Shown here one piece after another: positions 1-64,000 of a DNA stretch of 64,000 bases. The notes beneath the pieces were generated by a model. That model saw nothing but the letters and a program-made list of their open reading frames with translations, had not been told where the DNA came from and searched no databases. Source of the stretch: a virus (Duplodnaviria > Caudoviricetes); the IMG/VR virus record IMGVR_UViG_3300013121_000023, positions 32,001 through 96,000 of that record; one strand, written 5' to 3'. How positions within the stretch are numbered: position 1 is the stretch's first letter; every line of letters begins with the position of its first letter. Made by a program: the position numbers and the translations under genes.

Positions 1-214
1 TACTAATAACTGTGAGTATCTCCGATACATTCTTTAGAGACTCGTTTACACCGTGTATTTCCCCTCCCATTCTGTCTAGTCTCACCTGCGTATCCACGAA
101 ATGTTCATTTTGTCGGGCATGAACATACTTCATACGCTTTTCCAAAACGGAAAGGCGAGTCTCTACATCAAGCCCATCTACTGACTCGGGGTATACATCC
201 GGTTCATCGGTCAT
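1..214 (-). CDS. Hypothetical protein, partial (runs off left edge), coiled-coil-like
   Basis: ATG at 214 with GGAGG RBS (cctcc 221-225 on +); frame open to position 1 (MTDEPDVYPESVDGLDVETRLSVLEKRMK...). Confidence 0.6.
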   Translation of the reverse strand, partial: MTDEPDVYPESVDGLDVETRLSVLEKRMKYVHARQNEHFVDTQVRLDRMGGEIHGVNESLKNVSEILTVIS

Positions 215-260
215 AAAAATCCTCCAGGCTTCATTTTACCTGGGTATAGATCTTTACGGG

Positions 261-296
261 AGCTAAAGAAGAGGTAGCGTTTCCGCTTCCTCTTCT
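261..296 (-). terminator. Intrinsic terminator with TTTAGCT tail
   Basis: Minus strand agaagagg-a-agcg-GAAA-cgct-a-cctcttct followed by ttagct. Confidence 0.75.
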
Positions 297-301
297 AACG
301 T

Positions 302-1495
302 TAACGCAGCCAAGTCCTCATCCACCAAGTCTGCGCCGCGCATGATAGCGCCAGCGTAATCTTGGTAGGTGAGTCTCTTGTCCAAATCCGGGGCTGACTT
401 AGCTAGAAAAGACAAAATGTTCGACAGAGCATACCTATTGTTGCCCGAAGGTACGCTCTCCATGTCTCGCATCGGTGAATCCCAAATGTCTTTTACTCTG
501 GCTACCTCCCCCTTGCTCATCTTGGCGCTGAGCTTCTTGCTCACTGCATTCCATGTGAGCTTTTCTTCCGCCGCTTCTCTTATTGTGCTGAGCGTTTTCT
601 CTATGCTGGCTTCCCCCAACACATCTCGAACTACGTCACCAGCTGTGAGCAGTATCGTTTTTGTGTCTGATTGATACGTCTCTGGTGAGAGCCTGATGCC
701 TGATGGCAGCCTCTTACCAAGATGTACTTCCTTCATGGCTGTTTCACCAATAGCCAAGTTCGTACACCAGCACCTGATGAAGAAACCCCTTATCGAGAAG
801 GCTCCAACGCCGTAATCAGAGTGTCGCATCTCCAGCCCAAACAGCATGGGCTCCCCAGGTATTGGTGTGAAGATCTTAGGCACAATGACCCTCGCAGAAA
901 ATCGGAGGTCCGAGAACAGAGCTTCTGAAGCCACTGCTCCGATCTTCCCTATCTCGGAGACAATGCCGGCCAGTAGCTCATCGCTATTGAACGGCTTGTA
1001 GTGGTTGGACAGGAACGCCTTTATCTCAGGATGCCCGGCGCCTGCTGACATGCGAACCAACCAGTCTTTATTCAATCCGGGGTTTTTATCGAAGTATTTA
1101 TTGAGCGTGTGACTAAGCAACTCTTTTTTCGCTGTAGTCCACTCGTCTTCCTTGTCACCCTGAAGAAGACTGTTGATGTATACCTTTGGGATTCCCGCGA
1201 CAGATGCTATCTGTTGGATAGCGTTTCTGTGCATAGGATACTCATTTGTTGAGTTTCTCTTGCTGGCCAGTATAGACTGTCCACTCACCCCAAACTGAAG
1301 TTCTGACCCCTTAACAACATGATCTCTTGGTACGTCTTTCTTAAGTTGCTCCACAAGTGAAGCAAATTGCGCTTTCCCAGTGTCGATCTGCATCTGCATC
1401 TTTGCGATGGCGTAATCCTCTGCTTTTTTGTTAGCCTGCGCATAATCTTCTGTTCCATGATGAAAACGGTTTCCAACAACGTCGTTGTTCAACAT
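302..1495 (-). CDS. DUF932-like phage/plasmid protein (ends at TTA 302-304; 263 under standard code)
   Basis: Motifs AIQQIASVAGIP, AFLSNHYKPF and HSDYGVGAFSI...CWCTNLAI recall DUF932; first in-frame TTA lies 5 nt before the terminator. Confidence 0.65.
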
Positions 1496-1537
1496 TTGAT
1501 CTTAGTCCTTTTTTAGCGAAGACTTCTTCGCACGGCT

Positions 1538-1562
1538 CTCATGCCAGTGCTGGGTGGTTTTT
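1538..1562 (-). promoter_or_regulatory. Variant of phage promoter motif (GGCATGAG)
   Basis: Minus strand AAAAA-N12-GGCATGAGA-gcc-GTG upstream of the DUF932-like gene. Confidence 0.4.
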
Positions 1563-1634
1563 TGTCTTTAGAAAACTTTTGTATAAACGTGTCATGAGAG
1601 GCCCGAAGTATTTTTCAATTCTCAAAAAATAATC

Positions 1635-1662
1635 TTGACACAACCAACACGGGCTTTATAAA
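1635..1662 (+). promoter_or_regulatory. Host sigma70-type promoter
   Basis: TTGACA-N16-TATAAA with A-rich upstream element, just before the rightward operon at 1681. Confidence 0.6.
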
Positions 1663-1680
1663 GTCCAAGGAAGATGAGAC

Positions 1681-1956
1681 GTGAGCGACGGATCATCTAA
1701 GAGACAAGTGGCTGTCACGACCAAGAGCGGTCGTGCCATAGGTGAAATACTGCTAGAAATAGTAGCGATTCGCCGAAATGATCGTACGTTTAAAGAAGTG
1801 AACGTACACCTGAACGTTGGTACAAAAAGATTGACTATCTTCAGAAGTAATCTAAGTGCTGTCATAGAAGCCCTTAAGAAAGCGTCTGAGGTAGCTGACA
1901 ATATGTACGTAGAAGCGTACACAGAGGAACTAGGAGACCAAAATGAACATCGATGA
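1681..1956 (+). CDS. Hypothetical protein
   Basis: GTG start after aaggaag; first gene of operon. Confidence 0.65.
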   Translation: MSDGSSKRQVAVTTKSGRAIGEILLEIVAIRRNDRTFKEVNVHLNVGTKRLTIFRSNLSAVIEALKKASEVADNMYVEAYTEELGDQNEHR

Positions 1957-2419
1957 CTTCAAGAAGTTGCTCAAGGACGGTAGGTATCAGAATGCGGCGT
2001 CGGCTAGTAAGGCCCTTGGTCGCTCTTCTATGACAGAAGAAGACAAGACGGCTGCGAAGGCCGCGATTGCTCGCAAGTTCAAGGTCGAGAAGACGGCCGA
2101 GAAGGCTCCAGCTGCTAAGGCGGCTACCAAGACGGCTGCTAAGGCTGGTGCGAAGACTGGTGCGAAGGCTGGTATTAATCTCCCAGTTGCTAAGGCGGCT
2201 GCCAAGGTAGAGAAGGTGGTGAAGCGCGGTCCTGGCAGGCCTCCCAAGACTGATAAGAAGGCGGTAGCCCCTGCGGCACCTGTTAAGAGAGGCCCGGGGA
2301 GGCCCAAGAAGACAGTAGAGGCTGCTACCAAAAGCGCCCCCACTGCGAGCGCTCCTGCGAAGCGTCGTGGCCGCCCACCGAAGCAGAAGTCTGCCTCGTC
2401 TGAAGCTACCGCAGTCTGA
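1943..2419 (+). CDS. Histone-like / HMGA-like DNA-binding protein with three AT-hooks
   Basis: Lys/Ala-rich; KRGPGRPPK, KRGPGRPKK, KRRGRPPKQK; aggag RBS. Confidence 0.8.
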   Translation: MNIDDFKKLLKDGRYQNAASASKALGRSSMTEEDKTAAKAAIARKFKVEKTAEKAPAAKAATKTAAKAGAKTGAKAGINLPVAKAAAKVEKVVKRGPGRPPKTDKKAVAPAAPVKRGPGRPKKTVEAATKSAPTASAPAKRRGRPPKQKSASSEATAV

Positions 2420-2448
2420 TTTCAACACCTAGAAAGAAGGAAAAGAAC

Positions 2449-3171
2449 ATGGCAACTGTTTCTGAATGGATTGCTCTTCTGCAAAGCGGTAAGTACCAAG
2501 GCGTCGGCGGCGCCAGCAAGTCTCTCGGGAAGACAGCTAGCAGCAGCGGCTGGTCGGATAAGGAGCGGGCCAAGGCAAAGACTGCTCTTGACACCTACTT
2601 TGGCGGTGATGCCAAGGAGGCAACAGCTGTTGAAGCTGAGCCTGCCCCCGTGAAGATCATTCACGCCAAGACTTCTGAAGGTAAGGCGGTACCTGTTAAC
2701 AAGACTCTTGCCGCACCAAAGGCAAAGAGGGGCAGCTCAGGTACTATGCTAGAGCAGCAGGCTGCTAATGCCGGTGCCAATATGGTACCTGGTATCAAGG
2801 CGCTTACAGATGCAGACATGGTTGCTCGACTGAATGCGTTTTCGAGCGATCACAACCTGCATCAGACCTTGGCCGTTTTGAATATGGCCATTTCGCCAGT
2901 TGGTGCTGGTGGGAAGTCTCTGGCCGACATGTACCCGGCAATAATGGACAAGGTTAGAGAACTGGCGCACAAGGTACTGGACAGGCAGCTGTCTGTTGGC
3001 AGTACTTCTATTCCTGCGGCTTCTAGCGCAGAAGCCAGCACAGCTTCAGTAGTCGAGGCAGCTGAAGTAGAGATAGACGAGGATGCCGTGCCTGCCGTGC
3101 CTGCTACCGCTTTTAGGCGTCAGCCTAAAGAAGAGGTAGTAGACGCTGAGGACGCTGCTGGTGACCTGTTA
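2449..3171 (+). CDS. Hypothetical protein sharing N-terminal domain with 1943..2419 (ends at TTA 3169-3171; 3180 standard)
   Basis: LLQSGKYQ..ASKSLGK vs LLKDGRYQ..ASKALGR; acidic tail; TTA just before terminator. Confidence 0.7.
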
Positions 3172-3178
3172 TTTAGAT

Positions 3179-3211
3179 AAAGGAGGGGCTTAGGCCCCTC
3201 CTTTTTAGCTA
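3179..3211 (+). terminator. Intrinsic terminator, probably bidirectional, with TTTTTAGCTA tail
   Basis: aaggaggggc-ttag-gcccctcctt then tttagctag, between convergent genes. Confidence 0.85.
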
Positions 3212-3588
3212 GCCCGAATCTTCAAAAGGTTCGGGCTTTCTTCATTTATGGCTACCAAGGCTTCTCCCAAAGAAACCTCATCGCCCATGTCCACTGGTTG
3301 CATGAACCATGACACAGATGCGGTTTCGGTTTCATATGTACACTTGAGATAGTCTTTTGTTTTTTCACAAAACATAACGCTATGAGGGTTTATTTCTGCC
3401 ACCATTTCTTTAGCTTCTCTCAAGCTACGCACCTCAGATATAAGCCTCTTATAGCTAGTCACTGATCCGTCTGATGAAAGTACTTGATTCTTTGGCCAAA
3501 GGATCAATAGTAGGCCTTCTTTAGGTTCTTCAAGCCATTTTGCCTTTAGTAGTTGCACTATGTTTATAGCTTCCTTCATTATAGACAT
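3205..3588 (-). CDS. Hypothetical protein
   Basis: 127-aa ORF, no in-frame TTA, converges on terminator. Confidence 0.6.
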   Translation of the reverse strand: MSIMKEAINIVQLLKAKWLEEPKEGLLLILWPKNQVLSSDGSVTSYKRLISEVRSLREAKEMVAEINPHSVMFCEKTKDYLKCTYETETASVSWFMQPVDMGDEVSLGEALVAINEESPNLLKIRAS

Positions 3589-3903
3589 ATGAACGGTGTA
3601 GCCTCCGAAATGGTCAAGGATCTCTTGGCCAAGTTTTCTTTTTATCTACCACAACTAGCCAATAACTGTAATGCTGAAGTAAAGATACGTCGAGGAGTAC
3701 CAGATGGGTCTTTTACCGTGGTCGTTACTTGGGCTAAACCAGATGGAAGCACATCAACGTTTACTCAGCCGTTTACAGCTGAGTATGTTTTTGGCGATAC
3801 TTACGATGACGACAAGCCTACTAAAGTAGGTTGTGTTAGACACTTCTGTATGGACATATACAAGAGTGTCACCATGATGAAAGCTAAGGAGTCCAAGCCA
3901 TGA
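3589..3903 (+). CDS. Hypothetical protein
   Basis: ATG 3589; ATGA overlap with next gene. Confidence 0.65.
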   Translation: MNGVASEMVKDLLAKFSFYLPQLANNCNAEVKIRRGVPDGSFTVVVTWAKPDGSTSTFTQPFTAEYVFGDTYDDDKPTKVGCVRHFCMDIYKSVTMMKAKESKP

Positions 3904-4283
3904 GCTACACACTAACGGACGATGAGTTTGAGGCGTTTAAAGCGCTGGCCACGAAGTACGTAACAGACCAAGCAGAACTTAGAAATATAACGTCTTTTAT
4001 AGAGCACGTAGAGAAGAATAACGGCAGAGTTTCTTACTTTGCGGTTATCTTGTGGACAGAGGCTGGTACTGCATTGCCAGCCGGCGCTGTGTACCCTACC
4101 AACTGGCCTGAGTCGCTTAAAACCACAATAAAGCTAGCTAGACCTATTACTAAGAGCGACGTGGACAATACACTCAGATCCGTGGCTATAAAACCGGTTG
4201 GTATACAAATAACGACTACAGACCCAGCCGGTGTCCTAGGTCTTGTTACATATCCAGTAAAGTACGGAGTTGAATATGCATGA
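3900..4283 (+). CDS. Hypothetical protein
   Basis: aaggag RBS, coupled ORF. Confidence 0.7.
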   Translation: MSYTLTDDEFEAFKALATKYVTDQAELRNITSFIEHVEKNNGRVSYFAVILWTEAGTALPAGAVYPTNWPESLKTTIKLARPITKSDVDNTLRSVAIKPVGIQITTTDPAGVLGLVTYPVKYGVEYA

Positions 4284-4545
4284 TAGGCGCATAGACACTC
4301 TCCTTACTGTTCGCATCACTAGTCCTTTGGGCAGTGAGTACATACTACCTAATGTACGCGCGTTGGAACTTGATCAAACTGTTTCATTCATGAATGACCA
4401 AGCTTCTAAAATGAGCACTCTTTTGTTGGTAAATTACCAGCAAGCCACACTTTCAGTGCCCATGCGGTTGGTCATAAAAGTGGAAGAAAAAGAAGAAACG
4501 GGTGATTGGGTAGTTAGATGGAGTAGAGATGTCAAAGTGCGTTAA
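4270..4545 (+). CDS. Hypothetical protein
   Basis: Tightly packed ORF in operon. Confidence 0.6.
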   Translation: MNMHDRRIDTLLTVRITSPLGSEYILPNVRALELDQTVSFMNDQASKMSTLLLVNYQQATLSVPMRLVIKVEEKEETGDWVVRWSRDVKVR

Positions 4546-4825
4546 TTGCGGTAATGACGGGGTTACGAAATCGTTTGTTGGCGCTATTGTATGTGAGCCA
4601 TGCTTTGCCCTGGCTTCTTCTAAATTGGAGCAGATACACAGACAACTAGAACAAATGAAGAACATGGCTATTGAGGCAATACGTGTCGGCCTAATAGAAA
4701 GCAGAATCCATGTACAAGACGCTGGTGCAAGTATGCCGGCTATAGACAAGAAAGGAGTGCTGAAAGAAATTGTCAAACAAGCAACCAGAAAGCAAAATAA
4801 TTGTGAGCCATCAAGGGGTAGATAA
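4529..4825 (+). CDS. Small zinc-finger protein
   Basis: CVNC...CEPC followed by helical segment. Confidence 0.6.
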   Translation: MSKCVNCGNDGVTKSFVGAIVCEPCFALASSKLEQIHRQLEQMKNMAIEAIRVGLIESRIHVQDAGASMPAIDKKGVLKEIVKQATRKQNNCEPSRGR

Positions 4826-5195
4826 CATAGGTGAATTTACTGAGTTTGCCGGCCCAGACATACTAAAAGTGGGCCCGTCAGAACTGTTTAGTTTTTCCGG
4901 TGTGCTGTCACTTAACAATGTGGGGCACAACATATATGCCTCGCACTGCAATCTTTCTTTCTTGAGAAAATGCTCGATAAAGAGAGATTCAGTTATTGTT
5001 GACGTTGGACATATATACGTGTGTACTGTTACTAAGCTATCTCTTGATTTTGAATACGATAGATTTTTTACCAGATTTATTGCAACAAATCTGTTTCCAA
5101 ACCATAGTTCAGAAAACGACTCTGCTGTTCCACAGGCCATAGCCATGGTCTTGACCGAGTTTGGAGGCTACGTTGGCAAAGAGAGATGTCGCTAA
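4770..5195 (+). CDS. Hypothetical protein
   Basis: Operon-packed ORF; start uncertain. Confidence 0.55.
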   Translation: MSNKQPESKIIVSHQGVDNIGEFTEFAGPDILKVGPSELFSFSGVLSLNNVGHNIYASHCNLSFLRKCSIKRDSVIVDVGHIYVCTVTKLSLDFEYDRFFTRFIATNLFPNHSSENDSAVPQAIAMVLTEFGGYVGKERCR

Positions 5196-6303
5196 GCAGT
5201 ATCAAGACGAGCTTGCTGCTAGGCTGCGAACACAGACCATAGCGCCTCAGAGAAGCGTTCCACCTATACCCAGGTTGAACAGCGAAGTGGTGCCAGGTAC
5301 AACCATGTCAGAACAGGCCATGATGGCGGCTGCTTCTGGCGGTGTACCTAGTAGCTCTATCTTTGATGTAAAACCTCAAGCTGGTCTTCTCCCAAACGAT
5401 GTTCTTGTTCCAGAAGCCAAGAACGATCCAGCTTACAGGCAGGGGGCTGGGGCTGATATAGCCATAAACCAACCAGACCTAGCTCGTAAGCACGGTGTTA
5501 TCAGGGGCGGCAAGAGGTTGGCCCCAGACATGCTTTTTGACAGGTCTGGTCCCCTAGATGGCCCAGTGGGAACAAGAAAGCTTAGCCAAGAGACACAAGA
5601 CAGTCTGCGGGCTTTGGCTGAGTTTAATGAGGCCGCAAAGAAAGCCAACGGACCCACTGAACTTACTGAAGTAAGTGCTAGTAACGATGGCGGCCTTAGC
5701 TCGGCGGCTACAGCTGCTAACACATCTGGTAACAACATAAAGCCTGCTGAAAAAGCACCGACTCTAGAAGAGTTGAAATCGAAGCTAGATGACTTCGATA
5801 TGGACACTCTTCGTACTGCTATGTTGAGAGATATCCTCAACAACGAAGAGCAGCGGTCAATAGTAGAGAAGCGTCTAAAGCCATTGAGCTTGGACAGCAT
5901 TATTATGACTGGGTACGTAGAGCAAGATGTACCTATCATACTCCCAAAAGAGGGAGTCACTGCTGGCTTTATACCTAGATTTAGAAGCGTAGACCCCATA
6001 AGCGACCTCACTATAAAGAGGTGGCTCATGGAAGAAATTTACGGATTGAATGTGTCAGAGCGTTACTACCTGGATAAGTACGCTTTGATGAACATTACCC
6101 TGTCAGTGGTAGCTATAAACGGGAAACATCTTCCAGATCCATACGACGCGGACAAAAAACTAGACCAAAAGCTTTTCTTCACCAAGTTCAATTTCTTGAT
6201 GAAGTACCCAATACACATGATTGCTTCTCTGGGAGTTCATATTTTCTACTTCGATATAAGGTGTAGAAAGCTCTTCGTCGCCGAAGAAATAAAAAATGGC
6301 TAG
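5161..6303 (+). CDS. Putative tail assembly chaperone (gpG-like) with terminal slippery site
   Basis: Ends ...ATA AAA AAT GGC TAG; A-AAA-AAT heptamer at 6291-6297 connects in the -1 frame to the downstream ORF. Confidence 0.55.
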   Translation: MEATLAKRDVAKQYQDELAARLRTQTIAPQRSVPPIPRLNSEVVPGTTMSEQAMMAAASGGVPSSSIFDVKPQAGLLPNDVLVPEAKNDPAYRQGAGADIAINQPDLARKHGVIRGGKRLAPDMLFDRSGPLDGPVGTRKLSQETQDSLRALAEFNEAAKKANGPTELTEVSASNDGGLSSAATAANTSGNNIKPAEKAPTLEELKSKLDDFDMDTLRTAMLRDILNNEEQRSIVEKRLKPLSLDSIIMTGYVEQDVPIILPKEGVTAGFIPRFRSVDPISDLTIKRWLMEEIYGLNVSERYYLDKYALMNITLSVVAINGKHLPDPYDADKKLDQKLFFTKFNFLMKYPIHMIASLGVHIFYFDIRCRKLFVAEEIKNG

Positions 6304-6731
6304 CAACTCCTGAAGGGTGGGCTAGAGCATCCTTGCTTCTGCACACCCTGCGTGAGCCACCCCAAAGGGGGTCAGTTCAGGAGTTTGCGCTCACGCTTTT
6401 CATGTTTATGAAAGAACAGATAGAGCATGAAAAGCTGAGGGCTATCGCGCAAATCCTTCTAGATAAGGAATCAGGCGTAAAGGCCTTTGACGAGTACATC
6501 AAGACGGCATTCCCGTGGCACAAGACGGCTCAAGAGAGACACGACAGGGCGATAAAAGAGATGATGGAAAAAGAATTCTCTCGTGGCCCTATCGTCGTTA
6601 CGCCGCAGATAGTTGGGTCTCCTACCAGCAAGCTGTACAACAAAATGGTCAGTAGAGATCCACTAAAAGCACCTGTTGGTAATCCAGAAGTCTATAAGCG
6701 TATAGATAGGGTAGGGTCAAAGTTCCGATGA
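6297..6731 (+). CDS. Putative gpT-like extension reached by -1 frameshift
   Basis: -1 frame is open from the slippery site (WLATPEGWARASLLLHTL...); only a TTG at 6333 without clear RBS as independent start. Confidence 0.55.
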   Translation, partial: WLATPEGWARASLLLHTLREPPQRGSVQEFALTLFMFMKEQIEHEKLRAIAQILLDKESGVKAFDEYIKTAFPWHKTAQERHDRAIKEMMEKEFSRGPIVVTPQIVGSPTSKLYNKMVSRDPLKAPVGNPEVYKRIDRVGSKFR

Positions 6732-7150
6732 CTAACGTTATCTACATGTGTCCCAAGTGCAATAGTTCAATGGTTGAGGTATCTCCATTGATAGGCGCTA
6801 ATTCCACATGCAAAGGATGTGGTTTCGAAAGTTCGGCTTCTTCTTTTGTAGCTGTTCCAGTAGATGAAAGAACGCATGCCGAAGCTACTGAATTTTATAA
6901 AAAGGAGCTGAGGAGAAAGTTCCTTCTTTTGTTTTCAGCTAGCTGCGCTGTTCCTGTAGCCAGATTTCTTAGAGAGATAGGGCTGCTTAAAAACGGTACT
7001 AAAGAAGAGATGACGAACCAACTAGCTGGATATATTAAAGCTATGGGCGAGGCCATGTTTGTTGCCATGTTTAAACACATGGAAGAAGAAGAACGGCTAA
7101 AGTCTGAAGCAAGGGTAAAAGGTATCGACAATAAAAGAAAGGCAAACTTA
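6728..7150 (+). CDS. Zinc-ribbon protein (ends at TTA 7148-7150; 7159 standard)
   Basis: CPKC...CKGC; TTATG overlap with next ATG. Confidence 0.65.
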
Positions 7151-7824
7151 TGGAACTAAGTCTAAAGTTGATCAGCGTAGACGAGTCCTTTGTACTTAGT
7201 GAAGGGAAAGTATTGCCTGTTATAACACTGGAGTTGCCAGGCGGCATACTGATTAGGTCTTACGTATCTAAAGAAACCCAGGGCATTTTGACTGAGTTGA
7301 TACGTACGGTCTACAGTATACAAAGAGAAGAAGAAGTAGCGCATAGACAAGAAGAGCTAGATCAATATTCAGCACCACCAGAACCAAATGCGTTTTGGGG
7401 CGAGGTACAAGCTCGCAGGGCAGCCCAGGAACAACCATCCAGAAGACCAGCTCCAGCTCCGCCCCCAGTACCTGAGCAAGACACCTCGTATATGACAGCC
7501 CCTATGCCCATATCAGAGCTTATGGCTAGCAAACATAGGGAACGTCAGCAGCAAGCCGAGATGGCCCCGCCTATGGTCTTTGTACCAGGGCAATCACCAT
7601 CTGAGCCGTATTCGTACGTACCTGATGAAGAGGCCAATCAGCCTCCGCAGCCAATGGCTAGAGCCAGGGTTATACCTCAGCCAGAGAAAGCAAGAGGTCC
7701 GGGCCCTAGACCGTTTATGCCGCCCATGTCTGGAACCAGACAAATCATGACTGACGAAAAAGGTAACCCCATATTGCAGCACACTGCCGACGTAGCCAGT
7801 GTGCTGGGGGATTCAGACCTATTA
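7150..7824 (+). CDS. Pro-rich hypothetical protein (ends at TTA 7822-7824; 7869 standard)
   Basis: TTATG overlap with next ATG removes a 15-codon run-on tail. Confidence 0.65.
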
Positions 7825-8297
7825 TGTATGTGTTTCCGTGTAGAGCATGTGGTGTGTGTACGCGAGTAGCTTCTGGAAGCGCTGATACTGCTTCTATTGA
7901 CTACTTGGTTGGTGAACATAGTCCATTTGCCGGTAACTATAAATGCTGCAAATGTGATTCACCGGTACATATACACAAAGAAATAGCTACTGCTGGGTCA
8001 GATCTATTGACAGGTCTTTCTTTTGTAGATCTGACGCCACAAGAGTTCTTTCAAGCGCAGCACGGTATAGGAGTACCGGCAGAGAGGGTTGTGACCAAAG
8101 AAGCCGTCGTGTCCCTCTTGACGCAAAATAAAGTCGTAGATGTAGTGGTAACGGTAGAGCAGGGCGACGTAGCTGTACACGAACTTCGACTGTCTAACGG
8201 ATACAGGTTGTATCTAGCCTCTACCATGGCCGGTCCAACTGTTTACAGAATAAGACCCCCACACAATAGGTCAGAACATGTTGCTACTCAGATATAG
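7824..8297 (+). CDS. Zinc-binding hypothetical protein
   Basis: CRAC...CCKC. Confidence 0.65.
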   Translation: MYVFPCRACGVCTRVASGSADTASIDYLVGEHSPFAGNYKCCKCDSPVHIHKEIATAGSDLLTGLSFVDLTPQEFFQAQHGIGVPAERVVTKEAVVSLLTQNKVVDVVVTVEQGDVAVHELRLSNGYRLYLASTMAGPTVYRIRPPHNRSEHVATQI

Positions 8298-8967
8298 AAG
8301 AGTAGACGGTTTTAAATGTGAAGGCGACCTGTTGTCGTCCGAAGACGGTAGCAACTTCACCACTGCCTTCGTATTTACGCATACTACGTACGAAGATATG
8401 ATCAGGTCTATCGCCAAGTACATACCTGCTGGCGGTACACCTATATTCTTCCAGAGAACAGATAAGCAGGGACTCAACCCCTACGCTCTGCCACCTGTTA
8501 TAGCTAACTACATCAAAACCGATGTGGAAAAAGCTATAAAGATGCTTTCGTTTGACAGTCCGACAGCATCTGAAATACTGGCTAAACTAAAACAAAATGG
8601 CGTAAAGCAATCGGCTCCCAAACCAAACCGTACCCGGTCACTACCTTCCGGCTACCCCAAAGAAGTAGATACCATAGGTAAAGAAGTGTACGTAAGGGTC
8701 ACTTACGATCACAGCGTAGAGTGCCCCGGTTGCGGGCATCTTATCTCTGACAGCTATAAAACTGATATTTGTTGTCCCCACTGCAACATGTCAGTTCAGG
8801 CTACCTTGCCGCCATTCATAGGGTGGCTAAAAGTTCTTGTGAAGGACTTGCTTTCTTCTGGTAGAAATGTGTTCTACCTTCCTAGAAGATGGAACCCTCA
8901 CAGAGGATTCTTGGATAGACATCAACTACTAGGCCTACTAGGCTCGTCAAAAAGGAAACAGAAATGA
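8278..8967 (+). CDS. Zinc-ribbon hypothetical protein
   Basis: CPGC...CPHC; ATGA overlap downstream. Confidence 0.65.
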   Translation: MLLLRYRRVDGFKCEGDLLSSEDGSNFTTAFVFTHTTYEDMIRSIAKYIPAGGTPIFFQRTDKQGLNPYALPPVIANYIKTDVEKAIKMLSFDSPTASEILAKLKQNGVKQSAPKPNRTRSLPSGYPKEVDTIGKEVYVRVTYDHSVECPGCGHLISDSYKTDICCPHCNMSVQATLPPFIGWLKVLVKDLLSSGRNVFYLPRRWNPHRGFLDRHQLLGLLGSSKRKQK

Positions 8968-9293
8968 ACCCTACTGAAGCTACAAAAGGTGTACTTGGTT
9001 CTCAGTCCGTACGGGATAGAACAGACAAGCCAGCACCCAAGAATACAGTTCTATACGCAACCCCTATCAAGTTGTATGCAGTCGTATACGGCGATTCTGA
9101 GGGTATCGAACGAAAAGGTCTGGCGGTGGTGGACGGAGAAGGTGTCGTCTACCTGGCCCCAAATGGCTCAGATTGGGTAGACAGACTAGGGTCTGTGTTT
9201 GATTGGTTCAAGCGCCAGTTCTTGACCAAGATCCCCTCTTCAATTGAAGACAAGAAGCAGTCAGCTCCACCCAAAACCGATGTTCCGCTCTGA
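8964..9293 (+). CDS. Hypothetical protein
   Basis: aaagga RBS, coupled start. Confidence 0.65.
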   Translation: MNPTEATKGVLGSQSVRDRTDKPAPKNTVLYATPIKLYAVVYGDSEGIERKGLAVVDGEGVVYLAPNGSDWVDRLGSVFDWFKRQFLTKIPSSIEDKKQSAPPKTDVPL

Positions 9294-9615
9294 ACAACTG
9301 AGACCGCACAATGACTCCGTTATTGTGCGGTTTATGCCGTTGGTTATGAAACGCGGGGCTATTCACCTTGTTAAAGGTGAAGACGTGTACAAAGCGACTG
9401 TACTAGCCGTTGGTCCAGGCAAGTACTACGGCGACAAAAGAGTGAAACCAGATGTGAAACCAGGTGACATAGTTGTCTTTCACAAAGACAACATGGCACA
9501 TAAATCTGGTAAGGCTCTTGTAAACGCTCTCTCTGACTTTGGTGAGGACATAATCCTTATCAAGGCCGGGGATATACTGTGCGTAGTAGACCCAGATACG
9601 GAGATAACTCTGTGA
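9280..9615 (+). CDS. groES: Co-chaperonin GroES-like protein
   Basis: LRPHNDSVIVR, ATVLAVGPG, DVKPGDIVVF and ILIKAGDILCVV match the Cpn10 pattern. Confidence 0.85.
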   Translation: MFRSEQLRPHNDSVIVRFMPLVMKRGAIHLVKGEDVYKATVLAVGPGKYYGDKRVKPDVKPGDIVVFHKDNMAHKSGKALVNALSDFGEDIILIKAGDILCVVDPDTEITL

Positions 9616-9866
9616 GGCTTGTAGAAAGAACGCAAGAGGGTCGTATAGAACTATGCTGGATGTGGCTACCTCATTGGTTGGCTACAAACAGAAACGCTCT
9701 GACTCAACTAGAGCAGGCTGTAGCAGCCAAGCTAGTTGGTCTAGAAATGACCGACGCTACTCTAGATCTAGCGCATGATCTAGTTGCTGACTCTCTACAA
9801 CGTCAGTACCCAGATGTAAAAGGTCTTCGTAACTATCTGGATTCTCTAAAATTTGTGAGCCTATTA
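9612..9866 (+). CDS. Hypothetical protein (ends at TTA 9864-9866; 9890 standard)
   Basis: GTGA start overlap; TTATG stop-start overlap. Confidence 0.6.
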
Positions 9867-10414
9867 TGGAACAGCGTAGCGGTAGCCTAACTATTCCTAA
9901 AGGCGTTGGACCCAAAGGCGTTGGTGAAATAATAGCCAACCTCCTACTGTCCAACCCGTTCATATATACTTTCGATGTGAACGCTAGAGGTGTCCTTAGC
10001 TACCGCTACACTGTTAAGCCGGGTAGTGAGGAGCCTAGACCAGCTCTTAATATCGAAGGTTATACACCACAGGCAGTTGTAGCCAATGCGGATATGCGAG
10101 ATGTTCCTTATGACGAAAACGTAAGTGCCCACATAGTTCTGAAAAATGTATTTGATGCTATGAGCAGGGACAGGCTGTATGTAACTTGTTTCATAGCTGC
10201 CAGAAACTCGCCGTTCATGCTCTGGCTGTACCCTGAAGAGAAGACGCAAATACGTCCAAGTACTCTACTAGGGTACCCAGTGTATGAAGATCCCACTCTG
10301 CCCAAAGAGCGAATACTCCTGTGCGCCTCTGAGATACCTATGGGGTATATGCCTGATACGAGCGTCATCTACAACATATTCATGAATGGAGTAAGTGATG
10401 CATCGGTCTTGTAA
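9866..10414 (+). CDS. Hypothetical protein
   Basis: Operon-packed 182-aa ORF. Confidence 0.65.
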   Translation: MEQRSGSLTIPKGVGPKGVGEIIANLLLSNPFIYTFDVNARGVLSYRYTVKPGSEEPRPALNIEGYTPQAVVANADMRDVPYDENVSAHIVLKNVFDAMSRDRLYVTCFIAARNSPFMLWLYPEEKTQIRPSTLLGYPVYEDPTLPKERILLCASEIPMGYMPDTSVIYNIFMNGVSDASVL

Positions 10415-10895
10415 GATACTAATAGATTCTGGGGTAATTCCATCTAGTGTCGTAAGTGAGTTTACACGCTGGAAGACGCCTGGCGTCATGGTTTTCGATA
10501 CAGCAGAAGAAGTTGGGTCTGATAAAGTAGAAGACCCAGCTCTTCTCGTAGAAAAACTAAAAAGAGAAAATGAAGTAACGCCGGATATCATAGTCATGGA
10601 CTTTGATATCATGAGTCAGTTTTTCAGAACTAGAAGTTATGGAAAGCTGTTCATAGCCGGTACAGCGCCAGCTATACCTATAGAATTTGGATTGATAGCT
10701 GTAGGTAAAAAGCGTCTCTATATACTACCTAGTCCTAACCTTAGCCCAGATAACGTGGACTTTTTGGTAGAGGATATACTTGCCGACGGTCTTACTTATC
10801 TTGAGTATGGCAACGTCAAAGTGTACTTCACTGAGGTTAGTGAAGTCATGTCCGATGACAAAAAAGTGCTTGTGATATGCAAGCCATCGGAGTGA
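10395..10895 (+). CDS. Hypothetical protein
   Basis: ggag RBS; operon-packed. Confidence 0.65.
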   Translation: MMHRSCKILIDSGVIPSSVVSEFTRWKTPGVMVFDTAEEVGSDKVEDPALLVEKLKRENEVTPDIIVMDFDIMSQFFRTRSYGKLFIAGTAPAIPIEFGLIAVGKKRLYILPSPNLSPDNVDFLVEDILADGLTYLEYGNVKVYFTEVSEVMSDDKKVLVICKPSE

Positions 10896-10898
10896 CAA

Positions 10899-11375
10899 AT
10901 GAGTCTTATACGTCAGCTGACCACAATGGGTGGGTTTGAACTAATACGCGATGACTCATCCGGCCCCGTAGCTAAGTATGTTGGTAGAGTTCTGAATAAA
11001 AAAGGAACTCCCGAATACGACAAATGGCTTTTCTGCGTTCACGCTGTGCTAAATACCTGCAACAACGTAGGTAGGGCAAACAACGTGGATATCTCTCAGC
11101 AAATATACCTAGATGACGATAACAAGCTCAGGTATGTTTGGCGGATAGTTTTGAAGGCCGACAGCGAAGAAGATCTGAGAGCGGTTCTAAATAGTTTGTC
11201 TGAGGCGGTAAAGAACATACCTATACCTAAGTCCGCTATAGAGACTACTACTGTGGCTACCGGTAGAAGAACTATGCAGGGTCAAAACGATCGCGGTAAA
11301 GGTGTCGCACTTACTGGTCAGGCTAGAGTCGGTCCCTTGCTTCAGGGACAGCTAGCAGCTTCTAGGAGAATGTTA
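10899..11375 (+). CDS. Hypothetical protein (ends TTA 11373-11375, immediately followed by TGA)
   Basis: TTATGA junction with next gene. Confidence 0.65.
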
Positions 11376-12049
11376 TGAGTGGTCATATAAATGGTGCTCT
11401 AACTGTCAAAAGGGCCACGGAGGAAGAGAATTATCTCTTTGGTGAAATACTCTCACCGGAAGAGCGAGAGCGTCTAAATGGAAAGATAGAGGCTCTTCAA
11501 AAGCTGTTCTCCCTCGGTGACAAGACCAAGGTTCTGGGTACGTATAGGATTCATCTTATATTTGATGAAGAGCGCTCTATGCATCGCCCATACAGGGGTC
11601 TTGTGACCTTTTGGGTGAGCATGCGTAAGATGGATTCTGGTAGTGCCATGAGCATGTCTATTTGTCCTACAGAAGGTTGTGACAGACCATTTTTTGAGGG
11701 TCCACAAAACGGCGTATATGGATGCCCTAAATGCGGTAAGTCGTACAAGGGTACGCAGGTAAAGGACACCATATTTGCTAGGCTAACTACGCAGAACTGG
11801 GCAGATTTGGTGCTCAAGTGGTTTCTGGCTTTCAATAGCGACGCAGACGTGCAGATTACCTATTCTCCCAAAGATATTAGGGCAGCCACACAGCTAGAGA
11901 TTGCTAAAGACAGAAGGGGAGAAGAGATAAGGAAGGTTCAGAAAGAGATGACTACGCGCGAGTCTATCTTTCCGTTTGGCAGCATAGTCAAGGCTGCTTC
12001 TAATGGGGCGCCTCTACATAGACTCTTTATGAACTACATAAACGCATGA
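11375..12049 (+). CDS. Zinc-binding hypothetical protein
   Basis: CPTEGC...CPKC. Confidence 0.65.
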   Translation: MSGHINGALTVKRATEEENYLFGEILSPEERERLNGKIEALQKLFSLGDKTKVLGTYRIHLIFDEERSMHRPYRGLVTFWVSMRKMDSGSAMSMSICPTEGCDRPFFEGPQNGVYGCPKCGKSYKGTQVKDTIFARLTTQNWADLVLKWFLAFNSDADVQITYSPKDIRAATQLEIAKDRRGEEIRKVQKEMTTRESIFPFGSIVKAASNGAPLHRLFMNYINA

Positions 12050-12288
12050 ACGAAGACAAAAAGAAAGCCGCGTATAAGGTTGCTGTGTACGAGGCCGTAA
12101 TGAAGTATCTAGCCAGCAACTACGTAAAGCGCGATGTAACGGCCCCGTTCACACTTATATGTGAAGATGTCATTTACAAAGATCGCGTTGTACCGCAGGA
12201 TACGTTCTTGGAAGTGTTGGCTGTGATTTCTTCGTTGAAAGACCAGTCCAAAAAAGAATACGAAGCGTATGTGGAGATAAAGGAGTAA
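12046..12288 (+). CDS. Hypothetical protein
   Basis: ATGA-coupled small ORF. Confidence 0.6.
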   Translation: MNEDKKKAAYKVAVYEAVMKYLASNYVKRDVTAPFTLICEDVIYKDRVVPQDTFLEVLAVISSLKDQSKKEYEAYVEIKE

Positions 12289-12290
12289 TC

Positions 12291-12812
12291 ATGGCTAACA
12301 GACATGAGAGGCGTAAGCAGGAAGCTGTGGGTAGGAAGTCTCAGGCAGACAAGGATGGTCTGTCGGCTGACGTTAAGATGAGCATGATAGCTGCTCGTCT
12401 GAAATCGTTTGAAGCAGCGCTGGTGGAATCAAATAGGTCGGTAGTCAGTATGTTTCAGCGTATTGACTCATCGCTTATTGTTCACGCAAAGATGCTGGGA
12501 GACCTCAGCCTTGGTGTTGTGGGGGCACATACATCCAAGAAGCCGTGGAACCCTAGCGATGTATCTGGTCCCATGGCTCAGTATTTGCCGTATCATCACG
12601 ATGAATCCGGCCGCATAGACATGTTTGCCTATTTCAAAGAAATCCAGCTGGTGCTTGCTTATTTGGATTTCTTTGTAGTGCTAAAAGAAGAGTTGGCAAA
12701 AGACAGTAAGTCTCTGGAAACAGAGAAAAAGGCCGTAGAGGAAGAGTTGAGTTCTTTCGATATGGTTTATGATGGAGGTGACCATGGAGCCGTCAACGAA
12801 GCGTCGCCCTAA
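12291..12812 (+). CDS. Hypothetical protein
   Basis: aaggag RBS; NRHERR N-terminus. Confidence 0.65.
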   Translation: MANRHERRKQEAVGRKSQADKDGLSADVKMSMIAARLKSFEAALVESNRSVVSMFQRIDSSLIVHAKMLGDLSLGVVGAHTSKKPWNPSDVSGPMAQYLPYHHDESGRIDMFAYFKEIQLVLAYLDFFVVLKEELAKDSKSLETEKKAVEEELSSFDMVYDGGDHGAVNEASP

Positions 12813-12978
12813 GCGCATCACCTCAACAGGTGTAAAGGTTCTCAAGGAGCCAGACAGCGGTATGGACACTTTCACCTGTGAATGTGGTGCTGCTGCCCTA
12901 CCGTTTTATGATTCAACCGGCAAGAAGATGTATCATTGCGGCAGGTGTCAGAAGAAGTACAAACCTCTAAACTTCTGA
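12784..12978 (+). CDS. Small zinc-ribbon protein
   Basis: ggaggtg RBS; CECG...CGRC. Confidence 0.6.
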   Translation: MEPSTKRRPKRITSTGVKVLKEPDSGMDTFTCECGAAALPFYDSTGKKMYHCGRCQKKYKPLNF

Positions 12979-12988
12979 GGGTTTTGTT

Positions 12989-15166
12989 ATGCCGAACGTA
13001 CCTGTTGATTCGTTTCTAGATGGATTTGAGTCCGAGTTGCTCGGCATAACTAAAGCAGCTTCAGGAGAAGACTCGACTGACGCTGCTCCAAAAGTAAGTC
13101 CTTATCTAGAAGACTATGGTGGGTCTAAACCTACTTCTTCTAGAGTGGATATACCTGATATATACGGTGTGCCAGGCAGGAAGAATACTCGTCTGAGAAA
13201 ACATACAATAAATAAAAGCATCATAAGTGACATACTTGAAAACAAAAGAGAAGAATTGTCTGGTAGAGAAGATCAGGAAAGAATAAATAAACTAAAGAAG
13301 GGTGCTTATCATGCGGCGCTAGCTTCTCCTTTTGCAAGTCTTCCAAAAGGGGTTATTGACTGGCTGGATAAAACTCCAGAAGGAGTAGACCCTCTTGAGT
13401 TGACCGGTATAGATAAGCTAAAGGCTTTGCATGGCGGTAAGTATCACGAGGCATTGATAAAAAAGATAAATGAAACTGCTGACCATGCAGAAAAAGTTAA
13501 GCTGTTTCAAGAGCTAGGTAGAGCAGAAGAAAAAGCACATAATCTTCAAAAGATAACAGCTCTTACGGGGCACCTAGCAACAAAAATACCGGGTAAAGTT
13601 ATTCCGTATGCACTTGCTAGTGCCGGTATAGGAGCCTTGGGTAAAGGTGGGGCTGGTGCGCAAAAACAAGCTCTCAGAGATAAATATCTTAAGTCTTTTG
13701 AAAAAGACAACCTGAGTGAAGAAGATCAGGATAAGCTGCTAGCCAGCCGGTCTAATGTAGCCGCTAGACTACATGTAGACAGCGGTTTGACGGACAAAGT
13801 AACGGCTGGTGACGCTACAAAGGCTTTGTTGGGTGGTGGTGCCTTGGCTGGTGCTACGGCTGGATCTGCTAAGGGTACGCTAGAGAGGTTGCTAGGCGCT
13901 CAACGCTTTTGGCACGGCACAACTAGCGAATCTGGCAAGAACATACTGGAGACAGGTCTAGATCCTGGTTACGGCGGTCGTGTTGGAGGCGCTGCCTGGA
14001 GAGAAACAGCCAGACACAACTTCGCTAATGATCTAGAAAAGCTAATGAATATTGATGTAGCTAAAGATTATTATGGAGAGGGTGCTAAGTACAAACAAAT
14101 AACTGAAAAGAAAATGGATCTCTTGTCTAAACTACAGTCTCTAGGTCTACCGGCTGACCAAGAGAGTGCGCTTATTGGTCATCTAGATCCGACGACGCCA
14201 CATCTCGGACACCTAGACGGTCTAGCTGAGGTAATAAAAAAAGTACGTCCAGGCGTTCGCTCTGATGCTGCTACTCAAGCTGCCCTAAGAAAGGGCAGCT
14301 CTGGGTCAGTTCTTAAGTACCTTGCGAATATGCCAAGTATGCTAGCGAATTTGAACGACCCTGAAAAAATGGACGAGGCAGTTCGCAGGGTATTTGACGC
14401 AGATAAAATGAGAGAAGCTATTGCTTTTCTAGATGATACTCCACTTGCAAACATAGACGCCTCTAATTTCCAAAGAGATGCAGAAGGAAGGGCTTACGTA
14501 GGTATATCTAAATCCGGGCCTAAAGCGTACGCTCGAATGCAAGATCCAGAGGCGTATGCGCGTATGGCCGACAAAGCTCTGAAACCAGATGAGAACGCAT
14601 CTTTGCTGGATAGGCTCAAGGCTGGCCTGAACTATTTTACAGGCTCTACAGAAGAGCCTACACTCATCGGCGGCGTCATGCCGCATGACAAGTTCAGAGC
14701 CACGTTTGAGTCTGATAAAGACGATACCCGGCAGCTAGGCACTGCGTGGCGTACCAACGACGCTAACAGGGTTATTCCTTACCCAGAGGGAAGACCTACA
14801 GCGTATCACACACCTACGGGCGTTATCGGTCCTGAGAACCTAGCTAAAGAGGATGTATCTCTAGCGCAGATACTAAAGAACCGCGCTACCAATATGGGTG
14901 ACTATATAAGAGGTTCTTACCTACCGGCAGAGGAGAGGATGCTTGGTCTCAACAAACGATTCCTATCTGGTCTTGGTAGGGTTGGTGCTCTTGCTGGTAC
15001 TGGCGCAGCGGCTTATCAGTTCGGCGCTAAACCGATGCTAGACAAGCTGAGAGGTAAGCATGTTGTGACTCCAGTCGCAGATACTTCTGCGATGGCGGCA
15101 GAGCAGCTTCGCAAATATCAAGAGGAAGAAGCTGCTAGAAAAGCAGCACAGCCTCAGCCAGCTTGA
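12989..15166 (+). CDS. Putative virion-internal protein with ADP-ribosyltransferase-like domain
   Basis: RFWHGTTSESGKNILETGLDP and later AYVGISKSGPKAYA (H/Y-type ART pattern); N-terminal F..EL...KAA motif. Confidence 0.55.
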   Translation: MPNVPVDSFLDGFESELLGITKAASGEDSTDAAPKVSPYLEDYGGSKPTSSRVDIPDIYGVPGRKNTRLRKHTINKSIISDILENKREELSGREDQERINKLKKGAYHAALASPFASLPKGVIDWLDKTPEGVDPLELTGIDKLKALHGGKYHEALIKKINETADHAEKVKLFQELGRAEEKAHNLQKITALTGHLATKIPGKVIPYALASAGIGALGKGGAGAQKQALRDKYLKSFEKDNLSEEDQDKLLASRSNVAARLHVDSGLTDKVTAGDATKALLGGGALAGATAGSAKGTLERLLGAQRFWHGTTSESGKNILETGLDPGYGGRVGGAAWRETARHNFANDLEKLMNIDVAKDYYGEGAKYKQITEKKMDLLSKLQSLGLPADQESALIGHLDPTTPHLGHLDGLAEVIKKVRPGVRSDAATQAALRKGSSGSVLKYLANMPSMLANLNDPEKMDEAVRRVFDADKMREAIAFLDDTPLANIDASNFQRDAEGRAYVGISKSGPKAYARMQDPEAYARMADKALKPDENASLLDRLKAGLNYFTGSTEEPTLIGGVMPHDKFRATFESDKDDTRQLGTAWRTNDANRVIPYPEGRPTAYHTPTGVIGPENLAKEDVSLAQILKNRATNMGDYIRGSYLPAEERMLGLNKRFLSGLGRVGALAGTGAAAYQFGAKPMLDKLRGKHVVTPVADTSAMAAEQLRKYQEEEAARKAAQPQPA

Positions 15167-15167
15167 G

Positions 15168-15214
15168 TAGCTAAAGAAGAACACTAAATGGCAGGCTCTC
15201 TCAGCCTGCCATTT
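15168..15214. terminator. Bidirectional terminator with TTTAGCTAC tail on minus strand
   Basis: 12-bp stem aaatggcaggct/agcctgccattt (15186-15214) between convergent genes. Confidence 0.85.
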
Positions 15215-15220
15215 TGTTTT

Positions 15221-16081
15221 TCACGTTAGCTTCTTAACTATCAATTCATTGTTTATGAAATCCTGTATATACGCAGGGTATTTCACTAGTGTGTACTTCA
15301 GGTCTCTAACAATTGATTGCCTATCGGCATATTTATGACTACAGATATAGCGTATTTTGTATATACAGATAAGAACCTCTATGTTGTCGTCCATCCACAT
15401 GATTGGAAGTACCGGGTTTCTGAACAGTGCCATTAGCATACTGCCCCAATATATTTTATAATTGTTAATGCTAACAGTACTGTCTACTTTACGGGTACAT
15501 ATGCTTTTAAGATCTTCCAAGGTTGAAACATTTTCAAGATCGTTGATTACACTCAGTATTGTTGAATCATTGGGTTGTACGTACCACCAAGGTTCACTTA
15601 CGCCACTCAGTGCGTAGGTGCCTCTTATGTACGATCTGTACGCTTCTATCGTTGAAGCATCTGTTTTCTCTTTGGAAGAAAACCTCTTCGGAACACAGGC
15701 TACAAAGGTAGTTCTACTACCAAAAGGTGGCTTAGTACCGTGTTTCATAACATGCCTTAGCATGCGCAGCCGACTCGAAAGATGCGCACTATCCAAAACG
15801 TCTCTGTGTATCGGTACTTTTCCGCCTACAATCTCTGTTATGTAGGACACAAACCAATCCCAATTACCACTGCTACGACCCAGCCACCGAACACATGGAT
15901 GGTTAGGTATCGATGTTATAAATGGTTTCTTTGTTGTCTGGCTTATTGGAGTGATTCCTCCGTTTTCCTTTGATATTTCTCCAAACATACCGATTGCGTC
16001 TTTGATTATGTCGCTCCTTTTATTCATTGGTACACAACGAGCTGACAGTATCGGGTCTTCGTCTGAAACAAGTATGTTCAT
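15221..16081 (-). CDS. Pyrimidine-dimer glycosylase (endonuclease V-like) domain fused to NPxLP paralog domain
   Basis: MNILVSDEDPILSA...NHPCVRW...NWDW recalls the Pyr_excise-like family; C-terminal ALFRNPVLPIMW. Confidence 0.55.
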   Translation of the reverse strand: MNILVSDEDPILSARCVPMNKRSDIIKDAIGMFGEISKENGGITPISQTTKKPFITSIPNHPCVRWLGRSSGNWDWFVSYITEIVGGKVPIHRDVLDSAHLSSRLRMLRHVMKHGTKPPFGSRTTFVACVPKRFSSKEKTDASTIEAYRSYIRGTYALSGVSEPWWYVQPNDSTILSVINDLENVSTLEDLKSICTRKVDSTVSINNYKIYWGSMLMALFRNPVLPIMWMDDNIEVLICIYKIRYICSHKYADRQSIVRDLKYTLVKYPAYIQDFINNELIVKKLT

Positions 16082-16107
16082 ACTCAACACCTGCCTAGGT
16101 CGGTACT

Positions 16108-16527
16108 TCATCTTTTTGCTCTTTTTCTGAGATGGTCTTTTACGTAGTTAGGTATCACTTCGCTATAGTTGCTATCCAGCCAAGCTACTACATCTTTCAA
16201 TACCAATTCTATTCCATGATCTACATCATGATCCAAGTTATCTATCAGTGTTTTTATAGCACCCACCATACACGATGCGATAATGTCGGCTTCCTTTTCA
16301 TTTGTAAATAGTACCGGTAGCACAGGATTACTTAGTAGGGCGTTCATGTACTCAGACAAAACTTCCTGGCTGGAAAACGCATTGATAATAAACATATCGT
16401 TAAACAACCGGCTTATGCTTTCCGCACTATCAGCTTCGTTTGTTCTCTGTATATACCTCCTTATTACTATTTTTCTCATTACGTGGTTTATTTTACTGTT
16501 TTCTATCACTATCATGGGCTTATCCAA
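16108..16527 (-). CDS. NPxLP paralog family protein
   Basis: ADSAESI...ALLSNPVLPVLF. Confidence 0.7.
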   Translation of the reverse strand: MDKPMIVIENSKINHVMRKIVIRRYIQRTNEADSAESISRLFNDMFIINAFSSQEVLSEYMNALLSNPVLPVLFTNEKEADIIASCMVGAIKTLIDNLDHDVDHGIELVLKDVVAWLDSNYSEVIPNYVKDHLRKRAKR

Positions 16528-16910
16528 GTCATTGGAAACCTATCTTGCCTAGCCCTAGCGTAATCAACTATATATTGCGGTGCTCCTATAGATTTAAGGC
16601 AGTCAGCATCCATATAGTACCTTTTTTTAGCATCGGTATAGTACGTACCGGGTATTTCCGTTTTTTTCACGTAATTGTCGACCAAGGCATATCTAGTGCG
16701 TTTCACTATAGCTATCAGCGCCCTAAAGGTTTCATCCTCTCCCAGAAACCAGGCGATATGCAGCATCGGCATATTCATAATCCTTTTTAGTAGTTCTACT
16801 ATTTCTTCGCAGCTTAGCTTTGTGCTGATTGTTCTAGCGGTCAGTAGAAACCATTTTGGATTTTCTTCCTCAGCTAGTTTGTCTATTGCTTCCGCAAAAT
16901 AACTTGTCAT
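16512..16910 (-). CDS. NPxLP paralog family protein (divergent)
   Basis: RIMNMPMLHIAW; IGAPQYIVDY shared with 17400 (VGAPKYIIDH). Confidence 0.65.
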   Translation of the reverse strand: MTSYFAEAIDKLAEEENPKWFLLTARTISTKLSCEEIVELLKRIMNMPMLHIAWFLGEDETFRALIAIVKRTRYALVDNYVKKTEIPGTYYTDAKKRYYMDADCLKSIGAPQYIVDYARARQDRFPMTWISP

Positions 16911-17403
16911 AGCTGGCACTGTATGCGTCTAGCACTTCTTTGTATAGATTGATCGAGGCTTTAAACACCTTTTTGTTTACCTCTTCAAATGTTTTCTTCA
17001 TGTACATAGGTATGTTGATATGCGGACTACTTCTGTTTGTATCGCACAGTCGTATCCTTTGACTACTGGTATGTTCATACGTAAGTACTTTGACTTCAAT
17101 GAGTATGTACAATGCAGATGAGATCATATCCATGACCATACTGTGATGTTTTTGCATGCATATTCGTTCATAACCGATTGTTACGTAGGTACACTCCTCT
17201 GTGTATTCCATCCATATGACTGGTAGTACTGGGTTGTGGAGTAGCGCCACTACGTAGTCCCGGGAATATGTGTAATCCTGGGAATCATGAACTGTGTACG
17301 AGCGGCCACCGCCCTTCCCAAGTATCGATTCTATGGCATCGATAAGCTCCAGTGCTGTGTGGGCGTTATGTAGTGCATTTATATTGTCTTTTCTGTGCGT
17401 CAT
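16900..17403 (-). CDS. NPxLP paralog family protein (ends at TTA 16900-16902; 16870 standard)
   Basis: ALLHNPVLPVIW. Confidence 0.7.
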
Positions 17404-18128
17404 ATCAACGTATCCTCCAGATCGTCCAACATTTCTTTCAGGTTTTTTATTTCGTCTTTATTGATCTGAACGAAATGGTCTATTATGTACTTGGGAGCAC
17501 CTACTTCATGCAGTATTCTAACTGCGTAAAATTTGTGTACACTAACATTATTCATGTGTATTTTGATGCAGTCTATAAAAGAGGTGTCCAGTATGTCACT
17601 TATAATTGACTCCATTGAGTCCATATGATCGTGCCAAATAATGGGTAGGCACGGATTTTCTATTATTGCTCGCAGTAGCAGTATTAGTCGCAGTGAGGTT
17701 CCTCTCTGAACAGCTTTATTTATATTGATTTGTTTTTTGGCATTTTGTACCGCTATATTTATGCTAGGCGCTGAATCGGCTTCTACTATGGCTTGTAGTG
17801 CATCTGCTTCTTGTTCCGATTTAACTAGCTCTTTTATCGCTACTACCGGTATTGGTGTACTCGATTTATCCCAAGGTATGCTCCAGTGTACATTCAGATT
17901 TCTGTTCGTATTGTGAGCCTTTATACATCTTTCGCAAGTCACTACCCGTATGTCATTAGCGTACCTAAGTCCGTTTTGATTAATGTATATAGGAGGTTCT
18001 TCTATTGAATCGTTACACGGAGTACCTTTTCTTATAGTGGAAATGTCTTTCATGTTTGTGCAAGCCAGGTATATATCGTCATCCATAGCATTTACGCACA
18101 GATGTATGTATTCCGGTTGTTTCGTCAT
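17400..18128 (-). CDS. NPxLP paralog with N-terminal Cys/His (VTCxxC) domain
   Basis: IHL...VTCERC; AIIENPCLPIIW. Confidence 0.7.
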   Translation of the reverse strand: MTKQPEYIHLCVNAMDDDIYLACTNMKDISTIRKGTPCNDSIEEPPIYINQNGLRYANDIRVVTCERCIKAHNTNRNLNVHWSIPWDKSSTPIPVVAIKELVKSEQEADALQAIVEADSAPSINIAVQNAKKQININKAVQRGTSLRLILLLRAIIENPCLPIIWHDHMDSMESIISDILDTSFIDCIKIHMNNVSVHKFYAVRILHEVGAPKYIIDHFVQINKDEIKNLKEMLDDLEDTLI

Positions 18129-18901
18129 TTATTCATATATTTTGTCAGCGCCTTTATGGCAGTTGTTATTTTAGCTTCCGTTGATTCGTTAAACTTAATG
18201 AAATTGTGTTTTAGTTGCGGTGGAATACCCAACTTGTCCAATGTGTACATATTATACAAATAGAAGCAGTCTCTTATGGACTTGCTACAGCCCCAACGTG
18301 TGCCAGTTCTTAGTAGTGCTTCCTCTATATATGATAGTAGACACATTATGCTGTAATTGCCTGGATTGATGTACGCATCTCCAGTAACAGCTACTATTGG
18401 ATGTGTAAAAACTACCTTCATTACGTAAATAGCCACTGCCCTAGCTATTCTAGCCGCTGTATCTATATCTTTGATGTACTCGTTTGTGTATTCCAGTTCA
18501 CCGGCTACAGTCGATATAAGTACTATAATATCGTTTATGCTATCGGCCTCGGATAGTCCTCGGTCAAAAGAACTAATAGCGAAATTAAGCCGTTTCCCGA
18601 AATTATGACTATCGATAGTTCTAAATACAAGATAGTCCAACTCTTTTTTTACGTGGACAACATCAAACTCGTCGTAATTTTTTGGTGTGTTTACCCAGAC
18701 ATCGTTAGTAAAAGAGAATCCATCTACAAGCTCTATGCATTCTTCACATGTTACTTCTAGTTTGTTAACCGTCGCCAATACGTCTCTTTTATCTATACTA
18801 TATACGTATTTACCTGACACAAGCCTTATTGCAAGTGTTTCATTTGTACAAGGTATACGTGCTATCGACCCAGCGACGACGAACAAATGGATAGGTTCCA
18901 C
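18125..18901 (-). CDS. NPxLP paralog with N-terminal VTCxxC domain
   Basis: GTG start at 18901 after gaggaaagg; VTCEEC; EADSINDI...VFTHPIV. Confidence 0.65.
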   Translation of the reverse strand: MEPIHLFVVAGSIARIPCTNETLAIRLVSGKYVYSIDKRDVLATVNKLEVTCEECIELVDGFSFTNDVWVNTPKNYDEFDVVHVKKELDYLVFRTIDSHNFGKRLNFAISSFDRGLSEADSINDIIVLISTVAGELEYTNEYIKDIDTAARIARAVAIYVMKVVFTHPIVAVTGDAYINPGNYSIMCLLSYIEEALLRTGTRWGCSKSIRDCFYLYNMYTLDKLGIPPQLKHNFIKFNESTEAKITTAIKALTKYMNK

Positions 18902-18903
18902 GA

Positions 18904-19329
18904 TTAAAACCTTTCCTCGTAGAAACGAGACCACTCTTTCAGACTTCTGTCTTCCCGTATGTAATCATGGGTACCCAAATATATTAGGTAATCAGTGTCT
19001 TTGTCCAAAATAATCAAGTAATGCAGAATGTACTGTATGGTGTGAAGCACTATTCTCTTATCTTGTAGCCAGAGTATAGGTAGCACAGGTAGACGTATTA
19101 CGTGCTGCAACGCTTCTGTTGCTGATTTGATGACGTTACGCCTATCATCCTCTGTTAGTTTACTTATGTTACTGTCTACCCAAAGCCTATGCTGAAATCT
19201 ATTGGATCTGTCTTGTGTCGTCCACATTTTCAATTCTTGTATACTAGCAACATCATCCAGTATTTTTAGGTCTCCAAACATGTTTACAGTAGACCAATCA
19301 GTACTAACCGTCCTGCTCATAGTTTTCAA
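18904..19329 (-). CDS. NPxLP paralog family protein
   Basis: VASIQEL...VIRLPVLPILW. Confidence 0.65.
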   Translation of the reverse strand: MKTMSRTVSTDWSTVNMFGDLKILDDVASIQELKMWTTQDRSNRFQHRLWVDSNISKLTEDDRRNVIKSATEALQHVIRLPVLPILWLQDKRIVLHTIQYILHYLIILDKDTDYLIYLGTHDYIREDRSLKEWSRFYEERF

Positions 19330-19567
19330 TCCAGTTCCACAAACATACTTCTGCGTTTACAGGTTTTGTTTTATGCTTACCGCAGTGAATACACTCATAT
19401 ATAAATAGATAATAGTGTTGTTCTTTTTTGCATATCGAACATGGTCTTATCTGTATTTCTACACGCTCCTTGAAATGAAATACGTGCCTTGAGAAGAAGC
19501 ATTTGATCTTGTCCATGTAGGTGCTTTTGTGCTTTTCTTCTTCATGATGCTCTCTATATGGGTTCAT
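19304..19567 (-). CDS. Small Cys/His-rich zinc-finger protein, tandem paralog
   Basis: MNPYR start; CFFSRH, CSIC, CIHCG. Confidence 0.65.
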   Translation of the reverse strand: MNPYREHHEEEKHKSTYMDKIKCFFSRHVFHFKERVEIQIRPCSICKKEQHYYLFIYECIHCGKHKTKPVNAEVCLWNWIENYEQDG

Positions 19568-19845
19568 AAGTCCAGCATACCTCCTGGCATGTGCTCCCAG
19601 CATTTGTCATGCGAATATGGTTGAAGTGTTACTACGATTCCGCATCTGCTACATATTCGCGCAGTACGTGTATGCGTCTGTTGTGCTCCGCATACGTAAC
19701 AGCTAGCATCCTTGAACACTATCAGTTTTATCTTTTCGTGGTTGTGGCCAATCAGATTACATACCAGTTTTCGTATCCAGTCTACGGTAGTAGGTTTTTT
19801 CTCAGTAACATCCTCGTCTTTGTGTGCTTTTCTGTATGGGTTCAT
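19567..19845 (-). CDS. Small Cys/His-rich zinc-finger protein, tandem paralog (TTA-TGA end)
   Basis: MNPYR start; CNLIGH, CYVC, CSRCG; TTATG overlap. Confidence 0.65.
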
Positions 19846-27981: not shown

Positions 27982-28788
27982 TTAGGATTGTGGATCATAA
28001 AACAACTCCCTTATGCACGCTTCCATCAGGGCTTCTTCTTTTGTTTCTAGTGTGCTACTTTCAAAATGATATCTGAGATTATTGATAGCTTCGTCTATCT
28101 CCGACTCAGAAAAGTCTTTATGATCACATCTACTAAACATTGAATTGCTGTAGAATGTGAGCAGTATCATCATCAGTAGCTCTTGAACGTAAGTTGTATT
28201 TGTAGTAATTAGCTTAGGCAAACATGGATTAGATGACAGTGCCCTTATGTAGTGACCCCTATTAAGTACAGTAAGTTCAATATCCATGCGATTCATACTG
28301 TATAGTATTTCTCGTATTCCGTCTATTCTATTTACACTTCGTAGCATTTCTACTACATCTTGTGCATGTACTTCTGTAATTGAATCGTTTGAGTTGTCGG
28401 TGTGGTTCACATAGTTTTCTATTTCACTAAGGCATTCTATGACCGCATTTGATACAGCACAATCAACACTTACTTTTCTACTAATGGCCCTAAGTAGGCT
28501 AATTGCCTGTTTTACCTTCAGCTTATTAAGCTCACGACGTTCTATCATGGCATGGATATCTACTGAGTGTGTGTCTTGGTATCTTGTTATTATCAGCAGT
28601 ATTTTCTGTATGTATAGTCTATTGAGTACCATAAATACGGGTGTACATGGATTTTTAAGAAGCGCCTGTACATACTTAAATCTGTTCCTTAGTATTATTA
28701 CTTCATTAGTAACATTCAGTATTCCCAGCACGTTCTTTAGTTCATCCTCGCAGCTAGCTTCGAGTAGCGCTGTTTCTACCTTGTCCAT
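27982..28788 (-). CDS. NPxLP paralog with two tandem domains
   Basis: ALLKNPCTPVF and ALSSNPCLPKL. Confidence 0.7.
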   Translation of the reverse strand: MDKVETALLEASCEDELKNVLGILNVTNEVIILRNRFKYVQALLKNPCTPVFMVLNRLYIQKILLIITRYQDTHSVDIHAMIERRELNKLKVKQAISLLRAISRKVSVDCAVSNAVIECLSEIENYVNHTDNSNDSITEVHAQDVVEMLRSVNRIDGIREILYSMNRMDIELTVLNRGHYIRALSSNPCLPKLITTNTTYVQELLMMILLTFYSNSMFSRCDHKDFSESEIDEAINNLRYHFESSTLETKEEALMEACIRELFYDPQS

Positions 28789-28832
28789 AAATACACTCCT
28801 GCGAACATATCACTTGTTAAAGGCTCATAGCT

Positions 28833-28857
28833 CTTATGTCAAAAAGTGGTAGTATTT
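28833..28857 (-). promoter_or_regulatory. Phage promoter motif
   Basis: AAATA-N12-GACATAAG. Confidence 0.7.
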
Positions 28858-28861
28858 GGGC

Positions 28862-31800
28862 ATGTTGGGACCGAATAATGCTGCCGGTATGATCTCATCC
28901 ATGAGCCCTTTGCGCGGTGCTCCCATGGACACTTCGCAGTCGGCTCAAGGCCTCGTAAATGCCGGTATGAGCGGTTTGGCTGCATTTGGCGGACCTGCTT
29001 TGCAGGGAGGTATGGCCCTCATGGGGTTTGACCCACTTACAATGGGTGTAAACGCGGCCATGAGTTCATTTATGGGAGGCGCATCCATATCCAGAGCAGC
29101 TATGGCAGGTATGGGCGCTGGTGCCCTTCCAGGTATGGCCGTGATGGGCGCAACATACGTAGGCGAGAAGATGTATTCAGGTATGCAGCAACAAAACTCC
29201 CTGAATAACACACTTCGAGCAAACTATACCTTTCCAACATCTCGTGGATACGGATTCAGTAGCCAGGATATGTCCCAAATAGGCTCCGATATGAGAGCCA
29301 TGACACATCAATTCGGCCCTCAAGGAGAAATGACCTCCATGAGAGAGCTTACAGCTATAGCCGGTAAGATGGGTCAAATGGGTATGACGACTGGTGTGCG
29401 AGACGCACAGCAGTTCTCGGACAAGCTGAAGAAAACGGTAGACACGCTGAAGCAAGTAGCCACAACACTAAACACTTCACTAGAAGGTGCGCTCGACTTC
29501 GTAAATTCGACCAAATCTTCGGGTATGTTTAGAGCTGCGGACCAAGCAAAGTTCGCATCTACAGCTAGAAACACAGCCGTAGGAGCCGGTGTTGCCATGA
29601 GCGAAGTCACCGCTATGGCAAATATAGGGTCTCAGATATCTAGGTCTGTTGGCGGCTTGGGTAGACAGGGCGCATTCGGCGGAATGCAGGCCATGAACCA
29701 AGTAGGTTCTTCACTTCAATCAGGTGCCATATCTGAAGAGGACGTATACAACGCCACAGGCCTTACAGGCGCAGAAGGTAGACAGGCTCTTGCTACAGGC
29801 ATGATGCAACAGTCGGCAAGATTCTATTCTTCTGGTAGAGGTAGAAGATTCCTCGCCTCCATAGCCGGTAAAGACGGTTCTCTAAATGAACAGGCTGTGG
29901 CTGAGTACATGACTGGCGGCGTAACTACCGGACGTACCATGGAATTGGCACACCAAAACCTAGGTAAGGTAGGTAGAGCTAACTTCATCAGAAACGAAGG
30001 CAGACTTCGTGGCGCTGCCCTTGAGAAATTCGGCGCTCTAGGCCAAACGATGGCTTACAAAGAATGGCTGGAATCAAGGGGATATGACCCAAATGACATG
30101 GATGACAAAGCTATGTTGGCGTTCCAGCGCTTTAGCGGAATGAGCCGAGACGAAGCCGATGTTGCGGTGAAGATGGTCAGCAACCTCCCCCAAACAATGA
30201 GGGAGGAAAGAGAGCGTACACGTAACGATCAGTATCTTCAGAAACAGGCCGCCTATCGTAAAACTCAGGGTATAGAAGGCGCAAAGCTACGATTTCAACA
30301 TGCCAGAGAAAAGATAAACTCCAAGATAGAGTCTGTTGGCCAAGAGGTTTATAACGATCTCACTGGCTACGCAGAGACCCTCATCAATAAGCTCTTGGAC
30401 CAAACCGTTAGCAGAGCCACTGAAGACGTAGATAAGACTTTCAAAGCCGCTTCTATGGGCGGCGCTGGTGGTAAACAACTCTACCAAGCACATTTCGGTG
30501 GCAAGAAGCTAATAGGGGACACAACCACTGCAAAGGGCGGTGTGGGTAGTATGTCCTTTGGCGGCTATGGCAGCACAACTAACCAGATGGAAGGCGGAAG
30601 TATGGGCGCCACGGTTGGTAAGTTTGCTGCGGCTGGAGCTGCCTTCGGTATAGGAGGCATGGCATTGGCTGGAGCCGCTAAGTGGGCTCTTGGCCCTAGT
30701 GGCGCCGATAAATACAAAGAAGCCGGATTTGACCTCAGTGGTGCTACTGGCACTGCTGAGCAGCGTGGCCTGTACTACGAGAAGAGAATGGGCGAGGTTC
30801 AGAAGTTTATAGAATCTGCCCAAAAAGGTGATGATAGACAGTCCATGCAATTCGGTACTCGTGCTGCCGATATGCTCAGGACCGCTTATTCTCAAGGCGG
30901 TACTATAAGCGGTAGTGGTGAGAATAGAGTCGCTGCTTATCAGAAGATGCTTGAGTCCGAAGCTAAAAAGGGAAACAAAGAAGCAGCTGCTGAACTAGAG
31001 AGATTCTCTAAAGCAGATATGGCTGGTCGAGCTGGAATGATGTCAGCTGCCGAGGCTGGTGCCGGTATCAATGAAAAGGCCAGGCTCGCTAATTTTGCAA
31101 AGGCTCCCTCGGCATTTAACGTTGATAGAGGTAAATATTCTAGTCTTGCTGAGGGCGATGAAGCTGTAGGTGAAGCTCTCGGTGTTGGTAGTGCTTCAAG
31201 AGCCAAATATATAGGCGCAGCTGTTGGTGGTGTGGCTGCCGGTATATTCACTCTCGGTGCTGGCTCAGTAATGGGGGCAGCAGCTGGCAGCGCTATAGCT
31301 GAAAAGTACTTTGGCGGTGATGGAGGCAGTACGGCTAGAAGATCAGCCGGTGCATATATGCGTTCTAAGGAAGGCATTTCCATGGCATCCGGTCTCTTTG
31401 CTGCTGACGATAAAGAAAGAATGTCTGCCAGAAAGAGGGCCGAAGAACAAATGGCTGGCTTCGTTGCTGACGAAGAGAAGCACAAGCTATCTGATTCAGA
31501 CCGTGGTCGCATGGAAGCCATGAGATCTATGATGATAGGTAGCTCTTATGCTGAAGCTGTCCGATTGGGTAGGTCTGGAGACATAGATAAGTATGTCGAA
31601 AGCGTAAAGAAGATGGGCGGCAAGTACAAGGATATGTCTCGGGAAGACATAATGGCTCTCGGCCAGAAGTCTTACGAAGCAGGTACTAGTGAGTTGGCGG
31701 CCCAGCAGCGAGAAGAACATGCTGCTATGATAGGCCGTGTAAAGTCAGATGCCGCTGGTGATATAAAGAGCCTCACTGGTACCGGACTACTTACTAGAGA

Positions 31801-32515
31801 TGAAAAGACAGGCAGACTCAGCGTTTCTGCCGCCAGAATGAAGGGAGCTAGTGCAGGCACAGCTTATTTGGCATCTTATTTGGCTGAGGGACTTGAAGCA
31901 GGTGAACGCGGCGATTTGGAAGGTGTCTACAAGACTGGTGGTAGAGAGTACAAACAGCTAATGAAGATGTCTGCCGCCGATAAAAGAGATGCCGCTAGAA
32001 GGCTAGCTGGCACAGATGTAGGTATGATGGCAGCAGAGTCTCTATCTAGAGAGACTAGGATGAAAGCAGGCATCAAACGAGGTGGTGCCGAGTCTGCTGT
32101 AGCATCTGAGCTTGGGCTAGACCTAAGTAAAGACGAGCTAGCTGCTCTTAAAGGAATGAAGAGCAGCGAGGCTTCGGCCATGCTTCAAAGAAAACTTGGC
32201 ATACAAGATGAGACCTTCGGTAATGAGCTATCAAAGTCTCTACATGATGCGCGTCGCGGTAAAGTTGGCAAAGCAGGAGATGAACTTGTACGTGGCATAG
32301 CCCAATCTCCAGAAGCTCAGAAGAAGATAGCCGAGGAAAAAGAAAAGAAAGCAGACGCAGCTGATCCACAAAGAGCTATGGCTAGGGATATAAAGGCCAT
32401 GGCCGATGCTTTCAAGAAGCTTACCCCCGGTGCGGTTGGAGACGCCGTAGGTACCAGCCTAGGAGCTAAACTGGAATCCATGGGCGATAAGATTGCTCAG
32501 GCGGTGAAGAAATGA
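28862..32515 (+). CDS. Tape-measure-like virion protein
   Basis: About 1,217 aa, Gly/Ala/Met-rich and helical, with hydrophobic GAAxGG segments; upstream of baseplate genes. Confidence 0.65.
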   Translation: MLGPNNAAGMISSMSPLRGAPMDTSQSAQGLVNAGMSGLAAFGGPALQGGMALMGFDPLTMGVNAAMSSFMGGASISRAAMAGMGAGALPGMAVMGATYVGEKMYSGMQQQNSLNNTLRANYTFPTSRGYGFSSQDMSQIGSDMRAMTHQFGPQGEMTSMRELTAIAGKMGQMGMTTGVRDAQQFSDKLKKTVDTLKQVATTLNTSLEGALDFVNSTKSSGMFRAADQAKFASTARNTAVGAGVAMSEVTAMANIGSQISRSVGGLGRQGAFGGMQAMNQVGSSLQSGAISEEDVYNATGLTGAEGRQALATGMMQQSARFYSSGRGRRFLASIAGKDGSLNEQAVAEYMTGGVTTGRTMELAHQNLGKVGRANFIRNEGRLRGAALEKFGALGQTMAYKEWLESRGYDPNDMDDKAMLAFQRFSGMSRDEADVAVKMVSNLPQTMREERERTRNDQYLQKQAAYRKTQGIEGAKLRFQHAREKINSKIESVGQEVYNDLTGYAETLINKLLDQTVSRATEDVDKTFKAASMGGAGGKQLYQAHFGGKKLIGDTTTAKGGVGSMSFGGYGSTTNQMEGGSMGATVGKFAAAGAAFGIGGMALAGAAKWALGPSGADKYKEAGFDLSGATGTAEQRGLYYEKRMGEVQKFIESAQKGDDRQSMQFGTRAADMLRTAYSQGGTISGSGENRVAAYQKMLESEAKKGNKEAAAELERFSKADMAGRAGMMSAAEAGAGINEKARLANFAKAPSAFNVDRGKYSSLAEGDEAVGEALGVGSASRAKYIGAAVGGVAAGIFTLGAGSVMGAAAGSAIAEKYFGGDGGSTARRSAGAYMRSKEGISMASGLFAADDKERMSARKRAEEQMAGFVADEEKHKLSDSDRGRMEAMRSMMIGSSYAEAVRLGRSGDIDKYVESVKKMGGKYKDMSREDIMALGQKSYEAGTSELAAQQREEHAAMIGRVKSDAAGDIKSLTGTGLLTRDEKTGRLSVSAARMKGASAGTAYLASYLAEGLEAGERGDLEGVYKTGGREYKQLMKMSAADKRDAARRLAGTDVGMMAAESLSRETRMKAGIKRGGAESAVASELGLDLSKDELAALKGMKSSEASAMLQRKLGIQDETFGNELSKSLHDARRGKVGKAGDELVRGIAQSPEAQKKIAEEKEKKADAADPQRAMARDIKAMADAFKKLTPGAVGDAVGTSLGAKLESMGDKIAQAVKK

Positions 32516-32784
32516 AATCCAGACTGTTTATGGGAGTTACCCCAATAGTTCAGCCTGAAATATGCTCTGCCGAAAGAACCGAGCAGAGACGGGTGTTTCA
32601 TAAAGGCGGCAAGAGGTATGATTTTGTCGTAAGGGACAAAATCTGTATAGAAGACTACTTGATGGTCTATATCAAGGGCATTCTATACGCAGTAGATACT
32701 GGTGAGTCAGTTACTGTTCAAGTAGTACCAAAGAGCGTTAAGGACGCTCTTATAAAGTCCAACGTTATACCCAACGAGGTTTGA
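32512..32784 (+). CDS. Hypothetical protein
   Basis: ATGA-coupled to the tape-measure-like gene. Confidence 0.6.
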   Translation: MKSRLFMGVTPIVQPEICSAERTEQRRVFHKGGKRYDFVVRDKICIEDYLMVYIKGILYAVDTGESVTVQVVPKSVKDALIKSNVIPNEV

Positions 32785-32785
32785 T

Positions 32786-33149
32786 ATGCCTTGTATAGAC
32801 CTAAGCAAGACAGCTGCTCCTAGGTACGAAAAAGAAATATCTGCTGGAAATATATCTAGATCTGATGTTGCCCCAGGGGTATCCAGACGATGTTCATGCC
32901 TACGCAGCCATGAAAAGAGTAGGTGGTACTCCATGGGCTCCCCCAGCTGTTGGTGGTAAACAGCATGCTGCTTTGGATAAAATTATGGAGAACTACACGC
33001 CTAATATAGCTACTAGAGAAAAGGAACTAACTAATCACATGCTGCATGGGATTACTTCTAATAGGTTGTCGCATATACCAACTGAAGTTCCAAATAACGC
33101 AAGAGGTGTTATTGACGTACTTAAATACTTGTACACAGGAAAGCGTTAA
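32786..33149 (+). pseudogene. Frame-split gene of the K-x-A virion-protein type
   Basis: RBS plus ATG 32786 gives MPCIDLSKTAAPRYEKEI (stop 32959); protein-like sequence continues in the +1 frame to 33149. Confidence 0.4.
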
Positions 33150-33150
33150 G

Positions 33151-33186
33151 TAGCTAAAAAGAGAGTACCCCTAATGAGGTACTCTC
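33151..33186 (-). terminator. Intrinsic terminator with TTTTTAGCTAC tail
   Basis: Minus strand gagagtacctc-atta-ggggtactctc then tttttagctac. Confidence 0.85.
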
Positions 33187-33192
33187 AAAAAA

Positions 33193-33612
33193 TAAGTCGT
33201 CCCTGGAGACAATATCCTCCAGGGCTTGAGCTATATCATCATACTCTACCAACGGCAGCGACCTCCAGTCCTGCTCATCGACTGGAGGCACTGGGGTGTT
33301 TTCCCAGGCGCTCCAATATGTGCTCTTTGGGGCCGGAGCCCCAGTATCATTAAAAATCTCTAGCACGCACATTGCCCCGTCGGGCAACTCTCTAATAATG
33401 TTACGCAGTGCATTGTACTCGATTATGCAGCGGACTGCCCAGTAGAAATTTTCGCGATCATTATTATGCTTGCACGAATCCATCAATGTATCAATTCGAT
33501 TCGCTGACTCAATGTAGTGGCGCCTACGCAACCCCTCCACTAGGCAGTATTGCATAATCTCCAAAAACCAATTTACTTGACTGGGTTTTTTTATGGGGAC
33601 GATTTTTTTCAT
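33193..33612 (-). CDS. Moron-like hypothetical gene, probably leaderless (ends at TTA 33193-33195; 33154 standard)
   Basis: Own promoter and terminator inside the structural region; TTA 6 nt before hairpin. Confidence 0.7.
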
Positions 33613-33619
33613 CAATGCT

Positions 33620-33642
33620 CTTATGCCAGAAAAGTGCTATTT
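33620..33642 (-). promoter_or_regulatory. Phage promoter motif
   Basis: AAATA-N10-GGCATAAG. Confidence 0.7.
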
Positions 33643-33662
33643 TTACGTTAGAAGGGTGACAC

Positions 33663-34922
33663 ATGCCTGTATTTTTCGAGCTAACAACATCGTCCTTTTC
33701 CAGCAACATGGATAGGTTCGCTGGCAACATGACTGGTGCGCGTAGAGCCGGAATAGCCTCCGTAAGGCGCCCACTACGTGGCCTTGAGATAAAAGAGGAC
33801 ACATATGCAGTACTCAAGGTCGTAAAGGCAGATGGGAGCGAGGTGCCTGTTGCCGACTCAGCTACCTTCAAGGGTACAGGTGTCAACTACGCCAACTTTC
33901 TTTTGCAGCAAGTTACCGAAACCAGAATAGAAAAGCAGCAGCTTATAGAAACCTTTGGTGCTGCTTATGTATTCTTTTACGGCGAACAGCCAAGGTTTCT
34001 GGATGTAGCTGCACTTCTTATGAATTCAGCTGACTTCAACTGGGCGGCTGAATGGTGGTACAACTACGAAAACTTTTGGAGAGGTACCAAGCTCGCTGAA
34101 ATGGGTGCTCGCGTATACCTTCTTTACGATGACAACATCGTTGAGGGTTACATGATGTCGTCCGCTGCTACTAGAGTGTCTGCGGAACAGCACATCATTC
34201 AACTACAGTGCCGACTGTTTGTAACCCAAGTTCGTAGCATCGCTGTAGTTGGAGACCCAAACTACCCGCTACCCGCAGCTACATACATACCTGAAGGCGT
34301 GGACCTAAGAGACCCGGCTTCAAATAGGCTGCTAGACTATCTGGCTGCTACACCAGACTATGAGCAGCTTCAACAAGAAGCAGCCATCATAGCCCCGAGA
34401 CCAGACCAATTCGCTAGCTACGGCACACTCGCCGACCTGGTTAGACGAGGACTCATATCTGCCCCTGGTTCAAGCCCAGATATAGAGTCATTCGTCAGAA
34501 ATGCCGCCGCAGCCGTATATAGCGATGGGTACGTACTCTCAGAAGACGAAAAACGATGGCTCCCATTGCGTTCTAGATACGTAGACAACGTTGATGAGTG
34601 GACCGGAGCACCGCCGTTTGAGGATGTTAATATAGGCGATGTTCCAGAGGTGGACGATGTAGTTAAGACGCTAGATGGCGCTTTTGATGATTTCGATCTA
34701 CCGAAGGCTACTCCCAAACAGTATAAAGAAATGGGAGTCATACCACCACCAGATGACCCGCCCGATGAGGAAGACGAAGATGATAAAAACAAAGGCGTCG
34801 GTATGGGTCCGCCCATTATTATTGAAAGAGATCCACCTAAAGGTGACGACTGGCCACCGGATGAGCAGAAGAACCCAACACCATTTGGTCTCGGCTCAAT
34901 AGATCCGAAAGGTAAGATTTTA
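33663..34922 (+). CDS. Putative tail/baseplate structural protein (ends at TTA 34920-34922; 34934 standard)
   Basis: Beta-rich N-terminal domain and acidic/Pro tail, between the tape-measure-like and hub-like genes. Confidence 0.55.
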
Positions 34923-34924
34923 CC

Positions 34925-37900
34925 ATGTCCATAGGCGCCGCCAAGAGACTCAGGCTGAGACTTTTCATTGAAGGAATAGAGCTACCAGTAATAGGTGCGT
35001 CCATTCAGTGTCAGCCAAACTCGCCTGTAATGGCTTCTTTGCAGGTGCCTCCCTTGTCAGAGGGTACGAAAGTACTGCCAAGAAGCCTTGTCCATTTGTT
35101 CTTTTACGATCTGTACGAGTACGAAAATCCAGTCGCTACTAGGAGAGGTAACCTGTTTAGAACCGATAAGGTTCAGTACGGACCAACGCCGTATCAGGTG
35201 TCTAGAAAAAAGCTGGCCGGTATCAAAGAGGTAGATACGCCTAGCGACCTAGACGACTTCGTAAACGATCAAAAGAACCAACACTTCAAGCTACTATTTG
35301 TAGGTGAGATAGTAGGTTTTTCGTGGCAGAAAACACCAAATGGTAGGGCTCTGGTGTATCAGTGCGCAGATCCTTCTATCTATTGGGATTATGCGTATCA
35401 ATTTAACAATACTGATTTGTTCGGTCCTGGCTACAAAGCTTTGTTTAGTGGAGGCTCTACAAACCTATTCACTGATTTCTTGGATGAACCCGGTGGTGTA
35501 ATAGCACACTTGATCCAATCACCGTCTACTCAGTATCCTAATTTGAAGGGTCTACTAGGCGGCGTGGTTCATCTATTGGAAGCAATGGGTGGTTCGTATT
35601 ATTACGAAAAGAAATACGCCGGCCAAAACATATTCTTTTCCATAGCAGAACTTCGTTTGCGCATAACGCAAATGATAACTGCGCTCGAAACCGATCCAAC
35701 CGGACAAAGACTTCTGAACGCAGGTGGTTTTGGAGACCTACTAGGCAGGTCACTAGGCAGTATCGGTTCTCAGGCTTCTTTTAGGTCTGCCATAAACATG
35801 CTGATGAAGCACATATTCCATGAGACCTATGGAATACCTACGCCTAGGTTTGTGCCAGGTACAGAGGGAACAATAACAGGCTTTGTAAGAAAGAAGCTAG
35901 CGGAAGATCCTAAGTACGGTTCTGTTCTTAGCACCGCTAGAAGCATACGAGATAGCATAGAGAGCGTAGTAGCTGCACTGGTAAGTAATTCAAAGACAGG
36001 TTCTGCCAAAGAACGAGATGATATCGTCCAGAGAATAAAGACGATGCAAACGACCTGTCAAAAGATGGCTACTCAGACGCAAGCTCTTGGGTTTAAGCCT
36101 GTCTCTGGTCTGTTTAGAACAAGTGGTACTGAGCTTGGTACCGTAGCTGTAAAGGTGAGAATAAACTGGAAGCCGGGTGTAGCTGAGCCAATAGTAAAAG
36201 ATCTCAGCGACCGTCTTCTACTTGTAAATGAAAAAATGAAGCAGGTAGAAGATTATGACATACCGGTTACGTCTAAAAAAGAAGCTAGACCAGCCAGATT
36301 GAATCAACAGATATTCAGACCGGATGTATGGTTTAGCGCACCTCCTATGTGTAACGTCATCTTTCCAGATCAATACTTTGATATGGGTTACAGCCGGGAG
36401 TTTCTGAAAGAACCGACTAGGCTTCTTCTGAAGACGCACGAAGAATTTTTCGGAGAAGATGAGCTTTTCGACAACTTTTACTTCGCACCAAAAGCGTTTG
36501 GTATAAAGACAGGGAAGAACGACCTATCTTCTATACTTCAGAACGACATCATGGCCCATGAGTTGTTTACTGGGATACTCCCAGTGTTCGAGAAGATGGG
36601 CGAGCTTAACATATTTGCTGCTAGGTCTGGTACGGTTAACGGAAAAACACCAAAAGTAGGTCTTGCACAGCGTTCTACTAACTTCATGTACTTCAAGCAT
36701 AGATTTGCTGCTAGGCAGCTGTCTCTGCAAGCTTTGTTTTTGCCTTATCTAGTTCCTGGCTTTCCAGCTGTGGTTCTAGACAAGTACGTAGACATAGACG
36801 CTATAGCTCAACAAAACCAAGTCAGAAAAGCTACAGGTAGAACGCAGCTATCGTATGCAGGAACGCATTTCCTAGGCAATCTAGAGAACGTGTCGTATCA
36901 GTGCAGCCAGTCAGACGGCGGTATTACGTCCATAACAATGACGTACGCTAGACAGCACGATGAGAGCGTGGAGTTCCTTGGAGCTATAGAAAATGATCAA
37001 CAGCTAAGAAAGCGTTTTGACCAAGACGCTCTTGGCAAAGCTACTGTTGGTTCCCTCACTGTTCCTAAGTTGGGTGCTTTGGGACCGAATTACGGGATCA
37101 TTGTGGAAGTGAGAGAGGTAACTTCCAGATTCAAACCAGCAGAAGACGGTACTGAGTTCTTCTTGCCTTTGTATACTGGCTCCAGAAGAAAGGGTCCGCC
37201 AACTACTGTGACCGTGCCTATAGATGCTCCTAAAGAAGCTCGTCTACTAGGTCCAGATGTAGTCGCTGCTGTCGGTGGTGATATGAACAAGATTGTTCGA
37301 TTCAAGGCGTACGAGCTTGTCGAACAGGTGCCTAAGTATAGGCGCGTTGAAGCAGACCTACCGGCAGAAGAGTACATACGTCCAGGTTGGTACGGAGATG
37401 TTTGGCACCCGTCTCAAATAGGCAATGCCTATGATGACTTCTTCAGATGTAGGGCCATTACAGACCCGCAGCAGGTATCTGACAGTGATGGTGCTAGTAC
37501 CGGCATACCTCAGCAAGATGCTATAGACGCTCTTGCAGAGGCAGCCAGTGGTTTTGAAGTAGAAGACGACCCAAAGAAAGAAGCACCGGCCATATTGGCT
37601 TTGGATAAGGGGGCTTCTGTTCAACAGGCAGTTGACTTCATAGTCACTACTTATTCTTACGCAAAACAAAACCAGATGGACTTGGACACGTTCATAACTG
37701 GTTATATATGGCGACCTGTAGCAACCATGCTCGACATGTTTGGTACTTACGATTTGGCTCTAGACGCCGAAGGTAAAAATGTTGTCTCTGGAGTAGAGGG
37801 TTTTCACTCCAGAGCCTTTGGTCAATACGAAGACTTGTTTGGCTTGGTTACCGCAGATATAGAAAGTGTGCTGGGTATACGAAGGGGCTCAGACAAGTCA

Positions 37901-37987
37901 GCGAAGATGGATACGCGAAAGCGTAAATGGCTCGCTGTCAAAACATTTCGCGATTCTCTTGACTTGGGAGCTTCATTGATAGGATAA
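34925..37987 (+). CDS. Putative baseplate hub-like protein
   Basis: 1,020 aa; LRLFIEGIELPV N-terminus, LFVGEIVG, PYLVPGFP; position in the tail module. Confidence 0.5.
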   Translation: MSIGAAKRLRLRLFIEGIELPVIGASIQCQPNSPVMASLQVPPLSEGTKVLPRSLVHLFFYDLYEYENPVATRRGNLFRTDKVQYGPTPYQVSRKKLAGIKEVDTPSDLDDFVNDQKNQHFKLLFVGEIVGFSWQKTPNGRALVYQCADPSIYWDYAYQFNNTDLFGPGYKALFSGGSTNLFTDFLDEPGGVIAHLIQSPSTQYPNLKGLLGGVVHLLEAMGGSYYYEKKYAGQNIFFSIAELRLRITQMITALETDPTGQRLLNAGGFGDLLGRSLGSIGSQASFRSAINMLMKHIFHETYGIPTPRFVPGTEGTITGFVRKKLAEDPKYGSVLSTARSIRDSIESVVAALVSNSKTGSAKERDDIVQRIKTMQTTCQKMATQTQALGFKPVSGLFRTSGTELGTVAVKVRINWKPGVAEPIVKDLSDRLLLVNEKMKQVEDYDIPVTSKKEARPARLNQQIFRPDVWFSAPPMCNVIFPDQYFDMGYSREFLKEPTRLLLKTHEEFFGEDELFDNFYFAPKAFGIKTGKNDLSSILQNDIMAHELFTGILPVFEKMGELNIFAARSGTVNGKTPKVGLAQRSTNFMYFKHRFAARQLSLQALFLPYLVPGFPAVVLDKYVDIDAIAQQNQVRKATGRTQLSYAGTHFLGNLENVSYQCSQSDGGITSITMTYARQHDESVEFLGAIENDQQLRKRFDQDALGKATVGSLTVPKLGALGPNYGIIVEVREVTSRFKPAEDGTEFFLPLYTGSRRKGPPTTVTVPIDAPKEARLLGPDVVAAVGGDMNKIVRFKAYELVEQVPKYRRVEADLPAEEYIRPGWYGDVWHPSQIGNAYDDFFRCRAITDPQQVSDSDGASTGIPQQDAIDALAEAASGFEVEDDPKKEAPAILALDKGASVQQAVDFIVTTYSYAKQNQMDLDTFITGYIWRPVATMLDMFGTYDLALDAEGKNVVSGVEGFHSRAFGQYEDLFGLVTADIESVLGIRRGSDKSAKMDTRKRKWLAVKTFRDSLDLGASLIG

Positions 37988-37993
37988 GTGAAG

Positions 37994-38329
37994 ATGAACG
38001 TGTACCCTACTGTTGTGGATACAAGCTCCTTTTACAGGTCTTTTATGGAAGAGTTCTCAAAGCTCGCGGCTAGTAAAGACTTTGCACGAGCTTTGTTTCA
38101 GGTATCTTCCAAAGTAAGAAGTGGAAAGACGCCCATATCCATAGCAAACTTGATCAAAAAGGCTGCCACCGGACCAAAGAAGCAGCCCTGGGAGCCACCA
38201 AGCCCAGAAGATGGTGTAGAAGCTCCTAAAACAGACGAAAGACGGCTGTTTACTCATCTGGGAGCTGGTACAGGTCAACTCAATAGGCAGGAACAGGCTA
38301 TGACAGCCAATACGGAGTGGTGGACATGA
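37994..38329 (+). CDS. Putative virion-internal protein (K-x-A motif)
   Basis: SFMEEFSKLAA, LIKKAA. Confidence 0.6.
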   Translation: MNVYPTVVDTSSFYRSFMEEFSKLAASKDFARALFQVSSKVRSGKTPISIANLIKKAATGPKKQPWEPPSPEDGVEAPKTDERRLFTHLGAGTGQLNRQEQAMTANTEWWT

Positions 38330-39141
38330 CTACGATCGCTATCGAAAAGATTGCCAGAGATTCTTTTTACGCCGAGCTGACCAAAATAGCTCAGGACCAT
38401 AACGACGACTCAGTTATCAAGATTGCATCCATGCTTGATGCTGATTCTGTCGAAAGTCTCATCAAGCAGGCTTTTTTTGGTCAAGCTGCAAGTGGTCTCA
38501 AAAATGTAGCTTCGAGAGCAGGTGGTCTTTGGGACAATGCTAAGTCATGGCTACAGAGGGGTGCTTCGGCCGTTAGAGGCAACCCAGCCGTTCCAATGGA
38601 AAGCGCATTCAGCCAGTATGTTAAAGACCCACTTGCGGCAGCTGGTAGAAGCATGGGTGAGAGTATCGGTCATCTTAGAAGAGGTGACCAGCTAGCCCCT
38701 GAAATGAAGCAGCTAGGTAATAGAGTTACGCGCATAGAGAGCAATCCAGCCGCTACTTTGCAGCATGTATTCCCAGGTACGTTGGCAGACAGAAAGAATC
38801 TTCTAGATTCTGGGCTAGCCGGAATACGAGCTGATTTGGCAAGAGCTGGTGTTCATCTGCCTGATGCTAGTGGAGCTTACAACGTAGGCGCACCAGGTAA
38901 CAGGAGAGTAACTTCGCACGATACAGGTTATCCTGTAGACCAGCTTTTGCAGCGCCACGGACACGTAGTTCCAAGTAGCGCTTACGCTGCTGGTTTGAAC
39001 GCAGACATGCCAAATATAATTCATCAAGCTGGACTCAGAAGTGCACCCAAAACAGTTCCAGGGTATGAGTCTCCTCTTCCTCCAGGGTTGCTAGCGCAAA
39101 TGCAGCAAACACCGAGAGAAGAGTGGGGTAGATATTTTTGA
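38326..39141 (+). CDS. Putative virion-internal protein (K-x-A motif)
   Basis: IEKIA, SFYAELTKIA, VIKIA, LIKQA. Confidence 0.65.
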   Translation: MTTIAIEKIARDSFYAELTKIAQDHNDDSVIKIASMLDADSVESLIKQAFFGQAASGLKNVASRAGGLWDNAKSWLQRGASAVRGNPAVPMESAFSQYVKDPLAAAGRSMGESIGHLRRGDQLAPEMKQLGNRVTRIESNPAATLQHVFPGTLADRKNLLDSGLAGIRADLARAGVHLPDASGAYNVGAPGNRRVTSHDTGYPVDQLLQRHGHVVPSSAYAAGLNADMPNIIHQAGLRSAPKTVPGYESPLPPGLLAQMQQTPREEWGRYF

Positions 39142-39165
39142 TGTTAGACACAGCGGTTTACTCCC

Positions 39166-39855
39166 ATGGCTTCAGGTGGCGTTATGGTTACTAAGGCAGC
39201 AACGGTACTAACTCAGGATGCTAGGGATGATCTTAAAAAGAGGGAGTTTGCTATACCTTCTAGAAGGGCATATCCCATACATGATGAGACACATGCTAGG
39301 GCTGCCCTTTCCATGGTAGCCAAGCATGGGACACCTGAAGAAAAGTCTCAGGTGCATGCCGCAGTAGCAAAGAAGTACCCAGGACTAGCTGCCAGGTCTT
39401 CTGTAGAGGATGTACGTGAGAAGGTGAAGAGGGCCAACATGATGAATGGCGGTTCTTATGGACCTTCTCACGATGCTACGGGCCTTGGCAGCAGTGGACC
39501 AAAGATGTCTGCTACTGTAAATCCATCGAATATAAGCGTCGCTTCACCTCCTAAAGTGGCTTCAGTTCTTGCCGAAAACATGGCTAAAGGACTGACTGCT
39601 CTAAAAGGAGGCGGTAGGGGCGTTCTAGAGCATTTGGATAGAAATGCCATCAACTACGACCTTGCTGGTCTTGGTATGCTGGCAGCGCTGCCTGTAGATG
39701 AGATACAGGCTAAGCTGAGAACGGCGCAGGGGGAAGATCCTGAACAGCATAGGTTCCTTCACGATGCTGCTCATCCAGCAGTGGATTTCGCTGGGCTTGC
39801 TACGCTGGCAGCCCCTGGAATAGCCACTAAACTACTTGGTAAAGCAGGTCATTTA
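39166..39855 (+). CDS. Putative virion-internal protein with DUF6582-like domain (ends at TTA 39853-39855; 39876 standard)
   Basis: LTQDARDDL...FAIPSRRAYPIHDETHARAAL; TKAA, KRA, KVA; TTATG overlap. Confidence 0.6.
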
Positions 39856-40400
39856 TGTACGAAAGAGCTAAGCTAGCTACAGTAGATGACCTAGAGAGAG
39901 CGTCTAGGGCAGCCGAAAAGCTAGAAGACATACAAAAGTCAAAGCCTTCTATAAGTGAGATGGCTTCTTTTGCAGGTCTTGGTGGTGGAGCTAACTTGGC
40001 TTCTGACGTGCTCGGATCTTTGATGAGCGGAAGAGAGCTGTTTGAGCCACCTATGAGAGGCGGGCAGCCCATACATAAATCACCAGCTGTTGGCAGGCTC
40101 AGAACAGCTGCTACCGCTGCCGGCAAAGGTATGATTATGTCGGCGGCAGTTCCTCTTCTGCAAGATGCGATAAAGAGAAAATCCGCTGAGATAAAACTCA
40201 GAGAAGCTCTGGACGCATACAAAGATCAAATGACAGAGCAACCTGCTAAGTTGGGGTTCTCTCCAGCTACACAGCTAAGTAAGAGTCAGCGTATGCCGCT
40301 CAAGGGCGGTGCAGTTGGCCCCAGTATATCCGAGCAGTTCAAACCAAAAGGACTCGGTACTGGCAAGCCTATGACGATAGCCACCAACACAACGGATTAA
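39855..40400 (+). CDS. Putative virion-internal protein (K-x-A/G motif)
   Basis: AKLA, AKLG; Gly/Ala-rich. Confidence 0.6.
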   Translation: MYERAKLATVDDLERASRAAEKLEDIQKSKPSISEMASFAGLGGGANLASDVLGSLMSGRELFEPPMRGGQPIHKSPAVGRLRTAATAAGKGMIMSAAVPLLQDAIKRKSAEIKLREALDAYKDQMTEQPAKLGFSPATQLSKSQRMPLKGGAVGPSISEQFKPKGLGTGKPMTIATNTTD

Positions 40401-40403
40401 GTC

Positions 40404-42026
40404 ATGCGCAACAAGTTTAAGCTCGCCCTTGAGAAACTGGCCCTGAGCTACGACCCGTTCAACGTTCAGTACACGCCTGAACAGGAAGCGGCTCATGCTG
40501 CTAGACAACAGCATATACAGCAAAAGATGCAAGAGTCCGCATCTTCTCAAGCTAAACAGCTGGGTATGCGTACCGGTGCATTCAAGCAGATGGTTGTCGG
40601 AAATGTGTATGCACCACCGCAATCGCAGCCCGCTACTCCGCAGCGAAGTGTTGCCCCTACAATAGCTATGACGCAGCAGATGCCAGCGCAGAGTGCCCCT
40701 ACTTTGGTTGGTTCTCCTGTTGGTCACACGCAGATGCCGACCAACCCTGGCTCTCCCAGGATGACTCAGGCGGCTCCCGCGCAGGTAAAACCTTCTGCGG
40801 TACCTCTAGGTTATGACCCCAACCAAAAGGGTCCGATTGGTAGGGCAACAGGTGGCACTGCTAACAATCCGCAGCAACCGGTTGCTACCCCACAAAGAGC
40901 GCCTGCTGCGGCTAATACTGCCGCCACAGCAGTACAACAGCCTCCAGTAGCAAGACCTGCTGCCAATACAGCTGCTACAGCAGTACAGCCAGTACCCTCA
41001 GCTGGGGCTGCAACGCCTACTATGCAAAGCCCAGTAGCTCAACCACAGTCTACTGCACCGCCTGCCTCTTCAAATAGGACGGCTAGGGGTACAGTTATGA
41101 TGCAGGCTGCGCAACCCCCATCACCCGCTCCTGCCCCTACTCCCGTTGCAAAGCCTATGGGTCGCGGCGGCACGATGATGATGTCGGCTATGGCGCCCCC
41201 TACTATGAGGTCCAAGTTTGCGGAAGCTCTTAGTAAAATAGCTGGCTGGTTGCCACATCCTTTTGTACTTCATTCTACCCCAGACCAGTTGGAGGCGTTC
41301 TTGGTAGATATGGGCAGTGGTAAGACGCCCACTCTTCTACCAGGTATGTCTGCGTCAATGACGCCCGAAGAAATGGCAACTATTAGGGGTGACGCAAAAA
41401 GATTTCATATCCAAAACAAAGTGAGAGATATAAGAGCAAGTCAGCCGGCAGTTGCACAGATGTCAGCCCCACGTACAGAAAGCACTGGTAGAAACCTTGG
41501 TGCGGTGGACCTGGCTAAAGCAAATGCAGAAACAGTACAAACACAACCGTCTGTACCGCCACCACCGCAGTCGATGACGGCTTCGGGCATTAAACCGCCG
41601 GCTAGGGTGTTTAAACCGAATTTGAGTGTACCAGCTAGTCAGGCTGCTCCACCTGCCAGGGCTCCTATGATGGACCCTAGATTGCTTGCCATGAGATCTC
41701 CTACAAGCGTGAAGGTTGGTTCTGACTTGAGCACCAATGATAAGTGTGTAGCCGGTACACAACCTACTGGTAACGAACACCCCAATCCCCTACCAGACAC
41801 TCAGCAGAACTACAGCAAAACACGCTTGTTTAGCAACAGCGTAGAAGATGCTGGAGATGAGCTAATCAAGAAGCGTTTGCGTGAGATGTTTAGTAACGCG
41901 GACGAATCAAAGGCTCATGACGAAGACGTACTTAAGCACTACTTCCCAGATATTGATTCCGGTAAGTATGTACGTAGGTCTCGTAGTTTGTTTGAGGCTG
42001 TCGGTCACGTAATGCCGAAGCCTTTA
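40404..42026 (+). CDS. Pro/Ala/Gln-rich putative virion-internal protein, 540 aa (ends at TTA 42024-42026)
   Basis: Repeated MRNKFKLALEKLA / MRSKFAEALSKIA; the only in-frame TTA precedes the next promoter core and RBS. Confidence 0.6.
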
Positions 42027-42056
42027 TCTGTTATAAGAGCGTCAAGGAGGCATGTC

Positions 42057-42827
42057 ATGGATGATGAGCATCAAGCGCCACTAGACGCTTTTCTGAGCAA
42101 ACAACAGAGCCATCATAGTAAAGGTCACGAGCTTCATAAGCAGTGGGTTTCGTCTGGCCATAAACCAGAGTTCTTTGACCCACTGCTGAATCATTACAAA
42201 AAAGTAGAAGACCAACTGGTAGCTAAGTATAGAAAACCTAATGTGCCTGAATCAGCAATGAGAGAGCATTATCGCTCCCTAGCCTATCAGGCAGCAAAGG
42301 GTTTCGACCCCAACAGAGGGATCAATCTGGAAACCGTGCTACACCACCACGGTAAAGGTTTGTACAGATTTTCTAATCAGCACAACGATATGCTCAGGAA
42401 AGTAGAAGAAAATGAAAGGCTTGTTGGACCAGTCCAGCAGGCCATTCAGTTCTTCCAGAATGAGCGCGGCAGAGAGCCTACGGCACATGAGTTGGCGACC
42501 CACCTTGGCAAACCAGTACGCCAGGTTATGCGCGCCATGAAGGACGCTACCAGACGAGAGGTGGCTGCTTCTGCCTTTGAGCAAGACCCGATGGAGAGGG
42601 TGCCATCTCGGTTCTTTGAAGTTGAGGAGTTGGTTCGCATGTCGAATCCTCCCCTTCTCAACGAGAGAGAAATGGCGCTGATGAATCATCTGACAGGGCA
42701 CGGATTTGAATCACCTATCCAGCAAACGGGCGCTATAGCCAAGTCAATGGGCATTACAGATTCGGCTGTATCTAAACTTAGAAAAGCGCTACAAAAGAAG
42801 ATAGATAGGTTCGGCTCCGACGAATGA
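42057..42827 (+). CDS. RNA polymerase sigma factor, sigma70 family (FliA/SigB-like)
   Basis: AAKGFDPNRGINLET (region 2), RGREPTAHELATHLG (region 3), LNERE...IAKSMGITDSAVSKL (region 4); AAGGAGG RBS 42044-42050; GTTATAAGAGC promoter core at 42030. Confidence 0.8.
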   Translation: MDDEHQAPLDAFLSKQQSHHSKGHELHKQWVSSGHKPEFFDPLLNHYKKVEDQLVAKYRKPNVPESAMREHYRSLAYQAAKGFDPNRGINLETVLHHHGKGLYRFSNQHNDMLRKVEENERLVGPVQQAIQFFQNERGREPTAHELATHLGKPVRQVMRAMKDATRREVAASAFEQDPMERVPSRFFEVEELVRMSNPPLLNEREMALMNHLTGHGFESPIQQTGAIAKSMGITDSAVSKLRKALQKKIDRFGSDE

Positions 42828-42842
42828 TGCTAAACTCGGCTC

Positions 42843-43055
42843 ATGTCGAGCCGAGACGAAAAGCTAAATGAACTGGAAAAAGCCGTAACAGAATGGGCGG
42901 CTAAAACCAGAGATTTGTATAAGAGGCAAGCTTCTCTAGCTAAATCGGTCATAAAAGGCCGAACAGGCTCAGAGAGGCTTGCCTCTTCTGCATTGGACAA
43001 GACAGAAAAAATTGTTCTGGACGAACTAGACGAATTGTTTATATCTTCCGACTTA
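42843..43055 (+). CDS. Hypothetical protein (ends at TTA 43053-43055; 43127 standard)
   Basis: TTATG overlap removes a 24-codon run-on. Confidence 0.6.
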
Positions 43056-43342
43056 TGGACAAACTGTCTACAGAAGATCTACTTCGTCTTCAAAACGCCC
43101 AACTTCGCGTTCAAAACGCTGAATTGACTCTGAACATCGCCAAGAATGCTCACGAAAGCGAGTGCGAGCAGTTGAAGGCAGTTGCTACTGAGTTGGCTAG
43201 TAAATATGGGTTTTCTTGGGAAAAGGTTAGAATAGATGGCAAAACAGGTGCTCTGATGAGCATCCAACCGCCTATCAGGGATATAAAAAGCGTCTTGGCT
43301 CCACATATCCCCCCAAAGGCAGATAGCGAACCGGCACAATGA
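43055..43342 (+). CDS. Small coiled-coil protein
   Basis: Coupled ORF. Confidence 0.6.
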   Translation: MDKLSTEDLLRLQNAQLRVQNAELTLNIAKNAHESECEQLKAVATELASKYGFSWEKVRIDGKTGALMSIQPPIRDIKSVLAPHIPPKADSEPAQ

Positions 43343-44292
43343 CAGCTGCGCTCACCACCCTGGGAAACAGAGTAGACCTTGTTCTTTACCTACCCGATGA
43401 AGATTGGGCAGGTAAATACAACGCTATAGAAGTTCAGCGGTCCAGATACGGTAACGGTTTGTATGAGTCGCTGCATGGCAGCACTTACACATCACCGTCC
43501 TTCAAGACTACACTGACTTCGAATAATGTGTCGGGTAAGTATCTTGAACTTCTTGTTGATGAGACACATAAAGTATCTCTCACATTTACAGGTACCAACC
43601 CACTGACTGTTTCTCAGATGGTGAGCCAGGTGAATACTGCTGGCGCTGGCTTGGTTACAGCGTCTGCCATAGATTCATCTACTTTTGAGGTGAAAGCCAA
43701 CAACGTAGGCATGAATACCACCATGCGAGTAAACGGCGGTGAGGCTGCCGCTCTACTAGGGCTCCCTCTTGAAGAACCGGACTCTTTGGCTTTTGGTAAA
43801 GATCTGTATAAAACAGTATCTACCAAAACTGAAGTTGTAGATCTGTACGGTGGTAGATCTACAACAACATATCGGTTCAGATATGTAAACACTTTGGATG
43901 GCTCTTTCAGTGAATGGTCACAAGATATTACTAAATCCAACTCTAAAAAAGCCATGGATAACCTAGTGGTAGGTTATCTGAAAGCTATTGATGGGTTTGG
44001 TAGACCCATAGCCAATAACCCTATTATCATAGAAACATTTACGGCTTCTACGTCTCATTACGATATTTCTAATGGTAGAGAGCGATTTGTTACAGATGAA
44101 GATGGTAATTTCGAAACTACGTTCATAAAAGGCAGTAGAGCGCATATAGCTGTAACTGGAACTGACATAGTTAGAATGATTTTGGTACCGAGCGACATAG
44201 ATAGATTCGATCTGCTTAGCCCGGATTATAGTGTTGATAGCGATAGGTTCAGTGTCGCGAAAGCACCAAGGGACTATGCCCAAAGAAGATAG
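43339..44292 (+). CDS. Putative virion structural protein
   Basis: Beta-rich, Thr/Ser/Gly-rich; T.SQ.V..VN motif shared with the baseplate proteins in this window. Confidence 0.6.
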   Translation: MTAALTTLGNRVDLVLYLPDEDWAGKYNAIEVQRSRYGNGLYESLHGSTYTSPSFKTTLTSNNVSGKYLELLVDETHKVSLTFTGTNPLTVSQMVSQVNTAGAGLVTASAIDSSTFEVKANNVGMNTTMRVNGGEAAALLGLPLEEPDSLAFGKDLYKTVSTKTEVVDLYGGRSTTTYRFRYVNTLDGSFSEWSQDITKSNSKKAMDNLVVGYLKAIDGFGRPIANNPIIIETFTASTSHYDISNGRERFVTDEDGNFETTFIKGSRAHIAVTGTDIVRMILVPSDIDRFDLLSPDYSVDSDRFSVAKAPRDYAQRR

Positions 44293-44512
44293 ATCTAGTG
44301 TATGGCTGGTTTACACTTCCGATGTAGGGGGACGTGTAACTAAAGAACGTACTTGGTGCAAAGGACTGAACTTGCACACGTTCATAGCCGAAAACAGACT
44401 CGATGATTTGCTAAAGACCTGTGTACCGCATCTTCATGACGGAAGAAAGCTGGTCATGGCGTATGAGCTTAACCCATACGATACCGTTACAATGGTTCGA
44501 GTGAGGTGGTTA
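44276..44512 (+). CDS. Small hypothetical protein (ends at TTA 44510-44512; 44560 standard)
   Basis: TTATG overlap with next gene. Confidence 0.55.
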
Positions 44513-45384
44513 TGGCATCCTATGAACCAGTTGACGTTTTCGTACTTGAGAAGCACGTAAACACAGCCCTAACCAACGTTCTGGTTAGGGTGCTGTCCAA
44601 CGGCGCTTTCTATACGGAAGCTACTACAGACGTGGATGGCAAAGTTTCTTTTTTGCTACCGAGTAACCAAACCTTTGAGTTGAGGTTCGGTAAGAGCCAG
44701 GTAACCTTTGTAAATCCGCTGTTTATAGAGGTACTGGAAAACGTAACTAACTCATTCGAGGTCTTTGGTGTTTCTTGGGTACGACCTATAGCGGCAGACC
44801 CAGATTTTTGTAGGGTTTCTGGTTACTTCATAGGCGCTGACGGTAAGCCTGCGTCTGGCGCTGTCATACATGTAAATGTCAAGTACCTTCCTTTGCTACT
44901 GCGAGACAAGTATGTAATGAAGGGTATTACTGCTGTCACAGATAAAAACGGGTATGCCGAATTTGATTTGATTCGGTGTGCTTATTTTGATGTGACTGTA
45001 TCTGGTGCGTCGGATATGGTTAGGCATATATCCGTACCAGATGCGCCCAGTTGTAACCTACCAGATTTGCTTTTCCCCAAGATTGCCAAGGTCATTCTTG
45101 ACCCTGTATCTTTGGGCATTTCTGTTGGTTCTGAGGCCGATTTCACTCCTACAGTGCAAACTACTGACGGCCGAATACTGCCCGGTACTGCACAGGATGA
45201 TGTGCAATGGTCGATAGCAGACACAGGGATAGCTGTCATATCAGCTCTGACAGACACGCTACTAAAGGTAAAGGGAATAGCCGCTGGCACGACCTCGATA
45301 ATCGCCAAGAGGAGGGACGAGACAGTGGTGGCCTACCCAATTCAATCCGTGACCATAGTGGGAGGGGGGATAATAGTGACATAA
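44512..45384 (+). CDS. Ig-like / carboxypeptidase-regulatory-like domain virion protein
   Basis: ATTDVDGKVSF, AVTDKNGYAEF, VQWSIADTGIA...VKGIAAGTTSI (Big_2-like). Confidence 0.65.
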   Translation: MASYEPVDVFVLEKHVNTALTNVLVRVLSNGAFYTEATTDVDGKVSFLLPSNQTFELRFGKSQVTFVNPLFIEVLENVTNSFEVFGVSWVRPIAADPDFCRVSGYFIGADGKPASGAVIHVNVKYLPLLLRDKYVMKGITAVTDKNGYAEFDLIRCAYFDVTVSGASDMVRHISVPDAPSCNLPDLLFPKIAKVILDPVSLGISVGSEADFTPTVQTTDGRILPGTAQDDVQWSIADTGIAVISALTDTLLKVKGIAAGTTSIIAKRRDETVVAYPIQSVTIVGGGIIVT

Positions 45385-45806
45385 ATGGGGATGGTTGGAG
45401 GCTGCTACTTTTCGAGATATTGAGAAGAGCGGTTTATGATTGGGTTCTTTACCGAACGAATAAAAGCCAGAAGAAACGAAAGGTAGCAGCTGCTGCCTTT
45501 CAATGGCTATTTAAAGAAGAGCCTGGACATCCAGCGTATGATGAGGAAGTGAGAAATGGCACAGAGATCACTTCCTTTCTGTCTATTTGTGACGCCCTCG
45601 ATATGGCGCCATCTGCTGTTCGTAGAGACGTATCTAAACTAGTAGCAAAAGACATACTTAACGCAGGCAGACCTCCTGAACATAGGAAAATAAAGGAAGA
45701 GTCTGTTGGCGATTTCGATTCGGCGCTGCTTAGATATCTAGTTGAGACACACAGAGACTACGCCATCGTTGTTGATGAAGACGAAGCTTCAGTAAAAGAC
45801 ATTTTA
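45207..45806 (+). CDS. Conserved phage hypothetical protein, start uncertain (ends at TTA 45804-45806)
   Basis: EILRRAVYDW...AFQWLF...SFLSICDALDMAPSAVR. Confidence 0.55.
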
Positions 45807-45826
45807 TTTATGGTATAAGAGCTGTG

Positions 45827-46549
45827 ATGAACAGCTCTTTGTCCGCTTTCGTAGCAATGAGAGCGTATGAGCGAATCATCAGATGTGGTTGGCTTTCCAA
45901 TGGTATGGACGCCGTTGACGCCAACGGTAGGTTCGTAGAAGCATCTGATGAAAGTGCTGTGAAGTGGAGTTACCACGGTGCGCTCTCAAAGGAGTGTTGT
46001 GACCTAGGATTGTCCTCTATGGAGGTATTTAACTTCCTAGGGGCGTTCTTGAAAGAAGATGTAGACGACGCTGGTCTACGATGGAGTGGGAGGTGGAGGC
46101 TAGCAAATGCCGAGGACAAGGCGGATACTGTATACATACACATATTCGTTTATAGGATACTGTTTTTGGCTGTCGATGCAGCCAGTTTGGAGGTAAGCGT
46201 GGATAAGGAAAGAGAAAGGGCTTCTGAGATAATCAGAGGAATGTTTCGTCTATTTGCGGAGGACGAAGCGCTATGGTGCCGAGATGGAGCAGTTGCTAGG
46301 GATTTCTCTGGTAGAGGAACCTGCCCCAAGAGCGCGGCATCTTGGAGTGTACTGGGAGCCCTGTGGCTCTTTGACCAGTGCAGCAGTGACGTTCTATCTC
46401 CAGCTGGGTGGATGGCCTACCACGCGCTGCGTGGAGAGGGCCCAACGGCGCAACCCAATTCCCCACCAGTTGGGGACATAGATCGCTACCTGACTTACGA
46501 AGGCCTGTTGGCCTATCTTATTGAAGCAATAGATAGGATAGAGCAATGA
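45827..46549 (+). CDS. Tandem DUF6197-like domain protein, probably leaderless
   Basis: Two repeats of W...A.D..GR.......A..WS..GAL; ATG 7 nt after GGTATAAG (45812-45819). Confidence 0.55.
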   Translation: MNSSLSAFVAMRAYERIIRCGWLSNGMDAVDANGRFVEASDESAVKWSYHGALSKECCDLGLSSMEVFNFLGAFLKEDVDDAGLRWSGRWRLANAEDKADTVYIHIFVYRILFLAVDAASLEVSVDKERERASEIIRGMFRLFAEDEALWCRDGAVARDFSGRGTCPKSAASWSVLGALWLFDQCSSDVLSPAGWMAYHALRGEGPTAQPNSPPVGDIDRYLTYEGLLAYLIEAIDRIEQ

Positions 46550-46875
46550 TTCTTCAGACTCCGATTACATCAAAAAACAATACCGTAGTACTGATATACA
46601 TACCTAGAACATTCAAAGACTGGCAGTTGTACGACAAAACAGGTTCTGCTAAATTGGCACATAGTTTGTACAAAGGTACGGTTACTTTCTATACGCAATG
46701 CCTTAATAAAGCTGAAAGGGTTAACGGTGTATCCAAGAAAGAAGTAGAAAACATGGCAGCTAAATACATTTTGAAGAAAATGGAAAAAGGTGCAGATCTT
46801 GGAGCAATGGACACAGAGCCTCTGTGTGTGCTGAATAGCATTCTATCTGATGCTTTGAAGCGTTTTGTAATCTGA
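46546..46875 (+). CDS. Hypothetical protein
   Basis: ATGA-coupled. Confidence 0.6.
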   Translation: MILQTPITSKNNTVVLIYIPRTFKDWQLYDKTGSAKLAHSLYKGTVTFYTQCLNKAERVNGVSKKEVENMAAKYILKKMEKGADLGAMDTEPLCVLNSILSDALKRFVI

Positions 46876-46884
46876 GGAGACGCC

Positions 46885-47556
46885 ATGAAAGTGATACTCA
46901 TCTGTGGAGCCGCCAGGTCTGGAAAAGATACGGCTGCTGATGCCATAATCCAAAACCAGACTAAATACAACGTGATAAAAATAGCACTGGCAGATCCCAT
47001 CAAGAGAATGGCCGCCGAAATATATGGTTGGCCGGTTGAATACGTATGGGAGAAGAAGGACGATCCAGACCCAGCTGGCCGAGTACTACCAGATGGGACA
47101 ATCCTTACTGGTAGAAAGGCTCTACAGATACTTGGTACTGAGGGGGCCAAGACAGTATACAAAGACGTATGGTCTGAGTACTTGAGTCGAAGTATATACG
47201 AACTGTCAAAACCAATGGTTGTCAACGGCGCATTTCTATATAAGCAGTACGACAAGTACAGAGGCATCCAGAAGTATCACTATGCTGAGCATGTTAAAGA
47301 GCCGATATTCATAGTGTCTGATGTACGTTATTTTGATGAGTACAAATACCTATCAGAACGGTTTACCGTATGCGTCCTTGAGATAAAGAGAAAGAAGAGA
47401 AAGAGCACCACAATAAATGGTGTAGCTGGTCATTCAAGTGAGAACTTGGATTGGCTGGAAACCGTAGAGAGGGTAACTATCAATAACAACGGCACAAAAA
47501 GTGATTTCGAAGAATCAGTTGTAACTACCGTGTCTACTTTCATGAGGTTGACGTGA
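46885..47556 (+). CDS. Deoxynucleoside monophosphate kinase (T4 gp1-like)
   Basis: GAARSGKDT P-loop, LADPIK, RKALQILGTE, SDVRY, HSSE. Confidence 0.88.
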   Translation: MKVILICGAARSGKDTAADAIIQNQTKYNVIKIALADPIKRMAAEIYGWPVEYVWEKKDDPDPAGRVLPDGTILTGRKALQILGTEGAKTVYKDVWSEYLSRSIYELSKPMVVNGAFLYKQYDKYRGIQKYHYAEHVKEPIFIVSDVRYFDEYKYLSERFTVCVLEIKRKKRKSTTINGVAGHSSENLDWLETVERVTINNNGTKSDFEESVVTTVSTFMRLT

Positions 47557-47954
47557 GCGAGAAATATATAACCGTAAATGAAGCTAAAAATAAGCCCGTA
47601 TGGCTAGATGCTTTCTTTGAGAAAAACATAGACAGTTTTTGGCCAGCCATTAAAGTAATCATTGAAGATGTTAAAAACCCTCAGTTGTTTGTTGCGATGT
47701 TGGACAAGATACCGCCGTTGACCGTGGTAGAGATTGGTGAGCCTGGATTCGAAAGCTGTTTCATTGTTAGGCTACCGGTAGGTATTGATCAAAATGGCGC
47801 ATTTGTGTACCAAGTCACATGCTGCCCCAATGCGTGCAACACATTCAACATATCTGAAAATTCCATGAAGGTTTTGTACAGGCACCATAGTTTTCCTGTG
47901 GGAGTCATAAGCGACAGGTTTAAGGATGTCGTCCAACCGCAGACCTGTTCTTGA
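47553..47954 (+). CDS. Hypothetical protein
   Basis: GTGA-coupled. Confidence 0.6.
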   Translation: MSEKYITVNEAKNKPVWLDAFFEKNIDSFWPAIKVIIEDVKNPQLFVAMLDKIPPLTVVEIGEPGFESCFIVRLPVGIDQNGAFVYQVTCCPNACNTFNISENSMKVLYRHHSFPVGVISDRFKDVVQPQTCS

Positions 47955-48168
47955 TGCTGCGCTTGTACGTGTAATAAACAACAATTGCACAATCATGGAA
48001 GTGCTTAGAAGCTTCACCTACGGGGATCATGTAGCCAACTCCTTGATGGTTTTGGCCTACCATGCCGAAGTAGGCATAGAAGGATTCGGAGCATGGGACG
48101 AAAGAGCGAACAGAGAGCAGAGGCTAGAGGTAATAAAAAAGGCTATAGACTCTGATTCTCAATGGTAG
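47926..48168 (+). CDS. Small hypothetical protein
   Basis: Ends just before terminator; WDE...R.EVIKKAI. Confidence 0.55.
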   Translation: MSSNRRPVLDAALVRVINNNCTIMEVLRSFTYGDHVANSLMVLAYHAEVGIEGFGAWDERANREQRLEVIKKAIDSDSQW

Positions 48169-48172
48169 TTAC

Positions 48173-48230
48173 GGTCCCCCGAAAGGGGGACCACCTATTA
48201 TAGCTACTTAGTTGTTTACTTTTTTAGCTA
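48173..48230 (+). terminator. Terminator hairpin with TAGCTAC tails
   Basis: ggtccccc-GAAA-gggggacc; tagctac at 48201 and ttttttagctac at 48220-48231. Confidence 0.8.
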
Positions 48231-48249
48231 CCTGTCGTACATATTTAGC

Positions 48250-48891
48250 ATGTCGTGGAAGAACAACTGGATAGTTATTGACACCGAAACAACTGGCCTC
48301 AGAGGTAGGGTGGTCGAAATAGCCATACTATCCTATAAAAACGGGATCATGACTGATATGTGGTCATCCGTAGTCAGGCCAGAAGTACCTATTGGTTCCG
48401 TGTCTGTTAAGCCCGTTGACTGGAATGATAGATCTGTAAAAGAAGCACTTTCTATCAACATGCTTTCTATGGATGTTATCCTAAAAGCTCCTATGTTCTG
48501 TGAGCTTATAGATGAGATATCCAGAAGAGTAGCAGATGCTGATGTCATTGTGGCGCACAACGCGCCATTTGACGTATGGCACTTGAACTACGAGTTCAGC
48601 ATATTGGGTATGAAGAACCCCATTGAGGAACACGATCTTGTAGTTGCGGATACTCTCATTTTGGATAAGCACCTAAATCCAAAAGTAAATAGGAAAAGAA
48701 AGCTAGCCTTTGTAGCAAAACACTATGGCATAAATATACACAAGACCCATGAGGCCGAATACGACGCCATGCTTTGTGGAGATATATTCAAGGCCATGCT
48801 AGAACATCTACCTGACGACGTAGACGAGTTTGCGTCTCTTCACGATCAACTCCGCAACAAACTAGGCTCAGAACATGACCGTAACTATTGA
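48250..48891 (+). CDS. DEDDh 3'-5' exonuclease (DNA pol III epsilon-like)
   Basis: IDTETTG, VAHNAPFD, HEAEYDA. Confidence 0.9.
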   Translation: MSWKNNWIVIDTETTGLRGRVVEIAILSYKNGIMTDMWSSVVRPEVPIGSVSVKPVDWNDRSVKEALSINMLSMDVILKAPMFCELIDEISRRVADADVIVAHNAPFDVWHLNYEFSILGMKNPIEEHDLVVADTLILDKHLNPKVNRKRKLAFVAKHYGINIHKTHEAEYDAMLCGDIFKAMLEHLPDDVDEFASLHDQLRNKLGSEHDRNY

Positions 48892-50005
48892 TAATATAGG
48901 ATGGGGAACATATCAGAACTATGCAGGCCCTTGGTACAAGGGCAGCGTAGGACTCCCCGAAGTTACAAAGAGCAGCTCAGACAACAGTAAAATGTTGGCG
49001 GTAGTAACTGCCACAGAAGGTGGTAGGGCAGATGCTATCAACATGTATGATTCTTGTGTAGTATCTGTTGGCTACATACAGCTGTGCGGCAGTATATTCT
49101 TGGTTAACAAATTCCTATCATACGCTTTTAAAGCACTCGGGGAAGATCATGAGTCATTTACACCGCTAATAGAGCATTTGGGTTCTATAAATGCGAGCTG
49201 CACAAACGACACCTCTGGTTTTAACTTCATCAACAGCAACGGAAGCAAGGTAGACACTCTAGCGGAAGTACAAGAGTTCTTCTTGGGCTGTAACGGAAGA
49301 GCCAATAGCTGGGATGATTCTTCTAAGGCTTATGCAAAGAAATGGGCTGTAACACTCGCTTCTGTATTGGCGTCACCAATCGTACGAGATTTGCAGATAG
49401 ACTACGTTGGTAGGCGTCTACTTACATTTTGCATGCCTACTCCGCTAAAGGAGTTTATAAGCAACCCTAATCTAAACACGCCCATGCAAAGGGCTGCTAA
49501 GGCTGCTTATGTATCGTTTTCGGCCAACAACCCCAAGAAGGCCGAAGAGTCGTACGATAAGACCAATGCTCTAGGTACAACTAAGTTTTCTGATGCCTGG
49601 GTTATGGCCTTGCTCAAGACAATGACCTTTGGTCCTGGCATAGGTATCTACCCACATAGATACAACGCCATTAGGCCGGTACTTGAGAGATTGTATGGGG
49701 TAGATCTACCAGATTTTGCAAAAGACCTATCTGACGCGGTGATAAAATTTGATGCTTCTGTACCTGTAACTGGTTTTGATTTGACCAGTGTGACAGGTGT
49801 ACAGAAAGCACTTATTTACTTGGGGTATGATTTGGGGCCGAGTGGTGCTGATGGTGTTTATGGACCAAAAACAACAATGGCGCTCATACAACTATGTGAT
49901 GATAGAAAGATAAAAGATAGATGTAGTGTAGACCCGTATGAGCTACTTAAAAATGACGTGATGGTCGCTCTTTCTGATGCAGTAAATGAGAAGAATAAGA
50001 CATAA
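48875..50005 (+). CDS. Putative endolysin: lysozyme-like domain plus C-terminal peptidoglycan-binding domain
   Basis: TEGG..AINMYD...SVGYIQ; VQKALIYLGYDLGPSGADGVYGPKT (PG_binding_1). Confidence 0.75.
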   Translation: MTVTIDNIGWGTYQNYAGPWYKGSVGLPEVTKSSSDNSKMLAVVTATEGGRADAINMYDSCVVSVGYIQLCGSIFLVNKFLSYAFKALGEDHESFTPLIEHLGSINASCTNDTSGFNFINSNGSKVDTLAEVQEFFLGCNGRANSWDDSSKAYAKKWAVTLASVLASPIVRDLQIDYVGRRLLTFCMPTPLKEFISNPNLNTPMQRAAKAAYVSFSANNPKKAEESYDKTNALGTTKFSDAWVMALLKTMTFGPGIGIYPHRYNAIRPVLERLYGVDLPDFAKDLSDAVIKFDASVPVTGFDLTSVTGVQKALIYLGYDLGPSGADGVYGPKTTMALIQLCDDRKIKDRCSVDPYELLKNDVMVALSDAVNEKNKT

Positions 50006-50024
50006 GAGGTAAGAGGGTCTATAA

Positions 50025-51092
50025 ATGGCACCTAGGGAAAATTGGGTTATGAACCTGGAACCCAGCATGATGACAGCTGTAGCGGACAAGCTAGAAGATG
50101 ACATCTACGCGCTGCACGTTGCTGGGTTCAAAGCCATTGCTGGAGGTGTTGTGTGTTGTGTTGTTTCTGCTCCTAAAAGTATGCAAAGCCGTCCAAATCT
50201 ATATAACATATATGAAAAAGATCTGCTAAAGCGCACTGAAGCCAAGCAGAACAAGCAAGTAGCTTTTGAGACCCTATCTTTTCATGAACGGCAGCTGGAG
50301 GCTCATGGCACCGTTCGCGTGATGCAATCGGTCATGAAATGGGTGCGTAGCATTGTGCCCAATAATCTACTCTTCATCAGCGGCGTACCAAAGAGTTTGG
50401 TGTCCGACGACAATAACGTGGAGCTAGCAGATGCCGGTTTGGTACCGGCTAGTTGTTACGCGAAGATAATATCTTCTGTAACTAGATGGTCAGATCTGGT
50501 TGATAGCGGAAAGAAGACAAAGTTCAGCTTTAGGGTCCATGGCGGGGCATTGAATGAGCTGCATGTGTCTGAAATGGATACATACGGCATTTCTGCTGTC
50601 CACAGGAGTACTTCACCAGCTGTGAGGGCGCTACGCTCTCTGGACCTGCTGAAAGAGTCAGACCTTGCTAACGTATCTGACTGGGTGCGTTCTTGCGGTA
50701 AGGACAAGACGCTTGAGCTAGTCAACAGGAGTATGAAGTTCAACGGGTACGGTGTGCCTGAGAAAACAATACGTCTTGTAGATGATATCGTAAACAGGGG
50801 CGTGGTCGCCCTAAATGAAAATCAGAGCAAATATGCACTACTAGCGGTATTTGAGCCATATAGACTGTTTACAGATCCATCCGAAAGGGAGTTTACTAAG
50901 CAGTTCGTAGGTTGGGTATCGTCACTTAACATGGCAGAGATAGCTGAGTTTGCTGGTTGCTCAGAATCCATGGCTAGCTACATTAAGACGGCCGTAGCAA
51001 GCGGGATATCTCCGAAGGTTACGGAGAGAGTGCCAGTAGGTAAACTCAAAAAATTGATGAGACACTGGAAAGAATCTAAATCTAAACGCTAA
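50025..51092 (+). CDS. Hypothetical protein
   Basis: 355 aa; preceded by GACATAAG (49999-50006). Confidence 0.7.
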   Translation: MAPRENWVMNLEPSMMTAVADKLEDDIYALHVAGFKAIAGGVVCCVVSAPKSMQSRPNLYNIYEKDLLKRTEAKQNKQVAFETLSFHERQLEAHGTVRVMQSVMKWVRSIVPNNLLFISGVPKSLVSDDNNVELADAGLVPASCYAKIISSVTRWSDLVDSGKKTKFSFRVHGGALNELHVSEMDTYGISAVHRSTSPAVRALRSLDLLKESDLANVSDWVRSCGKDKTLELVNRSMKFNGYGVPEKTIRLVDDIVNRGVVALNENQSKYALLAVFEPYRLFTDPSEREFTKQFVGWVSSLNMAEIAEFAGCSESMASYIKTAVASGISPKVTERVPVGKLKKLMRHWKESKSKR

Positions 51093-51112
51093 AAAGTTTT
51101 TTCCGTTCAGTC

Positions 51113-51136
51113 AAATACCCGCGTATGCGGGTATTT
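51113..51136 (+). terminator. Hairpin, probable terminator
   Basis: aaatacccgc-gtat-gcgggtattt. Confidence 0.6.
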
Positions 51137-51151
51137 TGCTTTGGAGGATGC

Positions 51152-52087
51152 ATGCTGGAAAACGCTCACAACTTGGTCAGGTTGTTTCTCATTAGTAGAC
51201 CGTTGCCTACTATATGCGTGGTAGTGATGCCTGGAGCATCTCCTTTTCCCCCTGAGATATTTAGGTTCATAAAGGGTCTCAAGAATGATTTTTACAGCAC
51301 CATAGCAGTAACATATGTATTCGTAGATGACGTAGTTTCTGCTATGACGTTTCAGGAAGATAATGAAGACATAACAGTTATAAGTACTAAGAAGAAAGAC
51401 CTTCGTACTAGTATAACCAAGGCTGACCATTTCTATATATGTACTATAAATTCGCGCTTTCACCCCAATGAAGTAAGTGAGTGCGCTATAGAGGTACTGG
51501 CCGGAAACAACAATGATACGATTGTTTCCTTCGAGGCTTGCACGGATATAGGCATTTTCGATGGGCTGAGATCTGGATCACCGGCATCAAGCGAAGATCC
51601 TGATGTGCAAAAGGAATTTCATATATATTCGGCGCACGATAAGAAACCTGCTGATTTTAAGGAAGGAGAAGAGTACATAAACCCAGCGATGGTCTTGGTC
51701 TGGGCCTTCATCAGGCAGTACATTAAGGCTTCACCTTACGCCAAGAAAACAATACATGATAAACCAATAATATTCGGTGTTCCGGTTATTGGGTCTGGTT
51801 CAGCTAAAGGTGTGCCACTATCAGCCTGCTTCTCAATGTTCGATTTTAGGCAGATAGCAAGTTCGTACGAAGCAAAGTTGGCAATGAAAAGATATAAAAA
51901 CATGCTGGACGCATTTCAAATGTCAGCGACTTATGTTGACGACCTATCTATCATAGATAGGGTAAACGCTTGCTCTGGCGTTATGGGGGTTTCTACTAAA
52001 GAAGTCCTCAAGATTTGTGAAATAAGTGAAGAGCACTACGCTAAGATTCTTTCTAAGGAGGCTGTAAATGTCATCTCATCAAGGTAA
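51152..52087 (+). CDS. Hypothetical protein
   Basis: GGAGG RBS before ATG 51152. Confidence 0.65.
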   Translation: MLENAHNLVRLFLISRPLPTICVVVMPGASPFPPEIFRFIKGLKNDFYSTIAVTYVFVDDVVSAMTFQEDNEDITVISTKKKDLRTSITKADHFYICTINSRFHPNEVSECAIEVLAGNNNDTIVSFEACTDIGIFDGLRSGSPASSEDPDVQKEFHIYSAHDKKPADFKEGEEYINPAMVLVWAFIRQYIKASPYAKKTIHDKPIIFGVPVIGSGSAKGVPLSACFSMFDFRQIASSYEAKLAMKRYKNMLDAFQMSATYVDDLSIIDRVNACSGVMGVSTKEVLKICEISEEHYAKILSKEAVNVISSR

Positions 52088-53387
52088 GTGTGCTCGTACT
52101 CTGGTTGTGGGAATGATACCGCAAAACCACTTTGACACGAAGTACAGGGACGCCCTTGAGTCCAGTTGCTTCAAAGTCGTAGCCTACATAGATGCTGACA
52201 GGCACATGGGAGGTATAAGTGCGTATAGGGATGAATGTGATGTCGTAGTAATCCTAACGGGTCTGATGGCCCACAACACAGTCGAACAAATACACAGTAA
52301 AATCAAAGGGTGGCGGCAAACAATAGTGAATCTACCAGCTAGTGTGTCTCGCTGGGTCGCTATATTGCAGCCAATCATAAAAGGCATGGAATTGACAGCA
52401 CCCGCATCTGTTGCAGAAGCCAAACCCGTAAGCATCACACCGCCGCAATTGCCACCTGTCTACGTACCTCCACCTTCGCCAAGTAAAGTAGAAGTTACGC
52501 CAGAACCAGAGACTGCAAATATGGAAGAGAACGTTGATGAAGAAAAAGAAGATGAAAGCGGTGAAGATGAAAGCAAGGAACTCATAGAAAAGATATTCGA
52601 AGCATACAAAAAGGCGTGCCTGTCTGGTATAGCCGACAACATACTAGCTTATGTAAACCCGATAAAGAAATTCCCCACCAAACATGCCGTAGACATGTTT
52701 GTTCGGAGGCGGTGTGATAAGGGTTACGGAACCAAAGAATTTAAGGATTGGCTAGACAACGAAAGGAGGTATGCATTCGGAACAGGAGGGAGAAGGAAGA
52801 GCATTTCCACATCATCAGTGCCCGCCAAAAATGATGAGGTAGAACTGGCTAATCTGTACGCTACGGAAAATGAAAGCCTGAAGAAAAAGCTAAAAGAAGC
52901 AGAAGATGGCCTTGAATCAATCAAGGCCAAATACGAAGCCAAGATCAGAGAGTGCTTGGATTTGCAAAATGAGCGAGCACTTCTCACAGAAGACCTCAAT
53001 AAGATCACGGAAGACTTTGAGTTGACCAAAGGGACAATAGCGAAGATACAGGAAGAAAATACTTCGCTACGTAGTTCGCGCAGCTTGTTCGACGAAAACA
53101 AGTTGCGTCAAGAAATAACCTCCCTACGTGGCGAAGTAGAGAGGTGGTCGAAAGACGCCCGCGGATATGAGGTATTGGTCAAAGAACTCCAGAAAGACGC
53201 CTTGGAGAAGGATAGACTCATCCTATCACTCAGAGAGGCGGCTGACTCCAAGAGCGGGGTCATAGCCATGCTTGAGGCAAAACTCAAGCAGGAGCAGCCA
53301 CAAGCTCCACAAGCTCCACCAACCATGGTGGAAATAAAGCTCAACGTACCACTTACACACGAGCTTATGCAGATTCTGTTGAAGTGA
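52068..53387 (+). CDS. DUF2325-like N-terminal domain plus long coiled coil
   Basis: CDVVVILTGLMAH; heptad-rich C-terminal half. Confidence 0.55.
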   Translation: MSSHQGKCARTLVVGMIPQNHFDTKYRDALESSCFKVVAYIDADRHMGGISAYRDECDVVVILTGLMAHNTVEQIHSKIKGWRQTIVNLPASVSRWVAILQPIIKGMELTAPASVAEAKPVSITPPQLPPVYVPPPSPSKVEVTPEPETANMEENVDEEKEDESGEDESKELIEKIFEAYKKACLSGIADNILAYVNPIKKFPTKHAVDMFVRRRCDKGYGTKEFKDWLDNERRYAFGTGGRRKSISTSSVPAKNDEVELANLYATENESLKKKLKEAEDGLESIKAKYEAKIRECLDLQNERALLTEDLNKITEDFELTKGTIAKIQEENTSLRSSRSLFDENKLRQEITSLRGEVERWSKDARGYEVLVKELQKDALEKDRLILSLREAADSKSGVIAMLEAKLKQEQPQAPQAPPTMVEIKLNVPLTHELMQILLK

Positions 53388-53394
53388 ACATTTG

Positions 53395-53424
53395 TACGCC
53401 GCCCTACGTGGCGGCGTATTTTTT
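53395..53424 (+). terminator. Intrinsic terminator
   Basis: tacgccgcc/ggcggcgta stem plus T-run. Confidence 0.8.
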
Positions 53425-53552
53425 AAGTACGTGACATAATGTATGTATGGCTCTCGTACTTTTCTGCGTGGCTGTGTTTTTTGGGCTGGTGTCTGATTTG
53501 GCCAGACTTGTGTTTAAGTCGCTGGGCATGAAAATGGCTCTGGAGGTAATGG

Positions 53553-54014
53553 ATGGCTTCTAACAGGTTCAATTGGAAGAGGGTACAGGATGTAAAGAAA
53601 GTAACGACTACTGTAGCCGAAGCGGCTATAGACTCAGAAATAAAGGGACACCCTAAAAGAAAAGTAATAGATTACGTACCAGGCAATAACTGTCTGTTTG
53701 CAGTGCTGTCTTGTGGTCATAGGATTAAAATGTTTTCCAAACACGAAGATCCTCGTAAGGATTTTACTTGTGTTAACTGCACTATAGACAAGCAAACAGC
53801 TGTTCAACATATACGAAATTTGCGACCAATCAGTATCCTACATTTGGCTAGCCTTACTGACTTGCCGTATGACCACTTGAGAACACTATTGTATGAAGGA
53901 GGTATAGAATACGCTAACAGTGAATACGCTAACAAGATAATGATACCAGCTGCATCAGTAATCAGCTATCTATCCAAGATAGGCATACTAAAGGGTCTAA
54001 TAGTTGACGTGTTA
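53553..54014 (+). CDS. Zinc-finger plus putative HTH protein (ends at TTA 54012-54014; 54053 standard)
   Basis: LSCGH...CVNC; TTA abuts the GGAGG RBS of the next gene. Confidence 0.6.
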
Positions 54015-54024
54015 GGAGGCTTGG

Positions 54025-54627
54025 ATGGTATCTGTAAGAAATGTACTAGATAGCGTAAATGCGTGCGACGACGCAATTATGTGGGCTGAGGAATGTTTCG
54101 GTAATCGTATATATGAAACAGATACAGATGTAATAGAAGATACCAAAACACTATGGGATAGCTGCCATAGACCAGAATGGCTACTTTACATAATACTAAA
54201 AATAGACGCCCTATTGGCTTATAGAACTGTGTTGTATCTAGTTCAAATGCAGTTCTATAAAGTTATAAATACAAACAATAAAGATTACGATCTATACGCT
54301 ACGATGATGAGCAGGTGCGAAGAGCATTTGAGAGATACAAGCTATGCACCGACCAGTAAACTAGCATCAGCTGTGCCTAACTATCATGAATTTGTGCCAG
54401 CTTGGGCCCACTCTGTACTGTGTACTGATGGATTTAGGCCTTTTTACGTATTCATGCATAAGTACGAACACGAATTTATTTGTGTATTTCACGAAAGAGT
54501 ACATGGACTTAGTGTTCTCTGGGAATGTGTTTACGGTAAAGATGCAAGTAAAAAATTGGCAGATACGATACGAGAAATGTTTACCTTTGAATTTGTATTT
54601 GACAACGTAGTAAATACACACCGTTTA
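54025..54627 (+). CDS. Hypothetical protein (ends at TTA 54625-54627; 54780 standard)
   Basis: NACDDAIMW...LWDSCHRPEWLL; the TTA stop removes a 116-nt overlap with the next gene. Confidence 0.65.
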
Positions 54628-54664
54628 TTGTTGTGCCTCCGTTTTAGTATGTTATGTTTGCCGC

Positions 54665-54922
54665 ATGGTAGACATACATACCGTTCTGACCCGTCTCAGA
54701 GACAGAGGTTGGTCTGTGCGCATCTTCTCAAGCTCAGAAGGCTGGGATGTGGAAATAAGCAAAGTTCTGCTGGCCTATAAAGCCCTTGAAGGAAGAGGTA
54801 AGCACGCCCAGCTTATGGAGGCGGTACATAGCGCCGTTTCCGATGTTAAGAGGCAGCTTAGGACCATCTCAGATCAGCTCCCAGAAATGCTGGTGTCCAT
54901 AGATAGTCTTTTCTCTGAGTAA
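54665..54922 (+). CDS. Hypothetical protein
   Basis: 85-aa ORF. Confidence 0.6.
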   Translation: MVDIHTVLTRLRDRGWSVRIFSSSEGWDVEISKVLLAYKALEGRGKHAQLMEAVHSAVSDVKRQLRTISDQLPEMLVSIDSLFSE

Positions 54923-54946
54923 AAATAAATAAAAGCTGGCTATAAG
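54923..54946 (+). promoter_or_regulatory. Phage promoter motif
   Basis: AAATA-N11-GCTATAAG. Confidence 0.7.
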
Positions 54947-54980
54947 AGTTTGGGGTACTGCAACCTCAAGGAGTTTTCTC

Positions 54981-55631
54981 ATGGAATCTGAAGCTAAGAT
55001 AGAGAACAACAAAGAAATCCAGGCGGCGTCCATCAGGCTGGCCAAAAGTCTAATGGATGCGGCGTCAATAAAATTCGGCGTCTTTGACGCCAAACATTAC
55101 AAGGCTGCCTGTAGTGTCATCAATGAAATGGTCGCTGTTGGATTGATTACGGAGAAAGTAGCTGTAGTGAAAAAGGCTCAAATAGTGAGTCAGTTTACAG
55201 GTGTAGACCTACTCAACGGCGTGCGCCTTGATGATGTTATAAACCTACCGAGCGCTGAGTTGCTGCTTGGGCCCAAGGGGTCGGTAGCGGCGTTGCCAAA
55301 GAACCCGGCGCCAGAAAAAACATCTACGTACATAGCCGTGCCGATGGTGGATAGCACTGGTCATTATTCGGCCATAAGGGCGGCTCGTACACTATCTTCA
55401 GTATCGTCCAATGGCCCTGTTTCCCCGAAGTGGGTCTCCACTGCCGCGAGGCAACTAGCGATTTTTGGCAAGGATGGTTGGGGCATGTACGTCAGTCTCG
55501 AAAGCACTGACGTGAAGGGGGAGACGATAAAGCATTGGAAGTACAACAAGAAAGCGGTTCTTGAGTTGGCCAGACATAGGTTTGGTAAAACTTTCAAAGA
55601 AGAAGATTTTGTGTGGGATGACAAGCTATTA
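54981..55631 (+). CDS. Antirepressor-like DNA-binding protein (ends at TTA 55629-55631; 55658 standard)
   Basis: C-terminal YSA..AA..L...SPKWV...A......G......W.YN..A resembles phage antirepressor tails; aaggag RBS. Confidence 0.5.
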
Positions 55632-55673
55632 ACGGCTGTTGACTACCGTATGTTTTAGGCGCACTCTTGATGC

Positions 55674-55862
55674 ATGTTGGTACCAGAACAACAAGCAGTT
55701 TCAGTGCGCCATATAACTTGCTACCCCGATGGGGGTATAAAGCAGGTTACGAACATAGACGTGCCAATCGCTGTAGTGGCCGGAATACTAACGGTCATTA
55801 CAGCGATTGTTGCTGCTGTAGTATCATCTAGAAATCAACCGCAGCAACCAGCTAATTTTTTA
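55674..55862 (+). CDS. Small membrane protein (ends at TTA 55860-55862; 55892 standard)
   Basis: One TM segment IAVVAGILTVITAIVAAVV. Confidence 0.55.
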
Positions 55863-55875
55863 GCTACCGAGTACC

Positions 55876-58800
55876 ATGGCATATACAAGTGAAGAAGTAA
55901 GGGCGGCTGTACAATCTCTTCTACTCAGCGAATTGAGAAGAGGTTTCAACAGCCTCGGCATCAGAGATGTTGGTCAGACATTTGCTGATTTTCAAGAAGT
56001 CACAGCCATTACTCTTCTCTTGCAGCCAGAAGGTATATTTTACGTAGCTTATCTAGCTTCACAGCGCCTGTTGTCAACAGTTAGATCGCTGTATTTGAAG
56101 ATAGATGAGCTTGCAACTGTGACGAGATACGCTGATAGGAAGGTTATTCCTGTAAAGGACATAACCACCTTGGCAAATGCTCGCGCAGCTTTGTCCGAGT
56201 TGGCTTCGGCTATGGCTAGCAGGTCATCCGTACCTAAATCCATAACCAGCATACCGGCGTATACGCGGTTCAGCTCCAACACCTCGGACTTTGTTAACAG
56301 TCAGGCGTCTTCTATACGGGATGGTAGCGATATAGTACCTACCCCAGACGAAGCCAGGATGCGTATACCTGCTCTTATAGAAGAAGTTTTTTCTCTTTAC
56401 GCCACTGTAATAACAAGAGCAAAGTTCATATCAAATCTTCTTACAAATTATACGAATCTAGACCTACCCAGAGTTGTCTCACTAGGCGTTATAGAACGTT
56501 CAAGAGATAAAATAGACGAGATATATGAAACTTTGGACAATCTCTCTGACTCAGAGAGACTTGCCGTACTCAGAGAATCGGTTTTGGGTATAGCCGCAAC
56601 AAGAGCTGTAGTTAAGCAGCTCGGTGGTTTTGTTTCGCCCACGACTGAAAAGAAAATAAACGGCGCTTTGGTGCCGTACAGTGATGCCACGCATACTCTA
56701 ACGAGACCTTTTATAGAATGCGACATAAAGGGACCGTACGCTCTTACAGAAACGTCGAACAAACTATCTTTCTCGTTGGACGGAGCAACCTATGTCGTTC
56801 CACTAGGAACATCGTATTTCGCAGAAATAATTGGTGGTGTAATAGAAACATATGAAGTCAACCTTACGAATAACGTATTTAGATTTTATGTTGACTCAAA
56901 TCTAGCCAGTGTTCTGGTAAGTGTGACGCTGACAACTGGTGTTGCCAGAACGGCTGAACAGATAGCAGCTGATGTAAACGCCGTAAGCGCTGCTTATGAC
57001 GTTATGTGCATCCCCAGGTTTAGGAGCACCGTAAAGGCACAGGCTACTGTATCTGTTGTCAGTACTGGTCCTACTTCTGGCACAGTTACAGTATCTACAA
57101 CAGGAGTAGACTTCGTAGCTCTTGGTATTGTACCTGGGGACAAGCTTGTATTTCTTAATACTACGAACAGCTACTACGTTTGGACTGTAACTGCCAGGAC
57201 ATCTACAACTATAGACTTCACTGGTAGCGTTGCTGTTGTAGCCGCCACGTCATGTACGTGTCAGGTCGGTGCTTCTGGTAATTTCGTAGTGGCTCTGAAA
57301 GCTATAAACAGCGCATCTATCGTCAATAAAAAGAGCATTCAGATAGATTCTTCTGTGAGTAACACCGCCATAGGTATTCTAGGGTTTACAGCTGGTGCCT
57401 TTGCTGAGTCTGCCCCCGTGTACCCAAAGGATGTAGTAGGTACAATCAACAGAGTGACGGCCAGGATCGAGGCTGCTCCTGTGTTTGAGGCTACTTACGA
57501 AGACATACCAGGTAGAACAGATGCGACTGATAGGACCAAGTTCATAGCATCAAGTCTGTACTCAGAAGGAACTATAACACCTACTGGTACCGGGTTGACC
57601 TTCGTACCTACTGATCCCGGTAAGAGCGCGATAGATGCCGGTGTGGCTGCTGGATACGTGCTGATAGTGAGGGATGGTCCTGGTGTTGGCGAGGTATACC
57701 TAGTTACCTCTGTATCAGGTACTGGAGTGGTTTCAGCTACAGGCGTACCTCCCACGGTAGCTGGGATAGGTACAGTAGATATAGGATTTGCTTACCCTTC
57801 TCTAGAAGACTACGAGATTCTCATATCTTCTGGTCCACTAGCCGGTTCTTACATTGTTCGTAGGAACACAGCTGTGCCTACTTTTGAGCTAGAGCTTCGT
57901 GACGACACTCCGATGGCCACATACCAAGATACTGTTGGCAGGCCTATCGAAGTTGTGTGTTCCATAGGTAAGAGCGCAGTATCTTTTACCTCAAAGAATG
58001 AAACGATATCTTCTTCTATAGGTTGTTCTTCTGGTACGGCTTTTTCACTCCTGTTTACAACGTCTCAGCCGGTAGTGAACGCTACGACCAAATGGTTCAG
58101 ATACGATGCTTCTCTGAACTCCATAAAGGTTGGAGATGTGGTGGCGTACTATGACACCAGCATACAGACACCCAGTGTCTCATATGTGGTGACCAGAAAG
58201 GAGGAAGAGGTGCTTTCTCTTTCTCCCGAGGGTCCGGCGAATGTGAACATGTCCGTGTCTTCATCGGCTACGCTTCCTTTTGCTCTTGTGACGCACGGCA
58301 TGTACCAGCCATACCTAGCCGTCAAAACGGCCATAGATTCCTGGCTACTGTCGATACCCGATGATAACGATTTGTTCGAGCTTGAGCGCTTGTACAACAT
58401 TGTTCACAAGAACAGCAATCCTACAGCCAGTGACGTAAACAACGCTGTCAACAAGCTACTTGGTACAAGCGGTACCTATGAACTAGGTAATCTCGTGTCT
58501 AAATCGATAGCAACGGCTGTTGGTTCCGATGCAACCAAGTCTCTTGAGTACATTTTGTCCAGTTATGCCGTTGAGCACATACCTGATGTAGATGCTTTGC
58601 TGAGGGCGCTACTCCAGCAGGGCTGTGATAGAGCGTATGATTTGCTCATCACGGCTGATGTAGTGTCTTATTTCGGCATAGACATGGAAACAGCATCGTA
58701 TGCTGGGGCTATTACATCAAGTGCTCGCGCAGTAGTTAGAGAGACGCTGCCTACTAGCTCTACTGGTGTCGGCAGAAGATATGCTCGCGTCATAGCTGAG

Positions 58801-58887
58801 TCCGAGTCACCTGACTATGAGTACACTTCTGATGACTCCGGGCCCTCAAAGCAAGGCGGTACAGACGCTGATTTGGAGGAGACATGA
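55876..58887 (+). CDS. Large virion structural (baseplate-associated) protein
   Basis: 1,003 aa; beta-rich Thr/Ser/Val centre with DF...G..PGD motifs shared with the baseplate-J-like gene. Confidence 0.6.
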   Translation: MAYTSEEVRAAVQSLLLSELRRGFNSLGIRDVGQTFADFQEVTAITLLLQPEGIFYVAYLASQRLLSTVRSLYLKIDELATVTRYADRKVIPVKDITTLANARAALSELASAMASRSSVPKSITSIPAYTRFSSNTSDFVNSQASSIRDGSDIVPTPDEARMRIPALIEEVFSLYATVITRAKFISNLLTNYTNLDLPRVVSLGVIERSRDKIDEIYETLDNLSDSERLAVLRESVLGIAATRAVVKQLGGFVSPTTEKKINGALVPYSDATHTLTRPFIECDIKGPYALTETSNKLSFSLDGATYVVPLGTSYFAEIIGGVIETYEVNLTNNVFRFYVDSNLASVLVSVTLTTGVARTAEQIAADVNAVSAAYDVMCIPRFRSTVKAQATVSVVSTGPTSGTVTVSTTGVDFVALGIVPGDKLVFLNTTNSYYVWTVTARTSTTIDFTGSVAVVAATSCTCQVGASGNFVVALKAINSASIVNKKSIQIDSSVSNTAIGILGFTAGAFAESAPVYPKDVVGTINRVTARIEAAPVFEATYEDIPGRTDATDRTKFIASSLYSEGTITPTGTGLTFVPTDPGKSAIDAGVAAGYVLIVRDGPGVGEVYLVTSVSGTGVVSATGVPPTVAGIGTVDIGFAYPSLEDYEILISSGPLAGSYIVRRNTAVPTFELELRDDTPMATYQDTVGRPIEVVCSIGKSAVSFTSKNETISSSIGCSSGTAFSLLFTTSQPVVNATTKWFRYDASLNSIKVGDVVAYYDTSIQTPSVSYVVTRKEEEVLSLSPEGPANVNMSVSSSATLPFALVTHGMYQPYLAVKTAIDSWLLSIPDDNDLFELERLYNIVHKNSNPTASDVNNAVNKLLGTSGTYELGNLVSKSIATAVGSDATKSLEYILSSYAVEHIPDVDALLRALLQQGCDRAYDLLITADVVSYFGIDMETASYAGAITSSARAVVRETLPTSSTGVGRRYARVIAESESPDYEYTSDDSGPSKQGGTDADLEET

Positions 58888-59210
58888 GCACAAAAGAAGA
58901 CAACAAAAAGAATGATGACGCCTTTGAGCTTCGCCGTAAGGTTGCAAATGCTTACGGTTTCGTCGTTGGCCAGCAGTCGAACCAATCCTTTGCCGCAACC
59001 ACACTTGAAGAGTGTATCGATCGCCGTATCGAGGATATTGAGGGCACTCAGCAAGATGGCAGGCCGAACATACTTGAAGAGATATCTAGGATAGAAAATG
59101 ACTTCAAGTCAGCTGTCGAAAAGATACGCAGCTTGCCACCCGATTACTTCAAGGCGCCGAAGGATAACTTGCCGGTGAACACAGAAGAGGGACAAGCTGA
59201 AGAAACATGA
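58884..59210 (+). CDS. Hypothetical protein
   Basis: ggagga RBS, ATGA-coupled. Confidence 0.65.
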   Translation: MSTKEDNKKNDDAFELRRKVANAYGFVVGQQSNQSFAATTLEECIDRRIEDIEGTQQDGRPNILEEISRIENDFKSAVEKIRSLPPDYFKAPKDNLPVNTEEGQAEET

Positions 59211-59222
59211 TAACCTTTCGGT

Positions 59223-59873
59223 GTGTTTGACCTACAAATCTGCTACCCACAACAGTTGGTGGACCTTCGCCGTATGCGCGAAGTCCCAGGTCTTCCTGTT
59301 CGCACACTGGAGGTCATAGGCGAGGACTTCAGAGCGGTAGAGGAAGTCATTGTGAATGGCTATCCATCTCCCAGCTATGTGAACGTATCTGACAAGAAGA
59401 TACTTGTGCAGGTACCAGATGAGGCCGCTCTTCAAAGAATCACAAGTGTCGAAGTTCTGTCCAACAACTTCGTACTCAGCCCACGTAGTAAACTCAGGTT
59501 CAAGCTGAACAAGCAGCCTCGCAGATGCAATAGGATGCTTTTGCTTGTACAGATGTTTCTCAAGATTTTGTTGACCACTCCTGGCAGAGACAGGTTTGCC
59601 AAAAAGATTGGTGGTGGTCTCATGAGAAACATAGGCGCCGTGTTCAGTAAGAACAACGGTGGGAGTATTTTGGCGGACGTAATCATAACAGTAGATCAAA
59701 CTACCAAGCAGCTTCTTGCCTTGCAGAGAACTCAAAACCTGGCACCAGAAGAGAAACTTCTGACGGCCAAGGTAGAATCAGCCTACTTCAGCAAGACTGA
59801 TGGTGGCTTGGTTGTGCAGATCAATTTGAAAAACCAGGCGGGTAAGACTGGTTATTTGAACGTGGAGATCTGA
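59223..59873 (+). CDS. Baseplate wedge protein, gp25/GpW-like
   Basis: LVQMFLKILLTTPGRD...GGGL; directly before the J-like gene. Confidence 0.7.
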   Translation: MFDLQICYPQQLVDLRRMREVPGLPVRTLEVIGEDFRAVEEVIVNGYPSPSYVNVSDKKILVQVPDEAALQRITSVEVLSNNFVLSPRSKLRFKLNKQPRRCNRMLLLVQMFLKILLTTPGRDRFAKKIGGGLMRNIGAVFSKNNGGSILADVIITVDQTTKQLLALQRTQNLAPEEKLLTAKVESAYFSKTDGGLVVQINLKNQAGKTGYLNVEI

Positions 59874-59874
59874 T

Positions 59875-62800
59875 ATGGCATCGAAAGACCTAGCTCAATA
59901 CATCAGGGAGCGCATGGCTCTCTTTGACAGCACTATCGATACATCATCTGGTAGTGATTTCGATGCCAAGGTAGTGCAGCCTACAGTGTCTCGTCTCGGG
60001 GCAGATCCATTCGTCATGGATTTGCAGTTGTTTGCCAAGACGAGACTACAACAGGAGCATCCTACGTATTTCGTTGAAGAGGGAAGCGCTCTAATAGACC
60101 TTCTGATAAAGCCGTTCTCTGTATTTCTGGAACCTCTCATAAGAGAGAACAGAAGAATAGCTAATGGTCAGAGTCTTACGGCGCCAGAGCTTCTAACTAC
60201 AGAAGAAGCAGAAGCTTTGGGTTCTCGCACTTATTCTGTTCGCGACACTGGTGACATATCGAAGGGTACAGTTCGTCTGTACTTTACTTCTCCCAGGTCC
60301 GTTTCTGTGAGTGGTTCCAACTACGCATTTACAGCAGATGGTCTCAGGTACTTCCCAACACAGAGCCAATCGATTCGTTCCGAGGAGATGATTACGAATG
60401 TAGAGAATGGTCTCTACTACTTTGATGTTCGTGTACAAGCTGAGCAGGCTGGTAGCGGTTACAACATCAATGCTGGGAAGATAGTTGGTATCACTGGGAT
60501 AGCCGGCGCGGTAAAGACAACAAACAAGGTGAAGTTCAGAGGTGGTCTACCTGCCGAGAATCCATCCGAGTTTATATCTCGTGTACAGCAAGAGGTGACA
60601 GACAGGTCACTTGCTTCAGACCGTGGTGCCAAGTACAGGATTCTAAATAATTTCCCAGAGGTGCAGTCAATTGCATTGATTGGTTATCAAGATCCTGAGA
60701 TGCAGAGAGACATCATCACAGGCGGCGGTCTTGGTAAGTCACTGGCATCAGGAGTACTTGCAGCGTCCACAGATGATGGCGAGGCTGGTCTTTACACGAG
60801 ACGAATACTGCTCGATGCATCCGAGGTGGACCTAGTAGCTCTTGTTGGTTCTACTGGTTCGGCGCCGGATGGATATGTAATTACTCTCTACAATGCTTTC
60901 GAGATTGGCTCATCTGAAAAGGTGAGAGATTTGAAAGTAAGGTCGATCATCAGCAGTCAGCTACTTGAGGTAGAGGAGCAGGTGCTCAGGAGGTATGTAA
61001 CCGACATACCTTGGACTCTGAGAAAGAGAGAGCTTACTCTTTCTTCGTTGCCTGGCGGGATTGTATTTGGTGAAGGTGGTGACTTCATCACCACGTCTCC
61101 ATCTACGGAGATACACATAGGCGGTATGTATGACGCTTATGTGAAGGGTGAGTCTCCAAATGAGTCTTCACTCGCGATAGGCGAGGTGCGGACGAGGACA
61201 CCTCTTTTGTCTGGGATAGCGGCGACTGTACCTGTGGCTGGGTCTGTGTCTCTTGATGACCTGGTTCTCGGTACGAACTACGCGAGTGTGGACAAGGAGT
61301 ATGAGTACATCAGTGACTCGTACTTGAAGAGGTACGTGCTTGAGGTATCTGGTGACCCAGCGGTCGCGGGGACGTACAAGATAGTGTCCGTCACACAGCC
61401 GACGATACCCGGGGACTCCCCAATCTTTACGCTAATACCGACAATTTCAGCTGTTGCAGGCAATTTTGCCTGGAAGCTGATTGACACAATCGATGTAGAC
61501 CTGTTTGAGCCAAAGGTTTTCAGGCTTTCAAACACGGATTTGCAAACGGTTGGTTCTTCTACGATTGTAAAGTCTGGGAGTGGTATAGACTTCGATGCAT
61601 ATGGGGTGTCTGCTGGGGATACACTTCGTATTCTTTCTGGTGGTGAACCAGGTGATTACACAATCACGGCTATAGCTCCATTTTTTAATACGCTTACTTT
61701 GGATAGGTCACTTACGCAAAACAACTCAGGTCTTTCTTACGAGATTTTCAAAAAGAATTCAAATGGCGGAATCAAGCTGCCGCTTGTGAGAATCAAGAGA
61801 GTAGAACTTCTTGACACATCAAGTCAGCCGACTGGTTCTACTATTCCCTATGCAAAGGCTTTGAAGGCTAAATCACTTGGATTTGCGAACGTAGCACAAG
61901 GTACGAAGGTGAGTGTGACGGATGCCTCACTTGGTATTGTAGGCATACCCATCACTGGGCCTGTCGCGGGTCTAAATGGGCTACCTCTCAGAATCAAATT
62001 GGGTGTATCCGGTTCTGATTTCAATTCGACTACATACGGTACTCTTGTTTCTGTTTTCTTTACGGGAGCTTCTCTTACACTTGCGCAAATCGTCGAACAG
62101 ATAAACGATGGTTTGGTAGCTCTGAACTATCCACCGTTGGCCGTTGTTGTGGATGGAGACAGACTGGGTATTTTGCCATATCGAGGTGGGTGCTGTGTCT
62201 TTCTTTCCGGCAATGCTCCATCAGGTGCATACAGTAATTTCCCTGCCGTATTGACCGCACTCTTCGGTAGCGCCACATACAAAGGAACAACAAGAGACAT
62301 CAGGTCTGCCTATGTTTCTGGTTTGACTGGCCGGTGGTCTTCATCGACTATTTCTCCGGTTATTGACCCGACCATAGATGCAGCCGATGTTTTGAATGGG
62401 TATAACCCAAAGGCCGTTCCTGTTTACAAGGTCACGACAAGAGAACTGACCAATGATGTTTTGGAAGTGAAGGTTGGTGGTGACTTCAATCCACAAGTCG
62501 ATGCCTCGGTCAATGTGGGTTCCAGGTCTCTTGGTACAGCCAGGGTTTACTTCCTTGAGCCGACCAGCGCCGAGTTTGACCAGGAGACAAGGCTAACGGC
62601 GAGCCTGGAAGACGGTTCAGAGGTCACTTACCTGCCAGACCCTACGGTTGATGCCATCCGTATCCCAGCACCGCCTTATACGGCAGCTCCAAAGGATGGT
62701 TCGACAACTGCTCTCGGTACCACCCTTACCTCGGCAACAACTGACTTCATATCAAAAGGCATACAGCCCGGAGATAAGCTGCAAATAACCTATGTGCCCA

Positions 62801-63912
62801 TCATAGGAACAGTTGCTTTGACGGAGGAAGTACTCAATCTAGCTCTTACTCAAATCGTTGTTTCTCTGAATGGTGGAACACCTAAAACGATAACTCTCGT
62901 AAATGACAGCACATCGATACTGGCTACATCGGTAACCAGAGCAGGTGTCGCTTCTCAAATAAACTCTTCTCTCGGTGTGACTGTTGCTTACATCAACGCG
63001 CTTACAAACAAGCTGGAGTTCGAAGCCGACATAGCTGTTTCTGTACTGGAAACAGGTTCGGCCAATACTCTTCTTGGGTTCTCTACTCTTTCACCTCAGA
63101 GCAACACGGCTACGAATGCGGGTCTTTACAAAATCTCGGCTGTGAACACAAACACAGTCACCATCCAAGACAGCATTTTTGCCGTAACTGCCCAGAGACA
63201 ACACTTCCTTGTATACCGCGCTGAGACCCAGCGTATTTCGTCCACTGAAATGGCGAATAACAAGGAAAACGGCTTTTACTATTTCGATTTGGAAGTCGTC
63301 AGCGAGGGTGTTGGAAACAGAAACAACATACCTTCCGAGACCTTCATGGATATCGAAAAGTACAGGTCTGATGGGTATTGGCTCGAAACCAATTCCGAGT
63401 CTTTGACCTTTTCAACAGCCGAGAGACCTACCCTTTTTCTATCCAGAACGATGTTGGAAGTTGGGTCTTCGGATGATTACGCAAACGTGAGACAACTTGA
63501 AGGTACATCGATACAGATTGTTTACGAGCACTCTGAACTTGTATCATCTATCCAGTCATTTCTCTTGGCAGATGATGAGAGAGTTCCAAATGCAAATCCA
63601 CTGGCGAGACATTTGATACCTCATTATGTGAGTTTCAATTTGTCTTATACTGGTGGACCACAGGCAAATACTGTTCAATCCAAGTTGATTGATTACGTAT
63701 CTGCCAGCGAACCAAATCAGGCTATCGAAGTGGCGGCTATTGAATCGATGGCGAAACAAGCTGGAGCTACAACGGTCAAGAGCCCAACGACTGTTTACGC
63801 TGTCATTCACGATATCGATAGACGAGTTTATCTGGAGGCATCGCAAGACAGACTTTCGATAGGCCGTCTTGCTTCCTTTTTCGCCGATTCAATAACAGCT
63901 ACGAGAGGGTAA
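59875..63912 (+). CDS. Baseplate J / gp6-like wedge protein with large insertions
   Basis: GSALIDLLIKP, VQAEQAGSGYNI, FRGGLPAEN..EFISR. Confidence 0.75.
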   Translation: MASKDLAQYIRERMALFDSTIDTSSGSDFDAKVVQPTVSRLGADPFVMDLQLFAKTRLQQEHPTYFVEEGSALIDLLIKPFSVFLEPLIRENRRIANGQSLTAPELLTTEEAEALGSRTYSVRDTGDISKGTVRLYFTSPRSVSVSGSNYAFTADGLRYFPTQSQSIRSEEMITNVENGLYYFDVRVQAEQAGSGYNINAGKIVGITGIAGAVKTTNKVKFRGGLPAENPSEFISRVQQEVTDRSLASDRGAKYRILNNFPEVQSIALIGYQDPEMQRDIITGGGLGKSLASGVLAASTDDGEAGLYTRRILLDASEVDLVALVGSTGSAPDGYVITLYNAFEIGSSEKVRDLKVRSIISSQLLEVEEQVLRRYVTDIPWTLRKRELTLSSLPGGIVFGEGGDFITTSPSTEIHIGGMYDAYVKGESPNESSLAIGEVRTRTPLLSGIAATVPVAGSVSLDDLVLGTNYASVDKEYEYISDSYLKRYVLEVSGDPAVAGTYKIVSVTQPTIPGDSPIFTLIPTISAVAGNFAWKLIDTIDVDLFEPKVFRLSNTDLQTVGSSTIVKSGSGIDFDAYGVSAGDTLRILSGGEPGDYTITAIAPFFNTLTLDRSLTQNNSGLSYEIFKKNSNGGIKLPLVRIKRVELLDTSSQPTGSTIPYAKALKAKSLGFANVAQGTKVSVTDASLGIVGIPITGPVAGLNGLPLRIKLGVSGSDFNSTTYGTLVSVFFTGASLTLAQIVEQINDGLVALNYPPLAVVVDGDRLGILPYRGGCCVFLSGNAPSGAYSNFPAVLTALFGSATYKGTTRDIRSAYVSGLTGRWSSSTISPVIDPTIDAADVLNGYNPKAVPVYKVTTRELTNDVLEVKVGGDFNPQVDASVNVGSRSLGTARVYFLEPTSAEFDQETRLTASLEDGSEVTYLPDPTVDAIRIPAPPYTAAPKDGSTTALGTTLTSATTDFISKGIQPGDKLQITYVPIIGTVALTEEVLNLALTQIVVSLNGGTPKTITLVNDSTSILATSVTRAGVASQINSSLGVTVAYINALTNKLEFEADIAVSVLETGSANTLLGFSTLSPQSNTATNAGLYKISAVNTNTVTIQDSIFAVTAQRQHFLVYRAETQRISSTEMANNKENGFYYFDLEVVSEGVGNRNNIPSETFMDIEKYRSDGYWLETNSESLTFSTAERPTLFLSRTMLEVGSSDDYANVRQLEGTSIQIVYEHSELVSSIQSFLLADDERVPNANPLARHLIPHYVSFNLSYTGGPQANTVQSKLIDYVSASEPNQAIEVAAIESMAKQAGATTVKSPTTVYAVIHDIDRRVYLEASQDRLSIGRLASFFADSITATRG

Positions 63913-64000
63913 CTCTTCTTCCCTCTCTTTACCTATTCTCGTGTATCCGAGCATGGGATTTCCCAGCTTGATATCGATACCTGTATGTGGGTCAAAGACA
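63910..64000 (-). CDS. C-terminus of a convergent gene, partial, ending at TTA
   Basis: Frame ...VFDPHTGIDIKLGNPMLGYTRIGKEREEE ends at TTA, the complement of the baseplate gene's TAA. Confidence 0.45.

What the first reader, a model, noticed from the sequence alone, without database searches (positions are those of the whole stretch)
302..63912. UUA (TTA) appears to be reassigned from Leu to a fourth stop codon
SEEN, absence: my manual scan found no in-frame TTA in the five largest ORFs (12989, 28856, 34925, 55876, 59875; 5,312 codons) or in the body of the AT-rich island genes I checked, although CTA, CTT and TTG are common. SEEN, position: where an in-frame TTA occurs, the first one sits where a stop is expected. 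(a) Eight TTATG stop-start overlaps analogous to TAATG, at 7148, 7822, 9864, 11373, 19567(-), 39853, 43053 and 44510. (b) Five cases 5-9 nt upstream of a terminator hairpin, at 302(-), 3169, 21743(-), 24935(-) and 33193(-); in four of these the standard-code ORF would run into or through its own terminator. (c) Immediately before the next RBS, ATG or promoter, at 34920, 42024, 45804, 54012, 54625 and 55860, plus near-terminal 16900(-) and 55629. (d) At convergent junctions 20953(-) and 63910(-). Two other in-frame TTAs (18905, 24883) lie upstream of the better-supported starts. TAA, TAG and TGA are still used as stops. KNOWN: UUA-stop exists in the Thraustochytrium mitochondrial code (table 23). 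The phage recodings I know of are stop-to-sense (TAG, TGA), and I know of no sense-to-stop case in bacteria or phage. INFERENCE: either the phage or its host terminates at UUA, through an altered release factor or loss of tRNA-Leu(UAA) plus ribosome rescue. No release factor or tRNA is in this window. The alternative is extreme TTA avoidance (bldA-like), but that does not explain the positional enrichment.
Basis: partly seen in the sequence, partly recalled or inferred. Interest (0 to 1): 0.97.

Follow-up and report, generated by a model that had tools for sequence, protein, structure and literature searches.

The report
Leucine codon TTA ends phage genes
In this complete 177-kb phage genome the leucine codon TTA is never used inside genes and instead sits exactly where about 29% of its proteins end, so it acts as a fourth stop signal, a change of the genetic code so far published only for mitochondria and plastids.

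Summary
The window is part of a complete 177,132-bp phage (46% GC, IMG/VR record with direct terminal repeats).

- In ORFs of at least 150 aa, TTA occurs 34 times in frame but 767 and 362 times in the other two frames. By comparison, CTA, ATA and GTA occur 927 to 1,545 times in frame.
- Half of the in-frame TTAs lie in the last 20 codons of standard-code ORFs. For each of the other 60 sense codons the figure is 3-11%.
- With TTA read as a stop, 64 of 223 genes (22 of 89 in the window) end at TTA.
- Their C-termini then match those of orthologues in four related phages as well as TAA/TAG/TGA genes do.
- The post-TTA tails show no coding signal.
- Three standard-code "fusions" (sheath+tube, 463+297 aa, 540 aa+sigma factor) resolve into genes that are separate in the relatives.
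- One relative uses TTA freely as Leu.

The phage carries tRNA-Leu(CAA) and tRNA-Leu(UAG) but no tRNA-Leu(UAA), and no release factor. How the peptide is released at UUA is unresolved; I favour a host-level property.

Earlier notes of this scan report the same TTA-stop pattern in several other phage genomes. I found no publication describing it in phages or bacteria.

The parts
302..304 (-). TTA ending the 397-aa gene 302-1495(-). A second in-frame TTA lies at 296-298 and a hairpin follows.
   Evidence: hairpin -19.6 kcal/mol. The tail EEEAETLPLL resembles the C-terminus of the L006 orthologue; this is the one ambiguous case.
3169..3171 (+). TTA ending the 240-aa gene 2449-3171, 7 nt before a strong terminator hairpin
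   Evidence: -23.2 kcal/mol. The standard ORF would run into the hairpin.
7148..7150 (+). TTA ending gene 6728-7150; TTATG overlap with the start of 7150-7824
7822..7824 (+). TTA ending gene 7150-7824; TTATG overlap with the start at 7824. The standard ORF would overlap the next gene by 46 nt.
9864..9866 (+). TTA ending the 95-aa gene 9579-9866; TTATG overlap with 9866-10414
   Evidence: Orthologues of 83-91 aa end within a few residues of this point.
11373..11375 (+). TTA ending gene 10899-11375; TTATG overlap with 11375-12049
16900..16902 (-). TTA ending gene 16900-17403(-)
19567..19569 (-). TTA ending gene 19567-19845(-); TTATG overlap
20953..20955 (-). TTA ending the 73-aa gene 20953-21174(-). 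The standard ORF would add 61 codons.
21743..21745 (-). TTA ending gene 21743-22138(-), 6 nt before a terminator hairpin
   Evidence: -17.6 kcal/mol
24935..24937 (-). TTA ending gene 24935-25222(-), 7 nt before a terminator hairpin
   Evidence: -24.7 kcal/mol
33193..33195 (-). TTA ending gene 33193-33615(-), 6 nt before a terminator hairpin
   Evidence: -18.7 kcal/mol
34920..34922 (+). TTA ending the 419-aa gene 33663-34922, 2 nt before the ATG of the 1020-aa gene
39853..39855 (+). TTA ending gene 39166-39855; TTATG overlap with 39855-40400
42024..42026 (+). TTA separating a 540-aa gene (40404-42026) from the sigma-factor gene (42057-42827). Under the standard code they form one 807-aa ORF.
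   Evidence: Sigma70_r3 and phrog_351 match only the part after the TTA. Relatives encode the sigma as a separate 247-250-aa protein whose residue 4 aligns to codon 559. GGAGG and ATG follow the TTA.
43053..43055 (+). TTA ending the 70-aa gene 42843-43055; TTATG overlap with 43055-43342. The standard ORF would be 94 aa.
   Evidence: Orthologues are 72-73 aa and end at the aligned position.
44510..44512 (+). In-frame TTA at the end of ORF 44231-44512, probably overlapping the ATG of the next gene
   Evidence: TTA position. One search lists the next ORF from GTG 44506. The ATG at 44512 is inferred and was not read directly.
45804..45806 (+). TTA ending ORF 45207-45806, 17 nt before the GTG start at 45824
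54012..54014 (+). TTA ending gene 53553-54014, directly followed by GGAGG and the ATG at 54025
54625..54627 (+). TTA ending the 200-aa gene 54025-54627. The standard ORF would add 51 codons.
55629..55631 (+). TTA ending gene 54981-55631
55860..55862 (+). TTA ending the 62-aa ORF 55674-55862, inside a TTTAGCTAC motif and 13 nt before the ATG of the 1003-aa gene
63910..63912 (-). TTA ending the 103-aa gene that runs off the window end (63910-64221, minus strand), convergent with the 1345-aa baseplate gene
12989..63912 (+). The five largest genes (12989-15166, 28856-32515, 34925-37987, 55876-58887, 59875-63912): 5,312 codons without one in-frame TTA

Best explanation
In the cell this phage infects, UUA is not read as leucine. 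Ribosomes end translation there, so TTA is a fourth gene-ending codon beside TAA, TAG and TGA. It ends 64 of 223 genes, including sheath, tube and the probable capsid gene.

Shown here:
- TTA is purged from gene interiors in frame 0 only.
- TTA sits where orthologues have standard stops.
- Sequence after it is non-coding.
- Reading it as Leu would fuse genes that are separate in all the relatives.
- The phage supplies tRNA-Leu(CAA) and tRNA-Leu(UAG), plus tRNAs for AUA, GUA, AGA, AAA and ACA, but nothing that reads UUA.

Inferred:
- The property belongs to the host. This is probably a bacterium without a functional tRNA-Leu(UAA), because TTA stops occur in every block of the genome, including the early-looking one, and the phage encodes no release factor.
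- History: this phage family is mostly 62-69% GC, where TTA nearly vanishes. This lineage drifted to 46% GC with its own tRNAs for A-ending codons, and TTA came back only as a stop (Osawa-Jukes codon capture).
- Release step: I favour a class-I release factor with widened reading, as in organellar RF2 with a Ser204 substitution. I put this at about 55:35 over stalling at a hungry codon followed by rescue.
For: - Frame-specific depletion: 34 vs 767/362.
- 51% of in-frame TTAs lie in the last 20 codons, against at most 11% for each of the other 60 codons.
- The 4-stop model keeps 223 genes, while any other added stop fragments the set.
- Tails: coding log-likelihood 0.026 vs 0.387 upstream, p=8.6e-8. 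Tail length equals the distance from a standard stop to the next in-frame stop (median 9 vs 9).
- Orthologues: among 27,081 aligned residues and 2,295 Leu, no internal TTA. C-terminal mismatch is median 2 aa for TTA genes, the same as for TAA/TAG/TGA genes, against 8 (mean 30.5) if read through, p=3.5e-5. Ends coincide exactly for the sheath (1036/1037), genome 3781-5622 and 140371-141597.
- About 120 sheath homologues were listed. Most are ~1030-1050 aa at full query coverage, the rest have internal insertions, and none besides our own record has the fused length.
- Relative G1 uses TTA at 151 aligned sites. 59 of these are Leu in our phage, and none of them is encoded by TTA.
- tRNA set.
- No RF-1, PCRF, eRF1 or Pth in the phage.
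- TTA stops occur in all genome blocks.
- TTATG coupling in 18 of 64 cases.
- An independent assembly is identical.
- Precedent for RF2-mediated UUA termination: PMC12574857.
Against: - There are no protein or ribosome data, so termination is inferred from sequence only.
- The host is unknown, so loss of tRNA-Leu(UAA) and an altered release factor are untested.
- One tail (window 263-301, EEEAETLPLL) resembles the C-terminus of the L006 orthologue (AEEDETLPPA), which could mean occasional read-through or a recent truncation.
- The four relatives examined do not share the trait, and no closer relative exists in the searched databases. The trait therefore rests on one lineage.
- No known bacterial RF reads UUA.
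Confidence: 0.86

Rival explanations
1. UUA is an unassigned (hungry) codon and not a true stop. No tRNA reads it, ribosomes stall, and the chain is freed by rescue or drop-off pathways (SmrB/tmRNA, ArfA/ArfB, or peptidyl-tRNA drop-off and hydrolysis, perhaps helped by the phage's Pth2). Genes still end at TTA, but without a release factor reading the codon.
For: - The phage has a PTH2-domain gene (34.9 bits) that is absent from relatives G1 and G2.
- No release factor is encoded in the phage.
- Drop-off plus Pth was proposed for UUA in Streptomyces, where ribosomes pause at UUA (PMC10732093).
- Unassigned codons are known in Micrococcus luteus (my own knowledge).
Against: - The most abundant virion proteins (sheath, tube, probable capsid) end at TTA. 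Slow rescue or tmRNA tagging would be costly for these.
- There is no excess of back-up stops after TTA.
- TTATG start overlaps (18 of 64) look like ordinary termination-reinitiation coupling.
- Earlier scan notes say that amber-gated Pth2 genes with suppressor tRNAs recur in many large phages that use the standard code (unchecked), so Pth2 need not relate to TTA.
Confidence: 0.3
2. bldA-like avoidance. UUA is still leucine but its tRNA is scarce or conditional, so TTA is avoided. The short tails after TTA are translated when the tRNA is present.
For: - UUA is rare and conditionally decoded in Streptomyces (PMC10732093).
- Most relatives of this phage have high GC.
- One tail looks conserved.
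Against: - Tails have no coding signal.
- Orthologue ends coincide with TTA.
- Read-through would fuse sheath with tube, and a 540-aa protein with the sigma factor.
- No TTA occurs at any of 2,295 aligned Leu positions in a 46% GC genome.
- The phage carries a UUG-only Leu tRNA and not a UAA-anticodon one.
Confidence: 0.06
3. Artefact: systematic sequencing or assembly error (TAA read as TTA), or an edited or synthetic record.
For: There is a single lineage and no closer relative to compare.
Against: - An error cannot remove TTA from frame 0 of gene bodies while leaving 767 and 362 copies in the other frames.
- A second assembler gives a 100% identical sequence.
- The record has direct terminal repeats and is rated 100% complete.
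Confidence: 0.03

Closest known systems
UUA = stop in labyrinthulean (Thraustochytrium) mitochondria, NCBI table 23, linked to a Ser204 substitution in mtRF2a (PMC12574857)
   Same: The same codon is changed from Leu to stop, is absent from gene bodies, and is found where homologues have standard stops. The standard stops are retained.
   Different: That case is an organelle whose own tRNA and RF set is known. Here it is a phage in an unknown bacterial host, no RF was identified, and the phage itself carries the Leu tRNAs that leave UUA unread.
UUA/UCA = stop in peDinoflagellate plastids via a modified pRF2, and UUA/UUG = stop in Marsupiomonadales and Pseudoscourfieldia mitochondria via a modified mtRF1a (PMC12574857)
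   Same: Sense-to-stop change within a bacterial-type translation system. Over a quarter of genes end at the new stop. The standard code fuses neighbouring genes.
   Different: Here only UUA is affected. TCA (567 in-frame uses, 7% terminal) and TTG (931 uses) remain ordinary sense codons. No RNA editing is involved.
Streptomyces bldA / rare UUA codon and UUA-triggered pausing or bypassing in phage phiHau3 (PMC10732093)
   Same: UUA lacks a functional decoder in at least some cell states. Ribosomes pause at it, and phages exploit this.
   Different: There UUA is a rare, regulated Leu codon inside a few genes. Here it is never internal and ends 29% of the genes.
Stop-to-sense recoding in phages (TAG or TGA read as an amino acid, with phage suppressor tRNAs; codes 15 and 4)
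   Same: A phage genome that departs from table 11 and carries tRNAs suited to its code. This phage also has a CUA-anticodon suppressor tRNA.
   Different: The direction is opposite (sense to stop). No homology-supported in-frame TAG occurs here.
Unassigned codons of Micrococcus luteus (AGA, AUA; Kano et al., from my own knowledge)
   Same: Under high-GC pressure, NNA codons and their tRNAs are lost. The phage tRNA set (AUA, CUA, GUA, AGA, AAA, ACA) looks like a complement to such a host.
   Different: In M. luteus the unassigned codons are simply unused and do not serve as gene ends.

Membership tests
Genetic code with UUA = stop (table 23-like sense-to-stop reassignment) | The codon is absent from conserved internal positions of genes | tested here: met
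   There are 0 internal TTAs among 27,081 aligned residues and 2,295 Leu. Frame counts are 34 vs 767/362.
Genetic code with UUA = stop (table 23-like sense-to-stop reassignment) | The codon sits where homologues have standard stop codons, and downstream sequence is not conserved | tested here: met
   (median C-terminal difference 2 aa, the same as for standard stops). Tails are non-coding. There is one ambiguous tail.
Genetic code with UUA = stop (table 23-like sense-to-stop reassignment) | No tRNA cognate to UUA in the translation system | tested here: inconclusive
   The phage has Leu(CAA) and Leu(UAG) but no Leu(UAA). The host's tRNA set is unknown.
Genetic code with UUA = stop (table 23-like sense-to-stop reassignment) | A release factor with an altered codon-recognition region | not testable with these tools
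   The phage has no RF-1, PCRF or eRF1 domain. The host was not identified.
Genetic code with UUA = stop (table 23-like sense-to-stop reassignment) | Protein-level proof that chains end at UUA | not testable with these tools
No proteomic data are available.
bldA-type rare-codon regulation | TTA occurs inside a subset of genes and is translated as Leu | tested here: not met
   No homology-supported internal TTA was found.
Stop-to-sense recoded phage (TAG reassigned, code 15) | In-frame TAG inside conserved genes | tested here: not met
   All TAG-spanning matches were antisense artefacts. TAG-ended genes match orthologue ends (median difference 2 aa).
Stop-to-sense recoded phage (TAG reassigned, code 15) | Phage-encoded suppressor tRNA | tested here: met
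   tRNA with a CUA anticodon at genome 135413-135485(-), Rfam 67.5 bits.

The most novel reading that the evidence does not exclude
The host bacterium itself terminates at UUA. That would be a free-living translation system with four stop codons, produced by loss of tRNA-Leu(UAA) under GC pressure plus a release factor that reads UUA. Several unrelated phages have written their genes in this code. This 46% GC phage would be the clearest case, with TTA re-emerging only as a stop (codon capture) and acting as a barrier to expression in ordinary hosts.
Probability: 0.4. Interest if true: 0.95.

Novelty: new variant of a known kind. Interest (0 to 1): 0.88.

Why it matters
- It would be a sense-to-stop change of the genetic code in a phage-bacterium system. 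The literature I could search knows this only from mitochondria and plastids. PMC12574857, dated October 2025, calls the plastid case the first outside mitochondria.
- Because this genome is 46% GC, the absence of TTA cannot be put down to base composition, which makes it a clean test case.
- Table-11 annotation is wrong for 29% of the genes. The public protein collection already holds a false 1315-aa sheath-tube "protein".
- A new code option is needed in phage gene callers.
- The code would limit which hosts can express the phage, which bears on host prediction, on natural "genetic firewalls", and on recoded laboratory strains.
- Finding the host should reveal how a bacterial ribosome ends translation at UUA.

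Tried and rejected
A genome-contig scan found relatives only in two MAG bins (Myxococcales, Anaerolineales). Both loci are 63-66% GC with too few TTAs to judge, and binning is weak host evidence. The Atlas look-up of the dCTP deaminase gave no useful taxon. Run and sample accessions appear in no held paper.
- Cultured relatives. The nearest cultured phages are too distant to help, at 26% identity, and a nucleotide search found nothing.
- Phage-encoded release machinery. No RF-1, PCRF, eRF1_1, eRF1_2 or bacterial Pth was found. Pfam on 30 proteins around the tRNA region found no translation factor. A GGQ motif scan gave eight hits, none RF-like in context. The 244-aa GGQ-bearing ORF next to Pth2 had no Atlas match.
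- +1 slip to a standard stop at UUA-G/A (an idea from PMC10732093). Rejected, because the base after TTA is T in 50% of cases and A or G in only 33%.
- TAG recoding. Rejected.
- Failed methods. A first tblastn screen was swamped by antisense ORFs of the high-GC relatives and was replaced. Low-threshold ARAGORN runs gave only noise.
Full report
**Context.** The window is bases 32001-96000 of a single 177,132-bp virus record. The record has direct terminal repeats, is rated 100% complete, and is 46.1% GC. It is a contractile-tailed phage: it has a tail sheath (phrog_279), a Baseplate_J protein and a sigma factor.

**Observation, window.**
- In a greedy standard-code ORF set for the window (20,860 codons), TTA occurs 45 times, against TTG 405, CTT 417, CTA 413, CTG 325 and CTC 203.
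- The five largest ORFs (5,312 codons) have none.
The one exception is the TTATG context at 44510, which I inferred and did not read directly.

**Observation, genome.**
- In ORFs of at least 150 aa, excluding the first and last 20 codons, TTA occurs 34 times in frame. It occurs 767 and 362 times in the other two frames. CTA, ATA and GTA occur 927, 1,545 and 1,246 times in frame.
- The residual 34 are artefacts of taking the longest ORF. They lie either within the first few dozen codons, upstream of the real start, or at the junction of two fused genes.
- 51% of all in-frame TTAs fall in the last 20 codons. The range for the other 60 sense codons is 3.4-10.8%, giving z of about 33.

**Gene model.**
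- With TTA as a fourth stop, the genome still gives 223 genes covering 95%. The standard code gives 224 genes and 96%.
- Making any other sense codon a stop fragments the set into at least 281 genes.
- Stop usage becomes TGA 78, TTA 64, TAA 54 and TAG 27. In the window it is 35, 22, 26 and 6 of 89 genes.
- TTA stops occur in every block of the genome. This includes the AT-rich minus-strand island of small genes at window 15-29 kb.

**Tails.**
- For the 35 TTA-ended genes with at least 8 codons before the next standard stop, the in-frame coding score of the tail is 0.026 per codon. The same length upstream scores 0.387 (Wilcoxon p=8.6e-8).
- The tail length distribution (median 9 codons) equals the distance from an ordinary stop to the next in-frame stop (median 9; p=0.76).
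- The sequence after TTA therefore behaves as non-coding, and there is no excess of back-up stops.

**Comparative test.** Four relatives at about 45-55% protein identity were fetched:

| Relative | GC | TTA use |
|---|---|---|
| G1 (L003, L007-L012) | 52% | frequent, as Leu |
| G2 (L004, L013-L022) | 62% | rare, internal |
| L005 | 62% | rare |
| L006 | 69% | rare |

- G1 uses TTA freely and evenly as Leu: 81 in 23 kb, and 151 aligned sites. Of these, 59 are Leu in our phage, and none is encoded by TTA.
- Across 80 ORFs, 27,081 aligned residues and 2,295 aligned Leu, only four in-frame TTAs fall inside any alignment. All four lie within 0-10 residues of its end.
- In several genes the alignment ends exactly at the residue before TTA and at the last residue of the orthologue. 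The sheath aligns over 4-1036, with TTA at codon 1037, against proteins of 1029, 1051 and 1152 aa. Genome 3781-5730 has TTA at codon 614 and a 35-codon unmatched tail. Genome 140299-141630(-) has TTA at codon 420 and a 23-codon tail.
- Window 42843-43127 gives 70 aa against orthologues of 72-73 aa, but 94 aa under the standard code.
- For 22 TTA-ended genes (43 pairs), the C-terminal length difference to the orthologue is median 2 and mean 4.8 aa. This matches TAA (2/4.8), TAG (2/3.8) and TGA (3/5.2) genes. If read on to the standard stop it becomes 8/30.5 (p=3.5e-5).
- About 120 sheath homologues were listed from the 5.8-billion-protein collection. Most are ~1030-1050 aa and cover the query fully. 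The rest carry internal insertions, and no other entry has the fused length. Only our own record is listed as a 1315-aa sheath-tube fusion.

**Fusions.** Three standard-code ORFs join genes that are separate in every relative:
- sheath + tube;
- a 463-aa + 297-aa pair;
- in the window, a 540-aa protein + the sigma factor (40404-42827, TTA at 42024, then GGAGG and ATG at 42057).

**One complication.** After the two TTAs of window 263-1495(-), the ten remaining codons read EEEAETLPLL. This resembles the L006 orthologue's C-terminus AEEDETLPPA.
- The same bases form a terminator-like hairpin.
- By my own inspection, a gap-free alignment of the pre-TTA end to L006 is also possible.
- I regard this as chance or a recent truncation, but it could mean some read-through.

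**Artefact.** An error process cannot clear one frame only. A Logan assembly of run SRR26835457 is 100% identical over 5,948 bp spanning the sheath TTA.

**Mechanism: what the phage carries.**
- It encodes ten tRNAs: Lys-UUU, Val-UAC, Met-CAU, Thr-UGU, Ile-UAU, Arg-UCU, Leu-CAA, Leu-UAG, Tyr-GUA and a CUA-anticodon suppressor. Eight of the ten score 48-70 bits against Rfam's tRNA model. The three anticodon loops I read by eye, Leu-CAA, Leu-UAG and the suppressor, are as stated.
- These tRNAs match its favourite codons: ATA is 60% of Ile, and CTA, GTA and AGA are the top codons for their amino acids.
- Carrying a UUG-only Leu tRNA, and not a UAA-anticodon tRNA that would read both UUA and UUG, fits selection to keep UUA unread.
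- The phage has no RF-1, PCRF, eRF1 or bacterial Pth domain.
- It does have a PTH2-domain gene (genome 113083-113382) that itself ends at TTA and is preceded in frame by TAG. Earlier notes of this scan say such amber-gated Pth2 genes with suppressor tRNAs recur in many large phages that use the standard code (unchecked). I therefore do not weight it heavily.

**Mechanism: where the property lies.**
- TTA stops are present in all gene blocks and in the most abundant virion proteins.
- The ability to end translation at UUA must therefore exist from the start of infection and be efficient. This points to the host.
- The precedent is bacterial-type RF2 with a Ser204 substitution in two independent UUA-stop organelle lineages (PMC12574857).
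- The alternative is stalling at an unassigned codon followed by rescue or drop-off, as discussed for Streptomyces UUA (PMC10732093). It remains viable.
- A +1 slip onto UAG or UAA is excluded, because the next base is T in half the cases.

**History (inference).** Most of the family is 62-69% GC with almost no TTA. This lineage is 46% GC and carries tRNAs for A-ending codons. TTA returning only as a stop fits codon capture.

**Novelty.**
- Full-text searches for sense-to-stop changes, UUA stops and phage codes found only organelle cases and stop-to-sense phage recoding.
- Earlier AI notes of this scan report the same TTA-stop pattern in other windows of this genome and in several other phage genomes, among them a 435-kb soil megaphage and a 150-kb soil phage. 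I did not check those.

Noticed in passing
genome 135413-135485 (-), outside the window (L002:13415-13486): A well-formed tRNA with anticodon CUA (amber suppressor, Rfam 67.5 bits), although no conserved gene has an in-frame TAG and 27 genes end at TAG.
   Followed up: partly
genome 112507-113382 (+), outside the window (L023:931-1806): A PTH2-domain ORF (99 aa, ending at TTA) lies in frame directly behind the TAG stop of a 188-aa ORF. It could be made by amber read-through or from a GTG start. It is absent from relatives G1 and G2.
   Followed up: partly
window 259, 3204, 15167, 21699, 22192, 22640, 23008, 24892, 33150, 48223, 55859 and others: The motif TTTAGCTAC has 12 exact copies and 44 with at most 1 mismatch, against 21 expected. 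It follows terminator hairpins in intergenic regions, mostly on the minus strand of the 14-25 kb island. It contains TTA and TAG in two frames, and often supplies the 'standard' stop of ORFs that really end at TTA upstream.
   Followed up: partly
whole genome: Codon usage strongly favours NTA and other A-ending codons that match the phage's own tRNAs (ATA 1,697 vs ATC 576 and ATT 565; CTA, GTA and AGA are the top codons). This suggests a low-GC phage in a host poor in these tRNAs.
   Followed up: partly
window 40404-42827: The 807-aa ORF read by another first-stage note as a two-form sigma fusion is split by the TTA at 42024. The sigma factor (256 aa) is a separate gene, as in the relatives.
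   Followed up: yes
whole genome, gene junctions: TTATG stop-start overlaps are much commoner (18 of 64 TTA stops) than TAATG (4 of 54) or TGATG (6 of 78). The reason is unknown.
   Followed up: no
window 263-301 (-): The ten codons after the double TTA encode EEEAETLPLL, similar to the C-terminus of the L006 orthologue, and also form the terminator hairpin.
   Followed up: partly
genome 135521-136186 (-) and 116989-118050 (+): There is a dCTP deaminase-like gene (93 bits) and a weak cytidine/dCMP deaminase-like match (E=0.001, below the Pfam cut-off). These may indicate nucleotide-pool or DNA-base modification functions.
   Followed up: no
L003-L006, L024, L025: This phage family spans 46-69% GC. 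Two relatives sit in MAG bins labelled Myxococcales and Anaerolineales, which is weak host evidence.
   Followed up: partly
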